Source: an uncultured Candidatus Saccharibacteria bacterium
GTDB taxonomy: Bacteria; Patescibacteriota; Saccharimonadia; Saccharimonadales; AWTP1-31
Direction: 5' to 3'
DNA length: 64,000 bases
Assembly (NCBI GenBank): GCA_937903325.1
Contig: CALCZR010000058.1
Location: 129,034-193,033, forward strand
Part shown: piece by piece, positions 1 to 64,000 of the stretch
Layout of the letters: every line of letters starts with the position of its first letter
How positions within the stretch are numbered: position 1 is the first letter of the stretch
Notes under the pieces: generated by a model
Database searches by the model: none
Seen by the model: the letters and a program-made list of their open reading frames with translations, nothing else
What the model was told of the DNA's origin: nothing
Program-made: the position numbers and the translations under genes

Positions 1-593
1 TCATCAAAGACGCCCCGTACAATAAAGTCCTGACCTCGAATAGTTAGGGACTGGCCGATCGGAACATTTTCCTTAAACAGTTGTTCGGCAACGCGCTTGC
101 CAATAACAGCTACCTGCCGATTTTCTTCACCTGTACTGAAGTAACTGCCGAACTCTACTTTCTGTTGGACCATTTGGGGGAACAGGTAGTCCGTACCAAG
201 TATAAAGCTGTCGTCATAGCGGTCAGACCCGGACGAAACACCACTGTTCAACAAACTCAAGGGGCTAACGTCTTTAACGCCACCCGTTTTGTGTACCACC
301 TTAATATCATCTTCACTGAGGCTACCGTTACCAAAGCCGTAGGCGAGGGCAGGGTTAACCTTGGTAATACTGCCGTTCTTATCCCGCTGCACGATCTTGC
401 CCGGTCGAATAGTAAGCAAGTTGCTGCCAATGTGACCAGATTGCTTAAGGACCTGTCGCTTAATGCCTTCGCCAAGACTGACGGTCGTAATGACCGAAAC
501 GATACCTACTACAATACCGAACATAGTAAGGGTACTCAGCCACTTAGAACTACGTAGCCGTCGTAGTGCCGTACGGTAGTTGCCACTAAACAT
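1..593 (-). CDS. ABC transporter permease, MacB/FtsX family (5' part; gene runs off window start)
   Basis: Minus-strand frame is open from the ATG at 593-591 (overlaps the upstream ATPase stop as TAATG) to position 1. Translation MFSGNYRTALRRLRSSKWLSTLTMFGIVVGIVSVITTVSLGEGIK... shows an N-terminal TM helix plus extracytoplasmic domain typical of MacB-type permeases. It is absent from the ORF track because no stop lies inside the window. Confidence 0.75.
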   Translation of the reverse strand, partial: MFSGNYRTALRRLRSSKWLSTLTMFGIVVGIVSVITTVSLGEGIKRQVLKQSGHIGSNLLTIRPGKIVQRDKNGSITKVNPALAYGFGNGSLSEDDIKVVHKTGGVKDVSPLSLLNSGVSSGSDRYDDSFILGTDYLFPQMVQQKVEFGSYFSTGEENRQVAVIGKRVAEQLFKENVPIGQSLTIRGQDFIVRGVFD

Positions 594-1468
594 TACTTAG
601 TCCTCCGCTTGGTGGTTCGGGTAGTCGTGCGCTTGGTCTTGCGGACAGCGCGTCGCTTCTTTGGTTTACCAATAGTCTTATCAGGCAAGGTTTCCATCAT
701 GGCAGAAACACCAGCAAGGTCATCTTCTTCAGTTCGGCGGGGGAATAAGTACATAGCCCGGCTAGCCATATCTGGCACCTCACCAAGTGGTGTCCGTTGG
801 TCGTGCACAATACCGCCGTCGTGCATGTAAACAACACGATCGGCATAGCGGGTAAGTTCAGGGTTATGGGTCACCATTAATATGGTGTTGCCGGTGCGGT
901 GTAATTCACTCAGCAATTCCATGACTACCAGACTAGCGCTACTGTCCAGGTTGCCAGTAGGTTCGTCAGCAATAATAATCTGCGGGTCATTAACCAGAGC
1001 CCGAGCAATGGCCGCCCGTTGGATCTGTCCACCAGACAGAGCTCGAGGCATAAAGTATTGTCGGTCACTCATACCCACCCGTTCCAGCACTGCTGCCGCA
1101 CGCTTCAGTCGTTTAACCGGCGTAATACCTTTGTACACTAGGGGCAGGGCAACATTATCAAGCACATTGAGCTTGGGGAGTAGGTTAAAAGCCTGGAACA
1201 CAAAGCCAATGCGATCTCTACGGACTTTAGCGCGTTGGTTCGGACGCAGCTTGGCAACAGATCGCTTACTGAGCGTGTATTCACCGTGAGTAGGGCGGTC
1301 AAGCAAGCCAATGATGTTCATAAGGGTGGACTTACCAGAACCGCTTGGGCCCATGATGGCCACGAACTCACCAGCCTCAACGTCTAAGCTGACCTCGTCT
1401 AGTGCAACGGTAGTTGCATCGCCGAAGCCGTACAGTTTACTGACGTCTTTAAGTGAGATTAGGGGCAT
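593..1468 (-). CDS. ABC transporter ATP-binding protein (MacB/LolD-like) with basic C-terminal tail
   Basis: Walker A GPSGSGKST, ABC signature LSGGQIQR, Walker B IIIADEPTGNLD, H-loop VTHN. The tail is Lys/Arg/Thr-rich. Confidence 0.9.
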   Translation of the reverse strand: MPLISLKDVSKLYGFGDATTVALDEVSLDVEAGEFVAIMGPSGSGKSTLMNIIGLLDRPTHGEYTLSKRSVAKLRPNQRAKVRRDRIGFVFQAFNLLPKLNVLDNVALPLVYKGITPVKRLKRAAAVLERVGMSDRQYFMPRALSGGQIQRAAIARALVNDPQIIIADEPTGNLDSSASLVVMELLSELHRTGNTILMVTHNPELTRYADRVVYMHDGGIVHDQRTPLGEVPDMASRAMYLFPRRTEEDDLAGVSAMMETLPDKTIGKPKKRRAVRKTKRTTTRTTKRRTK

Positions 1469-1598
1469 AGTGTGAGGACTTATTAGAAATAATTCGTCTA
1501 ACTAATTCTACGCCGACCGTTGCACGAGCGGCAAGTAAGTAATGTAGTAATTTTCTCTGTACTCAGAAACAGGTATAATGGTCAGGTTCGTTAAACGC

Positions 1599-1688
1599 GG
1601 AGGGGTCGCATAGTGGCCTAGTGCGCCATCTTGGAAAGGTGGTAAGGGGGCAACTCCTTCGAGGGTTCAAATCCCTCTCCCTCCGCCA
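1599..1688 (+). tRNA. tRNA-Ser(GGA), CCA encoded
   Basis: GGAGGGG acceptor pairs with CCCTCCG; anticodon loop is TTGGAAA; long variable arm; T arm GGGTTCAAATCCC; 90 nt. Confidence 0.9.
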
Positions 1689-1705
1689 CAACTACAAAAT
1701 ATTGA

Positions 1706-1736
1706 CACTATACAGAAAGGTTGTATAGTGTTTTTT
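1706..1736 (+). terminator. Rho-independent terminator after tRNA-Ser
   Basis: Perfect 9-bp stem CACTATACA/TGTATAGTG with a 7-nt loop, followed by TTTTTT. Confidence 0.6.
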
Positions 1737-2345
1737 ATGTCTCAGACTTCTGTTATTGGGCTCGGTGCATTGGCAGGTGCAGGCAAGGGCGAACTATCTG
1801 AACAACTAATCCAGTTCGGTGTGGATTATATGCACATTGGTACTGTGGTTCGCTCCACTGCACAAGCGAATGGTTTTATCCCAGAGAACGACGGACGAGA
1901 AGCATATCTGCCTTTCTGGGGAGAGTACGCCCAAGAGCATGGTCAAGATTGGCTATCTAAACTGGCGTTTGAACGCGCAAAAGAGATAGGACGACCCGTT
2001 CTTCTAGACGGTGTACGTATTCCTGCTGATGCTGAAGTTATTACTGCTAGTCCTAATGGTCTGATGTGTTGGCTAGAAGCAGACATAGAGACTATAGCCG
2101 ACAGGGCCATACGACGTGCGCGTGCTGATGACTTAGGTCTGTCGAGAGAAGATTTTATTGAGAAAATGCAGAAGGACCTAAGCGGTGAAGGTAGCTTCTC
2201 AATGGGTGCAGTACGAGATGCTTCGGAATTATTCTTACTGCGCACGCCAGAGATTGATGATCTACTTGAGCGAGCGACCTATTACCATAGCCTAGCTCAG
2301 CACGTGCTAGCCGCAAGCGGAATGACGTCTGGTTTAACGAGTTAA
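1737..2345 (+). CDS. Hypothetical P-loop kinase-like protein
   Basis: ORF 1728..2345. The ATG at 1737 lies just after the terminator T-run and is preferred. The motif GLGALAGAGKG resembles a nucleotide-binding P-loop. Function not established. Confidence 0.5.
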   Translation: MSQTSVIGLGALAGAGKGELSEQLIQFGVDYMHIGTVVRSTAQANGFIPENDGREAYLPFWGEYAQEHGQDWLSKLAFERAKEIGRPVLLDGVRIPADAEVITASPNGLMCWLEADIETIADRAIRRARADDLGLSREDFIEKMQKDLSGEGSFSMGAVRDASELFLLRTPEIDDLLERATYYHSLAQHVLAASGMTSGLTS

Positions 2346-2370
2346 TTATCTACGGCCCGCCAGTAGACAA

Positions 2371-2399
2371 AATACCATTTTTATGGTATTTTTTGTTTT
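2371..2399 (+). terminator. Rho-independent terminator
   Basis: Stem AATACCAT/ATGGTATT with loop TTTT, followed by TTTTGTTTT. Confidence 0.65.
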
Positions 2400-2678
2400 A
2401 TGAGCGAAGTTTCTTTAAACGATTTTGTCACAGGGCCCATCGGCGAACCAATAACTCGACCCGATGGTAACCTCGTTGAGCTTTCTAAGTCACATGATCG
2501 GCTTTGTGTATCGATCGGCTGTCTCTCTTCTGTCTATAGTGAGGTTGAGGTAGCGCATTTGGGTGATGGCAGCTTCTCAGAGGGTATGATTGTTTTAGCA
2601 CAAAATGGCTATAAACAGGAACGCATTGTAACCGACACTGGTCTAAGACCATTCCATGAAGAGCTAAAAGCAAAATAG
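2400..2678 (+). CDS. Hypothetical protein (92 aa)
   Basis: Supported by the ORF only; no recognisable motif. Confidence 0.4.
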   Translation: MSEVSLNDFVTGPIGEPITRPDGNLVELSKSHDRLCVSIGCLSSVYSEVEVAHLGDGSFSEGMIVLAQNGYKQERIVTDTGLRPFHEELKAK

Positions 2679-2720
2679 TTCCACACCTGCTCCGCTATGG
2701 TCCGCCAAAAGCTACAAGCT

Positions 2721-3440
2721 CTAGCTAATCAGAGTTCCGACCGTCTGACCTTGCACAACCTTCAGTAGACTATCTGGCTGCATAGCGTCAAAAACAATCA
2801 CTGGCATCTTGTGCTCCATAGCCAGTCCTAATGCAGCTTTGTCCATAACACTAATCTCTCTGTTCTCAACTGCTTCTTGGAAAGACATAGTTTCAAGTCG
2901 TTTGGCATCTTTGTGTTTAGCAGGATCCTTGGTATACACACCGTCAACCTTAGTGGCCTTAAGAACTACATTGCAGTCTAGTTCGAGAGCAAGACTTACA
3001 GCCGCAGTGTCGGTTGTAAGATATGGTCGGCCAATACCACCAGCAACGATAACCACTCGGTTACTCTGCAAGTGTTTGTTTGCTAGACGGAATACAAAGG
3101 GTTCGGCCACTTGTTCAGCGTAGATACTACTGAGGCAACGGGTCTGGACGTCGTGAGCTTCGAAGATGTCAGTAAGGGCCAAAGCGTTGATCATAGTACC
3201 GAGCATACCCATGTGATCTCCGGTGACTCGCTTAATGCCATGTCCGGCTATTTGGGCACCGCGTACAAAGTTACCGCCGCCCACCATGATTACTACCTGG
3301 GCACCAGAACTAGATACTTTCTTAACTTCTTCAGCAATCCAAGAGGCTAGTTCAGCGTCGATACCACTTTCGAACTTTCCGGAGAGCTGCTCACCTGACA
3401 GCTTCAGAAGAATTCGTTGGTATCCTTTACTCATTACCAT
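2721..3440 (-). CDS. pyrH: UMP kinase
   Basis: ILLKLSGE, VVIMVGGGNFVRG and the amino-acid kinase fold pattern across the full length. Confidence 0.9.
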   Translation of the reverse strand: MVMSKGYQRILLKLSGEQLSGKFESGIDAELASWIAEEVKKVSSSGAQVVIMVGGGNFVRGAQIAGHGIKRVTGDHMGMLGTMINALALTDIFEAHDVQTRCLSSIYAEQVAEPFVFRLANKHLQSNRVVIVAGGIGRPYLTTDTAAVSLALELDCNVVLKATKVDGVYTKDPAKHKDAKRLETMSFQEAVENREISVMDKAALGLAMEHKMPVIVFDAMQPDSLLKVVQGQTVGTLIS

Positions 3441-3503
3441 TCAGTCTAGCACAGTACGAGTAATCTCCACTGCAGGTACTGCCCCTTGGGGTATACTAGT
3501 GGT

Positions 3504-4304
3504 ATGAAACTATACTCATGGAACGTCAACGGCATACGGGCAGTACTAAACAAAGGAACGTTCCAGAAGTTCCTGGAAGAACACAGCCCAGATGTTTTGT
3601 GCCTACAAGAAACCAAGGCCCAGCGTGACCAGTTCGAGATTGACCTGCCGGGCTACCACGAGTTCTGGTACTCAGCCAAGAAGAAAGGCTACTCCGGTAC
3701 AGCCATATTCAGTAAGGTAAAGCCTATGCAAGTTATTAACGGCTTTCCAGAAGATATCATCAAGGAGCACGGCGTCAGCGGTGATACCTACGGTGACCCT
3801 AACGACGAAGGTCGTGTCATGGCCGCTGAGTTTGACAAGTTCTGGGTACTCACCAGCTACACTCCGAATAGTAAAGGGGATCTCTCTCGACTAGAACTCC
3901 GGCACAAGCACTGGGACCCAGCATTCCTGGCATATGCCAAGCGATTAGAAGAAACTAAACCGGTGGTGTTCTGTGGCGACTTGAACGTCGCCCACGAAGA
4001 GATTGACTTGGCTAATCCTAAGCCAAATGTTGGCAAGCATGGTTTCACCAACGAAGAGCGAGAAGGCTTTGGCAAATTCCTGAGTGCTGGTTTTATCGAC
4101 ACCTTCCGTTCGCTTCATCCAGAGCAGAAAGATGCCTACAGCTGGTGGACTCACTGGGCCAACGCACGCGCCCGGAACATTGGCTGGCGTATTGATTACT
4201 GGCTGGCTTCCAGAGACTTGAAAGATAATATTAAAGCAGCTGCTATTCACCCGGACGTTATGGGATCAGATCACTGTCCAGTAAGTATTGAATTAGATAT
4301 ATAG
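3504..4304 (+). CDS. xth: Exodeoxyribonuclease III
   Basis: MKLYSWNVNGIRA, LCLQETK and a C-terminal SDHCPV; ExoIII/APE1 family. The ORF opens at 3486, but the MKL start at 3504 matches the family N-terminus. Confidence 0.9.
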   Translation: MKLYSWNVNGIRAVLNKGTFQKFLEEHSPDVLCLQETKAQRDQFEIDLPGYHEFWYSAKKKGYSGTAIFSKVKPMQVINGFPEDIIKEHGVSGDTYGDPNDEGRVMAAEFDKFWVLTSYTPNSKGDLSRLELRHKHWDPAFLAYAKRLEETKPVVFCGDLNVAHEEIDLANPKPNVGKHGFTNEEREGFGKFLSAGFIDTFRSLHPEQKDAYSWWTHWANARARNIGWRIDYWLASRDLKDNIKAAAIHPDVMGSDHCPVSIELDI

Positions 4305-4324
4305 CAGGAAGGTAGGAGTTACAT

Positions 4325-5257
4325 ATGAACCCAGATGCACATACTATTAGCGAACAGTTCCTGGACGTCGGAGACGGACACAGTCTGTATATACAGGAGT
4401 GGGGCAACAAAGAAGCAGAGCTACCAATACTGTTTCTACACGGAGGCCCTGGGGCCGGGTGTAGTGATGGGCACAAGCAGATCTTTGACCCCAAATCCCA
4501 ACGAGTAATCTTGTTTGACCAACGCGGTTCCGGAAAGAGCCTGCCAAAAGGACTGCTGGAACACAATACTACAGACGACATGGTTGAAGATATTGAAAAG
4601 ATCGCAGACCACTTCAAACTAAAGAAGTTTATTATCACGGGCGGCTCATGGGGAGCATGCCTGGCATTCGCCTATGCGCTCAAACACCCAGAGCGACTTC
4701 ACGCCATGGTACTCCGCGGTATCTTCACAGGATCAAAAGAAGAAACAGATTACTTAGATAATGGTCTATTTAAACAGTTCTATCCAGATGTCTGGGACGC
4801 ATACCTAGAACGGACACCAAAAGGGCACCACGATGACCCAAGCGCTTACCACTACAAGCAAATGAAAAGTAGTGACCCTGCAGTCGTGAAGGCTTCTTCA
4901 TATGCTTACAGCGAGCTAGAAGGGTCACTACTGCGACTAGACGACCGACACACGGCAGAGAACTTCGATACATACCAGCCAGAGGGCATGAACATTGAGC
5001 TGCATTATCTTGCACAGCTTTGCTTCATGCCAGACCGCTACATACTAGACAATGCCCACAAGATTAAGACCCCAACTTGGTTGGTGCAGGGCCGTTACGA
5101 CATGGTCTGTCCGGCTAAAACTGCGTATGAAATGCACAAAGCGATGCCTAACAGTAAGCTCATCTTCACAACTGCCGGACACTCAGGTAGTGATCGCGGA
5201 ATATATGAAATAACATCTGCACTTCTTAAAGAGATCACCGACCCGTCTGCCAGCTAG
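4325..5257 (+). CDS. pip: Proline iminopeptidase (alpha/beta hydrolase)
   Basis: FLHGGPGAG oxyanion motif, GGSWGA nucleophile elbow, C-terminal GHS. Confidence 0.85.
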   Translation: MNPDAHTISEQFLDVGDGHSLYIQEWGNKEAELPILFLHGGPGAGCSDGHKQIFDPKSQRVILFDQRGSGKSLPKGLLEHNTTDDMVEDIEKIADHFKLKKFIITGGSWGACLAFAYALKHPERLHAMVLRGIFTGSKEETDYLDNGLFKQFYPDVWDAYLERTPKGHHDDPSAYHYKQMKSSDPAVVKASSYAYSELEGSLLRLDDRHTAENFDTYQPEGMNIELHYLAQLCFMPDRYILDNAHKIKTPTWLVQGRYDMVCPAKTAYEMHKAMPNSKLIFTTAGHSGSDRGIYEITSALLKEITDPSAS

Positions 5258-6081
5258 TGGGCAATAAAAGAGAAGTAGGTACTATGCAGGCATATTGGCA
5301 AAAACAAGGGACCGAACCACTATTCCCAGACCTTCTATGGAGCCGCCCAGAAAACCGTCAGCATGCCGGCAAGTTGTTGATTATCGGCGGGCATGCCCAC
5401 GGTTTCGCAGCACCCGCCGAGGCATTCAGCGCAGCAGAGAAAGCAGGTATTGGAACTGCTCGAGTATTGCTTCCGGACCACATCAGGCCGCAACTTGCTA
5501 AGTTCCAAGGCGCAGGACTTGAAACTGAGTTCGCACCCAGTACGCCCAGCGGAAGTTTTGCATCTAAAGCACTCGCTGAACTACTGGACGCCAGTAACTG
5601 GGCAGACGGAGTACTACTCGCAGGGGATCTGGGGCGCAACAGTGAAACAGCCATTGTGCTTGAGAAGTTTGCCGCCAAAACTAAGCTGCCACTTATTATC
5701 TCGAAGGACGCAGTCGATTACTTCACGTCCAGCCCCGACGTACTACTACCACGCGGCAACGCATGCATTGTACTCAGTATTGCCCAACTCCAGAAGCTAG
5801 CCGTGCAAGCCAAGTTCATCACAGCCATTACCTTCGGCATGGACCTTATGCGCCTGGTAGAAGCACTACATGACTTCACGAGTCAGTACGATATACACCT
5901 TATTACCAAGCACCAAGACTCGTTAATAGTTGCAAGTAGTGGGCAGGTTAGTAGTACCAAGACATCTCTGGATGTTGAGGATTCATGGCGAGTAGCTACC
6001 GCAGCAGCCGCAAGTGTGTGGTGGATACAGAACCAGAGCAAAACGTTTGAAGCACTAACAACTGCGCTTCACAAAAACTAG
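5257..6081 (+). CDS. YjeF C-terminal / carbohydrate-kinase-like protein (possible NAD(P)HX dehydratase relative)
   Basis: GKLLIIGGHAHGFAAPAEAFSAAEKAGIG resembles the YjeF_C GG..GA..LA motif. The match is divergent and the assignment tentative. Confidence 0.45.
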   Translation: MGNKREVGTMQAYWQKQGTEPLFPDLLWSRPENRQHAGKLLIIGGHAHGFAAPAEAFSAAEKAGIGTARVLLPDHIRPQLAKFQGAGLETEFAPSTPSGSFASKALAELLDASNWADGVLLAGDLGRNSETAIVLEKFAAKTKLPLIISKDAVDYFTSSPDVLLPRGNACIVLSIAQLQKLAVQAKFITAITFGMDLMRLVEALHDFTSQYDIHLITKHQDSLIVASSGQVSSTKTSLDVEDSWRVATAAAASVWWIQNQSKTFEALTTALHKN

Positions 6082-6134
6082 CAGAGAAGAGTTAGTGCAA
6101 AATAAAAAGCCGGCCAGAAGGTCGACAGATTTAA

Positions 6135-6219
6135 TGGTGGGCGAGGAGGGAATCGAACCCTCAATCCGTAAGGAACACGATTTTGAGTCGTGCGCGTATA
6201 CCAGTTCCGCCACTCGCCC
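6135..6219 (-). tRNA. tRNA-Leu(CAA), CCA encoded
   Basis: The reverse complement GGGCGAG...CTCGCCCACCA folds as a cloverleaf. Anticodon loop CTCAAAA; long variable arm; T arm GAGGGTTCGATTCCCTC. Confidence 0.9.
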
Positions 6220-6294
6220 AAGGCTTTAACAGAGGCCATTATAGCATATCTGTCGTCGCAGATACCCATCTCTACTGTATACTAGTAAGTAACC

Positions 6295-7548
6295 ATGACC
6301 GATTCATCTGATTCACCAGCAAAGTCTAGCCAGGGAAGTAGTGCCAATGACCCAGCGGTTAATTTGATTCGGCAAAAAATTGATGCTCTGTACGACGGCG
6401 AGCCCAATGCCAAAGAAGAAGCTAAGGAAGTCGCCAGCCTCGACCACCGGCCTAGCAAACACCAGGCCTACATGAAGGAACTAACCGAGTCCGGCAGATC
6501 ACTGGCCGAGATCCAGACTGCTTGGCACAACTACTACGTTGGTCTGCCTGACGCCGAGAAGCACCAAGTCTGGAAAGAGTTTTATGCTGTCCATGACGCT
6601 CAGAAAGCCAAGAAGGACGAAGAGAAGAAAACCGAAGATAAACCCCAAGAACTAAAGCTACCAGCCACTAAAGAGTCCCCAGCAGCTACTAGTCATACGG
6701 CAACTGCACCAACACCCATCTACAGCCACAACACGTCGCAGCAAAGACAAAAGGGGCGCCATACCGGCACCCGAACCGTCGCCCAAGTGAGGCACCAGTT
6801 AACTTCTAAGGCATCTAGTAGTGCGGCTGGCAAGCTACAAGCAAAGCAGCACTTCCAATCACTCCTGTTCGGAGTGGGCATGGGGGCAGTCGTCGTTCTC
6901 GTACTGCTGTTCGGATTCTTTAACGACCGTTTTATTGCACCGTTTATCACTCCTAGCAAAGCCGTTAGCTCCACACCAATTATCATAGACAGTAGTAGCA
7001 GTGTTGACCCAGTTTCCAAGGTTGTCATTCCTAAGATTAACGTCGAGATACCAGTTGTCTACGACGAACCGTCCGTAGAAGAACATGCCATCCAGAACGC
7101 CCTCGAGCGCGGTGTCGTACACTACGCCACCACTCCTAACCCGGGCGAAAAAGGGAACTCTGTTATCTTTGGTCACTCCAGTAACAACATCCTAAATAAA
7201 GGCCAGTATAAGTTTGCCTTTGTGCTACTTAGTAAGCTAGAGATTGGTGACACCTTCTATCTCAACAAGGACGGTGTACGCTACGGCTACCGTATCTACG
7301 AAAAGCGTATCGTCAAGCCAACCGAAGTTGACGTCCTGAATGCCACCACCAAAGCTGCCACTGCCACCCTTATTACTTGTGATCCTCCTGGAACGTCTCT
7401 GAATCGCCTCATTGTTATTGGTGAGCAGGTCAGCCCAGACCCAGCCAATAACAAGGCTAGCACCGCGACCAAGTCAGAGGGTCAAACCAAGATCATTCCA
7501 AGCAATGCGCCAAGCCTATGGGAGCGCATTAAGGATTGGTTCTCGTAG
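6295..7548 (+). CDS. Sortase-domain membrane protein (chromosomal sortase) with long disordered N-terminus
   Basis: TM segment LLFGVGMGAVVVLVLLFGFF followed by a sortase core: GNSVIFGHSSN (His), ATLITCDPPG (Cys), NRLIV (Arg). Confidence 0.8.
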   Translation: MTDSSDSPAKSSQGSSANDPAVNLIRQKIDALYDGEPNAKEEAKEVASLDHRPSKHQAYMKELTESGRSLAEIQTAWHNYYVGLPDAEKHQVWKEFYAVHDAQKAKKDEEKKTEDKPQELKLPATKESPAATSHTATAPTPIYSHNTSQQRQKGRHTGTRTVAQVRHQLTSKASSSAAGKLQAKQHFQSLLFGVGMGAVVVLVLLFGFFNDRFIAPFITPSKAVSSTPIIIDSSSSVDPVSKVVIPKINVEIPVVYDEPSVEEHAIQNALERGVVHYATTPNPGEKGNSVIFGHSSNNILNKGQYKFAFVLLSKLEIGDTFYLNKDGVRYGYRIYEKRIVKPTEVDVLNATTKAATATLITCDPPGTSLNRLIVIGEQVSPDPANNKASTATKSEGQTKIIPSNAPSLWERIKDWFS

Positions 7549-7565
7549 GGTAGTAGTACGAGAAA

Positions 7566-9041
7566 CTATGGCTTAAGGTTAACTTTGAGGCTAGAGCGAG
7601 TCAGTGTAACTTTTGTTGGATCGTTTTCTACAGGTGACAAAGTATATAGTCGTTGGTAGTCACGAGTGAAGTAGGGCAAGACACCACCAATTGTAGTAGA
7701 TAGTTCTTGTCGGTTAATACCGTCAAAGTCAAAGACGACTACTTTACCACCTTGATCCAACATATAACGATGGCCATCCATCCAGGTTGCTTTCTGTGTA
7801 ATCGGCACGTCACCCGGGACTTCGTAGGCAGAACGACGGTTGGTTTCAAGGTCGTAGACGGCAAACTTCTTTCCAGATTGTACGCCCACAAAGCGAGTGT
7901 TAGCCGAGAAGGACAGGAAGGCAGCATCAGTCATCTTCATAACTGCAAAGGCAGTAGCCTCGGTTGCTGGCTTAGCCTTAATCTTGTCGAACGGATCTTT
8001 GTAGATGTATACACGACCTTCCTTGACTGGCACAACAACGACATACCAAGCTCCGTCAAACTGGGCAAGATCTAGTAGAGTGTCTGTCTCGTTAAAGGTA
8101 TGCAGGGTATAGGGTTTGTTGTCATCCCAGACCTTCACAATGGTCTTACCAGGCTTAGCAGCATCGGTCGTAGAGTACAGCACCATGTCAGCACCATATG
8201 ACTTGTAGGCATTCACGTCCTTAATAAGTGGGGTGATCTGCTTGGTTTTAGTCTCCGCAGTGCTGAGTTGTTTGGTCGCAGCGTCGTAGAGATACAGCTG
8301 GTCGAACTTCTTATCCCGCAGTGTGACCTTACTTGGCGTTACGGCAAGTAAGGTATTGATATTAACGGCGTTCGCTGCGTCTTCTCGGTCGAGCATTATG
8401 AATTCAGACTTGTCGTCGTAGTTGTGCTGCAGCAATACGTGGCGATTGTCTGACGCCCATTCGGTGAGTTCTAGAGATTGGTTACCGGTCGCTGCAGTCA
8501 GTATGTTTGGTGGCAGCTTGAGTTCAACGGGGTCCTTAGCTGGGTCGTTGGTATCAAATATCTGGTAGTCGGTCAGCGATCCAGGCTGGGCTACAACTAG
8601 CCAGCGTCGGTCGAGACTCTGGGTAGAGAAGGTTGGCGTACCCGAGTAGGTTGCGCTGGTAGCTTGAGAAAGTTTAGTAGGGAACAGTCGGGCGTAAACT
8701 AGGCGTTCAATGGTACTGCCTTCTAGCTGCAGAGTCTTCTTCCAGGTACGGTAGCCGTCTCGTTTAAACTCAATGTCGTACTTACCAGCTGGCACCGTTA
8801 GCCGTTTATCGGTTTGGCCATTGTCTTTACCATTCAGATATATGGTTGCCGATTCCGGAGCGGTGTCGGCGAAAATCAGGCCGTTCTGGATAACTTCACC
8901 TGTTTTGCGGTCTACATCGTAGCCATTGGTCAGGAAAATCAGGATGATGGAAGTCAGCAGAATTGATACGCCTACTAAGATATACCCGATAACGAGTCGA
9001 CGATTGTGTGAGCGCTTCTTTGCTGGGTCTAGAAAATCCAT
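7566..9041 (-). CDS. PEGA domain-containing membrane protein
   Basis: N-terminal TM, then ATIYLNGKDNGQTDKRLTVPAGKYDIEFKRDGYRTWKK (PEGA-type), then a long beta-rich region. Confidence 0.7.
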   Translation of the reverse strand: MDFLDPAKKRSHNRRLVIGYILVGVSILLTSIILIFLTNGYDVDRKTGEVIQNGLIFADTAPESATIYLNGKDNGQTDKRLTVPAGKYDIEFKRDGYRTWKKTLQLEGSTIERLVYARLFPTKLSQATSATYSGTPTFSTQSLDRRWLVVAQPGSLTDYQIFDTNDPAKDPVELKLPPNILTAATGNQSLELTEWASDNRHVLLQHNYDDKSEFIMLDREDAANAVNINTLLAVTPSKVTLRDKKFDQLYLYDAATKQLSTAETKTKQITPLIKDVNAYKSYGADMVLYSTTDAAKPGKTIVKVWDDNKPYTLHTFNETDTLLDLAQFDGAWYVVVVPVKEGRVYIYKDPFDKIKAKPATEATAFAVMKMTDAAFLSFSANTRFVGVQSGKKFAVYDLETNRRSAYEVPGDVPITQKATWMDGHRYMLDQGGKVVVFDFDGINRQELSTTIGGVLPYFTRDYQRLYTLSPVENDPTKVTLTRSSLKVNLKP

Positions 9042-9126
9042 AGTTTTTGTTAGGCAACAGTTGGTCCTAGTATATCACGCCGGTGTGAGGACTGCTTGTA
9101 AGTTACAAGCATTACCGGTACTATTG

Positions 9127-10266
9127 ATGTATAAGAGCACGCGAAGGAACAAACACTTGGGTGTCAAAAAAAACACAATAACAATTAACGGCAAAACCTA
9201 CGATTCTACTACTGGTCGTCCTATTAATGACCTCTCTACTTCACAGGTTATTAGTCCCTCACACACCACTATCCCAGTCACTCGGAAGCACGCTCTAGCA
9301 GAACCGATATCCAAAGCCCACAAGATTACGGTCAAAGACCCAAGTGTCGAAAGAAGTTCGGGGAGGCAGGCAACTACTATACACGTCCGGAGAGAACGCC
9401 CTAAGACGCTGATTCGTAGTACCGTCAGGAAGCCCGTTATTGAACAGGCCCCACGTCCTGCTAAAGCCGTAGCTGGCCTCGTTAACCAGCCAAAGCACAC
9501 CGTTTTTCATGGTCATGATCGATCTCAGGAAGTACCACACAGTCAGGTTATTCGGAGCAAACACATTTCTAAGTTTAACCATCACGGCACGGTAGTAGTT
9601 AAAACAGCCAGTCTCCCTGTCCAAGTAGCACCACAGGCTCAGAAACACCGATCAACCGACAGATACGACATACACGACACGCCGCCGACACTGGATCACT
9701 TTGCACCCAAGGCACACGCTCGCTCAGGCCATGCCAGCCAGCCCAATATCTTTGAAGAAGCACTCAAGTCCGCCAACTCGCACAAGTCTACCCACAAAAC
9801 CCACAAGAAGCACCAACGTCTTGGCCGACTAGGTCTCGCTGGCTTAAGCGTCCTAATCCTCGGTGTGTTCTTTGCATACCAGAACGCTCCTCGTATCGCA
9901 CTGCGTAACGCTCAATCTACTATTGGGTTTAGCGCTTCAGTACCAAGCTATAGCCCAGCAGGGTTTAGTCGAGAAGGCGCAGTCCAGTACCAGAAGGGTA
10001 TGGTGGTTATTAACTTCCGTTCCAATAGCGACGACCGACAGTACGCCATTACCCAGACGGCAACAGGCAAGAGCAACACCAGCCTTGGAGAAGATTACCT
10101 GGCCACACAGAACAAGCAGTACGAAACAACGTCTATTAAAGGCCAGCCTGTCTATATATACGACGACTCACGGGCAACCTGGATTAGCCATGGTGTCTGG
10201 TATACCATTGATGGCAATGCCGATCTCACTCGTGACCAGCTAACAAATATCGTTGCTTCTATATAG
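9127..10266 (+). CDS. Hypothetical membrane-anchored protein
   Basis: ORF 8926..10266 overlaps the convergent PEGA gene. The ATG at 9127 (MYKSTRRNKH...) avoids the overlap. Basic/Ser-Thr-rich N-terminal half, then TM LGLAGLSVLILGVFFAY. Confidence 0.5.
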   Translation: MYKSTRRNKHLGVKKNTITINGKTYDSTTGRPINDLSTSQVISPSHTTIPVTRKHALAEPISKAHKITVKDPSVERSSGRQATTIHVRRERPKTLIRSTVRKPVIEQAPRPAKAVAGLVNQPKHTVFHGHDRSQEVPHSQVIRSKHISKFNHHGTVVVKTASLPVQVAPQAQKHRSTDRYDIHDTPPTLDHFAPKAHARSGHASQPNIFEEALKSANSHKSTHKTHKKHQRLGRLGLAGLSVLILGVFFAYQNAPRIALRNAQSTIGFSASVPSYSPAGFSREGAVQYQKGMVVINFRSNSDDRQYAITQTATGKSNTSLGEDYLATQNKQYETTSIKGQPVYIYDDSRATWISHGVWYTIDGNADLTRDQLTNIVASI

Positions 10267-10308
10267 TCCCATTGTGCTATCCGCCCCTGTTAGCGTATAC
10301 TACCTCAG

Positions 10309-11748
10309 ATGAAAACTGTACGAACTCGTTTTGCACCTAGTCCAACTGGCTACCTACACGTAGGTGGTATTCGTACGGCATTGTTTGCATGGCTTATAGC
10401 GAGGCAGGCTAAGGGAACTTTTATACTTCGCCTCGAAGACACCGACAAGGTAAGGGAAGTAGAAGGCAGTGGTGAACATATTCAAGAATCTCTGCGTTGG
10501 CTAGGACTCGAGTGGGATGAAGGCATATCAGTTGGGGGCAATCATGGTCCCTATAAGCAAAGCGAACGACTCGATACCTACAAGCCATGGGCTCAGAAGC
10601 TCCTCGACGCCGGCCGCGCCTATGTAGACCCATACACGCCAGAAGAAGTGCAAGCCTTCCGTGAACAAGCGCAAGCCGCCAAGAAACCATTCCTGTACCG
10701 CAATCACCGTCCTGAGAACTTATCTACCGACTGGGATGGCACGAAGCCACTGCGCTTTAAGTCAGACCCTAAAGCTTACCAGTGGAACGATGCCGTTATG
10801 GGAGATCTCCACGCTGGACCCGAGGCTATTGATGATTTCATTCTTATAAAATCAGACGGATACCCAACGTACAACTTCTGCCATATTATTGATGACTACC
10901 TCATGGAGTGCACTCATGTTACACGTAGCCAAGAATTCCTATCTAGTGTTCCGAAGTTTCTCAACCTCTACGAAGCGCTCGATATCGCACGGCCGATATT
11001 AGCTACAATGCCATACGTCTTAGGACCTGATGGTAAAAAGAAACTGAGTAAGAGGGATGGTGCCAAAGATGTCCTCGACTATGCTCGAGAAGGCTATCTG
11101 CCGGAAGCAATGGTCAATTTTATGGCGACGCTTGGCTGGAACGACGGCACCGAGCAAGAAGTCTTTAGCGAAGACGAACTCATCCAGAAGTTTAGTCTCG
11201 ATCGCGTCCAGAAAAGTGGTGCCCGCTTTGATGAACAGCGTTTACTGTGGCTCAACGGCGCGCACATCCGCGGCCTAACTCTAGACGACCTGTATGCCCG
11301 TACAGAAGGCTTCTGGCCAGAGAATAGCGGAGGATTCAGCGAAGACTACCGCAAGGCCGTCCTAGCCATTACCCAGGAACGCCTCAAGATTTTTAGTGAA
11401 CTACCAGAACTAACTGAATTCTTCTTTAGCGAACCGTCAGCGGATGCCGTCCGAACCCTCCTGAACGATCCCAAGAATAAACAACTCAAGAAGTTATCCG
11501 AGGAAGAGAAGAAAGACCTGTTACGAGCAGTTGTGCAAGAACTACAAAACTCCGATTTTAGCGTGGGCGATCTAGAGAATCGCTTGAATAGCCTGCTCGA
11601 AAAACTAGATACCAAGCCAGGTATTCTGTTTAGCCTCGTGCGTATTGCAACAACCGGTGCGCCGTTCTCACCGGGTTTGTTTGACACACTCCATGTACTA
11701 GGTAAAGACAAAAGCCTGAGCCGACTCAATACTGCTATTAGTTCATAG
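10309..11748 (+). CDS. gltX: Glutamate--tRNA ligase
   Basis: RFAPSPTGYLHVGG (HIGH) and KLSKRDG (KMSKS). Confidence 0.95.
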   Translation: MKTVRTRFAPSPTGYLHVGGIRTALFAWLIARQAKGTFILRLEDTDKVREVEGSGEHIQESLRWLGLEWDEGISVGGNHGPYKQSERLDTYKPWAQKLLDAGRAYVDPYTPEEVQAFREQAQAAKKPFLYRNHRPENLSTDWDGTKPLRFKSDPKAYQWNDAVMGDLHAGPEAIDDFILIKSDGYPTYNFCHIIDDYLMECTHVTRSQEFLSSVPKFLNLYEALDIARPILATMPYVLGPDGKKKLSKRDGAKDVLDYAREGYLPEAMVNFMATLGWNDGTEQEVFSEDELIQKFSLDRVQKSGARFDEQRLLWLNGAHIRGLTLDDLYARTEGFWPENSGGFSEDYRKAVLAITQERLKIFSELPELTEFFFSEPSADAVRTLLNDPKNKQLKKLSEEEKKDLLRAVVQELQNSDFSVGDLENRLNSLLEKLDTKPGILFSLVRIATTGAPFSPGLFDTLHVLGKDKSLSRLNTAISS

Positions 11749-11800
11749 ATCACGGGAAGACTGAGCAAAAGTAAGCATAAGCTCTGATACAATAGATGGC

Positions 11801-13063
11801 ATGAATAACGACTTTGTCTTTAAGCCAAAACAAACACCCCGGCCACCAAAACCAGAAGAACCAGAGCTAGAAGACAGCGAAGCTCCGTCCGAAGATGGGC
11901 ATGAAAGCGTAGATACGTCTTCTGAAGACGACAGTAACATTCCAACAGAAGATTCACCGGCACCAGAAAAAGAGCCAAAGTCCAAGGAAAAGAAAACACG
12001 TCGCAGCCCTAAGCAATGGTTCTTGGATCTTACTAAGAAGCAGAAGATCCTTCTGGGTATAAGTACCGGGCTGTTCCTAGCCGGCCTAATCGTGCTAGGT
12101 CTTGTAGTATTTGGTGGGAGTAAGAAAGCAGACGCTCCAGCCAAGAAGCAGGCAGCCGTGAAGAAGGTAGAGAAGCCCAAGACCGAAGCCAGTAAGCTGA
12201 CTGGTGTACAAATCTCACCAGAACTCAACAAGCGGAGCATTACGGGGATCATGATCGAGAACAGCCTGGACGCCCGTCCACAAGCTGGCCTCAAGGATGC
12301 TGGCGTCGTATACGAAGCCATTGCCGAAGGTGGTATTACCCGCTTCTTGACCCTATTCCAAGAAGGACAGCCAGACTACATTGGTCCCGTGCGTAGCGTA
12401 CGACCATACTACCTGGACTGGGTACAGGGCTTTGACGCCCCCATAGCTCATGCTGGAGGCAGCACCGACGCCCTCGCTAAACTCCGCGCAGACGGAGTCA
12501 AGGACCTCGACCAGTTTGCCAACGGTAATTCCTACACACGTGTAAACAACCGAGAGGCACCACACAATTTGTATACCGGCACCGCACAAATGGATGCCCT
12601 AAAGACTGCAAAAGGCTTTACCACCAGTACCTTTACCAGTCTTGCTCGTAAGAAAGAACAGCCAAACAAGACCCCAACGGCAAAAACAGTTGACCTGGTT
12701 ATTTCCAGTACCGACTTCAACCCACACTACGACTATGACGCCAAGACAAACAGCTACAAGCGAAGCGAGGGTGGTGCACCACACACCGACGAACGATCCG
12801 GTGCACAACTCAGCCCTAAGGTCGTAATAGCCCTTGTTATGTCACAAGGCCGACAAGGAGTGTATACAACATATAACGCTATTGGCTCTGGCGCGTGCTT
12901 TATCTTCCAGGACGGTATCGTTACCGAAGGGACTTGGATCAAGGCTAATGCCAAAGACCAGACCACCTTCAAGGACGCTCGAGGGGAAGAAATAAAGCTC
13001 AACCCAGGCCAAACCTGGATTAGCACTGTTGGCTCAAGTGGTGCGGTCACCTACGCTCCGTAA
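11801..13063 (+). CDS. DUF3048-like secreted/membrane-anchored protein
   Basis: Acidic N-terminus, a TM segment, then GIMIENSLDARPQAGLKDAGVVYEAIAEGGITRFLTLFQ, characteristic of the DUF3048 (YerB-like) family. Confidence 0.65.
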   Translation: MNNDFVFKPKQTPRPPKPEEPELEDSEAPSEDGHESVDTSSEDDSNIPTEDSPAPEKEPKSKEKKTRRSPKQWFLDLTKKQKILLGISTGLFLAGLIVLGLVVFGGSKKADAPAKKQAAVKKVEKPKTEASKLTGVQISPELNKRSITGIMIENSLDARPQAGLKDAGVVYEAIAEGGITRFLTLFQEGQPDYIGPVRSVRPYYLDWVQGFDAPIAHAGGSTDALAKLRADGVKDLDQFANGNSYTRVNNREAPHNLYTGTAQMDALKTAKGFTTSTFTSLARKKEQPNKTPTAKTVDLVISSTDFNPHYDYDAKTNSYKRSEGGAPHTDERSGAQLSPKVVIALVMSQGRQGVYTTYNAIGSGACFIFQDGIVTEGTWIKANAKDQTTFKDARGEEIKLNPGQTWISTVGSSGAVTYAP

Positions 13064-13112
13064 GTCAGCTTACTTTTACGACAATCCCTACCAGGCCCTG
13101 TAAAATAGGTAT

Positions 13113-13454
13113 ATGGACCATGAGGAGTTAGTTGAAAGCGGCGTATCCGAACATACCGGGTTTCCTAATGCTGCCACCGACCAGCGACTGTCACCGTTAG
13201 ATCTTTCTAAGTTACTCGTACGGCATCCCTCTAGTACGTTCTACATGCGCATTGCTGGAGACAGCGGAGTGGAGGAAGGTATTTATTCTGGGGACATTGC
13301 TGTTATTGACCGAGCCCTGGCTCCTAAGAAAAGTGACCTTGTTATATGGTGGGATGACGCTTTTATGATCAGCCGAGCAGGTAAACTACCTCCTAAAGTC
13401 ATCCCGTGGGGTGTTATCACCTACATTATTCATGAGTATCGAGGCAAGACATAA
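13113..13454 (+). CDS. umuD: UmuD-like S24 peptidase (LexA-type C-terminal domain only)
   Basis: GFPNAA motif, Ser in IAGDSG and Lys in APKKSDLV. Its stop overlaps the start of the polymerase gene (ATAATG). Confidence 0.7.
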   Translation: MDHEELVESGVSEHTGFPNAATDQRLSPLDLSKLLVRHPSSTFYMRIAGDSGVEEGIYSGDIAVIDRALAPKKSDLVIWWDDAFMISRAGKLPPKVIPWGVITYIIHEYRGKT

Positions 13455-14740
13455 TGAGTCAAGCGGTCTTTGCATTAGTAGATTGCAACAACTTCTTCGC
13501 AAGTTGTGAACGTATCTTTCGTCCTGACTTAGAAGGCAAGCCCGTCGTAGTCCTGAGCAGTAACGACGGCTGCGCCGTAGCCCGCAGCAACGAAGCCAAG
13601 GCTCTTGGTATCCCCATGGGCGCTCCGGCGTTTAAGTACCGGGAGCTCTTTAAGCGGGAAGGGGTAACCCAGTTTTCCGCTAACTTTGAATTGTACGGAG
13701 ACGTCTCTAAACGTATCATCCGAATCCTCACTGAACTTACTCCACGAGCCGAAATCTACAGCATCGACGAAGCCTTCCTGGAGCTTTCGCAGCTAGCCAA
13801 CACCGATTACCAAGCAGTGGCTCAGATCCTCAAGCAACGTATCTGGAATGAAGTTGGCATTCCGGTCTCTATTGGTATTGCGAGCAGCAAGACTCTAGCC
13901 AAATTAGCAAGTGACTATGCTAAATCCCATCCTGAGGCGGACGGGGTCGTAGACCTGACGAGCACTGAAAGTGATTTGTACCACAAAGTACTAGATGAAG
14001 CTAAGATTGAGCACGTCTGGGGAGTGGGCTGGCGGCTTGGCCCCAAGCTCCGCAGTGAAGGCATGGCAACGGCAGCCGACTTAAGTAACTTACGCCTGCA
14101 ACGAGCACGACAACTCATGGGTGTCCGCGGAGAGCAAATGGTCCGCGAACTCAAAGGAGAAACTTGTTTTGGGTTGCAGCTACTGGACGCTAAACCTAAA
14201 AGCATTGCTCGCACCCGCACCTTTGGCGAAGATACCAGTGAATTCCATGTTATCGAATCAGCGCTCGCCAGCTTTGCTACCCAGGCAGCGTACAGACTAC
14301 GAGCCTCTGACCAGGTAACTCGTCGGGCGGGGTTGTTCGCTATGACAAACAAACACAAGCCCGGCTTTAAGACCTGGAGTCGGGAAGTGGTATTTAATAC
14401 ACCGACAGCCGATACCGGCACCCTTATCCAAACCCTTGTAACCCTCATGGCCGATATTTTCGAACCGTCTCAGAAATATCACCGTGCCGGAGTATGGCTG
14501 CATGACTTTAAACCAGCTGGCTACCTACAAACAGATATCCTCGGTTTGGCAGACGCGGAACAGCACGACCGTTCTGCGCAGCGCATGGAGTCCTTTGACG
14601 CCGTTAACAAACGCTTCGGGCGCGGTACCATTCGATATGCCGCAGAGGATCTAGCCGAGAAGTGGCAACCCATTCGTAAACTGCGTAGCCCTCGCTATAC
14701 CACCGAGTGGGATGAACTGCCTATAGCCCAGTTCCGCTAA
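13454..14740 (+). CDS. umuC: Y-family translesion DNA polymerase (UmuC-like)
   Basis: FALVDCNNFFASCE, SIDEAFL and the VWGVG motif. Confidence 0.85.
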   Translation: MSQAVFALVDCNNFFASCERIFRPDLEGKPVVVLSSNDGCAVARSNEAKALGIPMGAPAFKYRELFKREGVTQFSANFELYGDVSKRIIRILTELTPRAEIYSIDEAFLELSQLANTDYQAVAQILKQRIWNEVGIPVSIGIASSKTLAKLASDYAKSHPEADGVVDLTSTESDLYHKVLDEAKIEHVWGVGWRLGPKLRSEGMATAADLSNLRLQRARQLMGVRGEQMVRELKGETCFGLQLLDAKPKSIARTRTFGEDTSEFHVIESALASFATQAAYRLRASDQVTRRAGLFAMTNKHKPGFKTWSREVVFNTPTADTGTLIQTLVTLMADIFEPSQKYHRAGVWLHDFKPAGYLQTDILGLADAEQHDRSAQRMESFDAVNKRFGRGTIRYAAEDLAEKWQPIRKLRSPRYTTEWDELPIAQFR

Positions 14741-14760
14741 AGCCAGTTATACTAACTGTA

Positions 14761-16206
14761 ATGAAAGTTAAGTTACAGAAGTTAAACCCATTACAGATGC
14801 CACGCGTGCGCAAGCTGACTGGAAGGCTACGACGCCTTAACCGCAAGAAGGTGCTAGTAGTTACCGGGCTTGTAACTGGACTCTTCTTAGTCGCTAACTT
14901 CATTATATTTGCCTACTACCAGAACCGAGTTCTGCCCAACAGTACCCTTGCCGGACAGAGCATAGGCAACAAATCCTTCACGCAGGTTCGTGACATGCAA
15001 CTGCTGCCGTCCACCATAACGTTTACCACGAACTATCTTAGTACAGACAAGCAAGTCAGCCAGAAAGTTACAACCAAAGAGCTTGGCATGCAGATTAATT
15101 GGGATTGGGTGAGTGGATATCTCAAAGAAGATCGGTCGTGGCTGCCACTGGCCAATCTATTCGGCAAACACACCTACTACACATCCGTTGACTACGACCA
15201 GAAGCAGTTCGACGGAGCACTCAATAAACTGAGCAAAACCTTTAACCGTGCGAGTGTCGACTGGACCATTGACGTTTCCGGTGACAGTGCTAAGCTGGTC
15301 GCTGGCAAGAACGGATATTCCATTAGTAAGAGCGGGGTAGTACAAGCCATCCAACTCTATATTGGCGAGGACCCAATCTGGATGCCCCTCGATACCATTA
15401 CCCCTAAGGTCACCAGCAAAGATCTGGAGCCAGTAGCTAAGCAGCTAACCAGTAAGCAAGCAGTGGAACTCCAGTATAGCTACAATGGCACAACCAAGAA
15501 GGTAAGTTCCAAAGACATCCTGTCATGGTACGACATATCCGGAACAAAGGCGTCCGTTAACTCAGGTAAGGTTTCTGCATATATTAGTAGCTTGGGGACT
15601 GGGCTTGGTATACGAGTGCAGAATCTGAGCCAGCTAACCGTAGACACGGTGAGTGCATTAGACAAGCAGACAAAACTCAGCGTCACACTGGTAGCTGCAC
15701 CAAAGCTGGTTAAGAACTATACCTTCTGTGTGCGAGCGCGTAATGTTAGCGAAGGGGAGTTGCCAGCCTTTGCAGCTAAGCTGACGAGCACCCTCAATGA
15801 TCCACGTGGTTGGTCACTGGATGGACAGGTCAGCTTTACACAGGTAGAAAGTGGCTGCAATATGGTGGCTTGGCTGTCGAGCGCGACTGACATGCCGAGC
15901 TTTGGAGCTATTTGCGATAGCGACTGGAGTTGCACGGTGTCACCCAACGTCATTATTAACTACGACCGCTGGCGCTATGCCAGTGACGCCTGGAACGGCG
16001 CTAACGGAAGCCTCGACGACTACCGTTCCATGGTCATCAACCATGAGTCTGGTCATTGGCTTGGTTTTGACCACCGCTACTGCGGTGGCGCAGGGCAACC
16101 AGCACCCGTAATGCAGCAGCAATCTATTAGCTTGCAGGGCTGTACCTTTAACCCATGGCCAAATGAGGCTGAGAAGAATACCTTAAAGGCGCAGTTGGGT
16201 ATTTAG
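14761..16206 (+). CDS. Membrane-anchored putative zinc metallopeptidase (DUF3152-like C-terminus)
   Basis: N-terminal TM; C-terminal YRSMVINHESGHWLGFDHRYC (HExxH) and PVMQQQ. Confidence 0.5.
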   Translation: MKVKLQKLNPLQMPRVRKLTGRLRRLNRKKVLVVTGLVTGLFLVANFIIFAYYQNRVLPNSTLAGQSIGNKSFTQVRDMQLLPSTITFTTNYLSTDKQVSQKVTTKELGMQINWDWVSGYLKEDRSWLPLANLFGKHTYYTSVDYDQKQFDGALNKLSKTFNRASVDWTIDVSGDSAKLVAGKNGYSISKSGVVQAIQLYIGEDPIWMPLDTITPKVTSKDLEPVAKQLTSKQAVELQYSYNGTTKKVSSKDILSWYDISGTKASVNSGKVSAYISSLGTGLGIRVQNLSQLTVDTVSALDKQTKLSVTLVAAPKLVKNYTFCVRARNVSEGELPAFAAKLTSTLNDPRGWSLDGQVSFTQVESGCNMVAWLSSATDMPSFGAICDSDWSCTVSPNVIINYDRWRYASDAWNGANGSLDDYRSMVINHESGHWLGFDHRYCGGAGQPAPVMQQQSISLQGCTFNPWPNEAEKNTLKAQLGI

Positions 16207-16215
16207 GTATATGTT

Positions 16216-16644
16216 ATGAAGATACATCTTATTACCATTGGTGAACCAAAACTCGCGTATGCCCAGTCTGGTTGGGCTGAATATACTAAACGGTTGGCAC
16301 ACTACCACCAACTTCGGGTGACGCATCTAGCAGATAAACAAAATACCGCAGAGAACATTCTAGCAGCCGCTGGCAAAGCATACATTGTGGCGCTCGTCAT
16401 AGAAGGTGAGCAGCTATCTAGTCACCAGCTGGCTGAGCTCCTGGAAAGGCGAGCTCAGACCGGGCAGGAACTGTGCTTTATAATCGGGGGCCCAGATGGA
16501 CTACAAAAAGAAGTGAGAACAGCAGCTCAGATGCAGCTGAGTTTCTCTAAGCTAACGTTCCCCCATGATCTGGCCATGGTAGTCCTAGCTGAAACACTGT
16601 ACCGAGCCAGCACTATTAATGCTGGATTACCGTACCACCACTAA
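16216..16644 (+). CDS. rlmH: 23S rRNA (pseudouridine1915-N3)-methyltransferase
   Basis: SPOUT RlmH pattern: MKIHLITIGEPK, FIIGGPDGL, LSFSKLTFPH. Confidence 0.9.
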   Translation: MKIHLITIGEPKLAYAQSGWAEYTKRLAHYHQLRVTHLADKQNTAENILAAAGKAYIVALVIEGEQLSSHQLAELLERRAQTGQELCFIIGGPDGLQKEVRTAAQMQLSFSKLTFPHDLAMVVLAETLYRASTINAGLPYHH

Positions 16645-16704
16645 GTCTGCTCTAGTGAAAATGTTTTCACTGCTTTTGTAGTCGACTCCCAGGATACTGA
16701 GGAC

Positions 16705-17511
16705 ATGACCAATCCAGACATACCTCAGACACTAAATCTACCAATCTACAGCTTCCCAGATGGACCTGTTCTCAGTAAAGAAACGGATCCATCTGTGATT
16801 AAGATACTTGAAGGACCAAATTACGTGGCAGGTACCAGGGTGTTCGAGCAGCAACGAGCTGGCGCGGAGATTATCGATCATGTCATGGATGCCGTCGTTC
16901 GTGAAGAAATTGAGCTTACTGATGACTTTGCACGGGTTATGTCCTGTTTTGTTTTGGGCTCTGGGATAGTTCACCTCAAACAGCAGCTCTGGCGTGGAGC
17001 AGAGCCTGTTCTGGATCGCAAAATTGATATTCCTCGACTGTACAACCCTCGACGTGGTGCAATAAAGCAACCAGAAGAAGTTATCGGCATGGCCACTATA
17101 GCACTTGCACCGCTTGGGCTTTATGCATCCCGAGCTGTAAGAGAACACGGGGAAGGTGGTATACGACGAGAAACCCACCACGACCTTGGTTATAGCGCCG
17201 CACACGCTGCACTTACACTATGGAGCGTTGGCCTGGCTCGCCACCGCAAAGCAGAGCATTCACAACTGACTACCGAATTAGAAGCCCAAATGGCCGTCAA
17301 GTTTGATAGTCACGCTGCCATTAACGCCAGTCGAGCCCTCGGTTGGTCAATGGGCGGACTCCTTACGCTAGCTACACTGGGAGACCCTGACAGTAAAATC
17401 GCCGGAATAATGCGTACCGAAACGGTTGGTTCCACACAGGAAACGCAACTTCTCAAAGATCTGTGGGCTTCTACACCCACCATCCGACAGGCAATGCGTC
17501 AGTCAGCCTGA
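16705..17511 (+). CDS. Hypothetical protein (268 aa)
   Basis: Supported by the ORF only. Confidence 0.5.
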   Translation: MTNPDIPQTLNLPIYSFPDGPVLSKETDPSVIKILEGPNYVAGTRVFEQQRAGAEIIDHVMDAVVREEIELTDDFARVMSCFVLGSGIVHLKQQLWRGAEPVLDRKIDIPRLYNPRRGAIKQPEEVIGMATIALAPLGLYASRAVREHGEGGIRRETHHDLGYSAAHAALTLWSVGLARHRKAEHSQLTTELEAQMAVKFDSHAAINASRALGWSMGGLLTLATLGDPDSKIAGIMRTETVGSTQETQLLKDLWASTPTIRQAMRQSA

Positions 17512-18170
17512 AGTGTCTGTTCGATATAAAAGGGTTCGTTGCGTTGGCAATAGTCAGCCAGAATGGTCATGTTAGGTAGCATTTCCTTAGCAGCAAAGTC
17601 AGGACTAGTTTGCCAGATATAGTCAGCAAACTCGTCGTTTACGTTGAGGTCTCCGCTCGCGTCGTCACAGACAAGTAGGGTGAAGTGAGTAAAGCTTTCT
17701 AAGTCATCTTGGTCGAAGACTCTGAAGTATCCACCACCAAGAGCCCTAAATTTACCAGTTAATCCGGTCTTTTCCTTGAGCACGCGCCGTGCCGTTTCAG
17801 TGGTTTGCTCATTAGCCACCGGCGTAGCGTGCATAAAACCCGTTCGCCCTATGAGCGGATGAGTGTTGCGAGTATACAGCAGCCAGGTGTCATCTGCCGC
17901 TTTTCGTACGGCCATGAATAACACTGAGTAGGCTTGGTCTACGATTGCCTGTCCGTTATTGAGGGCATGGATACCCAGCTTGCGACCTTGGGGTGTCAAA
18001 GCATATTGGCCACCTTCGTTCTTGACTACAAAGCCAGCTTTTATGACTTTCTTTAGATGGTAGTCGAATAGCTTGTTCTCGATGTCTGCCGGCTTGAGTT
18101 CACTAAAACGCAGACTAGGGGAGAAGGCCAGGCGGTAGACGATGTTTCGTTGTATGTGATGGTCGAGCAT
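17499..18170 (-). CDS. Winged-HTH plus degenerate Nudix-like domain protein
   Basis: N-terminal wHTH-like RFSELKPADIENKLFDYHLKKVIKAGFV. The central ARRVLKEKTGL resembles a degenerate Nudix box. Confidence 0.45.
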   Translation of the reverse strand: MLDHHIQRNIVYRLAFSPSLRFSELKPADIENKLFDYHLKKVIKAGFVVKNEGGQYALTPQGRKLGIHALNNGQAIVDQAYSVLFMAVRKAADDTWLLYTRNTHPLIGRTGFMHATPVANEQTTETARRVLKEKTGLTGKFRALGGGYFRVFDQDDLESFTHFTLLVCDDASGDLNVNDEFADYIWQTSPDFAAKEMLPNMTILADYCQRNEPFYIEQTLQAD

Positions 18171-18199
18171 AGGCCTAGTATAACTCCCTGAGCTTATGA

Positions 18200-19333
18200 T
18201 TACTTGCGGCGTGGACCTCGCCCAGTAAAAATATCTGCGTACCGCTGGCGACTCGGCACATCCTGAGCATCTTCAACAGCCCACAGTATCGCAAGACTAG
18301 ACTCCGCGGTCATAGGGTAGGGCAGTTCTTCTAGCTGGGCGAGTGTCAGTCGACCTCGTGTACCTTTATAAATAGTCTCAGCCATTTCCTGTCTGGCTGC
18401 AATGTCTTGAATACCAACATTTGCATAGTCAACCCACATACGAAAGTAGTGTTCAGGAGGAATACCTAGCTCCCGTGCTATTAGTTCAAGGGCTATTGCT
18501 GCCGGGCTAGACGCAGACCAGGTGTTCTTATTAGGAGTGTCAGTCGACCTCGCGTACGAGGCGACCATATCAGGCATATCTGTACCACCTTCGCTATACC
18601 GCGTCGGCACCAACCTGAGCCTTCGGTTTACAAAAGATGCGACACCCTCTGCTACCGCCTCTTCTAGAATAGTACCTCTCTCCAAACCATCCGATCCGGT
18701 ATAGGTTAGCCCTCCGATCACTGGAATCCAATCATGTCTGATACTGTGCCCCATGCCACCATCTAGTTTAGTCGTTGCGCGTAATGCGAACCCAACCTTA
18801 GACATCCCGCAGTGACCAAACTCATGGAGTAACGCCCAAGCCGTTGGATTTTCGGCCGGAAGACTGACCCTTGCCGCTAACTTATTTGAACTACCGCCCC
18901 AAGAAACATCCTTATCTTCCACTTCATCATAAAGCTCATGGGGCTGCAATCCCGTTAGAGTATAGAATCGCCCAAGCTGTACTGCATTTTCCTCGTAAGA
19001 TAGGTCTGCAGCCTCCGCGATGTCAGTGACAGGATCAATCTGCCGGTATATTACTGACGGTAGTCCGGGGTTAATGCCATCGGAGGCATCCACAAAACGA
19101 TCTAATAGAAATTGCAGACTGGGCCGGTGTCTCTCCGGCAGGTCTACAAAAGGGCGTAACTCATCACTCGGCTGCAACTCACCTTCTACGAAGTCATTAA
19201 AACTATCAAGTGTTTCCTGATCCGTCGCGTACTCACCCTGGGCAGTTCCTATCCCTCTGTCTAAAAGTGGAGCTACGATAAAGCAGGGTTCTTCAAACTC
19301 TGTAGCAAAACTACCAATACCTGCGTGTCTCAT
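18200..19333 (-). CDS. Hypothetical protein with HExxH motif
   Basis: WALLHEFGHCG is a possible zinc metalloprotease motif; otherwise unrecognised. Confidence 0.5.
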   Translation of the reverse strand: MRHAGIGSFATEFEEPCFIVAPLLDRGIGTAQGEYATDQETLDSFNDFVEGELQPSDELRPFVDLPERHRPSLQFLLDRFVDASDGINPGLPSVIYRQIDPVTDIAEAADLSYEENAVQLGRFYTLTGLQPHELYDEVEDKDVSWGGSSNKLAARVSLPAENPTAWALLHEFGHCGMSKVGFALRATTKLDGGMGHSIRHDWIPVIGGLTYTGSDGLERGTILEEAVAEGVASFVNRRLRLVPTRYSEGGTDMPDMVASYARSTDTPNKNTWSASSPAAIALELIARELGIPPEHYFRMWVDYANVGIQDIAARQEMAETIYKGTRGRLTLAQLEELPYPMTAESSLAILWAVEDAQDVPSRQRYADIFTGRGPRRK

Positions 19334-19408
19334 GCTAAAAACAACTTTAACATGATTCTAAATATTTACAATGGCACCACAGTATCAATTATCTTAGAAG
19401 GCACCACG

Positions 19409-19440
19409 AAAAAAGCCCAAACCTTTGGCTTGAGCTTTTT
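19409..19440 (-). terminator. Weak hairpin with flanking T-runs; candidate original terminator of tRNA-Glu, displaced by the insertion
   Basis: AGCC(C)AA/TTGGCT stem with ACCT loop. On the minus strand it is followed by TTTTTT and lies immediately 3' of the 16-bp tRNA-end repeat. Confidence 0.4.
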
Positions 19441-19443
19441 GCG

Positions 19444-19459
19444 TGGTGACCTCACCGGG
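19444..19459. repeat. att core, left copy (TGGTGACCTCACCGGG)
   Basis: Exact 16-bp match to 48316-48331, which is the 3' end (including CCA) of tRNA-Glu on the minus strand. Confidence 0.6.
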
Positions 19460-19569
19460 GTTGGAGCGGAACACCCTAAGCTTACAGGAACTGGATGAGA
19501 AGCTTGAAGAGCTAGGTCTCGTTGAAATAAATGGTAAGATCGTCCTTATAGACAGCGAGGAGACTCGCA

Positions 19570-20052
19570 ATGTTTAATTTACTGCGCCGCAACCAATCAC
19601 CCCTCGACCTGCTAACGTCAAAACTACTCAATGAAGAGACGTTTTATCCTATGTTTACCAAAGATTTAAACAAATGCTCACAGGAGGTAATCATTGAGTC
19701 ACCATTTGTGACGAACAGACGTCTTTCGCAATTGCTACCAACTTTACAGAAACTCAAAGACCGCAAAGTACGAGTAATAATTAATACTCGTGATCCGATT
19801 GAGCACGATGATGAGTACCAAAGAGGAGATGCTCATAGTGCCATTGCAGCGTTGCAGCGAATTGGCGTTCAGGTTCTATATACAGCCGGGCATCATAGAA
19901 AGATAGTAATCCTCGATCGACAAATACTTTACGAAGGTTCACTCAATGTTCTATCCCAAAACGATAGCTGTGAAGTAATGCGACGAGTCGAATCTTCTCA
20001 GCTAGCATGGCAAATGGCCAGATTTGTCGGAATTGATAAGTTCTTAGGCTGA
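19570..20052 (+). CDS. PLD-family (single HKD motif) nuclease, Nuc-like
   Basis: HRKIVILDRQILYEGSLN matches HxK(x)4D(x)6GSxN exactly. Confidence 0.8.
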   Translation: MFNLLRRNQSPLDLLTSKLLNEETFYPMFTKDLNKCSQEVIIESPFVTNRRLSQLLPTLQKLKDRKVRVIINTRDPIEHDDEYQRGDAHSAIAALQRIGVQVLYTAGHHRKIVILDRQILYEGSLNVLSQNDSCEVMRRVESSQLAWQMARFVGIDKFLG

Positions 20053-20058
20053 TATACT

Positions 20059-20289
20059 ATGCGTATGCAAGGCTACAGACTAAATGACGAAGATACTGAC
20101 GCCATGGTGCGCTGGCTGAAGCTGAATCACCCAGAAAATGCTAATCGTGAGTACGCAGAATCTATGTTGATAGCAATGAAGCTCGCCTACAGGGAAATAG
20201 GCTGGAGTGATCCGGATGCGTTAGAAGGTTTTTACCAAGAATATATTAAGAAGCTGGCCGATCAAAACGGTAAAACATCTGAAGAGTGA
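20059..20289 (+). CDS. Hypothetical protein (76 aa)
   Basis: Supported by the ORF only; its 3' end overlaps the convergent XRE gene. Confidence 0.4.
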   Translation: MRMQGYRLNDEDTDAMVRWLKLNHPENANREYAESMLIAMKLAYREIGWSDPDALEGFYQEYIKKLADQNGKTSEE

Positions 20290-20474
20290 ACACCGAGAGC
20301 AGATACTACTTTTTTCAGCATTTTGAGTGACGGGGTAGACACAGCTTGCTCAAGTTTGGCGTAATACTTTTCATGAATACCAGCCTTCTTAGCAACCTGC
20401 TGTTGTGTCATGCGTTTATCAAAGCGTGCGTTCTTTAATGCCTGAGCAATATCGAGGGTCATTTTATCTGCCAT
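20262..20474 (-). CDS. XRE-family helix-turn-helix transcriptional regulator
   Basis: MTQQQVAKKAGIHEKYYAKLEQ is an HTH_3 pattern; 70 aa. Confidence 0.8.
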   Translation of the reverse strand: MADKMTLDIAQALKNARFDKRMTQQQVAKKAGIHEKYYAKLEQAVSTPSLKMLKKVVSALGVHSSDVLPF

Positions 20475-20590
20475 ATGGCTGTAATTATAGCACCAGAGGT
20501 CACTATTCTGTAAAACAATATTGCTTTACCCGCAATATTAAGCTACTCTTGCACTAGGAATACCTAACAGTGGTGGGTACGGGAGAAACG

Positions 20591-22078
20591 ATGTTCTTGC
20601 TTGCGTCCACTCAACCTAGCTTTATCGAACGATATCTTATCGGCACGTCGCCCACTGCACATCTCCTCAATATCCCAATTATAGTCATTGGCGGATGCCT
20701 CTTTATATGGTTCATCATCCTACCTATCGTTCGGATAATCCTCGACATTCTAGACTACCGGCGGCTACGTAAGCGTAAGTTAGTATTTCTAGAGTTAACA
20801 CCGCCTCATATCAGTACTAAGTCTCCACTGGCAACAACTGAGTTATATGACACTATCCACGGGTTGCTTAGTAGCGTTACGCACAAGGAGCGTCTATTCA
20901 ACCGTAAACATATATTGCCACTTGAGGTCTATGCTACTCGGGAAGAGGGCATCCGCTTTCGAGCAGCCCTTGATCCAGACGATGTTGAGCTTTTTCAACA
21001 ACTAGTTATTGCATACCTTCCTCAGATACAGTTTCGGGAAGTTAAAGATTACATGACGGCTGCACTCAATGGTCAAGATTTTCGTATTTTAGAGTTTGCT
21101 CAGACCAACCACTTTGCTTACCGACTAGCTGCCCATGATAACCTGAAGCAACACGATCCCATGGCCTACATAACCACCGCTATGACAAAACTTGGTGAAC
21201 ACGAGCTACTGGCTATGCAGTTGGTGCTATCTCCAGCTTCACCCAGAGCGGCAAATAAAATACGAAGTCAGTTACTGCACGGTGAAGATAAGGGATTAAA
21301 CCGCGAATGGTGGCACTATCCATTTATCTTTGTTGGCAAAGTTATCAAGCTCATTTTTAGTATGCTCGCTGGCTTATTGGAGATTCTTGGCGATGAAATG
21401 GCAGGCGTTCGAACGCCTCGCCAACAACAAGGATCTGGGTACTACGGCTCGCAGCAAAATATCGGTCCGATCAATAAGCCTGCAATTGATACCATCCATG
21501 CCAAGCTGGCTGAACAGCTATTCAATGTAGATATCCGTGCGTTAGTTGTCGGACCAAACAGTGGACAGCGGGCACAAGGGTTGGCCAACGCCCTCTATAT
21601 GTTCCGTGTACCTGGCTACCAAGGGCTGTACTCCCGAAAAGTGCGGTTGTTTAAAACTAAGCGAGTGGAGCATCGCTTGGACGCCTTTCATAAACGTTTG
21701 CCAGCTACGTTAACCCGTAACTCTTCGGTGCTCGGGACTTCCGAGTTAGCCGCCTTGTACCACTTCCCGTACGGGGAGCATATGCAGTCAGAAGATATGG
21801 TTAAGTCAGTGGCGAAAACACTGCCAGCCCCGCTATCTATGAAGAACCACGCTAATGCTGCCGATTACGATATTGTTCTCGGAACCAATAATCACCATGG
21901 TAGTCGCACCGCTATTGGCTTAACGGCTAAAGAACGAGAAAAGCATGTTTACCTCATTGGTGGTACCGGCAACGGCAAGACCACTATGCTGGAGTACGCC
22001 CTACTGCAAGACATCAAGGCCGGTAAAGGCGTAGCTTTTATTGATCCGCATGGTGACGCTGCTCAGAAACTCCTTTAG
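20591..22078 (+). CDS. TraD/VirD4-like type IV coupling-protein ATPase, N-terminal fragment (ends at in-frame TAG)
   Basis: TM segment IPIIVIGGCLFIWFIILPIV; Walker A GGTGNGKTT; FIDPHGD. The ATG at 20591 is preceded by GGGAG. The ORF ends at TAG 22076-22078 and the same frame continues. Confidence 0.7.
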   Translation: MFLLASTQPSFIERYLIGTSPTAHLLNIPIIVIGGCLFIWFIILPIVRIILDILDYRRLRKRKLVFLELTPPHISTKSPLATTELYDTIHGLLSSVTHKERLFNRKHILPLEVYATREEGIRFRAALDPDDVELFQQLVIAYLPQIQFREVKDYMTAALNGQDFRILEFAQTNHFAYRLAAHDNLKQHDPMAYITTAMTKLGEHELLAMQLVLSPASPRAANKIRSQLLHGEDKGLNREWWHYPFIFVGKVIKLIFSMLAGLLEILGDEMAGVRTPRQQQGSGYYGSQQNIGPINKPAIDTIHAKLAEQLFNVDIRALVVGPNSGQRAQGLANALYMFRVPGYQGLYSRKVRLFKTKRVEHRLDAFHKRLPATLTRNSSVLGTSELAALYHFPYGEHMQSEDMVKSVAKTLPAPLSMKNHANAADYDIVLGTNNHHGSRTAIGLTAKEREKHVYLIGGTGNGKTTMLEYALLQDIKAGKGVAFIDPHGDAAQKLL

Positions 22079-22108
22079 TACATCCCCAAGGAACGTATTA
22101 AAGACGTA

Positions 22109-23239
22109 GTGTATCTAAATCCTCGAGATATTAAGCACCCGATCGGTCTCAACCTCCTGGAGTTGCCTGAGGGACTCGACGAAGATGAGCTACTGGTCGA
22201 ACAAGAGCGAGTTACTGAAGCAGTGGTGTCGGTGCTTAGAAAAGTCTTCGCCGATGACGATGCTAACGCCCACCGGATCGAAGGAATGCTACGCAATACC
22301 ATTAGGACAGCCTTTAGCACTGAAAACCCAACATTGTTTACATGCTTGGAGTTACTGCGAAACAGCGAGTTTCGTAATAAAGTTGTTGCTAAACTCACGG
22401 AAGCCCACTTAAAAGATTTCTGGCGAGAAGAGTTTGGTAAAGCTGGAGGCATGCAACGAGTAAGTATGACCAAGGGTTTGACACATCGGTTAGACCGCTT
22501 CGATGGGTCACAGTTTGTAAACCGTATGATGAGTCAAAAGAAATCTACCATTAGCTTCGAGGATATTATTGACACTGGGAAGATCCTTATCTGTAACTTT
22601 AGTACTGACATGGGTGAAGATACCGCAACGTTGTTTGGTACAACTGTATTGGCTAAACTCAAGATTGCCGCCGAACGACGCCACAACCAGCCCGAAGCTC
22701 AGCGTAAGCCCTTTTACGTTTACGTAGATGAGTTCCAGAACTTTGCGACTACGCCGTTTGTGAAGATGCTGTCTGCTTCACGCAAATACAAGCTATTCTT
22801 AACCATTGCCGAACAATCTGCCGCTCAACAGGAAGAACAACGCTTAACGGAAGCGATCCTGGCCAACGTCAGTACAATTGTGTGCTTTGGATTGGGCAGC
22901 CCATTCGATGAGCGACTGTTATTAGGGCGGTATGAACCTTGGCTTGAGAAAGGCAACCTACTCAACCAGCCAGCCTACAACTTTTACCTGAGAGTTAAGG
23001 CCGAGGAACCGATGGAGCCGGTATCTGGGGAGACGATTGTTTTGCCGACGGAAGACGGCAGCGAGCAACGCGCCGACGAGGTGATTACAGCTTCCAGAGA
23101 AAACTATGCGGTTGAATGGAAAAGTTATATGCCCAGCAGGGCAAAGGACGCCTCCAAACAACCCGACGTCAAAGTAGCTAACAGTAGGGAGGGTGCTGAG
23201 AAGAGTGTAGATTTTCAAGCTAGAGCGCTGGATGCTTAA
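22109..23239 (+). CDS. TraD/VirD4-like ATPase, C-terminal fragment (same frame as 20591..22078)
   Basis: Continues directly after the TAG as YIPKERIKDVVYLNPRDIKHPIGLNLLE. Walker B FYVYVDEFQNF. The track's start at 22109 is only the first start-like codon. Confidence 0.7.
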   Translation: MYLNPRDIKHPIGLNLLELPEGLDEDELLVEQERVTEAVVSVLRKVFADDDANAHRIEGMLRNTIRTAFSTENPTLFTCLELLRNSEFRNKVVAKLTEAHLKDFWREEFGKAGGMQRVSMTKGLTHRLDRFDGSQFVNRMMSQKKSTISFEDIIDTGKILICNFSTDMGEDTATLFGTTVLAKLKIAAERRHNQPEAQRKPFYVYVDEFQNFATTPFVKMLSASRKYKLFLTIAEQSAAQQEEQRLTEAILANVSTIVCFGLGSPFDERLLLGRYEPWLEKGNLLNQPAYNFYLRVKAEEPMEPVSGETIVLPTEDGSEQRADEVITASRENYAVEWKSYMPSRAKDASKQPDVKVANSREGAEKSVDFQARALDA

Positions 23240-23309
23240 CAGTTTAGTAGAGAATTGATAGCAACTAGATTATTTTGGAAGTTACTAGTAACAGCTCGGC
23301 CAAATTGTG

Positions 23310-24785
23310 CTAGTTCCGTTTAGCGGCGATAGAGTAGCCGATGGCAGACAAACCAAGTAGTGTGGCGATAACCACGCCAAGTAGAGATACTGAATTGATG
23401 CCGGTGTTTGGTGCGGCAGCATTAGTGCCAGCATTTGCATTGGTGGTTGTAGCTGAGCAGACAGCACCTTCGAATTGGTAGGCACCAACAGATGGACAAG
23501 AATTACGGGCTACACCACGAGCATCGGTAGATATGCCTAAGACCTGACCACCGGCGTTAATTGCCGGACTACCTGCCAATAAGGCCATGGTTGGTACAAC
23601 ACCACCATTGTCCTGCAGCGGGCCGAGAGTGCTGAAAAGATTGGCAAGATTTTGTTGGTCGCCGGGTTGGGTAAAGGTGGTACACGTACTATCGTCGGAT
23701 AAATTATGGCCGTCGGAAATAATCCCGGTAGTAACCGTGCCTGTCAGGCCACCAAATGCCGCATTACCATTTAATTCAGCACAGTTGGACGATACATTAT
23801 CGCTGATATTATTGGTGAGCAGGCTATTTTCGACGTTCATAGTAACGGACGAGGTGTGCGGTGTCGCCGCTGCTCCACCGGTGAAGAAGGCCACTGAATT
23901 TTCACCAATCGAACCAGTACTTCCGTCAAGTCCGACAACTGTTACGTTTTTTACAATCACACTGATGGTGGTATCACCGCTCAACGCCGCACCAATGCTT
24001 CCAAATCCTAGCGCTGCTGCAGAAGCAGTTATGTTATTAATAGTTGTATTGTAGACATTTGCATTTACCGTGCCGGTTCCGGCTATTAGGACAAAGAAGG
24101 CTCCGGCATCGCCAGCAGAGTTATGTATATTTGCTACCGTAGTATTCTGTATATTGGCCGTAGGTGTAGAGGTATTGAAGGCATATACCCCACTAGTTGC
24201 CGCGGCGTCTAGATCATGAATATAGACGTTATTAGCTGTCGTGGTAACATTGGCCGCTGCGGAGTTGCCCAGTTCCACACCCTTTAATTGGTTCCCCGTT
24301 GGCAGGGCGTTAGTGCCATCTATTTCAATGTTTGATAGTGTCACACTGCCATTGGTGCTGATAATTCCTTGCCCAAGATAGCTGGCTATTTTCAAGTCCT
24401 GGACAGTAACGACAGCCGTAGAACTGTTGATGCGAATTGTGCGATATTGCCCAGCATTTCCATCAATTGTCGTCTGGCTCATCCCAGCTCCCTGGATCTT
24501 GACCGACACCGATATTGTCGGTGAATCTGCTGTTAACATCTGCGTGCCGGCAGGTATGGTAATAGTGTCATTAGTTCCGTAACCTTCTGGTGACACAATA
24601 GCCGTACAGCCAGATTGGTCAGAGCCAGCATTTACTGAGTTAATAGCAATAGGGAGCGTACAACCACCAGATACATTTAGGGTTGCGGCGTGTGCTCGTC
24701 CAGAACCGGAAGCCATGACTGCCAAAAAGGCGAAAGTTGCCAGGATTAGTTTGTTTGTTTTTGTTAGATTTAAAATACTGAGCAT
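23310..24785 (-). CDS. Secreted beta-helix surface protein, family member 1 (choice-of-anchor-Q-like C-terminal domain, APNTG sorting signal)
   Basis: Signal peptide MLSILNLTKTNKLILATFAFLAVMASGSGRAHA; conserved C-terminal block GHNLSDD..C..F.QPGDQQN..LGPLQDNGG.VPT.ALLAGSPAI.AG...TDARGVAR; then APNTG, a hydrophobic helix and KRN. Confidence 0.85.
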   Translation of the reverse strand: MLSILNLTKTNKLILATFAFLAVMASGSGRAHAATLNVSGGCTLPIAINSVNAGSDQSGCTAIVSPEGYGTNDTITIPAGTQMLTADSPTISVSVKIQGAGMSQTTIDGNAGQYRTIRINSSTAVVTVQDLKIASYLGQGIISTNGSVTLSNIEIDGTNALPTGNQLKGVELGNSAAANVTTTANNVYIHDLDAAATSGVYAFNTSTPTANIQNTTVANIHNSAGDAGAFFVLIAGTGTVNANVYNTTINNITASAAALGFGSIGAALSGDTTISVIVKNVTVVGLDGSTGSIGENSVAFFTGGAAATPHTSSVTMNVENSLLTNNISDNVSSNCAELNGNAAFGGLTGTVTTGIISDGHNLSDDSTCTTFTQPGDQQNLANLFSTLGPLQDNGGVVPTMALLAGSPAINAGGQVLGISTDARGVARNSCPSVGAYQFEGAVCSATTTNANAGTNAAAPNTGINSVSLLGVVIATLLGLSAIGYSIAAKRN

Positions 24786-24824
24786 GGAGTAATTCCTTTA
24801 TGCATGTTTTTTAGCGTTACCGGT

Positions 24825-24853
24825 ATTCTACCCCCCCCTGAGATACAATGCAA
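24825..24853 (-). promoter_or_regulatory. Candidate promoter with G8 tract in spacer (member 1)
   Basis: Coding strand reads TTGCAT-TGTATCTCA-G8-TAGAAT, spacer 17 nt. The C run on the plus strand is 24831-24838. Confidence 0.5.
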
Positions 24854-24863
24854 GGAACTAGCC

Positions 24864-25097
24864 TTATAGTTCACCACTGAGTATTCGCGAGACATCGATG
24901 TAGCGTTGGCAGTCATCAATACTACGATCAGCTAGGGGAATGGCGAGGATACGCTCAAAGTCAGTCTGTGCGGCGGTCAAGTCTTCGTCGTAAGTTACAG
25001 CTAATTCCGAGGCCAATACTTTAGACCCGAGTGAAGACGGAAAATATAATCCATGTTCGGCGGCTATCAGCTCATAGTCTGGTATTCTGTCTGTCAT
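24864..25097 (-). CDS. Small acidic protein, paralog of 36511..36747
   Basis: 77 aa. Shares TY(D/E)..L..AQ..FER..AIP...R...D......DVS..L with the other copy. Both lie just downstream of a family member. Confidence 0.55.
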   Translation of the reverse strand: MTDRIPDYELIAAEHGLYFPSSLGSKVLASELAVTYDEDLTAAQTDFERILAIPLADRSIDDCQRYIDVSRILSGEL

Positions 25098-25128
25098 CTG
25101 TTAACCATACCATGAGGAACAATATTTA

Positions 25129-25186
25129 CTAACGTCTTTCTGTTGTGACAATCACCAGAGAGTCATAAGTTTTACTGGTTTTATGT
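25129..25186 (-). pseudogene. Relic of a sortase gene 3' end
   Basis: gacaatcaccagagagtcataagtttt matches the 3' ends of both island sortase genes with 1-2 mismatches. It translates as KTYDSLVIVTTERR*, against KTYDSRVIVVAEA(F/Y)* in the intact genes. No upstream sortase ORF remains. Confidence 0.5.
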
Positions 25187-25214
25187 ATTGGTTTTCCTCA
25201 AACGAGCCATAAAC

Positions 25215-26717
25215 CTACTTTAATGCAGTCCTCTTGCGTAGTGCGTAGGCAGTAATGCCAAGACCCAGAGAAGTGGCAATAATCGTCATAGCTGGAGATA
25301 CAGCGCCAATACCTGTGTTCGGAGCTCCTGCATTACCGCTACCAGGCGTAGAAGGAGTAGAGGCGCCACAGACAGCGCCTTCAAATTGGAAGGCTCCAAC
25401 GGATGGACAGTCGTCTGGGCGTGCCACACCACGAGCATCGGTAGTAATACCAAGCACCGAGCTACCAGCTGCGATGGCTGGAGATCCAGCTAGAAGCGCG
25501 CGAGTCGGAACATTGCCGCCGTTGTCCTGAAGTGGACCAAGGGTTGGAATAATATTATCGAAGTTTTGCTGGTCACCAGGTTGGTTGAAGCCAGCGCAGC
25601 TATCGTCATCGGAGATGTTATGGCCGAGAGAGGTAATACTCGTTTCGACATCATCTTCAGTGCCATTTCCACTAAATATATCCGTTAGATTAGCGATGGA
25701 GCAATTTGAGGACACGCCGTCATTAGTATTGTCCGCCATAAGACTATTGGTAACGTTAACTGCTACGTTAGCGTGATACCCAACTTGGAAAGAAGCTGCT
25801 GCGGCGTAGAAGGCGGCCGACTTAACACCCGCAGCACTGTTCGTGCCGGTAAAACCTCGAGTCCCAGTAATGGTTATATTCTGCACACTCGTATTGACAG
25901 ATACGTTGCCCGAAGCCGCCACCCCAAAACTACCAAACGGCGCAACAAGATCATCGCCCGTAACGTCATCGACTGTTGTATTGGCTATGCTCGAAGTAAC
26001 ACTTGCGCTACCCGTAGCCAGCATAATGACACCAAAGGTAGGACCCGCCCCACTTCCGTGAATATCGGCCAGCGTCACCCTATTGAGGTCGGCAGTTATT
26101 GCCGTCTCGTTGGCCGCATTTATATAGAAAGTATATAAGCTATTGTTGCCTTGTATATTGTGGATATATACATCGTCCGCATCGACGGTTAGCTGAGCAC
26201 TCTGGTCGCCAAACACGCCCACAGGAGTATCCGACGATAGTTCCGCGTCCTGCCCATCCACTTCTAAATTACGAAGAGTGGTATTAACGTCGACCATTTG
26301 AATCGCACTTCCAGAGTAGGCTGTAATTTTCATATCCCTGAGTGTCACATCAAAGGTCGCCCCCAAACTATCTGCAATGAAAACATTGTACAGTCCGGCA
26401 TCACCGTTAACGGTTGTCTGCCCCATGCCCGCACCAGCAATGGTGACTGGCTCGGTAATTGGTGGCAAGTCTGCAGTAAGGGTTTGAGTTCCGGATGGAA
26501 TGTTAATGGTGTCGTTCGTTCCATAGCCAGACCCACCGCAACTTGCCTGTGCGGAACCAGCGTTGACCGAGTCAACCGCATCGTTAAGAGTACAGCCAGA
26601 CCCAACAGTAATGGTTGCAGCATGAGCTCGTCCAGAACCGAAAGCTATTACTGCCAAAAAAGCGAAAGTGGCCAGGATAAGCTTATTTGTTTTTGTTAGA
26701 TTTAAAATGCTTTCCAT
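25215..26717 (-). CDS. Secreted beta-helix surface protein, family member 2
   Basis: Same signal peptide (MESILNLTKTNKLILATFAFLAVIAFGSGRAHA), same conserved C-terminal block, then GAPNTG, a TM and RKRTALK. Confidence 0.85.
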   Translation of the reverse strand: MESILNLTKTNKLILATFAFLAVIAFGSGRAHAATITVGSGCTLNDAVDSVNAGSAQASCGGSGYGTNDTINIPSGTQTLTADLPPITEPVTIAGAGMGQTTVNGDAGLYNVFIADSLGATFDVTLRDMKITAYSGSAIQMVDVNTTLRNLEVDGQDAELSSDTPVGVFGDQSAQLTVDADDVYIHNIQGNNSLYTFYINAANETAITADLNRVTLADIHGSGAGPTFGVIMLATGSASVTSSIANTTVDDVTGDDLVAPFGSFGVAASGNVSVNTSVQNITITGTRGFTGTNSAAGVKSAAFYAAAASFQVGYHANVAVNVTNSLMADNTNDGVSSNCSIANLTDIFSGNGTEDDVETSITSLGHNISDDDSCAGFNQPGDQQNFDNIIPTLGPLQDNGGNVPTRALLAGSPAIAAGSSVLGITTDARGVARPDDCPSVGAFQFEGAVCGASTPSTPGSGNAGAPNTGIGAVSPAMTIIATSLGLGITAYALRKRTALK

Positions 26718-26752
26718 TTATAATTCCTACTTTACGCTAGTGTTTAAATGGT

Positions 26753-26780
26753 AGTCTACCCCCCCGTAAGTTATTTGCAA
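26753..26780 (-). promoter_or_regulatory. Candidate promoter with G7 tract in spacer (member 2)
   Basis: TTGCAA-ATAACTTAC-G7-TAGACT, spacer 16 nt. C run 26759-26765. Confidence 0.5.
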
Positions 26781-26930
26781 GAACACCTGTTTGAACCACT
26801 CGTATGTATTACCCTTACGGTTGACGATTGTGGCACATTTGAGGTAAAATGTAGCTACAATTGATTCGCTTTCCGAACTGTCACCGTATGGTGCGCGTGC
26901 CTGGGACAACCAGGATAGGAAGCGAATTTT

Positions 26931-27551
26931 TTATTTGAAGTACCAAATATCTTCAGTGCGCTTGTTGATAACTTTTAGGTAGATATCGCTGTCAGTTTTA
27001 CGCTTTTGAGTTGTTCGTAAAAGACTACCCGCAACCATATCTGCCAGCTGAATCAAGTTATCATTCTTAGAGTTAACAAACTTCATATCTTTTATTATGC
27101 TACCGTCTGGATTAGCCTGCTGGCGAAAATACGTTGTTGCCGCTTTCTTGTAGGACCGGTCTTCGTGACCATCAAGACGAATCCGTCCATCGGTAATCTT
27201 GCCAGCACTTTTAGAGAGCACCTCTTTGATCATGTAGTTATAGAATTTATCCTTGTTTCTCCTAAGTTCAACGCTTCTGATGATAGACTTATCGGCGACT
27301 ATTGCCCGAACCCGGAACTTACAACTTTTTATCTCGTTTAAAAAAGCGAGACGTATATCTTTACTAGCTTTGTTGAACTTAAACTCATGATCGTCTCGCC
27401 ATCCAAGCGAACGACGCAATCGCTTGATCTTAAGTGCCGTTTCTTCGGCATCAAGGTTGTCATCAAAGACAATGCAGGCAATAACAAAGTGTGTGCTCGA
27501 ACCCTTATCAAATTTAAAGCCCGGATCTCCTGAATCATCTATGAATACCAG
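26931..27551 (-). CDS. DUF3800 domain protein, copy 1 (likely non-canonical start)
   Basis: C-terminal LIQLADMVAG motif. The frame stays open upstream of the track start (27419) to 27557 and encodes LVFIDDSGDPGF, the DUF3800 N-terminal motif. No ATG/GTG/TTG is available there (CTG at 27551, ATA at 27554). Confidence 0.65.
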   Translation of the reverse strand: MVFIDDSGDPGFKFDKGSSTHFVIACIVFDDNLDAEETALKIKRLRRSLGWRDDHEFKFNKASKDIRLAFLNEIKSCKFRVRAIVADKSIIRSVELRRNKDKFYNYMIKEVLSKSAGKITDGRIRLDGHEDRSYKKAATTYFRQQANPDGSIIKDMKFVNSKNDNLIQLADMVAGSLLRTTQKRKTDSDIYLKVINKRTEDIWYFK

Positions 27552-27600
27552 TATGTATTATATGATCATATTTAGATCAAAGCCACCGGGTAGGTCTATA

Positions 27601-29118
27601 CTAGGCTCGCTTGCGAGCGAAGACATATCCGAGAGTTAGTAACCCGGCAAAAGAAGCAAACAACGAACCAACGAGAGAGACAGAATTAGCGCCGGTGTTT
27701 GGTGCTCCTGCATTACCGCTACCAGACGTAGAAGGAGTGGAGGCGCCACAGACAGCACCTTCGAACTGGAAGGCACCGACAGATGGGCAAGCGTTTGGAC
27801 GAGCGATTCCACGGGCGTCGGTGGTCACACCGAGTACTGAACCGCCAGCAGAAATAGCTGGAGAGCCAGGCAGAAGTGCACGGGTTGGAACGGCGCCGCC
27901 GTTGTCTTGGAGAGGACCAAGGGTAGAGTATACATTGGACACATTATGCTGATCGGTTGGAGAAGTAAACGAACCGGCACAACTGTTATCATCAAAAATA
28001 TTGTGACCTAGCGAGTTAACAGAAACTACTCCTGTCCCAAGTCCACTAGCTAATGCTGTGAAATCTCCTACAGCACAGTTATTTGATACTCCATTACTTT
28101 TGTTGTTTGCCAGAAGACTATTGCCAACCGAGATTGTACTTGTGGCGGTTGTACCTGCCCCAACGCCTAACGATGCTGCATAGAAAGCTGCCGAGGCTGC
28201 TAATCCGGTTGGGTCTAGTGTACCGTCTGTCCCAGTGACAGTGACGTTATTAATGATTGTATTCACAAGTGCATCACCATTATTGGAATAAGCGTTATTG
28301 GAGAACGGCGCAGCAATTGTAGTAGTCGAATAGACATTATCAATTGTAATATTAGCAGCGTTAGCGTTGAGCGTACCAAAACCACCAAAGACGTTATCCC
28401 ACAAGCCGACTGAAAGCATTACGCCAATAGTACCGCCCCCAGAAGTAGTATTTGAGATGTTTGCAATGGTAATATTTTGCAAGGATACATTTGATACCCC
28501 ACCTTGCCCCTGGTTAATTAACAACGCTCCAACAACATTCGCCGAACCTACAATGTCATGTACATAAATGTCACTAAGGTTAACCGTTCTTGTACCCGAA
28601 GAAAGGGATTGCAAGAATATAGCTTCAAATTCGCCACTTGCTGGCTGGGCATCGCTACCGTCTACTTCAATATTATTTATATTTAGAGTCTCATCTGTGT
28701 TAGATAAGATTGCGTAGCCGCTATACGCGATAACCTTTAAATTGCTGATGGTTGCAGATATCCCAGTACCGATTTCTATACCATTATACTGTCCATTGTC
28801 TCCATCAATTATGGTTTGGCTCATACCGGCACCGTTAATAACTATATCTTCGGTGATTACAGGTATGTCTGCAGTCAGCGTCTGAGTTCCCGACGGGATA
28901 TTGATGGTGTCATTGGTGCCGTAACTGCCTACAGCAGTACACCCAGACTGGTTGTTACCAGCGTTCACTGAGTCAATAGCAATAGCAAGCGTGCAACCAC
29001 CAGTTATATTGAGTGTTGCGGCATGAGCTCGGCCAGAACCAAAAGCCAGAACAGCCAAAAAGGCAAAAGCTGCCAGGACTAGTTTGTTTGTTTTACAGAG
29101 ATTAAGGATGTTTTGCAT
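27601..29118 (-). CDS. Secreted beta-helix surface protein, family member 3
   Basis: The family N-terminus starts at MQNILNLCKTNKLVLAAFAFLAVLAFGSGRAHA (ATG 29118, AGGAA RBS). Conserved C-terminal block, then GAPNTG, a TM and RKRA. Confidence 0.85.
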   Translation of the reverse strand: MQNILNLCKTNKLVLAAFAFLAVLAFGSGRAHAATLNITGGCTLAIAIDSVNAGNNQSGCTAVGSYGTNDTINIPSGTQTLTADIPVITEDIVINGAGMSQTIIDGDNGQYNGIEIGTGISATISNLKVIAYSGYAILSNTDETLNINNIEVDGSDAQPASGEFEAIFLQSLSSGTRTVNLSDIYVHDIVGSANVVGALLINQGQGGVSNVSLQNITIANISNTTSGGGTIGVMLSVGLWDNVFGGFGTLNANAANITIDNVYSTTTIAAPFSNNAYSNNGDALVNTIINNVTVTGTDGTLDPTGLAASAAFYAASLGVGAGTTATSTISVGNSLLANNKSNGVSNNCAVGDFTALASGLGTGVVSVNSLGHNIFDDNSCAGSFTSPTDQHNVSNVYSTLGPLQDNGGAVPTRALLPGSPAISAGGSVLGVTTDARGIARPNACPSVGAFQFEGAVCGASTPSTSGSGNAGAPNTGANSVSLVGSLFASFAGLLTLGYVFARKRA

Positions 29119-29189
29119 GCAGAGTATTCCTATCAATTTGTTTACGCTTATGCTTATTGTATCATTTGAGCCTTGCTCATATGTAATTG

Positions 29190-32100
29190 TTAACTTATGG
29201 GTGTGATTACAGTTGGAGCAAACCCTGTTGGGCTTGAATGACTTTGTGGAATTGTCATAGAAACGGTAGTGCCTTTTCCAGGAGTACTTTGGACAGTTAT
29301 GCCTCCGCCAAGTTTCTGCAGAATCATGCGGGTGATATACAAGTTAAGTCCAAGTCCGGGGTGATCAAAGGTTGTCGAATCTGTACCGCGAGTTAATGGC
29401 TCGAAAAGATGTGCCATCACCTCCGGTGACATACCAACCCCTTTGTCATGTACTGTTATGAGCGTTTTGCCGCCAACAGATTTACTGCTGATAGTTACGG
29501 CACTATTGGCATTGCTAAATTGAACAGCATTTTCGACCGTTGATCGAATAATCTGAGTTAGTTCTTCTGGCTGCATTTGCACAACAGAGGTGGAGCTGAG
29601 TAAATTGCTCACGGTCACCCCTTTTTCGGCAGTCAGTTTAGATAGTAACGGTGCAATATTTTGCTCGTAAGCGTGTTGGACAGAAATATTTGGAGCAGGA
29701 CCGCCAACAACACTAAAACGGCTTACCTTTCCAAGTGACTCAGATAATTGGACCAACTGCCCAATACCATTAGTAAGCAGCTTAGTGTCGGGGAACTGCT
29801 CCAGACCTACCGTGCCAGACTGTAATGCACTGGCATGGGAAGCTAAACTGGTAGCCGCATCAGCTACAAAGGATTTCTTTTGATCTAGTAATTGTTGCTC
29901 GGTTGCTAGTCGCTGTTTTATTTGGGTGTGAAGTTGTCGCTGTTTTTTCCAGGCCAGAAACGTTACTACTGCAGCGATCGCACCAAAGAATGCCCACATT
30001 AATTGATTCAGGTATCGCCCCCAGCTATGATCGTAGGATTTACTAAAGTACAATGCCAAATCTGTCACCGTCACGAGCCCTGCAATGCCAGCCAACGGCA
30101 CCCACAACTGTTTGTTTGATGTGGCCAGGACTTCGCCAGAAACTACCGGACGATCTCCAGGTGCTAATGCTTGCTCTGCCTGATACGTGAGGTTATTTGA
30201 TGTTGTCTGCAGGGCGACAAGCTTAGCCTTGAATTGGGCAATAAATTCCGGCTGCAATGCATGCTTTGATGCAATCAACTCTAAAGCGCCGTTCATGATA
30301 CTAAGCGGCGTATTAAGATAATGTGTAATTATCGCCAAGAAATCCGAGACTGATTGCCTAGTAGTACTAACTTTTGTTAGTAGGTCGGCCATAGCTTTCT
30401 GGTACCGATACTCACGCCATGCACGGTAAGCATAGTACAACGCCAGGAGCAGTAACCAGGACAAGAAGAAATATGGTGCGAGGCTTACTTTTGGTTGCTT
30501 CGTTATCAGGGGGAATGGCGCAGGAAGTTCAGTCTCTGGAACTTTTGAGATATCTAATAGTACTGGCTCTTCTTCACCAGCGGGCGTCTCGATAGTAGTC
30601 ACCGGACCTCCACCCGAACTCGTTGGTCGATTTGGGCGTGTAGGGGTAACTGGGGTAGTTGGTGTTGTTGGATTAGTAGGAGTTGGCGGAGTCCCGGGCA
30701 CCAGCACATCGTATATGCCAAGTACCCAGCTACTCTGCCCGACAGCATTAACGGCGGATACCTGGAAATCATATCGGGCACCGGATGTTAGGCCCGTAAT
30801 GGTAGCCGAAGTATTTGTGCTCGGCGGATGGCTAAACTCAAGCCACTCATTGGTACCCTTTAGTCGATATTGTATGCGGTAGTTAATAATCGGTGTACCG
30901 CCATCGTTAGCCGGCGGATCCCACGACAATGCCATGCTCGATGAGGTGGGAGTACCGCCAAGGTTACGCGGGGGCCCAGGCAGGCTCTCGCCTGGAGTAA
31001 ACGTTGGATAGATGGCAACATGGCTGTACCAAACGGGTAAGCTAAAATCCCACGTATCAAGCGGCGGGTTGCTTGTATTATTTTTGAAATAGTTCGGCGA
31101 TTGATTGCCTGCATTTACCGTATGACACACTACCGTATTGTTGTAAATACTCTGAGTTAGTATAGGATCTGCGTCGGGATCGACTGGGCCCTCGACCTCT
31201 AGCCAGTTGGCACAGGGCACATCACCGCTGAGTGAAGCATCAAAGTAGTTATTGACAAGCATAGTATCGGCTTCGCTGGAAGTGATTGTCCCTTGACCTT
31301 CACTAAAAACGTGGGTAAAACGACCGACGAGTGCACCTTCGTTCGGATTGCTGGTGTTTGGTATCGTCGCGGCGCTGAATGAATTAGTAATAGTGCTGCG
31401 GGGGTTAGGGTTTCCGCTTACATCTGTCACACTGACTCCTCCGACAAGACCTCCGGTATTTGAGTCGTAGGCATTTTTTGCAACCTCGGGTGTTTCTGTT
31501 GCAAACTCAGGCTGTTCATTACCTAAAACCCCAGTCGCATATGATGAGGTTATATCGGTATGATCGGCAGTTCCAATCAGGCCACCAACAGAGGCTCCAA
31601 GTTCGATATATCCGTTTTGATCATCATACTCTAAAGTTGTGACAGCGCCTGATACAACACCGGCTGCGTAGGTATCGGTCAGTGTCACCCTCGCGGTGCC
31701 AGAGCCAATCGTTCCACTCACGCCGATCAGGCCGCCCAGTGCGTATCCGGCCTGCACCGAACCGGTAGCATAGGCCTGCCGTATAGCGACTTGGCCTTGG
31801 GCAATACCAATCAATCCGCCCGCGCCAGCTCCACCATTCTGGTTAGCAAAGTAACCTTGGCCCGCTACCGAACCGGTAGCATGTACTCGAGTAATCGTTG
31901 CGGTTCCGAGCGCGCTAATACTACCAATTAGACCACCCGCTCGAACCAGTGTGCCTGTACCCGCTACATAATCTTGTGCGAGGCCAACCGACCCGGTAGC
32001 ATACACGTCCTGAAGCGCATGATTATATCCCTGCAAAGACCCAGCAAGTCCGCCGAGTCCACCAACAACCTGTTTGCCACCTATACTCACCAGTCCTGTA

Positions 32101-35100
32101 GCGTAGCTATCACGCAAAATACTTGGCGTGGCTGTTTGCGATACCGCAATAGTCGTACCAAGCAGTCCACCTGCCAAAGCCGCTAAGTCATCACATTGAT
32201 CCACCTGACACGCTTGGTTGAGCGTCACGCTCACCTCGCCCGAAGCATGTACACCTTCAATTCTCGACCACCCAACAACCATACCAACTGCGCCACCAAC
32301 TATAGGGCCGCCTAATGTATCGATAACAGGACTTACTGCCGAAAAATCAATCGAACCAGTCGCGTACGAATTCCGAATACGCATCGCACTTGTTAAATTA
32401 TTTCCCCCAGTAGCCCCGCCAACCAATCCTCCCGCCGCACCAGAAACTCCGCGCACCACTTGGTTGCCGTCTTCAACAGTAATATCGCCCGATGCAAAAG
32501 AATCAGCAATATCGAGCAAAGTGGCCGAGCCTACTAGCCCCCCGGCGTAAGATACCGTACCATTCGAAATAGTTATGTCCATCGACGAGCTAGAGTCTTG
32601 GATCTTAACGCCCCTCACCAAGGAAGCTTCTGGATCGGCGGGGCTTACAGTTCCTTGATTGGCGCTAAAGCCAACAAGTCCACCGCCAGACCCTTCGCCT
32701 AATTGAATCTGCCCTGTAGAGTTACTGTTCGTTATGGTTAGCGACGAGTCATAGGAGCCACCTACTAAGCCACCGGCAAATGCAGGATCGGGATTACCAC
32801 CAGAGATTGGACAGGCAATTGTGCCGCTATATGCTGAGTCTTCTATGGCGACCGTGCCGACCGCTGTTATTCCTATTAGCCCTCCAGCTCCTTCGCTGCA
32901 TGTACCAGTACTACCCATATCGGAGATAGCATTTCGAAGTGAAATATTAGCGTCTGACATTGCTCCACCAATTATTCCTCCGGAAAGACTACTATCTAAA
33001 ATTGTGCCATGTGATTGGATATCCTGCATGGTAAGTTCGGATTGCTCAACATTTACGTATATCATGCCCAATATGCCCCCACTGGTGCCAGGAGACTGCA
33101 CCACCCCTGTATAGGAAACATCCTGCCATAATACCGACCCGTCAAAGCCGGTACTATCAAAATCAGATAATGTGCCTACAATGCCGCCGGTAAAATCTTC
33201 CCCAATAACATCCCCGGCAACTGTAATGTCGTCTAAAATTGTGTCCGGAGAGGCAGAGGCAATCAGTGTCGCCGCAGGAACATCGTTAGACAACATACTT
33301 GCAACAGAGGAATTTGTTACAGCAAGGTTCCGAATTTCGGCGCTTTGGGCAAACGAAAACATGCCAACCCCTTGATAGCTGGCATTTGCAGGAATATTCA
33401 TTTGCAGATCACTAATACTGAACCCTTGACCGTCAAGAGTTCCTTGGAATGGCGTACTGGGATCACCCACAGGTATCCACCCCTCGCCACCATTCCAGGT
33501 AAGTGTATCGCTACAGTCAATATTGTTCATCAGATGAAATACGCTGCCTCTATACTGATCAAGCACGCTGTGCATCTGTTGACACTCGGTAATGCCGATG
33601 AATACCTGAAAATTCTGCACACTACTCCAACTACCCTGGCCAAATGAATTTACCGCAGCAATACGAAAGTCGATGCTATCAATAACCCGTGCTTCGGCCT
33701 GAATAGCAAGAACAATGGCCTGTGCTAAATCGGTATCGGTTGTATTAGTACTGTCGAAACTCAAGTCTGTTCCGGTGCCATCTACAACAGTAGTCCACGT
33801 GCCGTTTGAAGCCGCCCACCCATAGTTTTGGAGCTCAGCTTGGGAAGCCGCCCAATCACTACCCGGACGGGGCTTGAACTGAATAACGTAATCGGTAATT
33901 GGGGCGCCAAGATCTGGTGCTTGCCAATCGAGCTTAGGGAAAGAAAACGGTGCGAACTGATTGGTTTGTTCCACCCCGGTTACTATCATATTTTGTGGCG
34001 CAGACGGTAACCGACTAGTACTAACGTTTTCGAGAACTTCCCAATCCCCTTGACCGATAGCATTAACTGCGGCAACTCTAACATCGTACAGTTGACCAGC
34101 AACCAGCCCTGATATGAGCTGAGACCGGTCAGTCGATGGTGATCGGCTAACACTATTCCAGGAACTGTTGCCGTGGAGTTTATACTGCACAGCGTAATCG
34201 GTGAGTGGGGTATTGCCATCCAATATTGGTGCCAGCCACTGCGTCGTTAAACTCGAGGGATTTACACTGTTAGTCGTTATAGTTCGCACTTTGCCAGGTA
34301 ACGTAGGTGCCCCCAGTGCCTGGGAAAGAAAGATAGGGGTAGACGAAGTAACCGTCTTCCAGACGTTTGTGAAATCCCACTCTTGGTTTCCCCCGACCCT
34401 AAACGGTGCATAGGTAGAGTTATTATAAAAATAGTTAGGCTGCGAATTACCTGAGTTCACCGCCGAGCAAAAGCCAACGGGCGACTGTTCTGGTAAAATT
34501 ACCGAGAAGTCACTATCTACATAGCCACCTATACAGTTATCAAGCCCGGTTCGAGATGCGTCAATGAAGTTTCCGCTGCCTGAGATATTTACACCAAATG
34601 GTGGATCGGCATTTTCTTCGTATAACCCCACGCCAATAAATCCACCAAATGCCTCACGCTCCATTGGACCAGTCGATATCGTCTGTGATCCAACGGCAAA
34701 TGAATTGTTGATCTCAATTGCCGCTGCCATTGCCGCAAAACCACCTGCCAAAACGACGGAAGGGTCTAGCTCAGGACTACGAGTAATAGAAATAGCCATT
34801 GAACTATAGCTATTGTCTACTGTGCCTCCTAATGCTTGGCCGAATAATCCGCCGGCAAACATGGTAGTTGCCCCTTGGGTGTAAGCACCGGTTATCGTAC
34901 CAGTAGAATACGAGTCCGAGATGTTTGAAGAGTAGCTTACCAGCATCAAACCACTAGCGAAAGCCGCCTTACCACTGTCTCCATTACTATAACTATTGTT
35001 CGTAATATCCATATCGACCGATATCCTAGTCGCCGTGCTAAACATAAACATGCCAACAAATCCGCTGGCATTAACACTTCCACCTGTACCCTCGCAGAAA

Positions 35101-36005
35101 ACCGTTCCAGAAACCGAAACATCACTGAATGAAGAATTACTAGCCTGTGAAGCAATGGGCGCCAAAAGAACATCAGCATTGTCTGTTGCAAGATCTACAT
35201 TGGTAAGTTTTACATTTGTAACAGAAGCACCGATAGCGAGTCCGAACAACCCAGCCTCGGTGTCGTCCGTGAGTATCCGCTGATACAAACCATCTATGGC
35301 ATGACCGTTACCCTCCAATGTGCCTGTGAATTCTTGACCGTTGCTGCCATTTCCAACCGCCACAAATCCAGCACCACTATTCCAAGTGTTTGTTGCCGTG
35401 CAATCTATTGGTCCGGTTAATTCGTAATGGCCCGCTCTATCGTCTTGCATTTCTTGTAATTGTTCACACGTCGATATTTGGTATGGTTGTTCCGGACTGC
35501 CTAGACCAATCCCCGAAAAAGCCTGTGCTGCAGGAAAACCTACAATGGCAATAACTGCAATAAATACCGCTACACACACCTCCGCAACAGCCAACCAGTA
35601 GAATGCAGGTCTCCAGCGGTAATGAAAACGTGGAAACACAACCACACGCAAGTGGTGCAAAAAACCGTACTTAGTTTTTGGAGTAATTTTTATAAGCGGC
35701 TTCTTATGGTGCTGATAATCCATCCACATATATAAAAGAGAGCACACCGATAGAAGTCCAAGACTAGAAAGAGGTGACCACAAGAACGAAAAATTTGTTA
35801 TCTGGCTTGCGCTGGACTCAATTAACCGACTGACAAATTTACTAGATTCTGGTTTGACACGTAAGTAGATCAAAGCGGCAATTGAGGCCAGCATAACAAA
35901 AATAGGCAGCATCTTAACACGTTGCCGATACATCCTATCACTAAAAGCGCCAGCCCTATCTGCTAGGCGTTTACGCTGAACAATTTTTACAGTCGCCTTC
36001 GTCAT
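29190..36005 (-). CDS. Giant (2271 aa) membrane sensor histidine kinase with GLUG-repeat/FN3 ectodomain
   Basis: Three N-terminal TM segments. A roughly 1600-aa ectodomain has two modules opening with an IgA-protease-like motif (ISTCEQLQEM...FTGTLEGNGHAIDGL; ITECQQMHSV...FQGTLDGQGFSISDL), followed by many GGL(V/I)G GLUG-type repeats. Three FN3-like domains and a PT-rich linker follow, then a TM. H-box FLAIITHYLNTPLS, two more TM segments, then HATPase_c (ENAVQFS, DKGVGM, GLGLNL, GKGTTV). Confidence 0.85.
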   Translation of the reverse strand: MTKATVKIVQRKRLADRAGAFSDRMYRQRVKMLPIFVMLASIAALIYLRVKPESSKFVSRLIESSASQITNFSFLWSPLSSLGLLSVCSLLYMWMDYQHHKKPLIKITPKTKYGFLHHLRVVVFPRFHYRWRPAFYWLAVAEVCVAVFIAVIAIVGFPAAQAFSGIGLGSPEQPYQISTCEQLQEMQDDRAGHYELTGPIDCTATNTWNSGAGFVAVGNGSNGQEFTGTLEGNGHAIDGLYQRILTDDTEAGLFGLAIGASVTNVKLTNVDLATDNADVLLAPIASQASNSSFSDVSVSGTVFCEGTGGSVNASGFVGMFMFSTATRISVDMDITNNSYSNGDSGKAAFASGLMLVSYSSNISDSYSTGTITGAYTQGATTMFAGGLFGQALGGTVDNSYSSMAISITRSPELDPSVVLAGGFAAMAAAIEINNSFAVGSQTISTGPMEREAFGGFIGVGLYEENADPPFGVNISGSGNFIDASRTGLDNCIGGYVDSDFSVILPEQSPVGFCSAVNSGNSQPNYFYNNSTYAPFRVGGNQEWDFTNVWKTVTSSTPIFLSQALGAPTLPGKVRTITTNSVNPSSLTTQWLAPILDGNTPLTDYAVQYKLHGNSSWNSVSRSPSTDRSQLISGLVAGQLYDVRVAAVNAIGQGDWEVLENVSTSRLPSAPQNMIVTGVEQTNQFAPFSFPKLDWQAPDLGAPITDYVIQFKPRPGSDWAASQAELQNYGWAASNGTWTTVVDGTGTDLSFDSTNTTDTDLAQAIVLAIQAEARVIDSIDFRIAAVNSFGQGSWSSVQNFQVFIGITECQQMHSVLDQYRGSVFHLMNNIDCSDTLTWNGGEGWIPVGDPSTPFQGTLDGQGFSISDLQMNIPANASYQGVGMFSFAQSAEIRNLAVTNSSVASMLSNDVPAATLIASASPDTILDDITVAGDVIGEDFTGGIVGTLSDFDSTGFDGSVLWQDVSYTGVVQSPGTSGGILGMIYVNVEQSELTMQDIQSHGTILDSSLSGGIIGGAMSDANISLRNAISDMGSTGTCSEGAGGLIGITAVGTVAIEDSAYSGTIACPISGGNPDPAFAGGLVGGSYDSSLTITNSNSTGQIQLGEGSGGGLVGFSANQGTVSPADPEASLVRGVKIQDSSSSMDITISNGTVSYAGGLVGSATLLDIADSFASGDITVEDGNQVVRGVSGAAGGLVGGATGGNNLTSAMRIRNSYATGSIDFSAVSPVIDTLGGPIVGGAVGMVVGWSRIEGVHASGEVSVTLNQACQVDQCDDLAALAGGLLGTTIAVSQTATPSILRDSYATGLVSIGGKQVVGGLGGLAGSLQGYNHALQDVYATGSVGLAQDYVAGTGTLVRAGGLIGSISALGTATITRVHATGSVAGQGYFANQNGGAGAGGLIGIAQGQVAIRQAYATGSVQAGYALGGLIGVSGTIGSGTARVTLTDTYAAGVVSGAVTTLEYDDQNGYIELGASVGGLIGTADHTDITSSYATGVLGNEQPEFATETPEVAKNAYDSNTGGLVGGVSVTDVSGNPNPRSTITNSFSAATIPNTSNPNEGALVGRFTHVFSEGQGTITSSEADTMLVNNYFDASLSGDVPCANWLEVEGPVDPDADPILTQSIYNNTVVCHTVNAGNQSPNYFKNNTSNPPLDTWDFSLPVWYSHVAIYPTFTPGESLPGPPRNLGGTPTSSSMALSWDPPANDGGTPIINYRIQYRLKGTNEWLEFSHPPSTNTSATITGLTSGARYDFQVSAVNAVGQSSWVLGIYDVLVPGTPPTPTNPTTPTTPVTPTRPNRPTSSGGGPVTTIETPAGEEEPVLLDISKVPETELPAPFPLITKQPKVSLAPYFFLSWLLLLALYYAYRAWREYRYQKAMADLLTKVSTTRQSVSDFLAIITHYLNTPLSIMNGALELIASKHALQPEFIAQFKAKLVALQTTSNNLTYQAEQALAPGDRPVVSGEVLATSNKQLWVPLAGIAGLVTVTDLALYFSKSYDHSWGRYLNQLMWAFFGAIAAVVTFLAWKKQRQLHTQIKQRLATEQQLLDQKKSFVADAATSLASHASALQSGTVGLEQFPDTKLLTNGIGQLVQLSESLGKVSRFSVVGGPAPNISVQHAYEQNIAPLLSKLTAEKGVTVSNLLSSTSVVQMQPEELTQIIRSTVENAVQFSNANSAVTISSKSVGGKTLITVHDKGVGMSPEVMAHLFEPLTRGTDSTTFDHPGLGLNLYITRMILQKLGGGITVQSTPGKGTTVSMTIPQSHSSPTGFAPTVITPIS

Positions 36006-36107
36006 ATATACTCTTATGGTTACCTCTATTGTACTAGAGTTGCCGACTACTTACTGACATTTTGTTAATTTGCACACTGTAAGTACAATTAAGCACAAGG
36101 ACATACC

Positions 36108-36509
36108 ATGAAAGTTTCATCAAAATTTCACCCCATAACGCCGTATCTCTGTCTTATATTAGTTGCAATCGGGATAACTGCCTATGTCGCATATCACAAG
36201 GGTAATACCAACAGACAGGACCAATCAACCAGGCAAGCCAAAGCACAAACTCTAGACAGCGCCTTCGAGAGCTCAGCAAGCTTCTTTAAACGTAATATTA
36301 CTGGCACTGTCAGTAAAGTCAGCGCAAAACAGATTACCATTGTATCGCCTAACTCTACCGAACAAACCTTTAACCTTACCCCAAAAACCATATTCCAACG
36401 TGCAGGCCAGAAAATATCCGTAACCGATCTAAAGAAAGATCAGCAAGTAACTATCTTAAGAAGTATATCTGACTATTCACAAGCAGCTGGAATTACAATC
36501 AATAGGTAG
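36108..36509 (+). CDS. Hypothetical membrane-anchored protein (133 aa)
   Basis: N-terminal TM YLCLILVAIGITAYVAY. Divergent from the giant kinase gene; the only plus-strand gene in the cargo. Confidence 0.5.
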   Translation: MKVSSKFHPITPYLCLILVAIGITAYVAYHKGNTNRQDQSTRQAKAQTLDSAFESSASFFKRNITGTVSKVSAKQITIVSPNSTEQTFNLTPKTIFQRAGQKISVTDLKKDQQVTILRSISDYSQAAGITINR

Positions 36510-36510
36510 T

Positions 36511-36747
36511 CTAGTCAGCTAGTAGTAGCATCGAAACATCTTCGAAAAGAGCATGGTCTTGTGCTGTACGTAAATCGATGGGAATAGCACCTAGTCTTTC
36601 GAATTCACTCTGGGCCCAATCCAAACTCTGCTCGTACGTCATGCCTATATGAATATCGAGCATTTCAGGGGTCATACTAATTCTTTCAGGAGCAGCAAAC
36701 CCATTGGCCGCCGCCGCAAGATCCGCTTCCCCAATCTGTTCTAACAT
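36511..36747 (-). CDS. Small acidic protein, paralog of 24864..25097
   Basis: 78 aa; shared motifs as listed for the other copy. Lies directly downstream of member 4. Confidence 0.55.
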   Translation of the reverse strand: MLEQIGEADLAAAANGFAAPERISMTPEMLDIHIGMTYEQSLDWAQSEFERLGAIPIDLRTAQDHALFEDVSMLLLAD

Positions 36748-36781
36748 GTTACTAGTTTACTATTCTTTTCGATACGTGCAA

Positions 36782-38467
36782 CTATTCTTTAGCGTATTGC
36801 TTGGCTATAAAAATAAGCATGCTAAATCCAGAAGTAAGTGCAAATACGCCACTTAAGACAGACTCATGACCCGAGCCAGTGTTAGGGGCGGACGCACCGC
36901 CGGTAGATGAAGGATTCTGGGTTTGGTCTCCAAGAACACCCTGGTAGGCACCTACACTGTAATAACCAGTCCGAGCTACACCGCGAGCATCGGTTGTAAT
37001 ACCCAGCACTTGTCCGCCCGCGTTTATTGCAGGGGAACCAGGAAGGAGCTTAATTGTTGGTACGGGGCCGCCATTATCTGCAACTTCGTGCTCTATGGTG
37101 TCATATAAGTTAGGAACGATCGTATAGTCGGTGCACTTTGGATCATCGGCCATATTATTTCCGAGGTTCTCGGGTGTTAGGTCATAGCTGCCGCTCAGAC
37201 CAAGAGCAGAACCATCAAAATCAGAACGACAGCTATAGCTATTGCCGTTAAAGGTATTGTGAGCTATTAGGCTGTTCTGAGCCGAACCACCCGATTCAGC
37301 ATCGATTGGCTGGCTATTGCCATCCAAAGTCGCACCAACTATGAAGAATGCTGGTATTGATCCAAAAGGACTAGGCGTAATTTGTGTCACACTGTTGCCT
37401 ACAACAGTAGAGTTAGTGAAGTTTATTTTTTCAGGCGCGTTAATGAGTAATCCGAAAAACCCACTGACGGAAGCGTGGTTATCAAACTCGTTAATAGCTT
37501 GATTATTCACGACCGTCACATTTGTTAAGTTCAAGCCAGGGTTGATATTGGCGACGCCAAGATTAAAACCGGTGACATAGGCAGGCTGAAAGGGGTTGCC
37601 ACTGCTTGATGCCTGTGTCGGCTGCGAGATATTTCCAGCGACCGTAACCGCATCTATTCTAATGTCTGCGAAAGCACTGTTCTCCTTATAATCAACGTTA
37701 ACACCTGCGTCACCCACGGATTGATTATCCATAACGGTTGTTCGTTCCAATGTTAGTGCTAGTGAAGCCGCAGTAGCTGAATTAGCTGCAACAGACAGAC
37801 CAGCAACTTCATCAACATCAGCACCCGAGTTATTATTGACTTGAGAATCTGCAACGGTTATTGAGATGTCATCAGTACTATTGACTGCATTAGCAATTAG
37901 GTACAACCCAACGGAATTACCTGTTGCAACATTGTCATGTATATTCGTATTGGTCACAGTGATATGTACTGCTCCAATTCTGACACCAAAACTGGAATTC
38001 TCTACCTCTACATCATCAATAGTTATGTCGTGAGCACCGTTTATATCAATTGCGTAGGGCGAGGCATCAATTATTTTAAATCCATTGAGCGTTTTATCGA
38101 TGGTGTTTGCAGCGTTTGCTGTAAAGCCTCGATAACCATTCGCGTCAATAGTTGTAACTGCCTTGCCAGCACCCTGGACAACGATGTCTGCACCAGAAGT
38201 AAACGAATTCAAATTTTCAGAAAGTGTAATCGTTCCTGCTGGCAGATTAATAGTATCGTTGGTTCCATATGCTGTACCAGTTTTTACGCAACCATTTCCA
38301 TCTACTGCATTATTAGTTGCATCAATTGCTTCGTTGAGTGTGCAGTTGCTATCTACTGCTAGCGTGGCTGCATGCACCCGACCCGAACCAAAGGCAAGCA
38401 CTGCCAAGAAGGCGAAGATTGCCAGAATGAGTTTATTTGTTTTTGATAGATTCAGAATGCTTTGCAT
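36782..38467 (-). CDS. Secreted beta-helix surface protein, family member 4 (most divergent, 561 aa)
   Basis: Signal peptide MQSILNLSKTNKLILAIFAFLAVLAFGSGRVHA. C-terminal DNGGPVPTIKLLPGSPAINAGGQVLGITTDARGVAR, then SAPNTG, a TM and KQYAKE. Confidence 0.85.
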   Translation of the reverse strand: MQSILNLSKTNKLILAIFAFLAVLAFGSGRVHAATLAVDSNCTLNEAIDATNNAVDGNGCVKTGTAYGTNDTINLPAGTITLSENLNSFTSGADIVVQGAGKAVTTIDANGYRGFTANAANTIDKTLNGFKIIDASPYAIDINGAHDITIDDVEVENSSFGVRIGAVHITVTNTNIHDNVATGNSVGLYLIANAVNSTDDISITVADSQVNNNSGADVDEVAGLSVAANSATAASLALTLERTTVMDNQSVGDAGVNVDYKENSAFADIRIDAVTVAGNISQPTQASSSGNPFQPAYVTGFNLGVANINPGLNLTNVTVVNNQAINEFDNHASVSGFFGLLINAPEKINFTNSTVVGNSVTQITPSPFGSIPAFFIVGATLDGNSQPIDAESGGSAQNSLIAHNTFNGNSYSCRSDFDGSALGLSGSYDLTPENLGNNMADDPKCTDYTIVPNLYDTIEHEVADNGGPVPTIKLLPGSPAINAGGQVLGITTDARGVARTGYYSVGAYQGVLGDQTQNPSSTGGASAPNTGSGHESVLSGVFALTSGFSMLIFIAKQYAKE

Positions 38468-38504
38468 GTGTTAGTTCCTATGTTAACGCTTGTGTTTAAT
38501 AGGT

Positions 38505-38533
38505 AGTCTACCCCCCCCGGAAATTTTGAGCAA
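38505..38533 (-). promoter_or_regulatory. Candidate promoter with G8 tract in spacer (member 4)
   Basis: TTGCTC-AAAATTTCC-G8-TAGACT, spacer 17 nt. C run 38511-38518. Confidence 0.5.
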
Positions 38534-38544
38534 GTCTAAGCTAC

Positions 38545-39243
38545 CTAGAAGGCTTCTGCGACAACAATCACCCGAGAGTCATAGGTTTTACTATCTTTGT
38601 CGAACTTACCAGTGCAGGTAATTAGGTTAAGCTGCTTAGAAATGGTCTTGTCACGCACAAAGAGAGCCGTATCGGCCTCTTTGGTGGAAACTGTTTGGAC
38701 TTGTTTGACTTTGAACCTTCTAACGCTTTTATCGCCAAATGTAACGCTAAACTTGTCGTCTGTTTTAAGTTTGCCAATGTTATAAAAGATACCTTTGGCA
38801 TACAGCCCATGTACATGGCCATCCAGAATGCTCAGACCATCTGCACCAGGCAAAACACTGCCCGTGTACCAGCCAGCCATATGCACATTATTAGGCACTA
38901 CCATCCGGTTTTCTTTATCTACGCCTACCTGCTGAATGAAGCCCCCTGCCTTAACAGTTGGAAGCTGGATTGATAGCGGTTTATCTGCGGTAACACTATA
39001 GTTTTTTGGGGGGAGTTGCTCACTGGGCTCATCAGTAGAAACGGTAGCCACGGTGTGCCCAGCCGGTACGCCAGCATGCTGGATTTTGTACCATTTGCGC
39101 ACAGCATTTACGCCGATACCTATCAACACTACGCCAACAATAAGAGCCACGAGCCGTGTTTTTTGCCGAGTTGAAAGCGACCGCCACTTACCCTTTGCGA
39201 TGTTCTTGGTGGTTTTCTTTGATCTTTTCTTATTGAGAGCCAT
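38545..39243 (-). CDS. Sortase (island copy 1)
   Basis: N-terminal TM; LDGHVHG (His), LITCTGKFD (Cys), SRVIVV (Arg). Starts 4 nt after the member 5 stop. Confidence 0.85.
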   Translation of the reverse strand: MALNKKRSKKTTKNIAKGKWRSLSTRQKTRLVALIVGVVLIGIGVNAVRKWYKIQHAGVPAGHTVATVSTDEPSEQLPPKNYSVTADKPLSIQLPTVKAGGFIQQVGVDKENRMVVPNNVHMAGWYTGSVLPGADGLSILDGHVHGLYAKGIFYNIGKLKTDDKFSVTFGDKSVRRFKVKQVQTVSTKEADTALFVRDKTISKQLNLITCTGKFDKDSKTYDSRVIVVAEAF

Positions 39244-39247
39244 GTAC

Positions 39248-40720
39248 CTATTTTACCGCAACTCGCTTGCGGAATGCATAGGTAATCATACTTATGCCAA
39301 GTGCACTTGCAATAATAGTCATCAGGGTTGAAGCAGTTTTTGCTCCGGTGTTTGGGGCGGCAGCACCGCCAGCATTTGCATTGGTTGTAGTTACTGCGCA
39401 GACTGCCCCTTCGAATTGGAAGGCTCCAACAGATGGACAAGTGTTTGGGCGAGCAATACCGCGGGCGTCGGTGGTAACTCCCAGAACTGAACTACCAGAT
39501 GAAATCGCGGGGCTTCCAGCCAACAGTGCGCGAGTAGGGACTACTCCACCATTGTTTTGGAGCGGGCCAAGGGTTGAGATGATATTGATGACATTTTGTT
39601 GGTCGCCTGTTTGATTAAAGTTCGCACAACTAGCGTCATCTGATATGTTGTAGCCAGCTGAAGTTATGGAGGTTGTAACCGTACCTTGGCCACCAATATT
39701 GCCGGTCATATCACCGAACGAACAGTTGGACGGCGACCCGTTGCTAAGGTTGTCTGCCATAAGGCTATTGCTCACCGTAACTGCTACATCAACACTGTCG
39801 CCAGCTTGATATGCGTTACCTGCCGCATAGAATGCCGCGGTGTTAAGCCCGGCCGTAAAGCCAGTCCCAGCAATTCCGCGTGTACCCGTGATAGTAATGT
39901 TATTGACCGTGGTGTTGATGGTTGCATTACCACCGTTCATACTGCCATAGCTTGCAAATGGCGCAGTCAAACCAGTGCTTGTAATGTCATCGACTGTCGT
40001 GTTGGTAATCGTCGATGTCAAGGCAGCATTATCACCACTAGCAACCATGATAATGCCATTCACACCGTTACCACCATTGTTATGCACGTCGGCAAGCGTA
40101 ACATTACGCAAACTAGCATTTACGACAGCGTCCGTCCTGGCCTCTACCCAGAATCCCTGTACATAACCACTTGAACTGTTAATCCCATGTATATAGATGT
40201 TTTCCGCTTCAACGGTATACGTTCCTGCAGTATTAGTCGAATACTGAATTCCAATGGTTCCAGTAGCATCTTGCCCATCTATCTCTATATTAGACAGCTG
40301 AACATTACGACTTAGCCTAACTGCGGTATCGGAAAACGCTGTAATCTTTAAGTCCCTAATAGTAACGTCAGTGGTTGCTGTAAGAACTCTATATTGACCC
40401 ATGTCGCCACTAATCGTTGTCTGGTTCATACCTACGCCAGCAATCGTTACAGGTACTGAAATATTGTTAACGTCACTGGTTAGCGTTTGTGTTCCTGCAG
40501 GAATATTAATGGTGTCGCTCGTTCCATAGCTTGTGCCAGTACAACCGCCCGTGTTCGTAGCATCATTTATGGAGGTGATGGCGTTGAATAACGAACAGCC
40601 GCCAGACACTGTTAGTGTTGCAGCATGTGCCTGACCGGAGCCAAGACCAACCACAGCCAGGAAGGCAATGGCTGCCAAAATGAGTTTGTTTGTTTTTGTT
40701 AGATTTAAAATACTTTCCAT
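39248..40720 (-). CDS. Secreted beta-helix surface protein, family member 5
   Basis: MESILNLTKTNKLILAAIAFLAVVGLGSGQAHA; conserved C-terminal block; AAPNTG, a TM and RKRVAVK. Confidence 0.85.
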   Translation of the reverse strand: MESILNLTKTNKLILAAIAFLAVVGLGSGQAHAATLTVSGGCSLFNAITSINDATNTGGCTGTSYGTSDTINIPAGTQTLTSDVNNISVPVTIAGVGMNQTTISGDMGQYRVLTATTDVTIRDLKITAFSDTAVRLSRNVQLSNIEIDGQDATGTIGIQYSTNTAGTYTVEAENIYIHGINSSSGYVQGFWVEARTDAVVNASLRNVTLADVHNNGGNGVNGIIMVASGDNAALTSTITNTTVDDITSTGLTAPFASYGSMNGGNATINTTVNNITITGTRGIAGTGFTAGLNTAAFYAAGNAYQAGDSVDVAVTVSNSLMADNLSNGSPSNCSFGDMTGNIGGQGTVTTSITSAGYNISDDASCANFNQTGDQQNVINIISTLGPLQNNGGVVPTRALLAGSPAISSGSSVLGVTTDARGIARPNTCPSVGAFQFEGAVCAVTTTNANAGGAAAPNTGAKTASTLMTIIASALGISMITYAFRKRVAVK

Positions 40721-40755
40721 TTATAATTCCTACTTTACGCTAGTGTTTAAATGGT

Positions 40756-40783
40756 AGTCTACCCCCCCGTAAGTTATTTGCAA
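40756..40783 (-). promoter_or_regulatory. Candidate promoter with G7 tract in spacer (member 5)
   Basis: Identical to the member 2 promoter and lies inside the exact repeat. C run 40762-40768. Confidence 0.5.
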
Positions 40784-40933
40784 GAACACCTGTTTGAACC
40801 ACTCGTATGTATTACCCTTACGGTTGACGATTGTGGCACATTTGAGGTAAAATGTAGCTACAATTGATTCGCTTTCCGAACTGTCACCGTATGGTGCGCG
40901 TGCCTGGGACAACCAGGATAGGAAGCGAATTTT

Positions 40934-41554
40934 TTATTTGAAGTACCAAATATCTTCAGTGCGCTTGTTGATAACTTTTAGGTAGATATCGCTGTCAGTT
41001 TTACGCTTTTGAGTTGTTCGTAAAAGACTACCCGCAACCATATCTGCCAGCTGAATCAAGTTATCATTCTTAGAGTTAACAAACTTCATATCTTTTATTA
41101 TGCTACCGTCTGGATTAGCCTGCTGGCGAAAATACGTTGTTGCCGCTTTCTTGTAGGACCGGTCTTCGTGACCATCAAGACGAATCCGTCCATCGGTAAT
41201 CTTGCCAGCACTTTTAGAGAGCACCTCTTTGATCATGTAGTTATAGAATTTATCCTTGTTTCTCCTAAGTTCAACGCTTCTGATGATAGACTTATCGGCG
41301 ACTATTGCCCGAACCCGGAACTTACAACTTTTTATCTCGTTTAAAAAAGCGAGACGTATATCTTTACTAGCTTTGTTGAACTTAAACTCATGATCGTCTC
41401 GCCATCCAAGCGAACGACGCAATCGCTTGATCTTAAGTGCCGTTTCTTCGGCATCAAGGTTGTCATCAAAGACAATGCAGGCAATAACAAAGTGTGTGCT
41501 CGAACCCTTATCAAATTTAAAGCCCGGATCTCCTGAATCATCTATGAATACCAG
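40934..41554 (-). CDS. DUF3800 domain protein, copy 2 (identical to copy 1)
   Basis: Identical sequence to 26931..27551. Confidence 0.65.
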   Translation of the reverse strand: MVFIDDSGDPGFKFDKGSSTHFVIACIVFDDNLDAEETALKIKRLRRSLGWRDDHEFKFNKASKDIRLAFLNEIKSCKFRVRAIVADKSIIRSVELRRNKDKFYNYMIKEVLSKSAGKITDGRIRLDGHEDRSYKKAATTYFRQQANPDGSIIKDMKFVNSKNDNLIQLADMVAGSLLRTTQKRKTDSDIYLKVINKRTEDIWYFK

Positions 41555-41603
41555 TATGTATTATATGATCATATTTAGCTCAAAGCTACTGGACAGGTCT
41601 AAA

Positions 41604-43100
41604 CTAGGCTCGCTTGTGAGCGAAGACATAACCGAGAGTTAATAGCCCGGTAAAAGAAGCAAGCAACGAACTTACGAGAGAGACAGGGTTAGCGCCGGTG
41701 TTTGGAGCTCCGGCATTAGTTCCTGCGTTAGTCGTAGAGGCCGCACAGACAGCTCCTTCAAATTGGAAGGCTCCAACGGAAGGACAATCGCTTGGGCGGG
41801 CAATACCACGAGCATCTGTAGTTACACCGAGTACTGAACCGCCCGAAGCTATGGCTGGTGAGCCAGGAAGGAGAGCACGAGTCGGAACAGCACCACCATT
41901 GTTCTGGAGAGGGCCGAGAGTGGAGATGATGTTATTGACGTTTTGTTGGTCGCCTTCTTCAGTAAAGGAGGTACAAGTAGCATCGTCGGAGATGTTGTGA
42001 CCGAGGGAGGCAGTAGTCGCAATTCCAGTTCCCGTCCCGCCAAAGCTACTAGTAAAGTTGGCGGACTCACAGTTGGAAGAGTTAGTATCAGTTAGGTTAT
42101 CAGCGAACAGACTATTACCCACACGAAGCGTAGAGGTTGCTACATCGCTACTACCCAACCCTGCTGCGGCTGAATAGAAAGCTGCTGATTTAATACCAGC
42201 AATCGGGAAGATAGCACCAGTCGAACCTCGGTTCCCAGTAATAGTGCTATTATAAACATCTACTGTTACATTTGCCGTGCCCCCACTAGCGAAAGCAAAG
42301 GTTGCATACGGCGCGCTAATTTCGCTGGCGCTTAGGTTGCTAAGAGTTGCATTACTGATAGTGCCATTGATATTGCCTACTGCACCAAAAGTGGGTACCG
42401 CCCCAATACCTAAGACAAACCCATCGAACGAGCCGCCGGAGTTGCTGGAATCGGCTAGAGTTATATTACTAAGATCGGCGGTTGTTGTTCCACCCCCGCT
42501 TTGGTGAACCGAGAATCCATACATAATATCATGATCATCATTAATGTCATGTAGGTAGATATTATTGCTTGTGATTGTCTTACTAGATGAAGTACTGTTG
42601 ACGATAATTATGCTATAGAAAGCGTCTGTGGCCCCCGTACCATCAACTTCAATATTCTCTAGTGTTACGTCACAGTCCTCGGTGCTGACCGCAGACTCTC
42701 TATATGCCGTCACTGTTAGATCAGATATAGCGATAGTTACATCTTGAGCTTCAAAGGCAACAGCATCACTGTCACCATCAACAATAGTATCGCCAATACC
42801 AGCCCCCTGTATCGTTACATCTTCAGTAATAGCGGGTAGACTTGCGGTAAGCGTAATGGTTCCTGCAGGAATAGTGATCGTGTCATTTGTGCCATATGAA
42901 TCAGGAGATACCACTGCAGTACAGCCAGATTGATTTGCGCCAGCGTTTACTGAGTTGATGGCAATTGGTAGCGTACAGCCTCCGGTCACGTTGAGCGTTG
43001 CAGCGTTAGCTCGTCCAGAACCAAATGTAAAAACAGCAAGAAAGGCAAAGGCGGCAAGAATTAATTTTGTTGTATTTGTTAGATTCAGAATGCTTTGCAT
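41604..43100 (-). CDS. Secreted beta-helix surface protein, family member 6
   Basis: MQSILNLTNTTKLILAAFAFLAVFTFGSGRANA; conserved C-terminal block; GAPNTG, a TM and HKRA. The C-terminus is closest to member 3. Confidence 0.85.
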   Translation of the reverse strand: MQSILNLTNTTKLILAAFAFLAVFTFGSGRANAATLNVTGGCTLPIAINSVNAGANQSGCTAVVSPDSYGTNDTITIPAGTITLTASLPAITEDVTIQGAGIGDTIVDGDSDAVAFEAQDVTIAISDLTVTAYRESAVSTEDCDVTLENIEVDGTGATDAFYSIIIVNSTSSSKTITSNNIYLHDINDDHDIMYGFSVHQSGGGTTTADLSNITLADSSNSGGSFDGFVLGIGAVPTFGAVGNINGTISNATLSNLSASEISAPYATFAFASGGTANVTVDVYNSTITGNRGSTGAIFPIAGIKSAAFYSAAAGLGSSDVATSTLRVGNSLFADNLTDTNSSNCESANFTSSFGGTGTGIATTASLGHNISDDATCTSFTEEGDQQNVNNIISTLGPLQNNGGAVPTRALLPGSPAIASGGSVLGVTTDARGIARPSDCPSVGAFQFEGAVCAASTTNAGTNAGAPNTGANPVSLVSSLLASFTGLLTLGYVFAHKRA

Positions 43101-43137
43101 GATTTAGTTCCTATGTTAACGCTTGTGTTTAATAGGT

Positions 43138-43166
43138 AGTCTACCCCCCCCCGATATTTTGAGCAA
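43138..43166 (-). promoter_or_regulatory. Candidate promoter with G9 tract in spacer (member 6)
   Basis: TTGCTC-AAAATATC-G9-TAGACT, spacer 17 nt. C run 43144-43152. Confidence 0.5.
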
Positions 43167-43177
43167 GTCTAAGCTAC

Positions 43178-43861
43178 CTAGTAGGCTTCAGCCACGACAA
43201 TCACCCGAGAGTCATAAGTTTTGCTATCTTTATCAAATCGACCAGTGCAGGTTATGAGGTTGAGCTGCTTGGGAATGGTCTTGTCGCGTACAAAGAGAGC
43301 GGTATCAGCTTCTTTGGTAGAAACTGTTTGGACTTGTTTGACCTTGAACTTTCTAACGCTTTTATCGCCGTAAGTTACCGTGAATGTATCACTAGTCTTG
43401 AGCTTACCCAGGTTGTAGAAGATTCCTTTAGCATATAGCCCATGCACATGCCCGTCGATAATACTGAGGCCAGCATCACCAGGCAAGGAGCCCTTGGTGT
43501 ACCAGCCAGCCATATGGACGTTGCTTGGTACTACCATCTGATTATCTTTGTCTACGCCTACCTGCTGGATAAAACCTTCTGTCTTAATTGTTGGCAACTG
43601 AATAGACAATGGCTTATCTTCTGGAACGCTGTAACTGTCCGGTACTGGCTGTTCGCTGGGAGCATCGGTGGATTCTGTTGCTACGGTGTGTCCAGTCGGT
43701 ACACCGGCATGTTGAATGAAGTACCAGTTTCGTATTGCATTCAGGCCAACGCCAACAAGTAATATGCCTACTATGAATAACGCAAAGCGAATATTTCGTT
43801 GATTCTTAGAGACTGCTCCACGCTTTGATGAATTACTTCTACGCTCCTTGAATCGAACCAT
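43178..43861 (-). CDS. Sortase (island copy 2)
   Basis: Paralog of 38545..39243 with a near-identical C-terminal half (VRKFKVKQVQTVSTKEADTALFVRDKTI.KQLNLITCTG.FDKDSKTYDSRVIVVAEA). Starts 15 nt after the member 7 stop. Confidence 0.85.
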   Translation of the reverse strand: MVRFKERRSNSSKRGAVSKNQRNIRFALFIVGILLVGVGLNAIRNWYFIQHAGVPTGHTVATESTDAPSEQPVPDSYSVPEDKPLSIQLPTIKTEGFIQQVGVDKDNQMVVPSNVHMAGWYTKGSLPGDAGLSIIDGHVHGLYAKGIFYNLGKLKTSDTFTVTYGDKSVRKFKVKQVQTVSTKEADTALFVRDKTIPKQLNLITCTGRFDKDSKTYDSRVIVVAEAY

Positions 43862-43876
43862 AGGTACTAATATAGA

Positions 43877-45376
43877 CTAGCTCGAGCGTTGTTGCTTGTG
43901 GAATACGTATGTTAGTAGTCCAATGCCGAGCATGCTGGCAAGCACATTGAGTATTTGTGCTACAGATCCAACGCCCGTGTTTGGAGCTCCTGCGTTACTA
44001 CCGCCAGATGCAGATGGAGTAGAAGCACCGCAGACTGCACCTTCATATTGGTAGGCACCTACAGATGGGCATTCATCTGGGCGTGCTACACCACGGGCAT
44101 CTGTAGTAATACCGAGGACAGAACCGCCAGCAGAAATTGCCGGAGAACCAGGAAGAAGTGCACGAGTTGGGACTGCGCCTCCGTTGTTTTGAAGAGGGCC
44201 AAGGGTGGAAATGATGTTATTAACATTTTGTTGATCGCCTGGTTGGTTGAAACCAGCGCAACTGGCATCGTCTGAGATATTGTAGCCAGCAGAAGTAATG
44301 ATGCTATTTACCGTGCCGACTCCGCCAACGTTACCTGACATATCTCCATAGGAACAGTTCGACGATACACCGTTATTTAGGTTGTCGGCCATAAGACTAT
44401 TGCTAACTGTAATGCTAACGTTGGCCTCATCACTAGGACCTCCGGCAAGTCCGGCGGCATAAAAAGCGGCCGTGTTTAACCCTGCAGTGATACCGCTACC
44501 CGCAAAGCCACGCACACCAGTAACGGTGATGTTATTGATATTAGTCGTTGCGGTGGAATCGCCATTTGTCGCTGCAGCAAATGTTGCAAACGGCGCTACG
44601 ATAAGTGAACTCGTGATGTCGTGAATAGTTGCGTTACTAATAACAGACGTGATAGTGCCGCCCCCATTACCTGGATAACCAGCGGATAGAATAATCCCGT
44701 TCACGCCAGCCAAAGTATTGTGGACATTAGCAAGTGTAATGTTGTTGATGTTTACATCATAATGCCCACCAGCTCGTGAGCCGACGCTGAACCCCTCTGC
44801 ATATTGCCCGTTTGTGCCAGTAAGACTATGGATATAAATATTCTCGGCACTGACATCTAACGAAGCACTGTTACTCGAAAAAATTATAATGCCATTTGCA
44901 TTACCTGTCTGGCCGGTGCCGTCTACTTCGATATTCTCGAGGACTACATCGCAGTTGACCAGCTGAATTGCTGTCGCCTTACTTGCAGTAACTTTTAGAT
45001 CGGTAACGGTAACAGATCCTGATGCCATACCGGTTTCAAACACCTTCCATGCATTACCGTTAATTGTGGTTTGGCTCATGCCAGCACCATGTATTTCCAC
45101 TGACTCTGTAAGCAGCGGCAGGTCGGCCGCCAACGTAACGGTACCGGCAGGAATGGTAATGGTGTCACTCGTCCCGTAGCTAGCACCCGTTGCTGTGCAA
45201 CCAGACTGGTTTGCTGCAGCATTAACAGAGTTGATAGCAATTGGCAGCGTGCAGCCACCCGTTACATTAAGAGTTGCAGCATGTGCCCTACCCGAACCAA
45301 AAGCCAAGACTGCCACAAAGGCAAAAGCCGCTAGGACTAATTTGTTTGTTTTAGTTAGATTCAGAATACTGAGCAT
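43877..45376 (-). CDS. Secreted beta-helix surface protein, family member 7
   Basis: The family N-terminus begins at MLSILNLTKTNKLVLAAFAFVAVLAFGSGRAHA (ATG 45376). The track ORF's 44-aa upstream extension runs through the promoter and G tract. GAPNTG, a TM and HKQQRSS. Confidence 0.85.
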   Translation of the reverse strand: MLSILNLTKTNKLVLAAFAFVAVLAFGSGRAHAATLNVTGGCTLPIAINSVNAAANQSGCTATGASYGTSDTITIPAGTVTLAADLPLLTESVEIHGAGMSQTTINGNAWKVFETGMASGSVTVTDLKVTASKATAIQLVNCDVVLENIEVDGTGQTGNANGIIIFSSNSASLDVSAENIYIHSLTGTNGQYAEGFSVGSRAGGHYDVNINNITLANVHNTLAGVNGIILSAGYPGNGGGTITSVISNATIHDITSSLIVAPFATFAAATNGDSTATTNINNITVTGVRGFAGSGITAGLNTAAFYAAGLAGGPSDEANVSITVSNSLMADNLNNGVSSNCSYGDMSGNVGGVGTVNSIITSAGYNISDDASCAGFNQPGDQQNVNNIISTLGPLQNNGGAVPTRALLPGSPAISAGGSVLGITTDARGVARPDECPSVGAYQYEGAVCGASTPSASGGSNAGAPNTGVGSVAQILNVLASMLGIGLLTYVFHKQQRSS

Positions 45377-45412
45377 GGTGAGTTTCCTTATATAATTTAT
45401 AGCGTTACCGGT

Positions 45413-45442
45413 ATTGTACCCCCCCCCGAATATAGTGCGCAA
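45413..45442 (-). promoter_or_regulatory. Candidate promoter with G9 tract in spacer (member 7)
   Basis: TTGCGC-ACTATATTC-G9-TACAAT, spacer 18 nt. C run 45419-45427. Confidence 0.5.
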
Positions 45443-45534
45443 ATTATTCTGGAAGATCATGTCTCTTTCCTTTGGAAACAGACCAACCATTATTTGCTTT
45501 GCAAACACTGGTTACAAAATAAGGACTTCACATA

Positions 45535-46314
45535 CTAACGTTCTATGAATAGAAACTCAAATTTAACACTAACCCAGTTATTGTCTAGCTCTCGTTTAGT
45601 CAAATTCTGTAGTCTTCGCTCAAGAGCCTTTGCGTCACAAGCTATGAGCACTACGGGAAAGTCTTTTTCGGTGGCTTTCTGCCACTTTTCTGATTCGGCA
45701 TAGGTAATGTAGCGTCTTATGCTGTTTCTAATCCTCCAGTAGGGCGCACTGGCCTCATAGAAGCTTAGGAAATAGTCTGGAGCGGTTAGTTGAAGCTTGC
45801 GTACAACGGCGCTGTCTTTAATATCTTCGTTCTTTTTTAGGTACGCATCGGTTAGGTCTCTTGGGAGCTTATATTTCAAGCTAGGCAATTCGCTCTTGCT
45901 GAAGAACTGAAATTGCTTGGGGTAATTTTGTTTGATGAATACGTAGGCTTTAAAGACGTTTAGCCTGTGTTGGATATGAACGTCGTCTTTGTTCTTGTCA
46001 TAATAGGCTTGCTTGAGTACGTTTGGATCTACAAATGGCTGCTGTCTGAGTATTTGTATTCCTTTTGGTAGTAAGTGATATGTAGCCGGTTTACCAATGA
46101 TCTTATAGCTTTTGTCATAGTTCTGCCCGATGTATCCTTGATCTACTAATATCTTTAGTCTTGTTAGTATTACTCTAGTATGTTTAGCTCCTTGACTTGA
46201 GGCAATGAGTTGAGCTGTGGTATAGCGAAATTTATAGAGTGTTGTGAGTAGTTGAAGTTGATGTGAGTTTATAGGTCGGTGTTTGGTGTTGGTAGGTTGT
46301 GGTGGTGTATTCAT
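45535..46314 (-). CDS. Replication-relaxation-family-like wHTH protein
   Basis: The N-terminal INSHQLQLLTTLYKFRYTTAQLIASSQGAKHTRVILTRLKILVDQGYIG fits the replication-relaxation pattern seen on Gram-positive plasmids and ICEs. Motif-level call only. Confidence 0.5.
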   Translation of the reverse strand: MNTPPQPTNTKHRPINSHQLQLLTTLYKFRYTTAQLIASSQGAKHTRVILTRLKILVDQGYIGQNYDKSYKIIGKPATYHLLPKGIQILRQQPFVDPNVLKQAYYDKNKDDVHIQHRLNVFKAYVFIKQNYPKQFQFFSKSELPSLKYKLPRDLTDAYLKKNEDIKDSAVVRKLQLTAPDYFLSFYEASAPYWRIRNSIRRYITYAESEKWQKATEKDFPVVLIACDAKALERRLQNLTKRELDNNWVSVKFEFLFIER

Positions 46315-46332
46315 AAGTAGAGTTTATATACG

Positions 46333-46354
46333 CCTATCTATGTTAATAGATAGG
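46333..46354. promoter_or_regulatory. Perfect 9-bp palindrome in divergent intergenic region (operator or oriT-like candidate)
   Basis: CCTATCTAT-GTTA-ATAGATAGG lies 19 bp upstream of the replication-relaxation gene start, in an AT-rich spacer shared with the recombinase gene. Confidence 0.3.
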
Positions 46355-46640
46355 TAAGTAAAGATGCAAGCCCTTAACTCCTTATTATTTAATATTTATA
46401 TATCGTATCGGCAGGATATCCACAGTTGTATTTAATACCTTGGTAATACACTTGTAGGTATACTTATTAGTGGTATATACTAAGCTTATAAGTGGGGGTA
46501 GCCATGATACAGAAAGAACCAATCCAGCCGAGCCCAGAAGACACTTCCGAAGCGCCGTTGTCAGATAATGAGCGTATCGATCTCATCGCTAATTTACTTT
46601 TGGATTACTTAGATGAAGAGCAATCGGGAGAAGAAGGGTC

Positions 46641-48356
46641 ATGCAAGACGACGCAAACAAAAATGCTGTAGCCGCGATTAGAGTCTCGACGACCAAGCAG
46701 GGTACGGAGGGTGACTCTCCCGAAGCTCAGAAAGAGCAAATTGAGCGCTTTGCTTTAACCCGTGGTATCACCATAAAAAAGTTCTTTGTCTTTTTGGAAT
46801 CCGCCAGTAAAGAGCAGCAGCCAATGCAGGAAGCTATTGATTACTGCAAGAATCCTAAGAACGGCATTGAACTGTTTATCATAAAATCGATTGACCGTTT
46901 TACTCGAGGCGGATCACTATCGTACGACCTGCTCAAAAACCAGCTGGAAGCAAATAATGTGTCATTGGTAGACATTTACGGCGTGATTAGCTCGCGGCAG
47001 GTGAATACCCTAGAACACCTCGGCTTTGAATATAAGTGGAGTAAATACTCTCCAAGCAAGAAATCCGAGATACTAGAGGCCGAGCGTTCCAAGGATGAAC
47101 TGCGGGATATTATGAGTCGTATGATTGGGGCTGAAATCCGCTATACCCAACTCGGTTTTTGGATGCGACAACCGCCGTTCGGTTTTGTCAGTGAGAAAGT
47201 CGAAACGAACAATGGAAAACGTTGCATATTACAACCCCATCCGACTGAAGCCCAGTACATTACAAAGATTTTCGATCTGCGTGCTCGTGGCACGATGCGT
47301 GATATGGAGATTGTTGAGGAAGTTAATAAGCTAGGCTACCGAGGACGGGTGCACTATGTTCGTGATAAGAGCGATCGATCTAAAGTTTTAAAGAAGCGCG
47401 GAGGCGATCCCTTAACCCTCAAGGCCTTAGATCGTATCGTCACTAATCCAATCTACGCTGGGATTAATGCCGAGAAGTGGACAGACGGCAAGCCGGTACA
47501 GTGCGCTTTTAAAGGCCTAGTATCTATTGACCAGTTCAACCGAGCTAACAAAGGCAAAAAGGTCATCACCAAAGACGAGCAAGGTGACATTGTCATCATA
47601 AAAAGAGAGCTAGAGCCACGGTATGCGACCATCAAAGGTTCTCGTAACCCTGATTTTCCGTACCGCAAGTTTGTGCTGTGCCCAGAATGCCACAGACCGC
47701 TTATCGGCAGTGCTTCACGCGGCAAGTCCGGTAAACATTATCCGGCCTATCACTGTGACAAACGAGGCCACTATTTCCGTGTGCCTAAAAAGGAATTGGA
47801 GGACAGAGTGAACGAGTTTATTAACGGTATTCGTGTCTCGCCGGAGCAGGTCGATAGGGTTCTGAACGTTATTGAAGCTGAGTGGAAGAAACGGGAACAA
47901 GCACTCAAACAAGAGCTTGAGACGCTTGATAGCCACATTCAGGGCTTACGTACTGAAATCGAAATGACTGGAAGCAAGATTAAGCTCGTAAGCAACGAGA
48001 CAGCAATTAAATATATAGAGGAGGACATTGTGCGTATAGAACAACAAATTAAAGAGTTGGAGGCTACTAAGATGAAGAAGATAAACCGTAAACCTATTAA
48101 TTGGCAACGCTTGAAGGCTAGGGTTCGTTACCTGGCGGAACACTTTGATGAGCTACTGTTACAACAGATTGATCCGGTCAAAAAAGCACAGTTTTTTGCC
48201 GCATTATTCAATAATTTTCCAACATTTGAAGATTTAGCCAGCGGAACACCCGGCAAGCCAAACTTTACAGGGGTGAATCCAATATTTTCTCTCGCTAAAT
48301 TACCTACTACCCATTTGGTGACCTCACCGGGAATCGAACCCGGATTGCCGGGATGA
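46641..48356 (+). CDS. Large serine recombinase (integrase)
   Basis: Resolvase catalytic motif AAIRVSTTKQ, recombinase domain, zinc ribbon CPECHRPL...YHCDKRGH, coiled-coil region. The last 14 codons (48315-48356) are antisense to tRNA-Glu. Confidence 0.9.
   Translation: MQDDANKNAVAAIRVSTTKQGTEGDSPEAQKEQIERFALTRGITIKKFFVFLESASKEQQPMQEAIDYCKNPKNGIELFIIKSIDRFTRGGSLSYDLLKNQLEANNVSLVDIYGVISSRQVNTLEHLGFEYKWSKYSPSKKSEILEAERSKDELRDIMSRMIGAEIRYTQLGFWMRQPPFGFVSEKVETNNGKRCILQPHPTEAQYITKIFDLRARGTMRDMEIVEEVNKLGYRGRVHYVRDKSDRSKVLKKRGGDPLTLKALDRIVTNPIYAGINAEKWTDGKPVQCAFKGLVSIDQFNRANKGKKVITKDEQGDIVIIKRELEPRYATIKGSRNPDFPYRKFVLCPECHRPLIGSASRGKSGKHYPAYHCDKRGHYFRVPKKELEDRVNEFINGIRVSPEQVDRVLNVIEAEWKKREQALKQELETLDSHIQGLRTEIEMTGSKIKLVSNETAIKYIEEDIVRIEQQIKELEATKMKKINRKPINWQRLKARVRYLAEHFDELLLQQIDPVKKAQFFAALFNNFPTFEDLASGTPGKPNFTGVNPIFSLAKLPTTHLVTSPGIEPGLPG
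48316..48331. repeat. att core, right copy (TGGTGACCTCACCGGG)
   Basis: Exact match to 19444-19459. It forms the 3' acceptor/CCA end of tRNA-Glu. Confidence 0.6.
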
Positions 48357-48390
48357 GAACCCGATTTCCTAACCGTTAGAAGATGAGGCC
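48316..48390 (-). tRNA. tRNA-Glu(CUC), CCA encoded
   Basis: The reverse complement GGCCTCATCTTCTAACGGTTAGGAAATCGGGTTCTCATCCCGGCAATCCGGGTTCGATTCCCGGTGAGGTCACCA folds as a 75-nt cloverleaf. Anticodon loop TTCTCAT. Confidence 0.85.
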
Positions 48391-48604
48391 AGACTTGCAG
48401 ATATTACCACATTAACAGGGAAGAGTCTAGATATCTTTCGGTGTCGTTGTGTGCCATAATTCTTATGGTAATTATGCCAAACCTGATACACCGTATACCT
48501 GTATCAGCAGTCCCGGCACAAACAGGGTGGGATTTGCTGTCGTACTCACGCTCAGAACATGGAGTGGTGTTTGTTGCATCTGTTTATCCTGGAAGGTATG
48601 TGTC

Positions 48605-49900
48605 GTGAATACCACGACCTTACTAGTCGTCATGCCCATTTTATTATTGGCATGTCTGGTGCTCTGGAGACTTGGCGGCAAGAAAGCCTCCGTTAGTGCC
48701 TTACATTCTCCCGGTGGTGGCCCGGAAGGTTCTAACATCCTGGAAGCTGTTTCTGATGGTGTCGTTATCTTAGACACTAAGGGGACCATTAGTATGATAA
48801 ACCCGGCAGCCGGACGCCTCGTTGGGTGGGAGCCTAAGGATGCCATTGGCATTGACCACGCACTCGTCTTCAAGCTCTGCGACCAAAAAGGCAATCCGTA
48901 TCCACCGGCCGATGATCCGTTTAGTCAACTCCTCAAGGATGGGAAGCCGCACCGAGATAACAACGCTAGTGTTATCGCAAAGGGTAGCGAGAAACGCGTC
49001 ATGCTCAGCATGACAGTTTCACCATTATTCCGACACGGTGAACTGAGCGGAGCAGTAGGCATTCTCCGAGATGTCAGTGAAGAGCGAGCCGCGGAACGAC
49101 AGCGAGCTGAATTTATTAGCACCGCCAGTCACGAAATGCGCACACCAGTAGCCGCCATTGAAGGCTATCTAGCTTTGGCTCTTAATGAAAAGGTTAGCAA
49201 GATCGATGCCAAAGCTCGAGGGTATCTGGATAAGGCGCACGAATCTACGCAGCACTTAGGTAGCCTCTTCCAAGACTTGCTTAACAGTGCCAAGGCCGAA
49301 GACGGTCGGCTTATTAACCACCCCGAGGTTGTCGAGATGGGACAGTTCCTCGGTAAGCTCAGTGAAGACTTGCGGTTCGTAGCCCAAAAGAAGAATCTTA
49401 TCGTAGAGTTTGTGGTCGGCACTTCCGGCGCTAACATAAATGCCTCGCTGGAAAAGGGAAGCATCCGGGTCGTACAGCCGTTGTACAACGTCTATGCCGA
49501 TCCAGAACGCTTGCGTGAAGTTATTACCAACCTCTTCGATAACGCCGTGAAGTATACTGAACACGGCAAGATATCTATTGGCCTCACCGGAGACAATAAC
49601 GTCGTGCAGATATATGTCCGGGACACAGGCAAGGGTATTCCGGCCGTAGATATTCCACACTTGTTCCAGAAATTCTACCGGGTAGACAACAGTGACACTC
49701 GTACGATTGGCGGCACCGGACTGGGGCTATTTATTAGTCGTAAGATAATCGAGCTGTATAACGGTCGCATTTGGGTGGAGAGTAAGCCTGGTGAGGGTAG
49801 CACCTTCTTCATCAACCTCCCGCGGTTGTCCCGTAACCAAACTAGTGAATACTCTGGTGATTCAGGGAACTTAGTCCGTACAAATAACCCTACCACCTAG
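48605..49900 (+). CDS. PAS-domain sensor histidine kinase (PhoR/WalK-like)
   Basis: The GTG at 48605 is preceded by GGAAGG. TM segment, PAS (GVVILDTKGTISMINPAA), H-box STASHEMRTPV, HATPase GGTGLGLFISRKI...GEGSTF. The track ORF start at 48449 is probably too far upstream. Confidence 0.85.
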   Translation: MNTTTLLVVMPILLLACLVLWRLGGKKASVSALHSPGGGPEGSNILEAVSDGVVILDTKGTISMINPAAGRLVGWEPKDAIGIDHALVFKLCDQKGNPYPPADDPFSQLLKDGKPHRDNNASVIAKGSEKRVMLSMTVSPLFRHGELSGAVGILRDVSEERAAERQRAEFISTASHEMRTPVAAIEGYLALALNEKVSKIDAKARGYLDKAHESTQHLGSLFQDLLNSAKAEDGRLINHPEVVEMGQFLGKLSEDLRFVAQKKNLIVEFVVGTSGANINASLEKGSIRVVQPLYNVYADPERLREVITNLFDNAVKYTEHGKISIGLTGDNNVVQIYVRDTGKGIPAVDIPHLFQKFYRVDNSDTRTIGGTGLGLFISRKIIELYNGRIWVESKPGEGSTFFINLPRLSRNQTSEYSGDSGNLVRTNNPTT

Positions 49901-49956
49901 GGGTAACGCGTGATACAATACGATAAACATAAGCAGTAATAGGAACACACAACACA

Positions 49957-50901
49957 ATGGCAAAAGTGATGCTCGTCGAAGACGACAACAACCTGAGGGA
50001 AATTTACGGCGCACGACTGCTCGCCGAAGGATATGAGATTGTTTCCGCTAAAGACGGTGAAGAAGCTTTGGCGCTGGCCGTTAAGGAGAAACCCGACCTG
50101 ATTATTAGTGACATTATGATGCCCAAGATCAGCGGCTTTGACATGCTCGACATCCTCCGTAGTACTGCTGAGACCAAGAACACTAAGGTGATCATGATGA
50201 CCGCTCTCAGCCAAGCAGAAGACAAAGAACGAGCCGACAAGCTCGGAGCCGATCGTTACCTCGTAAAGTCCCAAGTCACCTTAGAGGACGTTGCTAAGGC
50301 TGCGGCCGAAGTACTTGGTAGTGATGCCGCTCCCGCAGCTGCAGCAACTGCAGCAGAACCGACCGCTGCACCAGAACCAGTAGCAGAAGCTGCTCCAGTG
50401 GCCGTTGCTGAACCAGCCGCTCCTGCAGAACCTGCGGTAGAAACACCAGCCGTTGTACCAACTCCGACTCCTGCACCTGTGCCTACACCAACGCCAGTGG
50501 CTGCCGCTCCAACTCTAGCCGCAGATCCAGCCCCAGCTGCTGCTACTCCGGCCACCACACCAGCTGCAGAGCCTACTTCAGCGCCCGAAGAACGTACCAG
50601 CACCATAACTCCAGGAGAAGGTGATCATCCGCAAACTTCGGTACACACCAAAGTCATCTCGCCCATTAACGACCTCAGTGCTAAGCCGCCAGATCTCCAG
50701 GCCTTACTCGCTAAGGAAGAAGCCAAAGAAACTGTTGCAGCCCCAACTCCAGAACCTAGCACAACTCCCGTCTCAACCGCTCCCGTAGATGAGCCAACTC
50801 CTGCACCCGCACCGCCTGCTAATCAAGCAGTCGTTAACGATGTAACACCACCGCCTCCACCGCCAGTTAGCATTGCACCTGACGGCACCATACAGTCATA
50901 G
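49957..50901 (+). CDS. Response-regulator receiver protein with long Ala/Pro/Thr-rich tail, no recognisable output domain
   Basis: REC domain: MLVEDDNNLREIY...DLIISDIMMPKISGFD...TALSQ...KLGADRYLVK. About 190 aa of low-complexity AP/TP repeats follow. Confidence 0.85.
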   Translation: MAKVMLVEDDNNLREIYGARLLAEGYEIVSAKDGEEALALAVKEKPDLIISDIMMPKISGFDMLDILRSTAETKNTKVIMMTALSQAEDKERADKLGADRYLVKSQVTLEDVAKAAAEVLGSDAAPAAAATAAEPTAAPEPVAEAAPVAVAEPAAPAEPAVETPAVVPTPTPAPVPTPTPVAAAPTLAADPAPAAATPATTPAAEPTSAPEERTSTITPGEGDHPQTSVHTKVISPINDLSAKPPDLQALLAKEEAKETVAAPTPEPSTTPVSTAPVDEPTPAPAPPANQAVVNDVTPPPPPPVSIAPDGTIQS

Positions 50902-50915
50902 GGTATACTTACCCC

Positions 50916-51563
50916 ATGCGAATTAATAAGTATCTAGCTCTCAGTACTGGCATGTCTCGGCGCACCGCCGACGCTACTATCCAGGAGGGTAGGGTACAGA
51001 TTAATGGTGTCCTGGTAACATCTGGACAACAGGTAGGCCTAGATGACACTGTCATATTAGATGGCAAGGCTGTCAGACCGGCGGAGACCACTCAAACCAT
51101 TATCCTCAACAAACCAGCTGGCTACGTCGTCAGCCGTGACGGACAGGGTAGTAAGACTATTTACGATCTACTGCCAGAAGAACTGCATATCCTCAAACCT
51201 GTTGGGCGGCTGGATAAAGATTCATCTGGCCTACTACTTCTAACCAACGATGGAGAACTAGCCAACAAGCTGACTCACCCTCGCTACCAGAAAGAGAAGG
51301 TCTACGAGGTTAGTTTGTATATCCCGCTAAAAGACAAGGACCGAGAGGCTATTGAGAGCGGCATAGAGTTGGAAGATGGCATCAGTAAGCTGCAGTTGGA
51401 TGGCAAAGGCAAAGATTGGGTCGTAACTATGTCCGAGGGGCGAAATCGACAGATCCGACGAACCTTTGCAGAGCAAGGCTATACCGTGAAGACGTTGCAC
51501 CGAGTACAGTTCGGCGACTACATCCTGAAGGGGACCGCAACCGGCTCGCACCACCTGGCGTAA
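50916..51563 (+). CDS. Pseudouridine synthase, RsuA/RluB family
   Basis: S4 domain MRINKYLALSTGMSRRTADATIQEGRVQINGV; catalytic VGRLDKDSSGLLLLTNDG. Confidence 0.85.
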   Translation: MRINKYLALSTGMSRRTADATIQEGRVQINGVLVTSGQQVGLDDTVILDGKAVRPAETTQTIILNKPAGYVVSRDGQGSKTIYDLLPEELHILKPVGRLDKDSSGLLLLTNDGELANKLTHPRYQKEKVYEVSLYIPLKDKDREAIESGIELEDGISKLQLDGKGKDWVVTMSEGRNRQIRRTFAEQGYTVKTLHRVQFGDYILKGTATGSHHLA

Positions 51564-51592
51564 TATACTATTTTAGGTTATAGTTTATTTTC

Positions 51593-52261
51593 ATGTTCAG
51601 ACGCTTACCAGATATCTCACGCAAGGCGCACCGCAAAGCTAGGCAAGCATTTGCAAACGGCGAGCTTTGGCTACCAGAAGATCCCGACCCACAGCTTGAG
51701 GAAAAAGTTGGGGATTGGCTCGCTGATACGACCCTTAAAACCGAGCGTGCCGTCGCCCAAAGACTTTCCGAACTATCGCACACTGTTATTACCAATGAAG
51801 CCCCTTTGGCACAACCTAACAGAGCTCTCCCAGCAATCTCTAAAAAAATAGGGACTTGTATTGCTCACACCGAGGTTGCACTTGGGTTTGCGACAATACA
51901 CAACCTCCGCCTACTTCCTACATGGAGGCTACATGGGGCTGGTCATGCAACCGGCTTATGGCGTGGGGCGCTCGAGCCCTGGAAAATAAACTCTTATGGC
52001 GCGATAGCAAGCACATTTTTTGAAGATGAAGAAAACTCCACCGCGCTTAACGCAGGCATGTTTGCCCTCGCTGACCTCGTAGAAGCTTCGGGGCAAGGAG
52101 CAATGGCGGTCGTGCATTACGAAATGAGGACCGAACCTCATGTACCAGCCCTGGAAGCAACACTTATACGCTCGCCGCATGAGAATCCATATGAATCAGA
52201 GTCAAATAGACTCCTGATTCTACCCCCTCAAATGGCATTGAAATTACTGAACGCTGCCTAA
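51593..52261 (+). CDS. Hypothetical protein (222 aa)
   Basis: Supported by the ORF only. Confidence 0.45.
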   Translation: MFRRLPDISRKAHRKARQAFANGELWLPEDPDPQLEEKVGDWLADTTLKTERAVAQRLSELSHTVITNEAPLAQPNRALPAISKKIGTCIAHTEVALGFATIHNLRLLPTWRLHGAGHATGLWRGALEPWKINSYGAIASTFFEDEENSTALNAGMFALADLVEASGQGAMAVVHYEMRTEPHVPALEATLIRSPHENPYESESNRLLILPPQMALKLLNAA

Positions 52262-52325
52262 GTCAACATGGTAGCGTAATAGGGGGTTGGCCAACAGGGG
52301 CAATTTGTGGTAAAATAAACGTCAA

Positions 52326-53681
52326 ATGGCAAAGAAGTTACCCATCGTCGCTATTGTTGGCCGCGCCAACGTTGGCAAATCAACTCTGTTCAATAGCATC
52401 CTCGGTCGTCGGGAGGCTATTATTGCTAATGAAGCCGGTACGACGCGTGACAGTATTTGGGCCAAAGCTGACTACCAGGGTAGCCAGTTCTGGTTAATCG
52501 ATACTGCTGGTATGAAGGATGCTGAAGACGACTTTGAGTTCACGATTCAGGAGCAGATCATCCAAGCCGCCGACAGCGCAGACATAATCTGGGTTGTTAT
52601 CGAAGGTACCACCATTCTCACTGAAGAAGACCGCCGGGTGGCTAAGATGGCTCTTAAGAGCAAGAAGCCGGTATTCCTCGTTGTTAACAAGATGGACAAA
52701 GCTCGAAAGAAGACCTACAAGGACTTCGAGCGATTGGGTATTAAGCCAATCCACCTAGTAAGTGTTACTCAGAACATTGGCGTCGACGAACTACTGGATC
52801 GCTTGATAACTCAGATCCCTCAAGTATCTCAAGATGATGCACCAGACCGTCTGCGCCTCGCAATCTTGGGTCGACCAAATGTTGGTAAATCACACCTGTT
52901 TAATACCTTGGCTAAGAAGCAGCAAGCCGTGGTAGCCGACCGGGCAGGGACCACCCGAGATATTAACCGTACCGTTGTAAAGTACCAAGGCCGTGAGATC
53001 GAATTACTTGATACCGCAGGTATTCGCCGTAACGGCAAGATCGAAGTCGGCGTAGAACGCTTTAGTGTTATCCGAAGTCTCAGTGCCATTGAGCAGGCAG
53101 ATGTCTGTCTAATGCTCATGGATGTGAATGAACTCAATGTCCAGCTCGACCAAAAGATTGCCGGCATGATCAAGGAAGCCGGTAAGGGGCTCATCCTGGT
53201 CATTAGTAAGTGGGATAGCATCAAGGACGAGAAGACTGCCTTTACCCGTGACAAGCTAGCTGCTGAAATCCGTCAGAACTTTGCCTTCATGCCGTGGGCA
53301 CCCCTCGTTATCACGAGCTCTGTCACCGGGCAGAACGTTGCGAAGCTATTTGAACTGGTTCTAGAAATAGATAAGCGTCGTCAGCAGAAGTACACCACCA
53401 GCGACCTCAACCGTTGGCTCCGTAAGGTAGTCAGCATGCACCCACCAGCAGGACTCAAGAACCGTGCACCTAAGCTCAATTACATCGTCCACGAAGACGA
53501 CAACCCCATCCCAAGCTTTAAGGTCTTTGGGGCCCACACTAAATTCCTCCATTGGAGTTACAAGCGATTCATGGAACGCGACTTCCGTGAAAGCCACGAC
53601 CTAGTCGGCACACCAGTACAGTTTTGGTTTATAGAGAAGCACGAGACCCACAAGCACGGTACTCGACCCGACAAAGACTAG
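52326..53681 (+). CDS. der: Ribosome-associated GTPase Der (EngA)
   Basis: Two tandem GTPase domains (GRANVGKSTLFN and GRPNVGKSHLFN, each with DTAG) plus a KH-like C-terminus. Confidence 0.95.
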   Translation: MAKKLPIVAIVGRANVGKSTLFNSILGRREAIIANEAGTTRDSIWAKADYQGSQFWLIDTAGMKDAEDDFEFTIQEQIIQAADSADIIWVVIEGTTILTEEDRRVAKMALKSKKPVFLVVNKMDKARKKTYKDFERLGIKPIHLVSVTQNIGVDELLDRLITQIPQVSQDDAPDRLRLAILGRPNVGKSHLFNTLAKKQQAVVADRAGTTRDINRTVVKYQGREIELLDTAGIRRNGKIEVGVERFSVIRSLSAIEQADVCLMLMDVNELNVQLDQKIAGMIKEAGKGLILVISKWDSIKDEKTAFTRDKLAAEIRQNFAFMPWAPLVITSSVTGQNVAKLFELVLEIDKRRQQKYTTSDLNRWLRKVVSMHPPAGLKNRAPKLNYIVHEDDNPIPSFKVFGAHTKFLHWSYKRFMERDFRESHDLVGTPVQFWFIEKHETHKHGTRPDKD

Positions 53682-53719
53682 CTAGGCCATTATGGTATAC
53701 TGCTCGTAAAGGACCCCTT

Positions 53720-53956
53720 ATGAGCGAGACTACAAGCGACCAGACCGTACCTGAAGGTATCACCTATGACGATGCGGGTGGCTTTACTGCAAAAATTGGA
53801 TATGGAGTCATCCGGTGTGTCAGGTCTACTGAACCAGGAATAGTTACCAGCGTTCCCGGTGATGGTACCGTACGCCACATATTGCCTCCTCAAGAGTTTG
53901 CCGAAATATCGGCCAGAGTAGTAGAAGCTGCTCGAGGTGACGGGGTTAGTATGTAA
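53720..53956 (+). CDS. Hypothetical small protein (78 aa)
   Basis: The ATG at 53720 (MSETTSDQ...) avoids overlap with der; the track ORF starts at 53624. Confidence 0.4.
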   Translation: MSETTSDQTVPEGITYDDAGGFTAKIGYGVIRCVRSTEPGIVTSVPGDGTVRHILPPQEFAEISARVVEAARGDGVSM

Positions 53957-54600
53957 TGGGACTATTCACTAAAGAACCAATTAGCACTAATACTTCTGCA
54001 CCGTTATACACACTGGGCAACCAGCGAACCATTCTGCTAGTAGGTCTTGGGAATCCAGGCAAGGAGTATGACGGCACCCGCCATAACATTGGCTTTGACG
54101 CTCTAGACGCCTTCGTAGGCAGCCAGAGTGAGTTCAGTGGCTGGATTACCAAGAAAGATCTACAGTGTCAGCTCACCACAGCAACACTCGGCGGTAATCG
54201 GATTATCGCTATTAAGCCCACGACATTCATGAACGAAAGCGGACGAGCTATTCGAGCAGTACAGGATTTCTACAAGATCACCACCGCAGATACATTAGTT
54301 ATTCATGACGAGCTAGATATTCCATTTGGCCAGATCCGTTCTCGTATTGGCGGCGGCAGTGCAGGACACAACGGCATTAAGTCAGCTACGAGTCACATTG
54401 GGGATGAATATGGGCGCATACGGATTGGTATTAACAGTGAGCACCGCGTAAAGAACGACGAAAAAGACTTTGTACTTAAGAAGTTTAGTAAAGAAGAACA
54501 GGGGCAACTGGGTAATCTACAAAAAGAAGTTACGGCGCTTCTGACTGAATATCTGTATGGCGGTTCTTTGGCTGCCGAAACCCGAAGTTTCCTTATTTAG
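53956..54600 (+). CDS. pth: Peptidyl-tRNA hydrolase
   Basis: LLVGLGNPGKEYDGTRHNIGF, HDELDIPFG, GHNGIKS. Confidence 0.9.
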   Translation: MGLFTKEPISTNTSAPLYTLGNQRTILLVGLGNPGKEYDGTRHNIGFDALDAFVGSQSEFSGWITKKDLQCQLTTATLGGNRIIAIKPTTFMNESGRAIRAVQDFYKITTADTLVIHDELDIPFGQIRSRIGGGSAGHNGIKSATSHIGDEYGRIRIGINSEHRVKNDEKDFVLKKFSKEEQGQLGNLQKEVTALLTEYLYGGSLAAETRSFLI

Positions 54601-54929
54601 TTTCCTTTTTTAGCCTTCTCTTTGAGGTACTGCTCACACTCAGCCACCATGATTGGGCCGGCTACTGGTGCGATAACGGCAACCATACCTTGCCGCACCT
54701 CTTCTAGCTGAGCCTGAGCGGCCAAGACCTCAGTGTAGGATAATCCGGTCGGATCCACAGTAGTACTTGCCAGACTATCAACTCTCCTAAGAAGAACGTC
54801 GAGATTTAAAAAGGTCCACGATTCTTTACCCAGCAGGTTAGCCTCCTGCACCGTATCACAGATAAACTCAAGACTGTCTTCGCGGTATTGCATATGTTGT
54901 TTATAGCAGTAGTACTGACTAGGACACAA
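54597..54929 (-). CDS. Hypothetical protein (110 aa or shorter)
   Basis: Supported by the ORF only; start uncertain. Confidence 0.4.
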   Translation of the reverse strand: MCPSQYYCYKQHMQYREDSLEFICDTVQEANLLGKESWTFLNLDVLLRRVDSLASTTVDPTGLSYTEVLAAQAQLEEVRQGMVAVIAPVAGPIMVAECEQYLKEKAKKGN

Positions 54930-54947
54930 GCGGCGTATACTAGGTTT

Positions 54948-56741
54948 ATGATTAAAAAACTCTTTGCCACTCTTACGTTACTGCTATTTCCGCTCCTTAT
55001 AACAAGCCCGGTATTCGCAAGTACCCAGGACTTTACCGTCCAGAGTTTCACAGCAGATTACTACCTTACGAGGACCAGCGAGAAATACAGTCGTCTGTCC
55101 GTAGAGGAGACTATTGTGGCTCAGTTCCCAACCTACGACCAGAATCATGGCATTCTGCGAGCTATTCCTAAGAAATACCAGGGGCATGGTGTAAATTTAG
55201 AAGTCCAGAAAGTTACCGATGAAACAGGCAAATCATATAGCTACACGACTTTGAGCGAGAACGATAACAAAGTACTGAAGATTGGAGATGCCAATACGTA
55301 TGTACATGGCCTGACCACCTACAAGATTAGCTATGAGCTACGTAATGTTATTAACTTCCAGAATCTGGATGAATTCTACTGGGACATAAACGGGGATCAG
55401 TGGCAACAACCCATGACTAATGTCACTGGACGAGTACATCTATCTAAAGAGCTTTTTGAGCAGCTGTCAGGTGACCAAGTCTGCTATACCGGAGCATCCG
55501 GGTCTACGGAGCAAAACTGTATTATCTCCAAGTCAGAAGACGCAGCCGATGATCTGATGATAACGACAACTGCCGAGAACCTTGGTTCAGGTCAGAATGT
55601 CACCTTCGATATTGGCTTTACTAAGGGAACTTTTATCCAAGGCCCTGAGGTGGCAGCCGAGAAACGTAACTTTCTGATTGGCCTGATCGTTATCATTGCA
55701 GGCACGTTGATACTACCGTTCATTACCTTTGTCATCTTGTACCGCAAATGGAAAGCTGAAGGTAAAGATCCAAAGGGCAGGGGCGTTATTATCCCCGAAT
55801 ACGTATCGCCAAAGGACCTGAACGTTATAAGCAGTGCCTACGTATTGGAGCAGAAGACGGCCGCCAAAGCCTTGTCGGCGGGCATTATCGAGGCAGCAGT
55901 GCAGGGGTATCTGCGTCTGAGTGAGATAAAGAAAGATAAGCTCATTGGCTCTTCTACTGAATACGAGCTAGAGATTACTAAGCCCATCTCCGACCTGAGC
56001 ATTGAACAGCAAGATCTAATCAGCAAACTCTTCGATGGTAACGTCAGCGTCGGACACACCGTTTCGGTCAATGCCCAAAAGAATAAGCTGTACAGTGTTC
56101 TTTCTAAGATAGATAGTCATCTAGCGCAGAGCCTTACGACTGCTGGTTACTTTACCAGTAATCCGGCAAAGGCTCGTAGCAGGTTCGTCGGGCGAGCTAC
56201 TGTTATGCTGTTTGCCGGCATTGGACTACTGTTCTTTATCCCGATTCTATTCCCAATTGAGATTAGCCTAATACTATCCGGTGTTATAGCCTTCGTGTTT
56301 AGTAGTATCATGCCAGCACGCAGCGAGCAGGGCGTTGCCACCCGCGATTACCTACTAGGCCTTAAGGAATATATAAAGCTGGCAGAAAAAGACCGTTTGT
56401 CCTATCTACAGAGCCCGCAGGGCGCTGAAAAGAAGCATATTGATCCCAATAGCCCTAAACAGCAAATCAAGCTCTTTGAAGACCTCCTGCCATATGCCAT
56501 GTTATTTGGCCTAGAAAAAGATTGGGCTAAACAGTTCAAAGATCTCTACAGTCAACCACCAAGCTGGTATTCAGGAAATATGAACACTTTTAACGCAGTG
56601 TACCTGGCTAATTCACTGGGTAGCTTCAATAGCGCAACGACAACTGCTTTCACCGCACCAAGCAGCTCAGGATCGAGCGGTTTTGGTGGGGGTGGCTTCT
56701 CTGGTGGTGGAGGAGGGGGTGGGGGCGGAGGAGGCTGGTAG
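54948..56741 (+). CDS. DUF2207-like membrane protein with Gly-rich C-terminus
   Basis: Signal peptide MIKKLFATLTLLLFPLLITSPVFA (ATG 54948), internal TM segments, C-terminal SSSGSSGFGGGGFSGGGGGGGGGGGW typical of DUF2207. Confidence 0.7.
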   Translation: MIKKLFATLTLLLFPLLITSPVFASTQDFTVQSFTADYYLTRTSEKYSRLSVEETIVAQFPTYDQNHGILRAIPKKYQGHGVNLEVQKVTDETGKSYSYTTLSENDNKVLKIGDANTYVHGLTTYKISYELRNVINFQNLDEFYWDINGDQWQQPMTNVTGRVHLSKELFEQLSGDQVCYTGASGSTEQNCIISKSEDAADDLMITTTAENLGSGQNVTFDIGFTKGTFIQGPEVAAEKRNFLIGLIVIIAGTLILPFITFVILYRKWKAEGKDPKGRGVIIPEYVSPKDLNVISSAYVLEQKTAAKALSAGIIEAAVQGYLRLSEIKKDKLIGSSTEYELEITKPISDLSIEQQDLISKLFDGNVSVGHTVSVNAQKNKLYSVLSKIDSHLAQSLTTAGYFTSNPAKARSRFVGRATVMLFAGIGLLFFIPILFPIEISLILSGVIAFVFSSIMPARSEQGVATRDYLLGLKEYIKLAEKDRLSYLQSPQGAEKKHIDPNSPKQQIKLFEDLLPYAMLFGLEKDWAKQFKDLYSQPPSWYSGNMNTFNAVYLANSLGSFNSATTTAFTAPSSSGSSGFGGGGFSGGGGGGGGGGGW

Positions 56742-56766
56742 CTCTCCCTGGATCAGTAAATTTTTC

Positions 56767-57120
56767 TTATTGAATCTGGTCAGCAGTTGGGTTTGCGTGC
56801 GGGTTAATACGGCCTGCAGCTTCTGCTTCTGGTGAAAGCTCGAGCAGATCAACAGGTGTTATTACAACATCAGCTAACGTGATCACCGTATCAGGAAAAC
56901 GATGTTCTGTCGTTTTACCAACATTGTTTCCGTCTTCTCCATCACCGATAGGTTCATAGCCACCGTCAACATCTGGCATCGCAAGTAGCACTGGCGCTAC
57001 TAGATCATCAGCGTGTCGTGCTCCGATTCCTGGCGTAACATCTGCAACCCAACGCTTTTGTGTATCACTATAACCGCTCCATACTGGTACTTGAACATCT
57101 GATCCTTCGTACATTGGCAT
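56767..57120 (-). CDS. Hypothetical acidic protein (117 aa)
   Basis: Supported by the ORF only. Confidence 0.45.
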   Translation of the reverse strand: MPMYEGSDVQVPVWSGYSDTQKRWVADVTPGIGARHADDLVAPVLLAMPDVDGGYEPIGDGEDGNNVGKTTEHRFPDTVITLADVVITPVDLLELSPEAEAAGRINPHANPTADQIQ

Positions 57121-57199
57121 ATCTTTATCTCCTTACGTAAATTTGTACTTATTTTAACACATTTTGTGCTGTATTACAATCATAATAATAGTCTAGAAA

Positions 57200-57560
57200 T
57201 GTAAAGAGCCTACAGAGGGGGTGGGCACCGCTGTAGGCTCATTACACCCTTCAACCCACCCGAGCGAAGCATCAGCGCCTAATAATATGTAATGGCCTGT
57301 GCCGTCCCAAGAAATCTTGGGAACATCTGTAAGACTCGCTTTGAATTCGGGGCTCCTTTATCGTCGAAACGATAGGGGGACTAGTTAAAGGGGTTAGTCT
57401 GTTTTAGAGCGCTGCAGACAGTAAACTGCTGCAACGAAAGAAAAGTGGAGGGTAACAACTTTTGGCTCGAACGCTCTAAAACAATCTAACAATTGTTAGA
57501 ATTTGGGGTAGAAGGTACGTAATCCCAACAATGTGGAATTACAAGTTGCCATATTAGCAA
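57200..57560 (-). ncRNA. Candidate structured RNA or leader of unknown class
   Basis: A 450-bp ORF-free gap dense in hairpins. They include a UUCG-loop hairpin on the minus strand (57359-57374), CCCAAG/CTTGGG, and an 11-bp long-range inverted repeat (57401-57411 / 57472-57482). GAGCCTACAG/CTGTAGGCTC (57207-57240) is followed on the minus strand by TTTACATTT. Confidence 0.25.
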
Positions 57561-57572
57561 ATTAGTTACATA

Positions 57573-58298
57573 ATGTCAATACTATTTATTCTTTTTGAGG
57601 GGAAAGCAAATATATTGCTTATGGAAATTCAGAGGGTATATCCACAAGATCAGACAGCAACAAAGGTGTTATCACAGCTAGCGCAGCCGGTACGAGAACT
57701 GTTTTACACTGGTAATCTTTTAGAGCTATTGGAACGGCCATGTGTAGCTATTGTGGGCAGTCGCAAGGTGACCGATTACGGCATAGCTGTCACGACCCAG
57801 TTAGCTAAGGAGTTAACTCAAGCTGGCGTAGTAATTATTAGCGGCCTAGCTCTTGGTGTTGACTCTATCGCGCACCAGGCAGCCTTAGATGCTGGCGGCA
57901 AGACTATTGCTATCCTGCCAGCAGGGCTGGACCAGATATATCCCAGTCGCCACCAGAGACTAGCAGAAGATATCGTGAGGCAGGGTGGGGCACTGGCGAG
58001 CGAATTCCCAACCGGGCAGGGGCGACCGCAGAAGTACCAATTTATTGCCCGTAACCGGATTATCGCGGCACTATCCCAAGGGCTACTCATAACCGAAGCG
58101 GCTCGCAAAAGCGGGAGTCTGCATACAGCTAACTTTGCCCTGGAGCAGGGCATTGAGGTGTTTGCAGTGCCTGGCAGTATACTGAATCAGACATCCGACG
58201 GCACTAACGAACTTATTAAGAACGGTGCTGCACCGGTAACAAACGTACGAGATATCTTAGAGGTTTTGAATATGCATGCCAACAAGGAACTGTTTTGA
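57573..58298 (+). CDS. dprA: DNA-processing protein DprA (short form)
   Basis: VAIVGSRKVTDYG, VIISGLALGVDSIAHQAAL, GGKTIAILPAGLD. An alternative start is the ATG at 57621. Confidence 0.85.
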   Translation: MSILFILFEGKANILLMEIQRVYPQDQTATKVLSQLAQPVRELFYTGNLLELLERPCVAIVGSRKVTDYGIAVTTQLAKELTQAGVVIISGLALGVDSIAHQAALDAGGKTIAILPAGLDQIYPSRHQRLAEDIVRQGGALASEFPTGQGRPQKYQFIARNRIIAALSQGLLITEAARKSGSLHTANFALEQGIEVFAVPGSILNQTSDGTNELIKNGAAPVTNVRDILEVLNMHANKELF

Positions 58299-59065
58299 GT
58301 GAATCTAATAGCGAACTGCCGCGTCCTGAATCTATCCCCTTACAGACTGTTACCCAGACTGAGATAGCCAGGGTAATCATGGGAACTTTGTTCGATCTTG
58401 AACGCCTAGCAGTAGATTACGGCGCCGATCCAAGCTTGGGAGGAAAAATCGATGAAGTTCCTAGTTACGACTTTACAGAACTTTACCAAAAGACAGACTG
58501 GGTATGCAGCCTGAGGGACCCTCTTTTCGAGAGGCCGTTCGTATCAACTGACAAACGTTTTCCCATTGAACATGCTCCAGCTACAAATGAGTTAACTCGA
58601 TCATTAGATATTCACTTTACGCACGGTTTAGCCGAACTTGATGGAAAGCCTTGGGAAGGACCTCGTATAGGTATGCATGACTGTGGCTGGGGCCAAAACC
58701 CGGATGATATTGATGAAGAGATTAGCCTGGAACTATTCTACGACTCCCTTGCAGACCTAATCGGTAACACACTCCTACCAGACAACCCTAACTTTTATCC
58801 GAGCTTCGTGCGACGATTCGTATATGTCCAAAAAGAGGAAGAACCACAACGTGAAACTACTAAGCAGGATGACCTAGGCAGCTTATCCACTTGGGAGCTA
58901 ATAGCCAAATACCTTAAACAGTCTGAAGAGAGAGAATTAGCATATCAGGCCACAAAAGCACAGGAACGAGAAGACATGGCCACCCAGGAAGCCATGGGGC
59001 TCACTATCGTATCCGAGACGGAGGCCCAATCATTTCTTGCATTGGCCAGAAGAGTGATGTCATAG
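58295..59065 (+). CDS. Hypothetical protein (256 aa)
   Basis: Supported by the ORF only; overlaps the dprA stop by 4 nt. Confidence 0.5.
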   Translation: MSESNSELPRPESIPLQTVTQTEIARVIMGTLFDLERLAVDYGADPSLGGKIDEVPSYDFTELYQKTDWVCSLRDPLFERPFVSTDKRFPIEHAPATNELTRSLDIHFTHGLAELDGKPWEGPRIGMHDCGWGQNPDDIDEEISLELFYDSLADLIGNTLLPDNPNFYPSFVRRFVYVQKEEEPQRETTKQDDLGSLSTWELIAKYLKQSEERELAYQATKAQEREDMATQEAMGLTIVSETEAQSFLALARRVMS

Positions 59066-59198
59066 CGGTCTAAGATATAAAGTTGCATTCCCTCAGGTTT
59101 TGCCGTAACCTTACGCTTTGTGTGCCCGAACCTGGACCAGTACATATAAGTAAACGTTCAGGTTGCGGGTGGTATACTTAAGCGGTATTTACATATAT

Positions 59199-61523
59199 AT
59201 GGCAAAAAATCTTGTAATCGTAGAGTCTCCAGCAAAAGCTAAAACCATCGAGAAATATCTCGGTAAGGATTTCCATGTCCTGAGTTCTATTGGGCATATT
59301 CGTGGCATAGCTAAGAAGACGAAAGATGGTAAAGAGGCAATTGATGTTAAGAACGGCTTTGAAGCAGTCTATGAAGTAGACCCTGAAAAGAAAAAGACCG
59401 TCGCTGAACTAAAGAAAGCTGTTAAAGCTACTGACAGCGTTTGGCTGGCAACTGATGAAGACCGCGAAGGAGAGGCTATTGCCTGGCACTTATGTGAGGT
59501 ATTAAAGCTCGATCCTAAGACAACGAAGCGTATTGTGTTCCACGAAATCACCAAGGATGCCATTGAGGCAGCTGTAAAGTCACCACGCACGGTAGATATG
59601 AATCTCGTTAAGGCACAGCAAGCTCGACAGATCCTGGACCGCCTGGTGGGCTTTGAGTTGTCTCCAGTAGTCTGGCAGAAGGTGCCTGGCGGTAAGTCTG
59701 CCGGTCGTGTGCAATCTCCAGCCGTGCGTCTTCTTGTAGAGCGAGAACGTGAGATCAATGCCTTTGAAGGTTCCGCGACCTTCAAGGTTACGGTGGAGCT
59801 CAAAGCCAAAGGTACAACCTTTAAGGCAGAGCTGCCAAAGAAGTTCGACAAAGAAGCAGATGCCCACAAGTTCTTAGAGAGCCTTATCGGAGCTAAGTTC
59901 ACTGTAACAGATGTTACTACCAGCCCCGGCACTCGTAATCCCGGCGCTCCATTTACAACCAGCACACTGCAGCAAGAAGCCAACAGCCGGCTCGGCTTTG
60001 GGGCTAAGGCCACCATGGGCAGTGCTCAGAAGCTCTACCAAGAAGGTAAGATCACCTATATGCGTACCGACTCTGTTAACCTCAGTGGTCAAGCCCTTGG
60101 GCAAATGACCGACTTTATTAAATCCACGTACGGCGAAGAATACCACCAGTTCAGGACCTTCAAGACTAAATCTAGTGGTGCCCAGGAAGCTCACGAAGCT
60201 ATTCGCCCAACAGATGTACGCGTCGAAAAGGCTAGTAGTGACAGCTATAACCAGAAACTATATGATCTCATTCGGCGCCGAACACTCGCCAGCCAGATGG
60301 CCCCAGCAAAACTAGAGAAAACTACTGTTACCATTGCTATCTCTACTGGTAAGCAAGTATTGGAAGCTAAGGGCGAAGTCATTATCTTCGATGGTTTCCT
60401 CAAGGTGTACGGCACCAACAAGAAAGAAGACGATATTCTTCCAGCCGTTGCCGCAGAAGATGAGCTTTCTCTGGTAAATGCCAACGCCAAGCAGGTCTTT
60501 GCTCGGCCTCCCGCTCGCTACTCAGAAGGTAGCCTGGTCAAGAAGCTCGAAGACCTCGGTATTGGCCGACCAAGTACCTACGCCACCATTATTAACACCG
60601 TGCAGGTGAGAGGTTACGCCGAAAAGGGTGACTCAGAAGGCACTCCACGTGATGTGATCGTTCTCAACCTCAAGGGTGGCAAGAGGGTAGAACGAGAAGT
60701 GATACAGGAAAACACCGGTAGTAACAGAGGTAAATTAATCCCAACACCCGGTGGAGAAGTGCTTACTGACTTCTTGAATGACCATTTTGACCAGGTTGTA
60801 GACTACGATTTCACCAAAGATGTAGAGCAAGAGTTCGACGATATCGCCGACGGCAAACTAGAGCGTAACAAGATGCTCCAGGAGTTCTACGATCCATTCC
60901 ACAAGCTCATCGAGAAGAGTGGTGGCATTAAGCGAAGCGACGTAGCCCAAGCCCGAGAAATAGGTAAAGACCCTAAGACCGGTAAAACAGTTCTCGCTCG
61001 TTTTGGGCGTTTTGGGCCGATGCTGCAGATGGGTGACACCGAGGCTAAAAATGCCGAGGGTAAGGAAGAAAAGCCACGCTTTGCACCACTGCCAGCTGGC
61101 GCCCGACTGGAAACCGTTACCCTAGAAGAAGCCCTGGAAATGTTTAAGCTCCCTCGGACTGTTGGTCAAACCGACGATGGCAAGGATATAAAGGCCAATA
61201 TTGGCCGCTTTGGGCCATATATCCAGGTAGATAAGCTGTTCGTAAGTATCAAACCATTAGATCCATTCACCATTACTCATAAAGAAGCTCTGGAGCTCTA
61301 CAAAGCGAAACTGAAGGCCGAGGCCGAGAAGTACATAAATACCTTTGATGACGGCGTACAGGTTCTCAACGGCCGCTACGGACCATATGTTACTGACGGT
61401 AAGAAAAACGCCAAGATCCCTAAAGATACCGATCCTAAGAAGATTACTCACGAACAAGCATTGAAGATTCTCAAAGAGACCCCTGAAAAGAAGGGTCGTT
61501 TCGGTCGTCGCGCCAAGAAATAA
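59199..61523 (+). CDS. topA: DNA topoisomerase I
   Basis: MAKNLVIVESPAKAKTIEKYLG (Toprim), ATDEDREGEAIAWH, active-site region ITYMRTDS, Lys-rich C-terminal repeats. The ATG at 59199 is preferred over the track start at 59163. Confidence 0.95.
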   Translation: MAKNLVIVESPAKAKTIEKYLGKDFHVLSSIGHIRGIAKKTKDGKEAIDVKNGFEAVYEVDPEKKKTVAELKKAVKATDSVWLATDEDREGEAIAWHLCEVLKLDPKTTKRIVFHEITKDAIEAAVKSPRTVDMNLVKAQQARQILDRLVGFELSPVVWQKVPGGKSAGRVQSPAVRLLVEREREINAFEGSATFKVTVELKAKGTTFKAELPKKFDKEADAHKFLESLIGAKFTVTDVTTSPGTRNPGAPFTTSTLQQEANSRLGFGAKATMGSAQKLYQEGKITYMRTDSVNLSGQALGQMTDFIKSTYGEEYHQFRTFKTKSSGAQEAHEAIRPTDVRVEKASSDSYNQKLYDLIRRRTLASQMAPAKLEKTTVTIAISTGKQVLEAKGEVIIFDGFLKVYGTNKKEDDILPAVAAEDELSLVNANAKQVFARPPARYSEGSLVKKLEDLGIGRPSTYATIINTVQVRGYAEKGDSEGTPRDVIVLNLKGGKRVEREVIQENTGSNRGKLIPTPGGEVLTDFLNDHFDQVVDYDFTKDVEQEFDDIADGKLERNKMLQEFYDPFHKLIEKSGGIKRSDVAQAREIGKDPKTGKTVLARFGRFGPMLQMGDTEAKNAEGKEEKPRFAPLPAGARLETVTLEEALEMFKLPRTVGQTDDGKDIKANIGRFGPYIQVDKLFVSIKPLDPFTITHKEALELYKAKLKAEAEKYINTFDDGVQVLNGRYGPYVTDGKKNAKIPKDTDPKKITHEQALKILKETPEKKGRFGRRAKK

Positions 61524-61552
61524 CATTGACCTCTCTGTTACTATAGATAGTA

Positions 61553-62500
61553 ATGAGAAATCTAGAAGTTGCAGGCGTCATGGGTATCTCGGCCGCTCTA
61601 GGGCTTGGGCTTGGCATAGCGGCTGAAGCACGCGAGGATCAGCTTGCCGCTTCCAACCTTGCAACCGCACAGGCATGCCTTGATGCCTATACCAATCCTG
61701 CACAACCGGACGCAGTTACAAAGGAGACAGAAGACTGCCTCCGCAGAGAGTGGACCCCAGACTCGCGGTTCAGGACCGTTCGCCTAGAAGATCTGAATGT
61801 CGTGGAGGGATCTCCAGTAGCCTTTGTTCGAGCCTTTATCGAACACGAGCGAGATGAAGCAAATGGCCTCAATCTTACGTTTCCGGCGTGCGGAGCCGTG
61901 GTTGGGGCACTGGTGGGCCTGTTGCTCAGTGGCTACATTGTAGGAAATGAGTCCTCCCCATATAAGCCACTAGACACGCGACTATACCAGCCCCAAGATG
62001 AGAAAGATTTGAATAGGTTACTCCGTGCTGCAGAGCCAGTAACAAGCCTTGTATCACAACGTGCCAGCCAGGCACCCCCAGTGGCCCGAAAATTCCATGC
62101 AGACCCTGGAGCAACAACATACGTAGGTCTGCGTGAAGGCTCTCCGGTAGCATTTGCAAGCTACAACCTCAAAGAGATTGTTGCCGATGCCCCTGTGCAA
62201 GCAGACGAAGCTCAAGCTCAAGAACCAGATTCGTACGCAGTGATCACTAGCCTTGTCATAGATTCTCTACCAGACAAGAGGGGGCAAAACAAGCTCCTAG
62301 CTGGACTTGAGGCAACGGCTATAAAGAATGGCATACAAACTCTTTCGGCCACCGTTACAGCAGATCAAGAACTGCTTCGAGCTCTCCTTGAACGCAGTCA
62401 ATATGCCTTAGTAGACAGGCAGTCAATGGCAGGTCCTGAGGGAAAACTTGTAGATGCAATCCTGTATACAAAGGATTTATCGGCTCCTGAAGTTGCGTAA
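61553..62500 (+). CDS. Hypothetical protein, possible GNAT-like C-terminal half
   Basis: N-terminal hydrophobic segments. The C-terminal VITSLVIDSLPDKRGQNKLL loosely resembles acetyltransferase motif A. Weak evidence. Confidence 0.4.
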   Translation: MRNLEVAGVMGISAALGLGLGIAAEAREDQLAASNLATAQACLDAYTNPAQPDAVTKETEDCLRREWTPDSRFRTVRLEDLNVVEGSPVAFVRAFIEHERDEANGLNLTFPACGAVVGALVGLLLSGYIVGNESSPYKPLDTRLYQPQDEKDLNRLLRAAEPVTSLVSQRASQAPPVARKFHADPGATTYVGLREGSPVAFASYNLKEIVADAPVQADEAQAQEPDSYAVITSLVIDSLPDKRGQNKLLAGLEATAIKNGIQTLSATVTADQELLRALLERSQYALVDRQSMAGPEGKLVDAILYTKDLSAPEVA

Positions 62501-62688
62501 TCAGATTGTCCACATATTTGTATCTATTACCAGTAAATACTGCAGTAATATTGACATACACTTTTTGTGCTAATACGGCCATAAACTGCTACAATAAGTT
62601 CATTAGTATATATGTTTGACTTTAATGAGTATTAGTTATATAATTAACGTAAATAAAGTCATATAACACTTAAAAAGGGAAGAACTTT

Positions 62689-63723
62689 ATGTCAGACACC
62701 GCAGACCGCAAGACCGATATCGAAGCTATCGTAAAGGATATTCTAGATACCATTGAGCGTGAGCGAGAACGCGAGATTGTCTCTCGTCGCTTCGGCCTCT
62801 TCGACCGCAAAGAAACTCTTGAGCAGATCGGTGAGCTGCTTGGCATTACTCGTGAACGCGTTCGACAGCTTGAAAAGGCTGTTATTGCTCGCCTTAAGAC
62901 TGCAGCAGAGCAGGACCTTCCTCACGTTAGTGATATTGAGAAGCAGTTTGTACAAGAGCTCGTTGCCGTCGGGAATGTTGCCCGTATCGCTGACATTACT
63001 CCTAGATTTACTGAAGAGAATGACCGGATCAACCAAGCTCGCGTTTCTTTCCTCGCAAGCCTCTGCCCTAAGCTCGTCGTTGTCGATGACAATGACCACT
63101 TCTACCACACTGTTGGTATCAAGTCTGTACATGACGAGAAAGCCCTTAAGGAGCAGGTTACTGCTATTGTAGCCGCTATCAAGAAGATTGGTGAACCAAC
63201 TGCTATCAAGGCTGTTGCTGAAGCAGTTAAAGACACTGACGTACGGCACGCTGAAGCACTTGCAAGTGCCAGCAAGCAACTTGCTACCCTTAACGGCCTC
63301 TGGGGCCTTGTAAAGTGGCCTACCGTTAATCCTAAGAACATTCGTGACAAGATCTACGTAATTCTGCACGTTGGTGGCAAGCCACTTCACTTTAATGAAA
63401 TCGCTAAGGCTATCAAGGATTCTGAGTTCAAGCGCAAAGATGTTACTACTCAGGCAATTCACAACGAACTTATCAAAGACGGCCGCTTCGTTCTGATAGG
63501 GCGCGGGATTTACGCTCTTAAGGAATGGGGCTACAGCAAGGGTACTGTTGCTGACATTATCATTGATGTCCTCAAGAAGGCAGGGGAGCCACTGCACCGT
63601 GACGAGATCGTCAAGCGTGTTCTCAAGAGCAGGCAAGTGAAGGAAACCACTATCCTTCTCAATCTCCAGGGCAAAGCTCAGTTCAAGCGTGTAGCTAAAG
63701 CTACATATACGCTTGCTGAATAG
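62689..63723 (+). CDS. Sigma-70 region-4-like HTH protein with two C-terminal HARE-HTH-like domains
   Basis: LEQIGELLGITRERVRQLEKAVIARLK is the sigma70_r4 signature. Two repeats resemble the HARE-HTH (RNAP delta N-terminal type): IYVILHVGGKPLHFNEIAKAI... and VADIIIDVLKKAGEPLHRDEIVKRV.... Confidence 0.6.
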   Translation: MSDTADRKTDIEAIVKDILDTIEREREREIVSRRFGLFDRKETLEQIGELLGITRERVRQLEKAVIARLKTAAEQDLPHVSDIEKQFVQELVAVGNVARIADITPRFTEENDRINQARVSFLASLCPKLVVVDDNDHFYHTVGIKSVHDEKALKEQVTAIVAAIKKIGEPTAIKAVAEAVKDTDVRHAEALASASKQLATLNGLWGLVKWPTVNPKNIRDKIYVILHVGGKPLHFNEIAKAIKDSEFKRKDVTTQAIHNELIKDGRFVLIGRGIYALKEWGYSKGTVADIIIDVLKKAGEPLHRDEIVKRVLKSRQVKETTILLNLQGKAQFKRVAKATYTLAE

Positions 63724-63737
63724 GGAGGAGGCTTCCT

Positions 63738-64000
63738 GTGGTTGAAGCTATCATTGATATTCACGATCAAACAGGGCTCCCAATCTTTAGTCCTGACTTC
63801 CCGTACTTGAGTAAGCATGACCTCCGTGACATAAACGCATCGACGGAACCTGAGTTTTTACGCGAGTTAAGTATGAATGTCCCACCTCAGGGATACGACA
63901 TAAACGACGTTACTGCTCGCACTGACCGTGAGATAGCGCGTCTATTAAACTATCGTGGCATGCCACCCTCAGCCGTAGTTGAGCATCAGTGGGGTCTACG
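63738..64000 (+). CDS. Hypothetical protein (5' part; runs off window end)
   Basis: The GTG at 63738 is preceded by GGGAGGAGG. The frame is open to the end of the window. Confidence 0.5.
   Translation, partial: MVEAIIDIHDQTGLPIFSPDFPYLSKHDLRDINASTEPEFLRELSMNVPPQGYDINDVTARTDREIARLLNYRGMPPSAVVEHQWGL

What the first reader, a model, noticed from the sequence alone, without database searches (positions are those of the whole stretch)
19444..48331. About 28.9-kb element integrated into the 3' end of tRNA-Glu(CUC), bounded by a 16-bp direct repeat
TGGTGACCTCACCGGG occurs at 48316-48331, where it is the acceptor/CCA end of an intact minus-strand tRNA-Glu, and again at 19444-19459. On the tRNA strand, the distal copy is followed immediately by a hairpin and a T6 run (19409-19440). 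This looks like the original tRNA terminator, now 29 kb from the gene. Mobility-type genes lie between the repeats. They are a large serine recombinase abutting the tRNA, a replication-relaxation-like protein, a TraD/VirD4-like ATPase, a single-HKD Nuc-like nuclease and an XRE regulator. Housekeeping genes resume directly outside both repeats. The evidence is a single 16-mer pair plus context, so the boundaries are a hypothesis.
Basis: partly seen in the sequence, partly recalled or inferred. Interest (0 to 1): 0.7.

Follow-up and report, generated by a model that had tools for sequence, protein, structure and literature searches.

The report
Integrated mobile element in Saccharibacteria tRNA-Glu
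The 28.9-kb stretch is a genuine integrated mobile element in a Candidatus Saccharibacteria (TM7) genome, inserted by a large serine recombinase into the 3' end of a tRNA-Glu gene; it belongs to a large family I found no description of, and it carries surface-protein genes rather than housekeeping genes.

Summary
The observation and the proposed boundaries hold. The 16-mer occurs exactly twice: at the 3' end of tRNA-Glu(CUC) and 28.9 kb away next to a terminator-like hairpin.

The decisive evidence is a 10.7-kb relative in another Saccharibacteria genome (L017). It is 86-92% identical in DNA to the window's element and sits in a different gene, tRNA-Glu(UUC). Similarity begins exactly at the distal 16-mer and ends in the tRNA. 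The flanks are unrelated.

Chromosomal DNA of these species is only 73-75% identical.

The backbone is:
- a PLD nuclease, a 76-aa protein and an XRE regulator;
- a VirD4-like coupling ATPase;
- a MOBC-type (Replic_Relax) relaxase and a 55-aa protein;
- a large serine recombinase whose reading frame crosses the attachment site into the tRNA.

There is no mating-pore gene, so it looks like an integrative mobilizable element. In this copy a single AAG-to-TAG change splits the coupling ATPase.

About 18 kb of extra cargo has accumulated. In all, the cargo holds seven paralogous sortase-anchored surface proteins, six with poly-G promoter tracts, plus two sortases and a 2271-aa sensor kinase.

102 of the 120 best recombinase homologs end in tRNA-Glu-antisense tails. 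No excised form or same-species empty site was found.

The parts
19409..19443 (-). Displaced terminator-like hairpin plus U6 of tRNA-Glu(CUC). This is chromosomal DNA just outside the element.
   Evidence: Fold of 19395-19459 (minus strand) gives -36.2 kcal/mol, z = -6.9. L017 has a different hairpin plus T8 at the equivalent position next to its distal repeat.
19444..19459 (.). attR core: the distal copy of the 16-bp repeat TGGTGACCTCACCGGG.
   Evidence: Similarity to the L017 element begins exactly here.
19460..19569 (+). Element left end (P' arm). It is open in the recombinase reading frame and would encode an alternative C-terminal tail of about 38 aa when joined to the right end.
   Evidence: The reconstructed attP gives a 601-aa ORF. 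Of the 19 substitutions between the window and L017 in this stretch, 13 are at codon position 3. Similar WNxL/acidic-helix tails occur in about 10 homologs.
19570..20052 (+). Single-HKD PLD-family (Nuc-like) nuclease.
   Evidence: PF13091, E = 7.5e-11. 94.5% identical in L017. Replaced by an Mrr_cat nuclease in the second element of L018.
20059..20289 (+). Conserved 76-aa backbone protein of unknown function; a possible accessory or directionality factor.
   Evidence: Conserved in L017, L022 and the second element of L018. No Pfam or PHROG hit.
20262..20474 (-). XRE-family HTH regulator.
   Evidence: HTH_3 in precomputed Pfam. RstR-like hit, E = 2.3e-12.
20570..23239 (+). VirD4/TraD-like coupling ATPase gene, interrupted by an in-frame TAG at 22076-22078 (a pseudogene or a split gene).
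   Evidence: PF10412 and PF12696 hits. The two halves hit positions 27-449 and 467-798 of phrog_5156. An intact 888-aa ortholog is present in L017. The codon is AAG in L017 and TAG here. TAG is the commonest stop codon in the window.
23310..24785 (-). Surface protein paralog A: signal peptide, beta-helix, choice-of-anchor Q domain, APNTG sorting signal.
   Evidence: NF041518, E = 8e-18. Sequence. 98% identical to the L017 ortholog.
24831..24838 (-). G8 tract in the spacer of a promoter-like site upstream of paralog A. Similar tracts lie at 26759-26765, 38511-38518, 40762-40768, 43144-43152 and 45419-45427.
   Evidence: These are the only G/C runs of 7 nt or more in the 64-kb window. Orthologous tracts differ by 1 nt in L007 and L018.
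24864..43170 (-). Approximately 18.3-kb cargo expansion that is absent from the compact L017 element. It contains:
- a 77-aa ORF;
- paralogs B (25215-26717), C (27601-29136), D (36782-38467), E (39248-40720) and F (41604-43100);
- two DUF3800 genes (26931-27419 and 40934-41422);
- a sortase (38545-39243);
- a 2271-aa fn3/HisKA/HATPase protein (29190-36005);
- small ORFs at 36108-36509 and 36511-36747.
   Evidence: A segmental duplication, 26476-27928 versus 40479-41925, is 89.6% identical.
43178..43861 (-). Sortase (class F-like).
   Evidence: PF04203, E = 6e-19. NF033748, E = 1.4e-33, below the curated cutoff. 89% identical in L017.
43877..45376 (-). Surface protein paralog G. The mechanical ORF runs to 45508, but the real start is near 45376.
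   Evidence: Gene calls of 499 aa in identical contigs. The G9 promoter tract lies inside the longer ORF.
45535..46314 (-). Replic_Relax (PD-(D/E)XK, MOBC-type) putative relaxase.
   Evidence: PF13814, 27.3 bits against a cutoff of 25.3. phrog_9381, 'replication initiation by nicking', E = 2e-4. PF13814 is equated with MOBC in PMC5357655.
46504..46671 (+). Conserved 55-aa acidic ORF overlapping the recombinase start; a candidate accessory or directionality factor.
   Evidence: The motif SDNERI(D/E)LIA.L is conserved in L017, L018 and L022, with a diverged ETERLEYIAALLL in L016; the adjacent recombinases are 62-96% identical to the window's.
46641..48356 (+). Large serine recombinase of 571 aa. 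The ORF crosses attL and terminates 41 nt inside the tRNA gene.
   Evidence: PF00239, PF07508 and PF13408 hits. phrog_95 integrase, E = 1e-40. The AlphaFold model matches full-length serine integrase cryo-EM structures at E = 1e-19 to 1e-14. C-terminal tail.
48316..48331 (.). [quoted passage not shown]
48316..48390 (-). tRNA-Glu(CUC), the integration target, still intact.
   Evidence: ARAGORN. The same tRNA with the same junction is present in L005 and L007.

Best explanation
The interval 19444-48331 is an integrated mobile element of a Saccharibacteria-specific family.

Integration. Its large serine recombinase joined an attachment site (attP) that lies inside the 3' end of its own gene to the 3' end of tRNA-Glu(CUC). 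The result is a 16-bp direct repeat and an intact tRNA. The tRNA's terminator was displaced 28.9 kb. The boundaries and the independent integration events are shown. The chemistry is inferred from the protein family.

Crossover position. In L017 the distal repeat has C at position 13 and the tRNA copy has G. The crossover therefore lies in the first 12 bp. It is probably within TGGTGA, the only block shared by all junction types seen.

Transfer. The backbone encodes a MOBC-type relaxase and a VirD4-like coupling ATPase but no VirB4 or mating-pore genes. The most likely route is therefore that of an integrative mobilizable element: excise to a circle, be nicked by the relaxase, and be docked by its own coupling protein onto a T4SS encoded elsewhere. 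T4SSs are reported to be near-ubiquitous in Patescibacteria. This step is inferred.

State of this copy. The coupling ATPase gene carries a single-base nonsense mutation (AAG to TAG). The copy is probably transfer-defective even if it can still excise. It has also gained about 18 kb of cargo by duplication and recombination.

Cargo. The cargo holds seven paralogous sortase-anchored choice-of-anchor-Q surface proteins, two sortases and a giant sensor kinase. Six of the seven surface-protein genes lie behind promoter-like sites that contain poly-G tracts. The likely function is variable cell-surface or adhesion properties for an epibiotic bacterium (inferred).
For: Repeat and tRNA.

Boundaries:
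- L017 carries a 10.68-kb relative in tRNA-Glu(UUC), bounded by TGGTGACCTCACCGGG and TGGTGACCTCACGGGG.
- The window and L017 are 91.6% identical over 5.36 kb at the left end and 86-88% at the right end.
- Identity starts at the repeat edge, and the flanks give no blastn match.

Element versus chromosome:
- Chromosomal DNA is 75% identical to L006, which comes from the same MAG as L017, and 73% identical to L007.
- The element is 88-92% identical.
- In L005 identity steps from 83-98% inside to 49-81% outside, at the tRNA.

Synteny without the island: L011 has RluB-RR-HK-tRNA-Glu(CUC), then 3.5 kb, then the 377-aa homolog, and further on RlmH.

Recombinase:
- Pfam hits and phrog_95 at E = 1e-40.
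- Fold matches to full-length serine integrases.
- 102 of the 120 best homologs end in tRNA-Glu-antisense tails.
- L015 and L008 also have the recombinase ORF running into a tRNA-Glu gene; in L015 the overlap is 41 nt, as in the window.

Transfer genes:
- PF13814 is above its gathering score.
- The intact 888-aa ortholog has TrwB_AAD_bind and TraG-D_C hits above their cutoffs and a T4SS-DNA_transf hit just below its cutoff.
- Among the element ORFs scanned (the listed genes plus a few small ORFs), no VirB4 or pore component appeared.

Literature:
- The combination of serine integrase, MOBC relaxase and VirD4 is streptococcal IME class 8 (PMC5357655).
- In Patescibacteria the T4SS is widespread, relaxases are rare, MOBC is the commonest relaxase class, and thousands of T4CP genes lie far from virB4 (PMC12102498).

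Nonsense codon.

Composition shift inside the element.
Against:
- Every contig of the same strain or species is occupied.
- The relaxase assignment rests on a weak Pfam hit (27.3 bits against a cutoff of 25.3).
- No oriT is identified.
- Whether this host has a T4SS was not checked; none lies in the window.
- The coupling ATPase is broken in this copy.
- L006 and L017 are linked only by MAG membership.
Confidence: 0.85

Rival explanations
1. This is a fixed, decaying genomic island. It arrived by site-specific integration but is now immobile and inherited vertically in this lineage, functioning only as a surface-protein gene cluster.
For: - All same-strain contigs from several samples are occupied and 100% identical where compared (L001-L004).
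- No attB or attP junction was found.
- The coupling ATPase carries a nonsense codon.
- The element is nearly three times the size of the compact relative, because of cargo expansion.
Against: - The recombinase (571 aa, 96% identical to the L017 copy), both att cores, the relaxase and the small conserved ORFs are all intact.
- Only one inactivating mutation is visible.
- Near-identical backbones sit in different tRNA genes and different species, so the family was mobile recently.
Confidence: 0.35
2. It is an integrative plasmid-like element that does not use conjugation. Replic_Relax would act as a nicking replication initiator for the excised circle. The VirD4-like ATPase would serve another DNA-pumping role. 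Spread would be by natural transformation or cell contact rather than by a T4SS.
For: - The Replic_Relax protein hits phrog_9381, 'replication initiation by nicking'.
- The Pfam family is named for both replication and relaxation.
- Some family members lack the coupling ATPase altogether, for example the second element in L018.
- PMC12102498 notes that the t4cp gene is not essential and may have been exapted.
Against: The co-occurrence of a MOBC-type relaxase, a VirD4-type coupling protein and a serine integrase is a known mobilization module (PMC5357655). No partition or copy-control genes were seen.
Confidence: 0.2
3. It is a prophage or a phage satellite integrated at the tRNA.
For: Integration at a tRNA, an XRE repressor-like gene, and an integrase hit in PHROGs.
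Against: - No capsid, portal, tail or lysis genes.
- The only 'terminase' hit is a weak P-loop match (E = 3e-4) inside the coupling ATPase.
- No relative was found in IMG/VR.
- The best phage recombinases are only 22-23% identical.
Confidence: 0.03
4. The 16-mer pair is a chance or tRNA-derived repeat that has nothing to do with the boundaries of any element.
For: Within the window alone there is only one pair.
Against: Zero matches are expected by chance. The same repeat bounds the related element in L017, with identity breaking exactly at it.
Confidence: 0.01

Closest known systems
Streptococcal integrative mobilizable elements of class 8 (serine integrase, MOBC/PF13814 relaxase and VirD4 coupling protein; Coluzzi et al. 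2017, PMC5357655)
   Same: The same three-part module is present: a serine integrase at one end, a Replic_Relax/MOBC relaxase next to it, and a VirD4-type coupling protein. There are no mating-pore genes, the backbone is compact, and direct repeats flank the element. Tandem accretion with related elements is also seen (L018).
   Different: - The host phylum is Patescibacteria.
- The recombinase is only distantly related to characterised ones: no PDB hit by sequence and 22-25% identity to phage and plasmid recombinases.
- The target is a tRNA 3' end.
- attP lies inside the integrase coding sequence.
- The left-end module is a nuclease, a 76-aa protein and an XRE regulator.
- The cargo encodes sortase-dependent surface proteins.
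Phage and ICE large serine integrases (SPbeta SprA, Bxb1, A118, TP901-1, phiC31)
   Same: The predicted fold matches full-length serine integrase structures at E = 1e-19 to 1e-14. The N-terminal RVST catalytic motif and the Cys/His zinc-ribbon residues are invariant in the family alignment. A long coiled coil is predicted at residues 401-481. The gene is adjacent to the attachment site.
   Different: - Characterised members integrate into protein-coding genes or intergenic sites. Mageeney et al. 2020 (PMC7192596) found only 14 of 297 serine-integrase elements at t(m)RNA genes and stated that such use had not been reported.
- Here the ORF runs through attP.
- Sixteen base pairs are identical between attP and attB.
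tRNA-targeting genomic islands and ICEs with tyrosine integrases (for example P4-like islands)
   Same: Integration is at the 3' end of a tRNA gene. The element restores the tRNA 3' end and leaves a direct repeat of the tRNA 3' end. The integrase gene abuts the tRNA.
   Different: The integrase is a serine recombinase, not a tyrosine recombinase. No Phage_integrase domain was found in any element ORF scanned.
Integration-dependent gene truncation in temperate mycobacteriophages (attP inside a coding gene; recalled from memory, not checked here)
   Same: attP lies within a coding sequence, so integration changes the C-terminus of the encoded protein.
   Different: In those phages the affected gene is the repressor and the integrase is a tyrosine recombinase. 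Here the recombinase's own tail is swapped, and no functional consequence has been shown.

Membership tests
Large serine recombinase (serine integrase) | N-terminal resolvase-type catalytic domain with the nucleophilic serine | tested here: met
   PF00239, E = 1.4e-9, above its cutoff. The sequence AAIRVSTTKQ is present. R14, S16, R86 and other residues are invariant in a 36-sequence alignment. The model superposes on the TP901-1 and TnpX catalytic domains.
Large serine recombinase (serine integrase) | C-terminal recombinase domain, zinc ribbon and coiled coil | tested here: met
   The Pfam hits are marginal (PF07508 at 21.0 bits against 21.1; PF13408 below its cutoff). However, the full-length model matches SPbeta-type and Bxb1 integrase cryo-EM structures over about 570 columns at E = 3e-19 to 2e-14. 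C347, C350, H371 and C372 are invariant. Helices span 401-481.
Large serine recombinase (serine integrase) | Catalyses attP x attB recombination at a central dinucleotide | not testable with these tools
   Only indirect evidence is available. The C13/G13 mismatch in L017 places the crossover within positions 1-12 of the core. Only TGGTGA is shared by all junction types.
Integrative mobilizable element (IME) | Bounded by att sites at a specific target, with its own integrase | tested here: met
Integrative mobilizable element (IME) | Encodes a relaxase and/or oriT | tested here: inconclusive
   The PF13814/MOBC-type protein scores just above its gathering score (27.3 against 25.3; 30.1 in L017). 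No oriT was identified and no nicking activity is shown.
Integrative mobilizable element (IME) | Lacks a complete mating-pore (T4SS) module | tested here: met
   Pfam, NCBIfam and PHROG scans of the listed element genes and a few small ORFs gave no VirB4, VirB6, VirB8 or pilin components.
Integrative mobilizable element (IME) | Excises to a circular intermediate | tested here: inconclusive
   The four-junction pattern scan of JGI metagenomes returned only an attL junction from another species. Junctions joining a recombinase 3' end directly to an element left end exist (L018, L022, L028). At least L018 is a tandem array, not a circle.
Integrative mobilizable element (IME) | Intact coupling protein (optional for IMEs, characteristic of class 8) | tested here: not met
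   In the window the gene is split by TAG at 22076-22078. It is intact (888 aa) in L017.
Integrative conjugative element (ICE) | Self-encoded VirB4 ATPase and mating-pore genes | tested here: not met
   None was found in the window element or in the compact L017 element.
Prophage | Capsid, portal, terminase and tail genes | tested here: not met
   A PHROGs scan of 10 ORFs gave no structural hits beyond a weak P-loop match. An IMG/VR scan found no relative.
Tyrosine-integrase tRNA island | Tyrosine recombinase (Phage_integrase domain) | tested here: not met
   No such domain was found in any element ORF scanned.

The most novel reading that the evidence does not exclude
This may be a founding example of a large, undescribed Saccharibacteria family of serine-recombinase elements dedicated to tRNA-Glu. 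Two properties would matter if real.

(1) attP sits inside the recombinase's own 3' coding end, so the enzyme exists in two forms. The integrated form is 571 aa and ends in a tail encoded by the tRNA antisense strand. The excised or tandem form is about 600 aa and ends in a conserved acidic helical tail encoded by the element's left end. This swap could help set the direction of recombination.

(2) The family's MOBC relaxase and VirD4-like coupling protein could be the 'missing' DNA-processing partners of the near-ubiquitous Patescibacterial T4SS. That would mean the T4SS still mediates conjugation.
Probability: 0.25. Interest if true: 0.75.

Novelty: new variant of a known kind. Interest (0 to 1): 0.55.

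Why it matters
- Mobile elements of Patescibacteria (CPR) are poorly characterised. A 2025 survey found a widespread T4SS in the group, few relaxases, and thousands of coupling-protein genes far from virB4, and left open whether the system conjugates at all (PMC12102498).
- This locus shows that at least some of those coupling-protein and MOBC genes sit on precisely bounded, recently mobile integrative elements. That makes the question testable.
- It is also a clear family-level case of a serine integrase using a tRNA gene as attB. A 2020 survey considered such use unreported and in need of proof (PMC7192596).
- A recombinase with a defined, conserved attB in Saccharibacteria could serve as a site-specific integration tool for these hard-to-manipulate bacteria.
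- The cargo consists of paralogous sortase-anchored surface proteins behind poly-G promoter tracts. It suggests horizontally acquired, possibly phase-variable, surface diversity in an epibiont.

Tried and rejected
- Junction scan. One IUPAC pattern covering all four junction types (attL, attR, attB, attP) was scanned against JGI metagenomes. It returned only one attL junction from another species, with no empty site or circle.
- Same-species empty site. Exact-protein look-ups of the left-flank 377-aa protein, the response regulator and the recombinase returned only occupied, identical contigs. The histidine kinase ORF as I delimited it was not on record.
- Homologs of the 377-aa flank protein. 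All are 47% identical or less. L012/L013 and L014 are not syntenic and were uninformative. Only L011 kept the synteny.
- L006. The tRNA-Glu(CUC) site in the closest species ends 44 nt past the tRNA at a contig end. The sequence there is not recombinase-like, but it does not align convincingly with the window's left flank. I do not count it as an empty site.
- L008. No second TGGTGACC within 9.7 kb upstream of its tRNA, so its distal end was not found.
- Viral contigs. No relative of the recombinase.
- Direct PDB sequence searches with the recombinase, the coupling ATPase and the relaxase gave nothing. A profile search gave only the TP901-1 catalytic domain.
- Crossover dinucleotide. I first proposed CC (positions 7-8, flanked by inverted GGTGA/TCACC) as the crossover. 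L028 has TGGTGA-GC at the equivalent junction. I therefore withdraw the specific dinucleotide and claim only the TGGTGA block.
- Contigs with the recombinase directly followed by a left-end module were considered as excised circles. L018 contains a second recombinase 8.3 kb downstream, so tandem accretion is the better reading there.
- TAG read-through or recoding was considered for the split ATPase. TAG terminates 27 of 44 long ORFs in the window, so it is an ordinary stop codon.

Full report
OBSERVATION

The 16-mer TGGTGACCTCACCGGG is present at 19444-19459 and 48316-48331 and nowhere else in the window, even allowing two mismatches. None of 100 dinucleotide-preserving shuffles gave a match.

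ARAGORN places tRNA-Glu(CUC) on the minus strand at 48316-48390. The proximal copy is therefore the last 16 nt of the tRNA: the T-stem 3' strand, the acceptor 3' strand, the discriminator base and an encoded CCA.

On the tRNA strand, the distal copy is followed three bases later by a hairpin and U6. The 65-nt stretch folds at -36.2 kcal/mol, z = -6.9. The simple terminator scan did not call this hairpin.

ORGANISM AND GENE CONTENT

Relatives found through the flanking histidine kinase are Candidatus Saccharibacteria MAGs.

Genes between the repeats, left to right:
- PLD-family nuclease, 19570-20052.
- 76-aa ORF, 20059-20289.
- XRE regulator, 20262-20474.
- VirD4/TraD-like ATPase in two in-frame pieces, 20570-22078 and 22109-23239.
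- Seven paralogous proteins of about 500 aa. Each has a conserved signal peptide, a beta-helix region, a choice-of-anchor Q domain (NF041518) and a C-terminal APNTG, hydrophobic and basic sorting signal. They are 32-58% identical to one another.
- Two sortases.
- Two DUF3800 genes.
- A 2271-aa protein with fn3 repeats and a C-terminal HisKA/HATPase kinase module.
- A Replic_Relax protein, 45535-46314.
- A 55-aa ORF, 46504-46671.
- A 571-aa serine recombinase, 46641-48356.

BOUNDARIES

The decisive comparison is L017, a 698-kb contig of GCA_964409615.1.

It carries a recombinase 96% identical to the window's. That recombinase abuts tRNA-Glu(UUC), a different gene from the window's target.

A 10.68-kb element there is bounded by TGGTGACCTCACCGGG (distal copy) and TGGTGACCTCACGGGG (tRNA copy).

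Laid side by side, the window and L017 are nearly identical from the first base after the distal repeat rightwards, and up to the tRNA on the other side. The sequences to the left of the distal repeats are unrelated. Each holds its own hairpin and T-run.

Identity figures:
- Left backbone: 91.6% over 5.36 kb.
- Right backbone: 86-88%.
- The 35 kb of window flanks against the 11 kb of L017 flanks: no blastn match.

By contrast, chromosomal DNA of the window is only 75% identical to L006, another contig of the same MAG. It is 73% identical to L007.

L007 and the metagenomic contig L005 carry the element at tRNA-Glu(CUC) with the same junction. In L005, identity steps from 83-98% inside to 49-81% outside, at the tRNA.

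A more distant Saccharimonadales genome (L011) keeps the order RluB-RR-HK-tRNA-Glu(CUC) and, 3.5 kb later, the homolog of the left-flank 377-aa gene, with RlmH further on. It has no recombinase or island.

GC content is 0.464 inside against 0.492 outside. Tetranucleotide distance from the flanks roughly doubles inside.

The family has integrated independently into two tRNA-Glu isoacceptor genes.

RECOMBINASE AND ATTACHMENT SITE

The protein has the following features:
- The resolvase catalytic domain and the RVST motif.
- Marginal Recombinase and zinc-ribbon Pfam hits.
- A strong PHROG integrase hit, E = 1e-40.
- Invariant Cys/His residues.
- An AlphaFold model (mean pLDDT 75) that matches full-length serine integrase cryo-EM structures, including Bxb1, at E = 3e-19 to 2e-14.

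It is remote from characterised enzymes. There is no PDB hit by sequence, and identity to phage and plasmid recombinases is 22-25%.

Its ORF runs through the attL core and stops 41 nt inside the tRNA. The last residues (..LVTSPGIEPGLPG) are therefore encoded by the tRNA antisense strand.

This is a property of the family. Among the 120 best of more than 1600 homologs:
- 102 end in tRNA-Glu-antisense tails.
- 6 end in tails that match another tRNA.
- 12 end otherwise.

L015, a relative of RAAC3_TM7_1, shows the same 41-nt overlap with tRNA-Glu(UUC).

In L017 the distal repeat has C at position 13, as in the window's element. The tRNA copy has the host's G, which pairs with the host T-stem. The exchange therefore lies within positions 1-12.

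Three junctions join a recombinase 3' end directly to an element left end (L018, L022, L028). They keep identity to the tRNA core only through TGGTGACC, TGGTGACCTC and TGGTGA respectively. I place the crossover in TGGTGA and withdraw an earlier guess of the CC dinucleotide.

ALTERNATIVE TAIL OF THE RECOMBINASE

Joining the element's right end to its left end, as in a circle, extends the recombinase ORF to 601 aa. The new tail..GLERNTLSLQELDEKLEELGLVEING.., is encoded at 19460-19569.

About ten homologs carry comparable WNxL and acidic-helix tails.

Of the 19 substitutions between the window and L017 in this 110-nt stretch, 13 fall at third codon positions. The stretch therefore evolves as coding sequence.

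The motif TGGAAYAC within it could also be a DNA-level half-site. Whether the two protein forms differ in activity is unknown.

TRANSFER FUNCTIONS

PF13814 (Replic_Relax) is a PD-(D/E)XK family (PMC3424549). It is treated as the MOBC relaxase class. In streptococci, MOBC together with VirD4 and a serine integrase defines IME class 8 (PMC5357655).

The ATPase is intact (888 aa) in L017, with TrwB_AAD_bind and TraG-D_C hits above their cutoffs and a T4SS-DNA_transf hit just below its cutoff.

In the window, codon 503 is TAG where L017 has AAG and L022 has Arg. TAG ends 27 of the 44 long ORFs in the window, so it is an ordinary stop. The two halves map to consecutive parts of phrog_5156.

No VirB4 or pore genes occur among the element genes scanned. 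The architecture is that of a mobilizable element, not a self-transmissible one.

A 2025 survey of Patescibacteria reported:
- a near-ubiquitous T4SS;
- only 109 relaxases, with MOBC the commonest class and 39 of them near t4cp;
- 5,713 T4CP homologs, mostly far from virB4.

The survey left the function of that T4SS open (PMC12102498). This locus gives those genes a concrete context.

FAMILY ARCHITECTURE AND CARGO

The conserved ends are:
- Left: a nuclease (PLD or Mrr), a protein of about 70-76 aa, and an XRE regulator.
- Right: a Replic_Relax-like protein, a 49-55-aa acidic ORF (motif SDNERIxLIA), and the recombinase.

Cargo varies between family members:
- Surface proteins and a sortase in the window, L017 and L007.
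- A restriction-modification system with an OLD/AAA_15 nuclease in L015 and L022.
- A copper ATPase, CsoR and DUF305 in the second element of L018.

L018 shows two elements in tandem. The first recombinase (96% identical to the window's) is followed directly by the second element's left end. A second recombinase (62% identical) lies 8.3 kb further on.

Relative to L017, the window's element has gained about 18.3 kb (about 24.8-43.2 kb). The gain includes a 1.45-kb segmental duplication at 89.6% identity.

WHAT WAS NOT FOUND

- No attP or attB junction.
- No same-species empty site.
- No relative in IMG/VR.
- No paper describing this family, among five relevant full-text searches.

Mageeney et al. 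2020 stated that use of t(m)RNA genes by serine integrases had not been reported. They found only 14 candidates among 297 (PMC7192596).

VERDICT

This is a real integrated element with the proposed boundaries. It is best classed as an integrative mobilizable element of a Saccharibacteria-specific, tRNA-Glu-targeting serine-recombinase family.

This copy is enlarged by surface-protein cargo and is probably transfer-defective.

The kind of element is known. The variant is new in three respects: a serine recombinase that targets a tRNA, an attP inside the recombinase ORF, and a Patescibacterial host.

Noticed in passing
window 24831-24838, 26759-26765, 38511-38518, 40762-40768, 43144-43152, 45419-45427: These are the only G/C homopolymers of 7 nt or more in the 64-kb window. 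Each is a G7-G9 tract (on the gene strand) in the 16-18-nt spacer between a TTGCxx -35-like hexamer and a TAGAAT/TAGACT/TACAAT -10-like hexamer. The tracts lie upstream of six of the seven surface-protein paralogs. Orthologous tracts differ by one G in L007 and L018. They are candidate slipped-strand phase-variable promoters.
   Followed up: partly
window 22076-22078: A single-base nonsense change splits the VirD4-like ATPase gene (AAG in L017, TAG here). The same sequence is present in three assemblies from different samples (L001-L003).
   Followed up: yes
window 29190-36005 (minus strand): A 2271-aa protein inside the element. It has a very large extracellular region (fn3 domains and a region resembling the M26 peptidase N-terminal region) fused to transmembrane segments and a HisKA/HATPase kinase. 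No response regulator is adjacent.
   Followed up: no
window 49957-50901; L025 8434-9564: The response regulator next to the tRNA is 314 aa in the window and in L023, but 376 aa in an otherwise matching contig (L025). It is longer still in other species (ORFs or gene calls of about 406 aa in L005, 443 in L008 and 537 in L011). Its C-terminal region is length-polymorphic.
   Followed up: no
window 26476-27928 and 40479-41925: A segmental duplication, 89.6% identical over 1457 nt. It covers a DUF3800 gene and the adjoining ends of two surface-protein genes. The DUF3800 ORFs match only the C-terminal part of the Pfam model and start with TTG, so they may be truncated.
   Followed up: partly
L018 5158-16930: Two elements lie in tandem. 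The first recombinase (96% identical to the window's) reads directly into the left end of a second element that carries a copper ATPase, DUF305, a CsoR-like regulator, a rhodanese and Crp. A second recombinase (62% identical) follows.
   Followed up: partly
L015 1-10000; L022 1-9700: Family members in other Saccharibacteria carry defence-type cargo next to the recombinase: an Eco57I-like type IIG enzyme or a ResIII helicase with a methylase, an OLD/AAA_15 nuclease, and T5orf172. L022 also has a tRNA-Asn gene inside this region.
   Followed up: no
proteins P0083, P0084, P0090, P0108, P0068, P0098: A subgroup of the recombinase family ends in a different tRNA-antisense-like tail (..FGDPKGNRTP..). 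This suggests a switch to another tRNA target.
   Followed up: no
protein P0078: The recombinase homolog of Candidatus Saccharibacteria RAAC3_TM7_1 is named 'NUDIX hydrolase' in NCBI/nr. This looks like a misannotation.
   Followed up: no
L006 1-119: In the closest related species, the contig carrying HK and tRNA-Glu(CUC) ends 44 nt past the tRNA. The sequence there is not recombinase-like. That tRNA has a G-type T-stem (..CACGGGG), unlike the element's core.
   Followed up: partly

Follow-up and report, generated by a model that had tools for sequence, protein, structure and literature searches.

A Saccharibacteria large serine recombinase gene that crosses its own attachment core, with a putative 3' end at the opposite boundary of the integrated element

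In SSV1, attP lies inside int and the target is a tRNA gene; integration cuts int into two pieces of substantial size, which leaves a disrupted copy in the integrated state. In the mycobacteriophages BPs and Brujita, which have a tyrosine integrase, attP lies inside the repressor gene, and integration alters the C-terminus of the repressor and thereby its behaviour. For the large serine integrases of phages and ICEs (phiC31, Bxb1, SPbeta SprA, TP901-1 and TnpX/TndX), attP lies, to our knowledge, outside the integrase ORF, and the targets are protein-coding or intergenic DNA. The attB sites of phage Mx8 are at a tRNA-Asp locus. The attP of Mx8 is found within the integrase coding sequence (IntP/IntX), and integration provides a new 3' end, the resulting enzyme being still active (PMC6070905).

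We analysed a stretch of 64,000 nucleotides (hereafter the window) from an uncultured Candidatus Saccharibacteria bacterium, in which the large serine recombinase (LSR) gene of an integrated element runs across an attachment core at the 3' end of a tRNA-Glu gene. Mx8 is the closest precedent, since there too attP is in the integrase gene and C-terminal residues are replaced on integration, but the likeness is one of design and not of family: the Mx8 enzyme is a phage tyrosine recombinase, whereas the window has an LSR on a mobilisable/conjugative Saccharibacteria element, and the tail displaced there borders on a nuclease gene and has been kept throughout a large family. An earlier interpretation made from the letters alone (the sequence-only reading) had likened the locus to SSV-type integrases. 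The analogy holds for an attachment site within the integrase ORF and for the tRNA target, both shared with SSV1, but the window's gene loses only the last 38 of 602 codons and keeps all its catalytic and DNA-binding domains, and its product is of the serine rather than the tyrosine type. Mx8 IntP/IntX, with replacement of the C-terminus only, is the nearer parallel. As in BPs and Brujita, integration changes the C-terminus of an encoded protein, but it is the repressor that is remodelled there and the recombinase itself here. With the phage and ICE integrases named above, the window's family has in common, as judged from Pfam matches and a structure model, the order of resolvase, recombinase, zinc ribbon and coiled coil; unlike them, it targets tRNA 3' ends, has attP in its own last codons and possesses about 90 extra C-terminal residues past the coiled coil. 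Our search of the literature found no description of a tRNA-targeting Saccharibacteria LSR family or of attP inside a serine integrase ORF; a preprint on tycheposons mentions tRNA-targeting elements bearing LSRs, with no ORF crossing. The window's family shows that serine integrases, and not tyrosine integrases alone, can specialise on tRNA 3' ends.

Anatomy of the integrated element

The element bounded by direct repeats extends over 19444-48331 (28.9 kb) at the 3' end of a tRNA-Glu(CTC) gene. The repeat is a 16-mer core, TGGTGACCTCACCGGG, with two copies in the window (19444-19459 and 48316-48331) where shuffled sequences lead one to expect none, and the right copy forms the end of the tRNA-Glu(CTC) gene on its 3' side, including the encoded CCA (48316..48390, minus strand, by ARAGORN). 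Between the cores lie genes for a PLD-family nuclease, a 76-aa ORF, an HTH regulator and a TraG/VirD4-like protein, then cargo, a Replic_Relax gene and the recombinase gene. The features referred to below, with the related loci in which they recur, are as follows.

19444..19459, plus strand: attL core, the tRNA-Glu 3'-end copy that forms the left element boundary; one of the two copies in the window, and the exact point at which homology to loci L010 and L151 starts
19458..19577, plus strand: stored recombinase 3' end (putative), a G codon plus 38 codons (LERN...RNV) and TAA, from translation; joins in frame to recombinase codon 563 on recombination of the two cores
19570..20052, plus strand: PLD-family nuclease gene (PLDc_2; PF13091, 42.4 bits); also found after a long-form integrase in L001, L151 and L171
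20059..20289, plus strand: 76-aa ORF without a Pfam match, beside the PLD gene; the position is also filled in L001, L010 and L171
20262..20474, minus strand: HTH_3 (Cro/CI-type) regulator (PF01381, 46.2 bits); kept in L001, L002, L007, L010 and L171
20570..23239, plus strand: TraG/VirD4-like coupling protein gene (TrwB_AAD_bind, TraG-D_C), broken by an in-frame TAG at 22076-22078
45535..46314, minus strand: Replic_Relax (relaxase-like) gene (PF13814, 27.3 bits, cut-off 25.3); adjoins the integrase gene in all related loci
46492..46671, plus strand: acidic 59-aa ORF overlapping the integrase start; an ORF of 49-55 aa is at the equivalent place in L001, L002, L007, L010 and L171
46641..48356, plus strand: large serine recombinase, integrated form, 571 aa, identified with Pfam; antisense tRNA supplies the final 7 codons and the stop
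48316..48331, plus strand: attR core, within recombinase ORF codons 559-564; L171 homology to the integrase side of the window stops at 48325
48316..48390, minus strand: tRNA-Glu(CTC), the integration target (ARAGORN; sequence read directly)

Both the sequence and ARAGORN agree with the original observation that the recombinase ORF passes through the 16-bp core in frame, as ...HLVTSPG, and terminates 7 codons on, inside the antisense tRNA, as IEPGLPG and a stop. Core codons 559-564 are the reverse complement of the tRNA 3' end (TGG = CCA), and the TGA stop is the complement of tRNA positions 35-37 (48354-48356). In this integrated form, 564 of the 602 codons stay together and all recognisable domains are kept. 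At the left core, the frame in the recombinase register, with codon GGG at 19458-19460, reads LERNTLSLQELDEKLEELGLVEINGKIVLIDSEETRNV followed by a stop. Translation bears out the claim that the recombinase frame continues at 19460 for 38 codons as far as a TAA (19575-19577), which overlaps the ATG of the PLD gene (19570) as ATGTTTAA, and joining of the cores in silico gives a product of 602 aa. The Shine-Dalgarno sequence of the PLD gene, GAGGAG, sits within the tail codons. The statement that the integrated stretch has no start codon of its own needs amendment, in that two in-frame GTG codons (19443 and 19446) are present in or beside the attL core, with a stop 4 codons upstream; no Shine-Dalgarno-like motif was found before these two codons.

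By its domains and modelled fold, the window's recombinase belongs to the large serine recombinases and is not of the tyrosine type. PF00239 (Resolvase) scored 38.6 bits against a cut-off of 23.3, and in the catalytic motif AIRVSTTKQ, R14, S16 and Q20 are invariant in 50 homologues, the serine being Ser16. PF07508 (Recombinase) and the PF13408 zinc ribbon scored 21.0 (cut-off 21.1) and 17.9 (cut-off 25.3), respectively; PF07508 is above the cut-off in L151 and L057 and is on record for many homologues, PF13408 is on record for few, and C347, C350 and C372 are invariant among the aligned homologues. The AlphaFold model of a related long-form integrase, P0009, has coiled-coil helices at 401-447 and 453-482 (pLDDT 80-90), and a fold search with this model returned the SPbeta, Bxb1 and phiC31 integrases at E values of 5e-17 to 4e-8, supporting the Recombinase and zinc-ribbon domains, with full-length fold alignments to the SPbeta and Bxb1 integrases at 5e-17 to 7e-13. 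A sequence search of solved structures (PDB) with P0009 as a single sequence gave no match, and the solved-structure matches obtained with the profile of the A2 alignment were rejected as spurious, being to the coiled coil only. A Pfam scan of the element's 19 larger ORFs, which did not take in every ORF, showed no tyrosine recombinase. That the acidic 59-aa ORF (46492..46671) encodes a directionality factor or another accessory protein is only a suggestion, with no protein-family search behind it.

We consider it very probable that, in the joined (attP) configuration, the large serine recombinase gene has its true 3' end in the 117-bp stretch. In this mechanism, attP lies within the recombinase ORF at codons 559-564, and integration into the tRNA-Glu gene detaches the last 38 codons, which stay at attL before the PLD gene, 29 kb off, and are replaced by 7 antisense-tRNA codons with a stop in the anticodon loop. 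Recombination between attL and attR restores a 602-aa enzyme with a tail helix, and rejoining of the cores puts the PLD gene and the 76-aa ORF directly behind the integrase gene. The predicted attP junction of the window's element is ...CCCATTTGGTGACCTCACCGGGGTTGGAGCGG..., and the predicted empty attB is tRNA-Glu(CTC) followed by CGCAAAAAGCTCAAGCC. These predictions define attP and attB (tRNA-Glu) sites for Saccharibacteria, a group with few genetic tools.

C-termini and joined forms in related sequences

A search with the joined 602-aa sequence returned about 1,600 relatives, and the named matches were from Candidatus Saccharibacteria. Among the best 120 of these approximately 1,600, about 104 end in translated antisense tRNA (e.g., ...MVTSRGIEPRLPG) and are 565-610 aa long, mostly 570-572 aa, and about 12 have contiguous long tails, with total lengths of 586-604 aa. 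The long tails display the pattern WNxL..L..L..LG and align in register with the 38 residues of the window, so that the proposed extension has its counterpart in homologues in which the gene is contiguous. Of 74 complete ORFs from species-representative genomes, 62 have their stop within a tRNA annotated on the other strand; this is tRNA-Glu in 53 of the 62 and Leu, Lys, Gln, Arg, Asp or Ser in the remainder. In the window and among the homologues P0004-P0011, P0036 and P0124, the isoforms with a tRNA-Glu target all end in ...LPG and a stop that is the complement of anticodon-loop positions 35-37, and at non-Glu targets the ORF reads deeper into the antisense tRNA (e.g., ...TPAGFEPAIFWMRTRYP...), giving database proteins of 574-601 aa that are in part a translation of tRNA. 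The 570-572-aa "full-length" integrases in databases are integrated-state isoforms, with last residues that are translated tRNA. From the C-termini of these relatives, attP within the ORF is not a chance frame but a conserved design found throughout this family of integrative, mobilisable or conjugative elements of Saccharibacteria. The sequence-only reading had estimated that a 38-codon stop-free run would be expected at about 1 in 6 for one locus, but a chance open frame unrelated to the recombinase is already refuted by the homology of the stretch, in the same register, to the tails of long forms and to dozens of attL tails.

The closest genome match (L010, GCA_964409615.1) carries an integrase 96% identical to that of the window on an element of 10.7 kb, which is integrated in a different gene, tRNA-Glu(TTC). 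DNA homology extends exactly from L010:998, corresponding to 19444 of the window, through the tRNA end, and the flanks are unrelated. The direct repeat in L010 is only 12 bp (TGGTGACCTCAC), and to the right of it attL has element-derived sequence as in the window (CGGGGTTGGAGCGG...); the repeat and the homology limits together place the crossover within TGGTGACCTCAC, inside the ORF. Judging from this sister element, the 16-bp identity of the window's cores is partly a coincidence with the CTC isoacceptor. The attL tail of L010 has the same frame and length, with its stop overlapping the PLD ATG, and in the first 26 codons it differs from the window's tail by 6 synonymous changes and no replacements. 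An attL search in 80 genome loci, for which the 10-kb flank was too short for most elements, recovered attL only in L096 (the L010 locus) and in the short-tailed L116.

Each half of the predicted junction was found in an assembled contig joined to a partner, reciprocally. In L171, the integrase is identical to that of the window at 548 of 564 aa (97%), with 90% DNA identity up to window position 48325 in the core, and this window-type integrase is fused in frame to a P0009-type tail, followed by PLD, HTH and TraG genes. In L151, a contig of 10.4 kb on which the genes have the integrated order in circularly permuted form, the ORF of an integrase with 56% identity runs across the core and on into MERNTLSLQELDEKLEELGLVEVNGKIILLDSKEADNA and a stop overlapping the PLD ATG, and DNA identity to the window leaps to 85-88% exactly at 19444 and onward, over the tail-PLD module. 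The proposal that attP lies inside the integrase gene is upheld by L010, L151 and L171, in each of which similarity to the window has its limit exactly at the core, placing the crossover within the ORF. In L001, the genes are arranged as Replic_Relax (minus strand), a small ORF, the 602-aa integrase, PLD (160 aa), a 74-aa ORF, HTH (minus strand) and a 587-aa ORF in a TraG-like position with no Pfam domain on record, which is the order predicted for the circularised element of the window. The genes after the long-form tail match the order at the left end of the window's element, namely PLD, small ORF, opposite-strand HTH and TraG-like. Long forms also occur in L002-L009, where the next gene is Mrr-like or of another kind.

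With these contigs and alignments, the anatomy of the locus, the homology of the tail and the existence of joined forms are established. The circular junction expected of the window's own element was not found, its attP junction CCATTTGGTGACCTCACCGGGGTTGGAGCGG having no exact match in metagenome contigs and a degenerate version none in viral contigs, and the exact 602-aa joined protein is absent from a collection of 15 billion proteins; what is present, in the assemblies of relatives, is the joined configuration. No contiguous-form contig has a terminal overlap, and the contiguous forms, being derived from assemblies, could be tandem arrays or plasmid-like replicons and not excised circles. 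The L001 contig (JGI Ga0633495_0000129, 87 kb) encodes, beside the long-form P0009, a second family member, P0045 (572 aa), suggesting that one replicon harbours several related elements or that there are tandem arrays.

The gene that follows the tail is not always PLD. In L002-L005, whose integrase is 94% identical to that of the window, an Mrr_cat / NA-iREase1 nuclease of a different fold comes directly after the tail (at about 6931-7473 in L002), and in L007 (11805-12053) and L008 an 82-aa ORF of unknown function is in this place, with a full T4SS. That a non-homologous nuclease takes the place of PLD suggests a need for a nuclease immediately after the integrase when the cores are joined.

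Within the 90% cluster of the window's integrase, we found at least 3 different long tails and several tRNA tails, and a fourth long tail was present in the 94%-identical P0003. The switch of tails in all of these is at HLV = TGGTG of the core, which identifies the core as a module junction. Near-identical integrase heads are in this manner joined to different tail-nuclease modules at an intragenic boundary, a use of the core that explains the mosaic evolution of the elements. The crossover itself is inferred to be probably in TGGTGA (CCA, discriminator and first acceptor bases), since near-identical integrases occur with identities between attP and tRNA end of 16, 8 and 6 bp. In a search by eye for dyad symmetry at the core, the sole inverted motif, GGGTGAATCC / GGAACACCC, was centred outside the region of identity and was discarded. 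In addition, L057 has a distinct second LSR lineage (523 aa) fused to a class-2 tail and PLD, indicating that the attP-in-ORF design extends beyond one integrase lineage. Class-2 tails (W[LM]G...FQTF...IRQLLDE..., with an acidic end) are found upstream of PLD in L016, L017, L020, L023, L057 and others, and they enter the tRNA end in another frame (W = TGG = CCA).

Conservation and possible roles of the tail

A scan of metagenome contigs based on PLD yielded 80 loci, 68 of them with enough upstream sequence. In none of the 68 is an integrase gene located upstream of PLD, and at least 43 keep an open frame of at least 39 codons, from an (M/L/V)V start to the PLD start, that matches one of the two tail motifs. 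The tails were assigned to class 1 (30), class 2 (13), "other" (14) and short (11), and several of the 14 "other" tails fit class 1 or 2 by eye. Pairs among six close tails have dN/dS values of 0.09-0.47, mostly 0.1-0.2, and the variable columns are distributed by codon position as 20/8/26, a coding signature in the integrase frame. These values show the tail to be under purifying selection at the protein level. The conservation of TGGAAC (W-N) about 24 bp from the core could nevertheless reflect a DNA-binding arm of attP, not protein. The motif WNxL..L..L..LG is kept whatever gene follows, including where PLD is replaced by Mrr_cat or by the 82-aa ORF, and this ties the tail to the integrase. 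In the AlphaFold model of P0009 (mean pLDDT 76), the usual LSR body and the coiled coil (401-482) are followed by an extension made of helices, then by a flexible linker of low confidence that spans the core, and finally by a tail helix at 563-583, with moderate confidence for the tail and no information on a partner. We take the tail to be a conserved amphipathic helix.

It could be argued that attP merely overlaps the integrase 3' end and that the tail is translated but has no role, the two isoforms being equivalent. Retention of all recognisable domains by the 571-aa form, the low-confidence linker between tail and body, and the differences in tail length and sequence between lineages are compatible with this. 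We think such a neutral by-product improbable, because dN/dS is about 0.1-0.2 over the 38 codons in several pairs, the hydrophobic periodicity is kept across 55-70% identical integrases with any downstream gene, and the tail is open in most integrated copies.

We give even less weight to the possibility that the tail is a small gene in its own right, or a leader peptide of PLD, translated in both states from the NTG-GTG codons that the tRNA end creates and fused to the integrase only incidentally. Only 4 of 19 attL loci have a Shine-Dalgarno-like motif ahead of the tail, compared with 15 of 19 (GAGGAG) for PLD, and this rarity argues against a stand-alone micro-gene, as does the host-derived, non-conserved nature of the region upstream. 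Moreover, no joined form has a stop between integrase and tail, the motif persists with Mrr_cat or the 82-aa ORF in place of PLD, and PLD has a GAGGAG of its own. These points have to be set against an in-frame NTG GTG at every attL, the overlap of the tail stop with the PLD start, and the conservation of the tail at loci without a nearby integrase.

The reading that we prefer remains that of a recombinase gene with its 3' end stored at attL, and on it we base a tentative functional proposal, in which integration switches the isoform of a serine integrase, the tail helix exists only in the excised state and, as a built-in part of the enzyme, regulates directionality or synapsis or tethers the enzyme to the transfer machinery, and tail-nuclease modules are shuffled at the intragenic core. 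The component that the two isoforms differ in activity or directionality, as IntP and IntX of Mx8 do, rests on analogy and is no more than a possibility, since no functional difference has been shown. Coupling of the expression of PLD and the downstream genes to the joined state is an inference for which promoter scans give no support; scans for promoters and terminators at both element ends returned the same counts as shuffled sequences and are uninformative on excision-dependent transcription.

One-way integration into genomes relies mainly on serine integrases as tools, and how their directionality is controlled is under active study. Nature offers a ready-made experiment on directionality in a large family whose integrase C-terminus depends on the integration state. 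If the proposal is true, it would represent the first state-dependent isoform switch known for serine integrases, and the family would furnish Saccharibacteria and other CPR bacteria with ready-made tools for integration at tRNA-Glu genes.

Mobility and cargo of the window's element

We found no VirB4 or other T4SS genes in the window's element, although its relatives L007 and L008 have a full T4SS, and from its apparent gene content it is best called a mobilisable element. The in-frame TAG leaves two ORFs, of 502 and 376 aa, in place of one for the coupling protein; the orthologues of L010, L151 and L171 are uninterrupted, at 868-888 aa, with a K/R codon where the window has TAG. Unless the TAG is a sequencing error, the copy in the window is probably transfer-defective, and it may no longer move.

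The architecture could be real for the family while the window's element is a fixed remnant that no longer excises, the contiguous forms being tandem arrays or plasmid-like relatives. The broken coupling protein gene, the absence of the element's own junction from the collections searched and the presence of the long-form loci L007 and L001 on contigs of 87-96 kb are consistent with such a fate, but it is the integrase that excision requires, and not the coupling protein; neither the integrase ORF nor the tail nor either core is damaged, L151 has almost the same tail, and an identical integrase protein (P0121) is present on 6 contigs. We regard a fixed remnant as unlikely, though it deserves more consideration than either a neutral tail or an independent small gene.

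Directly past the tRNA fragment at attL there is, by eye, a hairpin AAGCC...GGCTT with a T-run (19409-19443, minus strand). This hairpin is probably the original terminator of the tRNA-Glu gene, now 29 kb from it; the terminator scan made no call there.

The cargo (23310-45508) has been enlarged by segmental duplication and contains 7 paralogous ORFs without a Pfam match, 2 sortase genes and 2 DUF3800 genes, in addition to a 2271-aa protein with fn3 and histidine-kinase domains (29190..36005). In L010, the cargo has only 2 paralogues and 1 sortase, in an element of 10.7 kb compared with 28.9 kb in the window. Poly-C tracts of 7, 8 or 9 bases are located at 24831-24838, 26759-26765, 38511-38518, 40762-40768, 43144-43152 and 45419-45427, in a conserved context, GGTAxTxTAC-Cn, just upstream (minus strand) of 6 of the 7 paralogous cargo genes, which encode proteins of roughly 490-560 aa. 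The variable length of the tracts suggests phase variation of surface proteins by slipped-strand mispairing.

Follow-up and report, generated by a model that had tools for sequence, protein, structure and literature searches.

Results

Surface-protein genes and their carrier element

The stretch of Saccharibacteria DNA analysed here (hereafter the window; 64 kb) carries seven paralogous genes on its minus strand. The first, g1 (23310..24785; 491 aa), encodes a protein with a signal peptide, a right-handed beta-helix, a choice-of-anchor Q domain and an APNTG sorting signal, and its paralogs are g2 (25215..26717; 500 aa), g3 (27601..29118; 505 aa; the one gene lacking the G tract described below), g4 (36782..38467; a longer variant of 561 aa), g5 (39248..40720; 490 aa), g6 (41604..43100; 498 aa, identical to P0002) and g7 (43877..45376; 499 aa, identical to P0001). 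The true ATG of g7 is at 45376, and the longer mechanical ORF that extends to 45508 reads across the promoter. Two sortase genes lie on the same strand, sortase 1 (38545..39243; 232 aa; PF04203, 65.5 bits) and sortase 2 (43178..43861; 227 aa; PF04203); sortase 1 was best matched by the class F model, at 107 bits, which is under the 166-bit cutoff. The choice-of-anchor Q model NF041518 (cutoff 25) matched g1 at 64.4 bits and g4 at 55.6 bits, the APNTG motif is invariant in all seven paralogs, where it is followed by a hydrophobic stretch and a K/R basic tail, and the predicted structure of g1 has a beta-helix fold (pLDDT 86.8). A preliminary description of this DNA had spoken of a sortase-anchored multigene family, and signal peptides, APNTG, choice-of-anchor Q, beta-helix and adjoining sortases were all found. 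Based on these domain and structure predictions, we could confirm the seven paralogs as surface proteins with putative sortase anchoring at APNTG, and the beta-helix proteins are probably adhesins or glycan-binding proteins of the epibiont.

Judging from its boundaries, the cluster sits on an element of ~29 kb integrated at tRNA-Glu, apparently a mobile one. A serine recombinase ORF (46641-48356) abuts the tRNA-Glu gene (48316-48390), and a 16-nt direct repeat, TGGTGACCTCACCGGG, corresponding to the 3' end of the tRNA, is found at 48316-48331 and again at 19444-19459. Homology with the related sequence L001 (relatives are designated by L-numbers throughout) ends at 19444, that is, at the far boundary repeat. 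Conjugation-type matches were confined to weak ones, to Replic_Relax (27.3 bits) and TrwB/TraG-D_C, with the coupling protein split over two ORFs, and no VirB4-type ATPase appeared among the proteins scanned.

A G tract in the promoter spacer of six paralogs

Scanning both strands of the window for G/C runs of at least 7 nt returned six runs only, all of them in promoters of the surface-protein paralogs. Read on the minus strand, the six genes have a common layout made of TTGCNN (-35-like), 8-9 nt, G7-9, TAnAnT (-10-like) and 35-39 nt to the ATG. In the g1 promoter (24825..24853), TTGCAT (24848-24853) is followed by a 9-nt prefix, G8 (24831-24838) and TAGAAT (24825-24830), giving a spacer of 17 nt. 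The g2 promoter (26753..26780) has TTGCAA (26775-26780), G7 (26759-26765) and TAGACT (26753-26758) with a spacer of 16, and the g5 promoter (40756..40783) likewise has TTGCAA (40778-40783), G7 (40762-40768) and TAGACT (40756-40761) with a spacer of 16. The g4 promoter (38505..38533), which begins 12 nt past the stop codon of sortase 1, has TTGCTC (38528-38533), G8 (38511-38518), TAGACT (38505-38510) and a spacer of 17, and in the g6 promoter (43138..43166) TTGCTC (43161-43166) is followed by an 8-nt prefix, G9 (43144-43152) and TAGACT (43138-43143), again with a spacer of 17. Finally, the g7 promoter (45413..45442) combines TTGCGC (45437-45442), G9 (45419-45427) and TACAAT (45413-45418) with a spacer of 18. 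These values agree with the preliminary description, whose plus-strand C-run coordinates, hexamers and spacers were reproduced exactly at all six genes and whose leader of about 37 nt with an AGGAA RBS corresponds to the lengths given above, with AGGAA ahead of the ATG. Its remark that the 64 kb holds no other G/C run of 7 or more was borne out by the scan of both strands, and so was its count of six tract-bearing genes out of seven, the seventh being g3 (ATG 29118). The g3 promoter (29156..29164, minus strand) consists of TGATACAAT, an extended -10 in the same register as the other six -10 boxes, with no TTGC and no tract.

From the conservation of these elements and the -10 register common with the TGn paralogs, we infer that TTGC and TAnAnT would form an active promoter of the sigma-70 type. 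None of these promoters was flagged by a generic sigma-70 consensus scan, because TTGCNN agrees with TTGACA at only three of six positions, and this counts against the switch model. Sigma-B/F-type promoters have the form GTTT-N12-15-GGG[AT]A[AT]; the promoters here do not fit this type, as there is no GTTT -35, the sixth position, behind GGGTA, may be any of G, C and T, and the invariant A4 and T6 fit TAnAnT.

Over-representation at promoters and depletion elsewhere

The 24-nt degenerate motif GGGGGTASAMTACCDDTWAHRCWM has six matches in the window and none in 100 shuffles. Under a first-order Markov model of the window, 0.2 G/C runs of at least 9 nt and 0.8 of at least 8 nt are expected, and two and four were observed, respectively. 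Outside the promoters, just two G/C runs of at least 6 nt exist, a C6 (32538-32543) and a G6 (39008-39013), each of them intragenic, where the expectation for the whole window is 16.0 +/- 4.0. Long A/T runs, of at least 7 nt, are also few (2 observed, 9.5 expected). The tracts are over-represented at these promoters, and the rest of the window is depleted of G/C runs.

The six copies do not represent independent events, as they fall into three duplication-related groups. The upstream regions of g2 and g5 represent a duplication (93.8% identical), and so do those of g4 and g6 (81% identical). The G8 of g4 and the G9 of g6 differ by a C-to-G substitution that leaves the spacer at 17; this length difference did not, therefore, arise by slippage, which is a point against a switch model.

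Conservation and length polymorphism among relatives

The pattern TTGC-N7-9-G(n)-TAnAnT was found as 29 distinct alleles in about ten Saccharibacteria assemblies (MAGs and metagenomes). Their tracts are G7 in four, 8 nt in six (both interrupted alleles being counted here), G9 in 16 and G10 in three, and their spacers measure 16 nt in five, 17 in nine, 18 in 12 and 19 in three. The spacer range of 16-18 nt given in the preliminary description is thus exact for the window and too narrow for the relatives, where it widens to 16-19. The commonest allele state is G9 with a spacer of 18, which we counted against fixing which length would be "on". In the allele alignment, TTGC and the T1, A2, A4 and T6 of the -10 box are near-invariant, and the surrounding bases carry less than 0.5 bit. 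The layout is present in homologs at 34-42% protein identity that have other signal peptides and anchors (L014, L016), and also upstream of an unrelated secreted BNR-like protein (L002).

In at least four ortholog groups, the tracts differ by 1-3 G within flanks (30 + 50 nt) that are identical or near-identical and free of indels. The g1 tract is G8, against G9 in L039 and L007, two orthologs whose flanks are identical; g5 has G7, and its orthologs L031, L033 and L041 have G9 with flanks identical or one base apart; L007 (G9) and L013 (G7) are likewise identical or one base apart in their flanks; and the relatives of g7 (G9) with near-identical flanks have G7 (L006), G9 (L017) and G10 (L005). 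These tract indels are clean within well-conserved sequence, and most other gaps occur in diverged coding stretches. Comparing the same loci in related genomes, as had been proposed at the outset, gave the predicted outcome, a conserved tract position and a length that varies between near-identical orthologous promoters. Nevertheless, any long homopolymer is intrinsically prone to indels, so that length polymorphism alone is no proof of a regulatory role.

Two of the 29 alleles have an interrupted tract, GGGGGAGG. Their spacer is exactly 17, the value that "locked" variants should have. The tract-less promoters (g3, L011, L012, L031-9317 and L063) all have a TGnTAnAnT extended -10 in the same register and lack TTGC; this points to TAnAnT as the real -10. 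Taken together, the alleles suggest two promoter classes in the family, a tract-bearing TTGC type and a tract-less type with a TGn extended -10.

Five assemblies of the same strain as the window, obtained from different samples, have identical consensus tract lengths, it being understood that a consensus neither shows nor excludes minority variants. The g6 tract, for example, is G9 in the same-strain assemblies L035-L037. At g4, all other assemblies found have G8, although they come from a number of different studies. This stability within the strain and the constant G8 of g4 weigh against the switch model, and they mean that switching, if real, is slow to shift majorities, or that selection keeps g4 at a spacer of 17. 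The concordance of independent assemblies also points to low assembly noise.

Discussion

A candidate per-gene expression switch

We consider it probable that the six surface-protein genes are under a promoter-spacer homopolymer phase-variation system, in other words a slippage-driven expression switch. The preliminary description had put forward a per-gene phase-variation switch as a candidate, and the comparison with related genomes supports it. What we observed directly is the anatomy of the tracts, their conservation, the differences in their length from strain to strain, and what kind of genes they precede. In the model that we propose, each of the six genes would have its own sigma-70-type promoter, in which a coding-strand G tract fills half of the spacer and abuts the -10. 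Neither MutS nor MutL has been found in Saccharibacteria (PMC8406219), and as these bacteria are apparently without mismatch repair, runs of G7-G10 should slip at high frequency by slipped-strand mispairing. The gain or loss of one G would shift the -35 by 1 bp relative to the -10, within the observed range of 16-19 nt, and the bases beside the -10 box would remain GGG at any tract length. Such a change in the spacer would raise or lower the transcription of that single gene, 17 nt being probably optimal. That tract length alters expression is what we infer from the 16-19 nt range of spacers together with the known spacer dependence of sigma-70 promoters; the switching would take place within populations and be reversible. 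Six independent switches, along with one tract-less paralog carrying a TGn extended -10, could then give a population a coat of sortase-anchored beta-helix proteins that varies combinatorially.

Several other explanations of the G run have to be weighed against this switch. The first, which we regard as unlikely, is that the run is a fixed cis-element, either part of an alternative-sigma -10 or a regulator site, whose length differences are tolerated polymorphism. In every allele GGGTA stands directly ahead of the conserved A and T and resembles a sigma-B/F -10, and the stability of the lengths within the strain, with the G8 of g4 fixed across strains, is also in its favour. A regulator could be at hand, since the cluster holds a 2271-aa FN3/histidine-kinase protein that may act upstream of one, and a PAS histidine kinase and a response regulator are encoded just outside the cluster. 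However, the invariant T1, A2, A4 and T6 follow the sigma-70 pattern, with the tract-less paralogs keeping TGnTAnAnT in the same register, and the conserved upstream element is TTGC rather than a GTTT-type -35. A protein site is also unlikely to tolerate lengths that vary from 7 to 10 nt, or an internal A, between identical flanks, and even then length changes would still alter the -35/-10 spacing.

It seems to us quite improbable that the tract is instead a neutral by-product, of a single origin in some ancestral promoter and multiplied since then by gene duplication, with no function and no effect on expression. The tract has been kept at 34% protein identity, where the flanks are otherwise unalignable (L016), and homopolymers are depleted everywhere else in the window. 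An unselected G9 in a lineage without mismatch repair should, moreover, decay by interruption, and only two of the 29 alleles are interrupted. By what is established for promoters of the sigma-70 type, a -35/-10 spacing that ranges over 16-19 nt would hardly be neutral. These points outweigh, in our opinion, the grouping of the six window copies into three duplication-related sets and the fact that homopolymer lengths vary in any genome, and more so where mismatch repair is lacking.

The G run is the only sequence common to otherwise different promoter halves, and it could be mainly a recombination junction at which crossovers reassort -35 modules with leader-plus-gene modules among paralogs. 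Alleles are indeed mosaic across the tract: L009 and L015 have the upstream half ggttgaactcaaggcTTGCATtgtaactca in common, but the leader that follows is of g1 type in L009 and of g4 type in L015, and L002, L032 and L010 combine an upstream half of g1 type with a leader of g7 type. As the main role of the run this is very improbable, since homologous recombination would have to make do with a very short identity of 7-10 nt, the breakpoints have not been narrowed down to the tract, and mosaicism leaves the length polymorphism between identical flanks unexplained; the reading is also one that can stand alongside the switch model and does not compete with it. Finally, that the tracts or their lengths are sequencing or assembly artefacts (homopolymer miscalls or two-colour Illumina poly-G) deserves hardly any credence, for even though several contigs are at low coverage (2-6x by their SPAdes names), five independent same-strain assemblies agree in their lengths, as do two separate JGI assemblies from a related strain, the differences reach 2-3 nt (G7 vs G9 vs G10), and the tracts are contig-internal, in conserved context, and come from many studies.

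Relation to known systems

The proposed switch has clear precedents. In Neisseria meningitidis, slippage in the poly-G of porA and the poly-C of opc alters the -35/-10 spacer and hence the level of transcription. The likeness lies in a G/C homopolymer between the -35 and the -10 of an outer-surface protein gene; in contrast to that proteobacterial pathogen, the host here is a Gram-positive-like, sortase-bearing member of the Saccharibacteria without mismatch repair, and a family of six paralogs has a tract each, these tracts being shorter (7-10 nt), abutting the -10 and known from sequence alone. The original papers are those of van der Ende (1995) and Sarkari (1994), as cited in PMC5084427.

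For per-gene switches on a paralog family, we take the closest analogue to be the fim genes of Bordetella, as judged by comparison of the two arrangements. In Bordetella pertussis and Bordetella bronchiseptica, fim2, fim3 and fimX are paralogous surface-structure genes, each with its own homopolymer (the "C-stretch") between an upstream promoter element and the -10, and tract lengths differ between strains. A difference of 1 nt, C7 vs C8 in fimX, changed the transcript level 3.8-fold (PMC1891110). In Bordetella the tracts reach a greater length, up to C19, and lie between the BvgA activator site and the -10, whereas no activator is known here, and the products are fimbrial subunits rather than sortase-anchored beta-helix proteins.

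In the vlp genes of Mycoplasma hyorhinis, a poly-A homopolymer in the promoter spacer of each gene leads to combinatorial variation of the lipoprotein surface. This system resembles ours in its multigene surface family, its independent spacer homopolymers and its reduced-genome, host-dependent bacterium. It differs in using poly-A in place of poly-G, and in that the Vlp lipoproteins also vary in size through coding repeats, of which none were seen in the Saccharibacteria paralogs. The Vlp system is cited in PMC11868660. Campylobacter jejuni, according to PMC8355987 and PMC8437040, is deficient in mismatch repair and uses G/C homopolymers of ~8-11 nt, otherwise rare, as hypermutable switches of surface structures. 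MutS and MutL are reported absent in Saccharibacteria too; unlike the six promoter-spacer tracts described here, most of the Campylobacter tracts are intragenic and act by frameshifting.

The kind of mechanism is thus already known (porA/opc, Bordetella fim, Mycoplasma vlp), and the Saccharibacteria case is probably a new instance of it. The searchable literature, whose coverage is incomplete, yielded nothing on SSR-mediated phase variation in either Saccharibacteria or CPR. As far as literature searches show, there is an even chance that no simple-sequence contingency-locus system has been described before this one from the Candidate Phyla Radiation (Patescibacteria): in an epibiont without mismatch repair, a tRNA-integrated mobile element would carry poly-G promoter switches, one per gene, that combinatorially vary sortase-anchored beta-helix proteins. 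These proteins may govern attachment to the host or evasion of host defences or phages, and the tract may also serve as a junction for the reshuffling of promoter modules.

Saccharibacteria and other CPR live attached to host bacteria, and to our knowledge the ways in which they recognize hosts, switch between them and escape their defences are largely unknown. Independently switchable surface proteins, if true, would offer a concrete mechanism of surface diversity in a genome of ~0.7 Mb with very few regulators, and would extend slippage-based contingency loci beyond animal pathogens. Metagenomic reads that already exist give direct access to the tract lengths, so that testing the hypothesis would cost little. 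The record names of the related MAGs suggest water- or sewage-treatment sources.

Putative promoter tracts of the surface-protein genes

Six of the seven paralogous surface-protein genes on the minus strand (g1 to g7, g3 being the tract-less member) carry a run of G between a -35-like element and a -10 box. The order on the coding strand is the same at all six: TTGCNN, 8-9 nt, G(7-9), TA[GC]A[AC]T, a leader of 35-39 nt with AGGAA, and the ATG. Read as C runs on the plus strand, the tracts lie at 24831-24838 (g1; length 8, spacer 17 nt), 26759-26765 (g2; 7, spacer 16), 38511-38518 (g4; 8, spacer 17), 40762-40768 (g5; 7, spacer 16), 43144-43152 (g6; 9, spacer 17) and 45419-45427 (g7; 9, spacer 18). 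Scanning the 64 kb, we found no other C run of at least 7 and no plus-strand G run of that length, which reproduces the positions, the lengths and the lack of further runs in the preliminary description; its spacers and promoter layout agree exactly with ours. A degenerate 24-nt motif that runs from the tract end through the -10 box into the leader matched six times in the window and never in 100 shuffles. The six tracts are non-independent copies, given that the regions upstream of g2 and g5 are one 93.8%-identical duplication (26671-27928 and 40674-41925) and those upstream of g4 and g6 are part of an 81%-identical one. Between g4 (G8) and g6 (G9) the difference is a C-to-G substitution, and the spacer is 17 nt in both.

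We consider it probable that these tracts act as switches. Slipped-strand mispairing in the G tract would change the -35/-10 spacing at each gene's own promoter, this change would switch or grade the transcription of that gene, and switching gene by gene would vary a coat of sortase-anchored beta-helix proteins combinatorially. The preliminary description had already proposed a phase-variation switch for each gene, and every comparative test presented here, all of them made on sequences, supports that interpretation.

The best internal evidence for reading the tract as a promoter spacer comes from the relatives that have none (g3, its orthologs, and the related loci L011, L012 and L063). Where the tract-bearing genes have TAnAnT, these relatives have a classic extended -10 (TGnTACAAT or TGTTACACT) equally far from the ATG, and TTGC is absent at the corresponding distance; L063 has a TTGACA, but it is spaced at 15 nt. 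In a small sample, other genes in the window were also seen to have upstream extended -10 motifs, for example TGATACAAT. The pattern points to two classes of promoter in the family, one with an extended -10 and putatively -35-independent, the other -35-dependent with a homopolymer as half of its spacer. In the latter, GGG immediately precedes the -10 box at any tract length, so that slippage would alter only the -35/-10 distance. The six tract promoters went unreported in a generic scan for sigma-70 promoters and terminators, since TTGCNN shares only three positions with TTGACA.

In the leaders, RNAalifold gave 0 conserved pairs and an Rfam search no match. Leaders of the g1/g7 type contain a 7-nt motif, TAACGCT, downstream of the -10 box (e.g. 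window 24808-24824, g1), and its reverse complement (AGCGTTA/AGCGTAA) is found at another offset in leaders of the g2/g4/g5/g6/g3 type (e.g. 38480-38500, g4). The motif could be a protein-binding half-site.

Conservation of the tract and homopolymer background

Scanning GTDB species genomes with the paralog alignment gave 29 loci, 20 of them from Saccharibacteria, and the promoter layout with G7-G10 was present at almost every family member. Further related strains came from identical-protein look-ups and from a metagenome scan, which gave orthologs at three loci only, too few for a population picture; viral contigs scanned with the promoter motif gave no match. After duplicate removal there were 29 distinct alleles. 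Tract length is 9 in 16 of them, 8 in six (two interrupted), 7 in four and 10 in three, and the spacer is most commonly 18 nt (12 alleles), followed by 17 (nine), 16 (five) and 19 nt (three). These alleles hardly vary in TTGC or at positions 1, 2, 4 and 6 of the -10 hexamer; neighbouring positions are below 0.5 bit. It is unlikely that the G run is instead a fixed cis-element, be it part of a sigma-B/F-like GGGTA -10 box or a regulator site: the conservation pattern is that of TAnAnT, the GTTT -35 element is absent, and lengths of 7-10 nt are tolerated.

The tract is kept in homologs of only 34-42% identity that have other signal peptides, LADTG/LAGTG anchors and otherwise unalignable promoter flanks, and it is also found upstream of an unrelated secreted BNR-like protein. 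The window is depleted of homopolymers when compared with a first-order Markov model. G/C runs of at least 9 (2 observed, 0.2 expected) and at least 8 (4 and 0.8) exceed expectation, while G/C runs of at least 6 number 2 outside the six promoters (C6 at 32538-32543 and G6 at 39008-39013) against 16.0 +/- 4.0 expected for the whole window, and over the whole window G/C runs of at least 5 (42 against 67.6) and A/T runs of at least 7 (2 against 9.5) fall short. Homopolymers are thus generally avoided and concentrated at one functional position. Such deep conservation against a depleted background makes it improbable, more so than a fixed element, that the tract is a neutral by-product of duplication. 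The scarcity fits selection against runs prone to slippage, given that the lineage is reported to lack mismatch repair: neither MutS nor MutL was found in Saccharibacteria by pangenomic analysis (PMC8406219), so that G7-G10 tracts would be highly unstable, as in Campylobacter.

The feature is confined to part of the family, since the genes for two more distant members, P0107 (elsewhere in the same genome) and P0097 (from a distant lineage), each follow directly on another gene and lack a promoter tract. The P0097 gene contains a G7 run in its coding region (L060, L061, L062 1533-1539, identical in three assemblies), and this could be a frameshift-type switch in a lineage without mismatch repair.

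Variation in tract length

When the same loci are compared across assemblies of related genomes, a comparison suggested by the preliminary description, the layout is kept and tract length varies between orthologous promoters with identical or near-identical flanks. The g1 tract is G8 in the window and G9 in the related loci L039 and L007. For g5, the window has G7, against G9 in two JGI assemblies and one NCBI record. Among promoters of the g7 type, three have G10, G7 and G9, and two of the g2 type have G9 and G7. In pairwise alignments these indels are clean gaps amid conserved sequence, and most of the remaining gaps reflect noisy alignment of diverged coding segments. Two g2/g5-type alleles (L009 5725-5732 and L015 2842-2849) have the interrupted tract GGGGGAGG with a spacer of exactly 17. 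A stabilised allele would be expected to look like this, and it may be a candidate 'locked' form that no longer slips.

Five assemblies from different samples, all of the window's strain, agree in consensus length at g1, g2/g5, g4, g6 and g7, and at g4 all other assemblies found, from several studies, have G8. In the identical-protein look-ups, which mostly gave the same strain or collapsed similar places, no two contigs of one sample were seen to differ in tract length. The Logan contig L038 begins within the g6 tract; we rejected tract heterogeneity as the reason and attribute this start to the leader repeat common to g4 and g6. Length polymorphism alone is insufficient proof of regulation, because long homopolymers vary in any genome.

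Mosaic promoters are seen when L009 795, L015 194, L002 5892, L032 788 and L010 1852 are set against g1, g4 and g7 of the window. A given upstream (-35) half is combined, in different genomes, with different -10/leader halves, as if promoter modules of the paralogs had recombined at the G run or close to it. We give very little weight to a recombination junction as the explanation of the tract, and it is compatible with slippage switching rather than an exclusive alternative. That tracts or lengths are artefacts is scarcely credible; a poly-G sequencing artefact was rejected on the concordance of independent assemblies. We likewise rejected G-quadruplex formation (a single G run per promoter) and transcriptional or translational slippage (the tract is outside coding sequence and precedes the -10 box).

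In the ENA ERZ650243 contig L047, a T run at position 1851 has lost one nucleotide (TT in place of TTT), which splits a g2-like gene into ORFs of 150 and 348 aa; seen in one low-coverage assembly (2.9x), the deletion may be a true frameshift variant or an error of sequencing. The same contig joins sequence downstream of g6 to g2-like sequence.

Comparison with known systems

Slippage switching of this kind would use the mechanism of Neisseria porA and opc, of the C-stretches of Bordetella fim2/fim3/fimX and of Mycoplasma hyorhinis vlp. The Bordetella fim and vlp families are the closest analogues, because several paralogs each own a tract. The novelty lies in the phylum, an epibiotic lineage of the Candidate Phyla Radiation (CPR), Saccharibacteria, reported to lack mismatch repair, and in the gene family, which encodes choice-of-anchor Q beta-helix proteins with an APNTG anchor. 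It also lies in short tracts directly next to the -10 box and in the position of the cluster on a putative mobile element. In the searchable literature, of incomplete coverage, we found no report of phase variation by simple-sequence repeats in Saccharibacteria or the CPR. The tracts offer a cheaply testable lead into surface variation by CPR epibionts, and no new principle.

The surface-protein cluster and its surroundings

ENA metagenome contigs 100% identical to the window were found, and its relatives are all Candidatus Saccharibacteria MAGs. The paralogs are 37-51% identical to g1; all seven have an N-terminal signal peptide (M-x-S-I-L-N-L-T-K-T-N-K-L...) and an invariant C-terminal APNTG with a hydrophobic stretch and basic residues after it. 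Their NCBIfam match is the choice-of-anchor Q domain (64.4 bits for g1, cutoff 25), and a Pfam search of them gave no match. The AlphaFold2 model of g1 (62 homologs) is a right-handed parallel beta-helix with a mean pLDDT of 86.8, and its structure matches (AlgE4, Rhombotarget A, PL6 lyases) are at the level of fold only. Two sortase genes lie in the cluster, with a class F sortase as top model, yet with a score under its cutoff.

The entire cluster is flanked by 16-nt direct repeats, TGGTGACCTCACCGGG, at 19444-19459 and 48316-48331, 28.9 kb apart. The latter copy is the 3' end of a tRNA-Glu (48316-48390, minus strand), beside a serine recombinase gene (46641-48356, plus strand). Between the repeats lie this recombinase, a Replic_Relax protein, a PLD-like protein, a split coupling-protein homolog and the surface-protein cluster, and homology with the related genome L001 stops exactly at 19444. 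The interval looks like an element of ~29 kb integrated at tRNA-Glu.

The type IV coupling-protein homolog (TrwB/TraG-D_C matches) is in two ORFs, 20570-22078 and 22109-23239 (plus strand; 502 and 376 aa). The identical ENA contig L030 shows this split in its gene calls too. The homolog could be a pseudogene or a genuine two-part protein. The Rfam DUF3800-IX RNA motif (RF02968, 71.4 bits) has two copies (26863-26932 and 40866-40935, plus strand), each abutting the 3' end of an opposite-strand duplicated DUF3800 gene, ~85 nt upstream of the g2 or g5 -35 element. In the middle of the cluster, a 2271-aa protein (29190-36005, minus strand) combines a large extracellular region, with FN3 domains and a weak IgA-protease N-terminal-like match, with transmembrane segments and a C-terminal HisKA/HATPase histidine kinase; the tract-less g3 is directly downstream of its gene.
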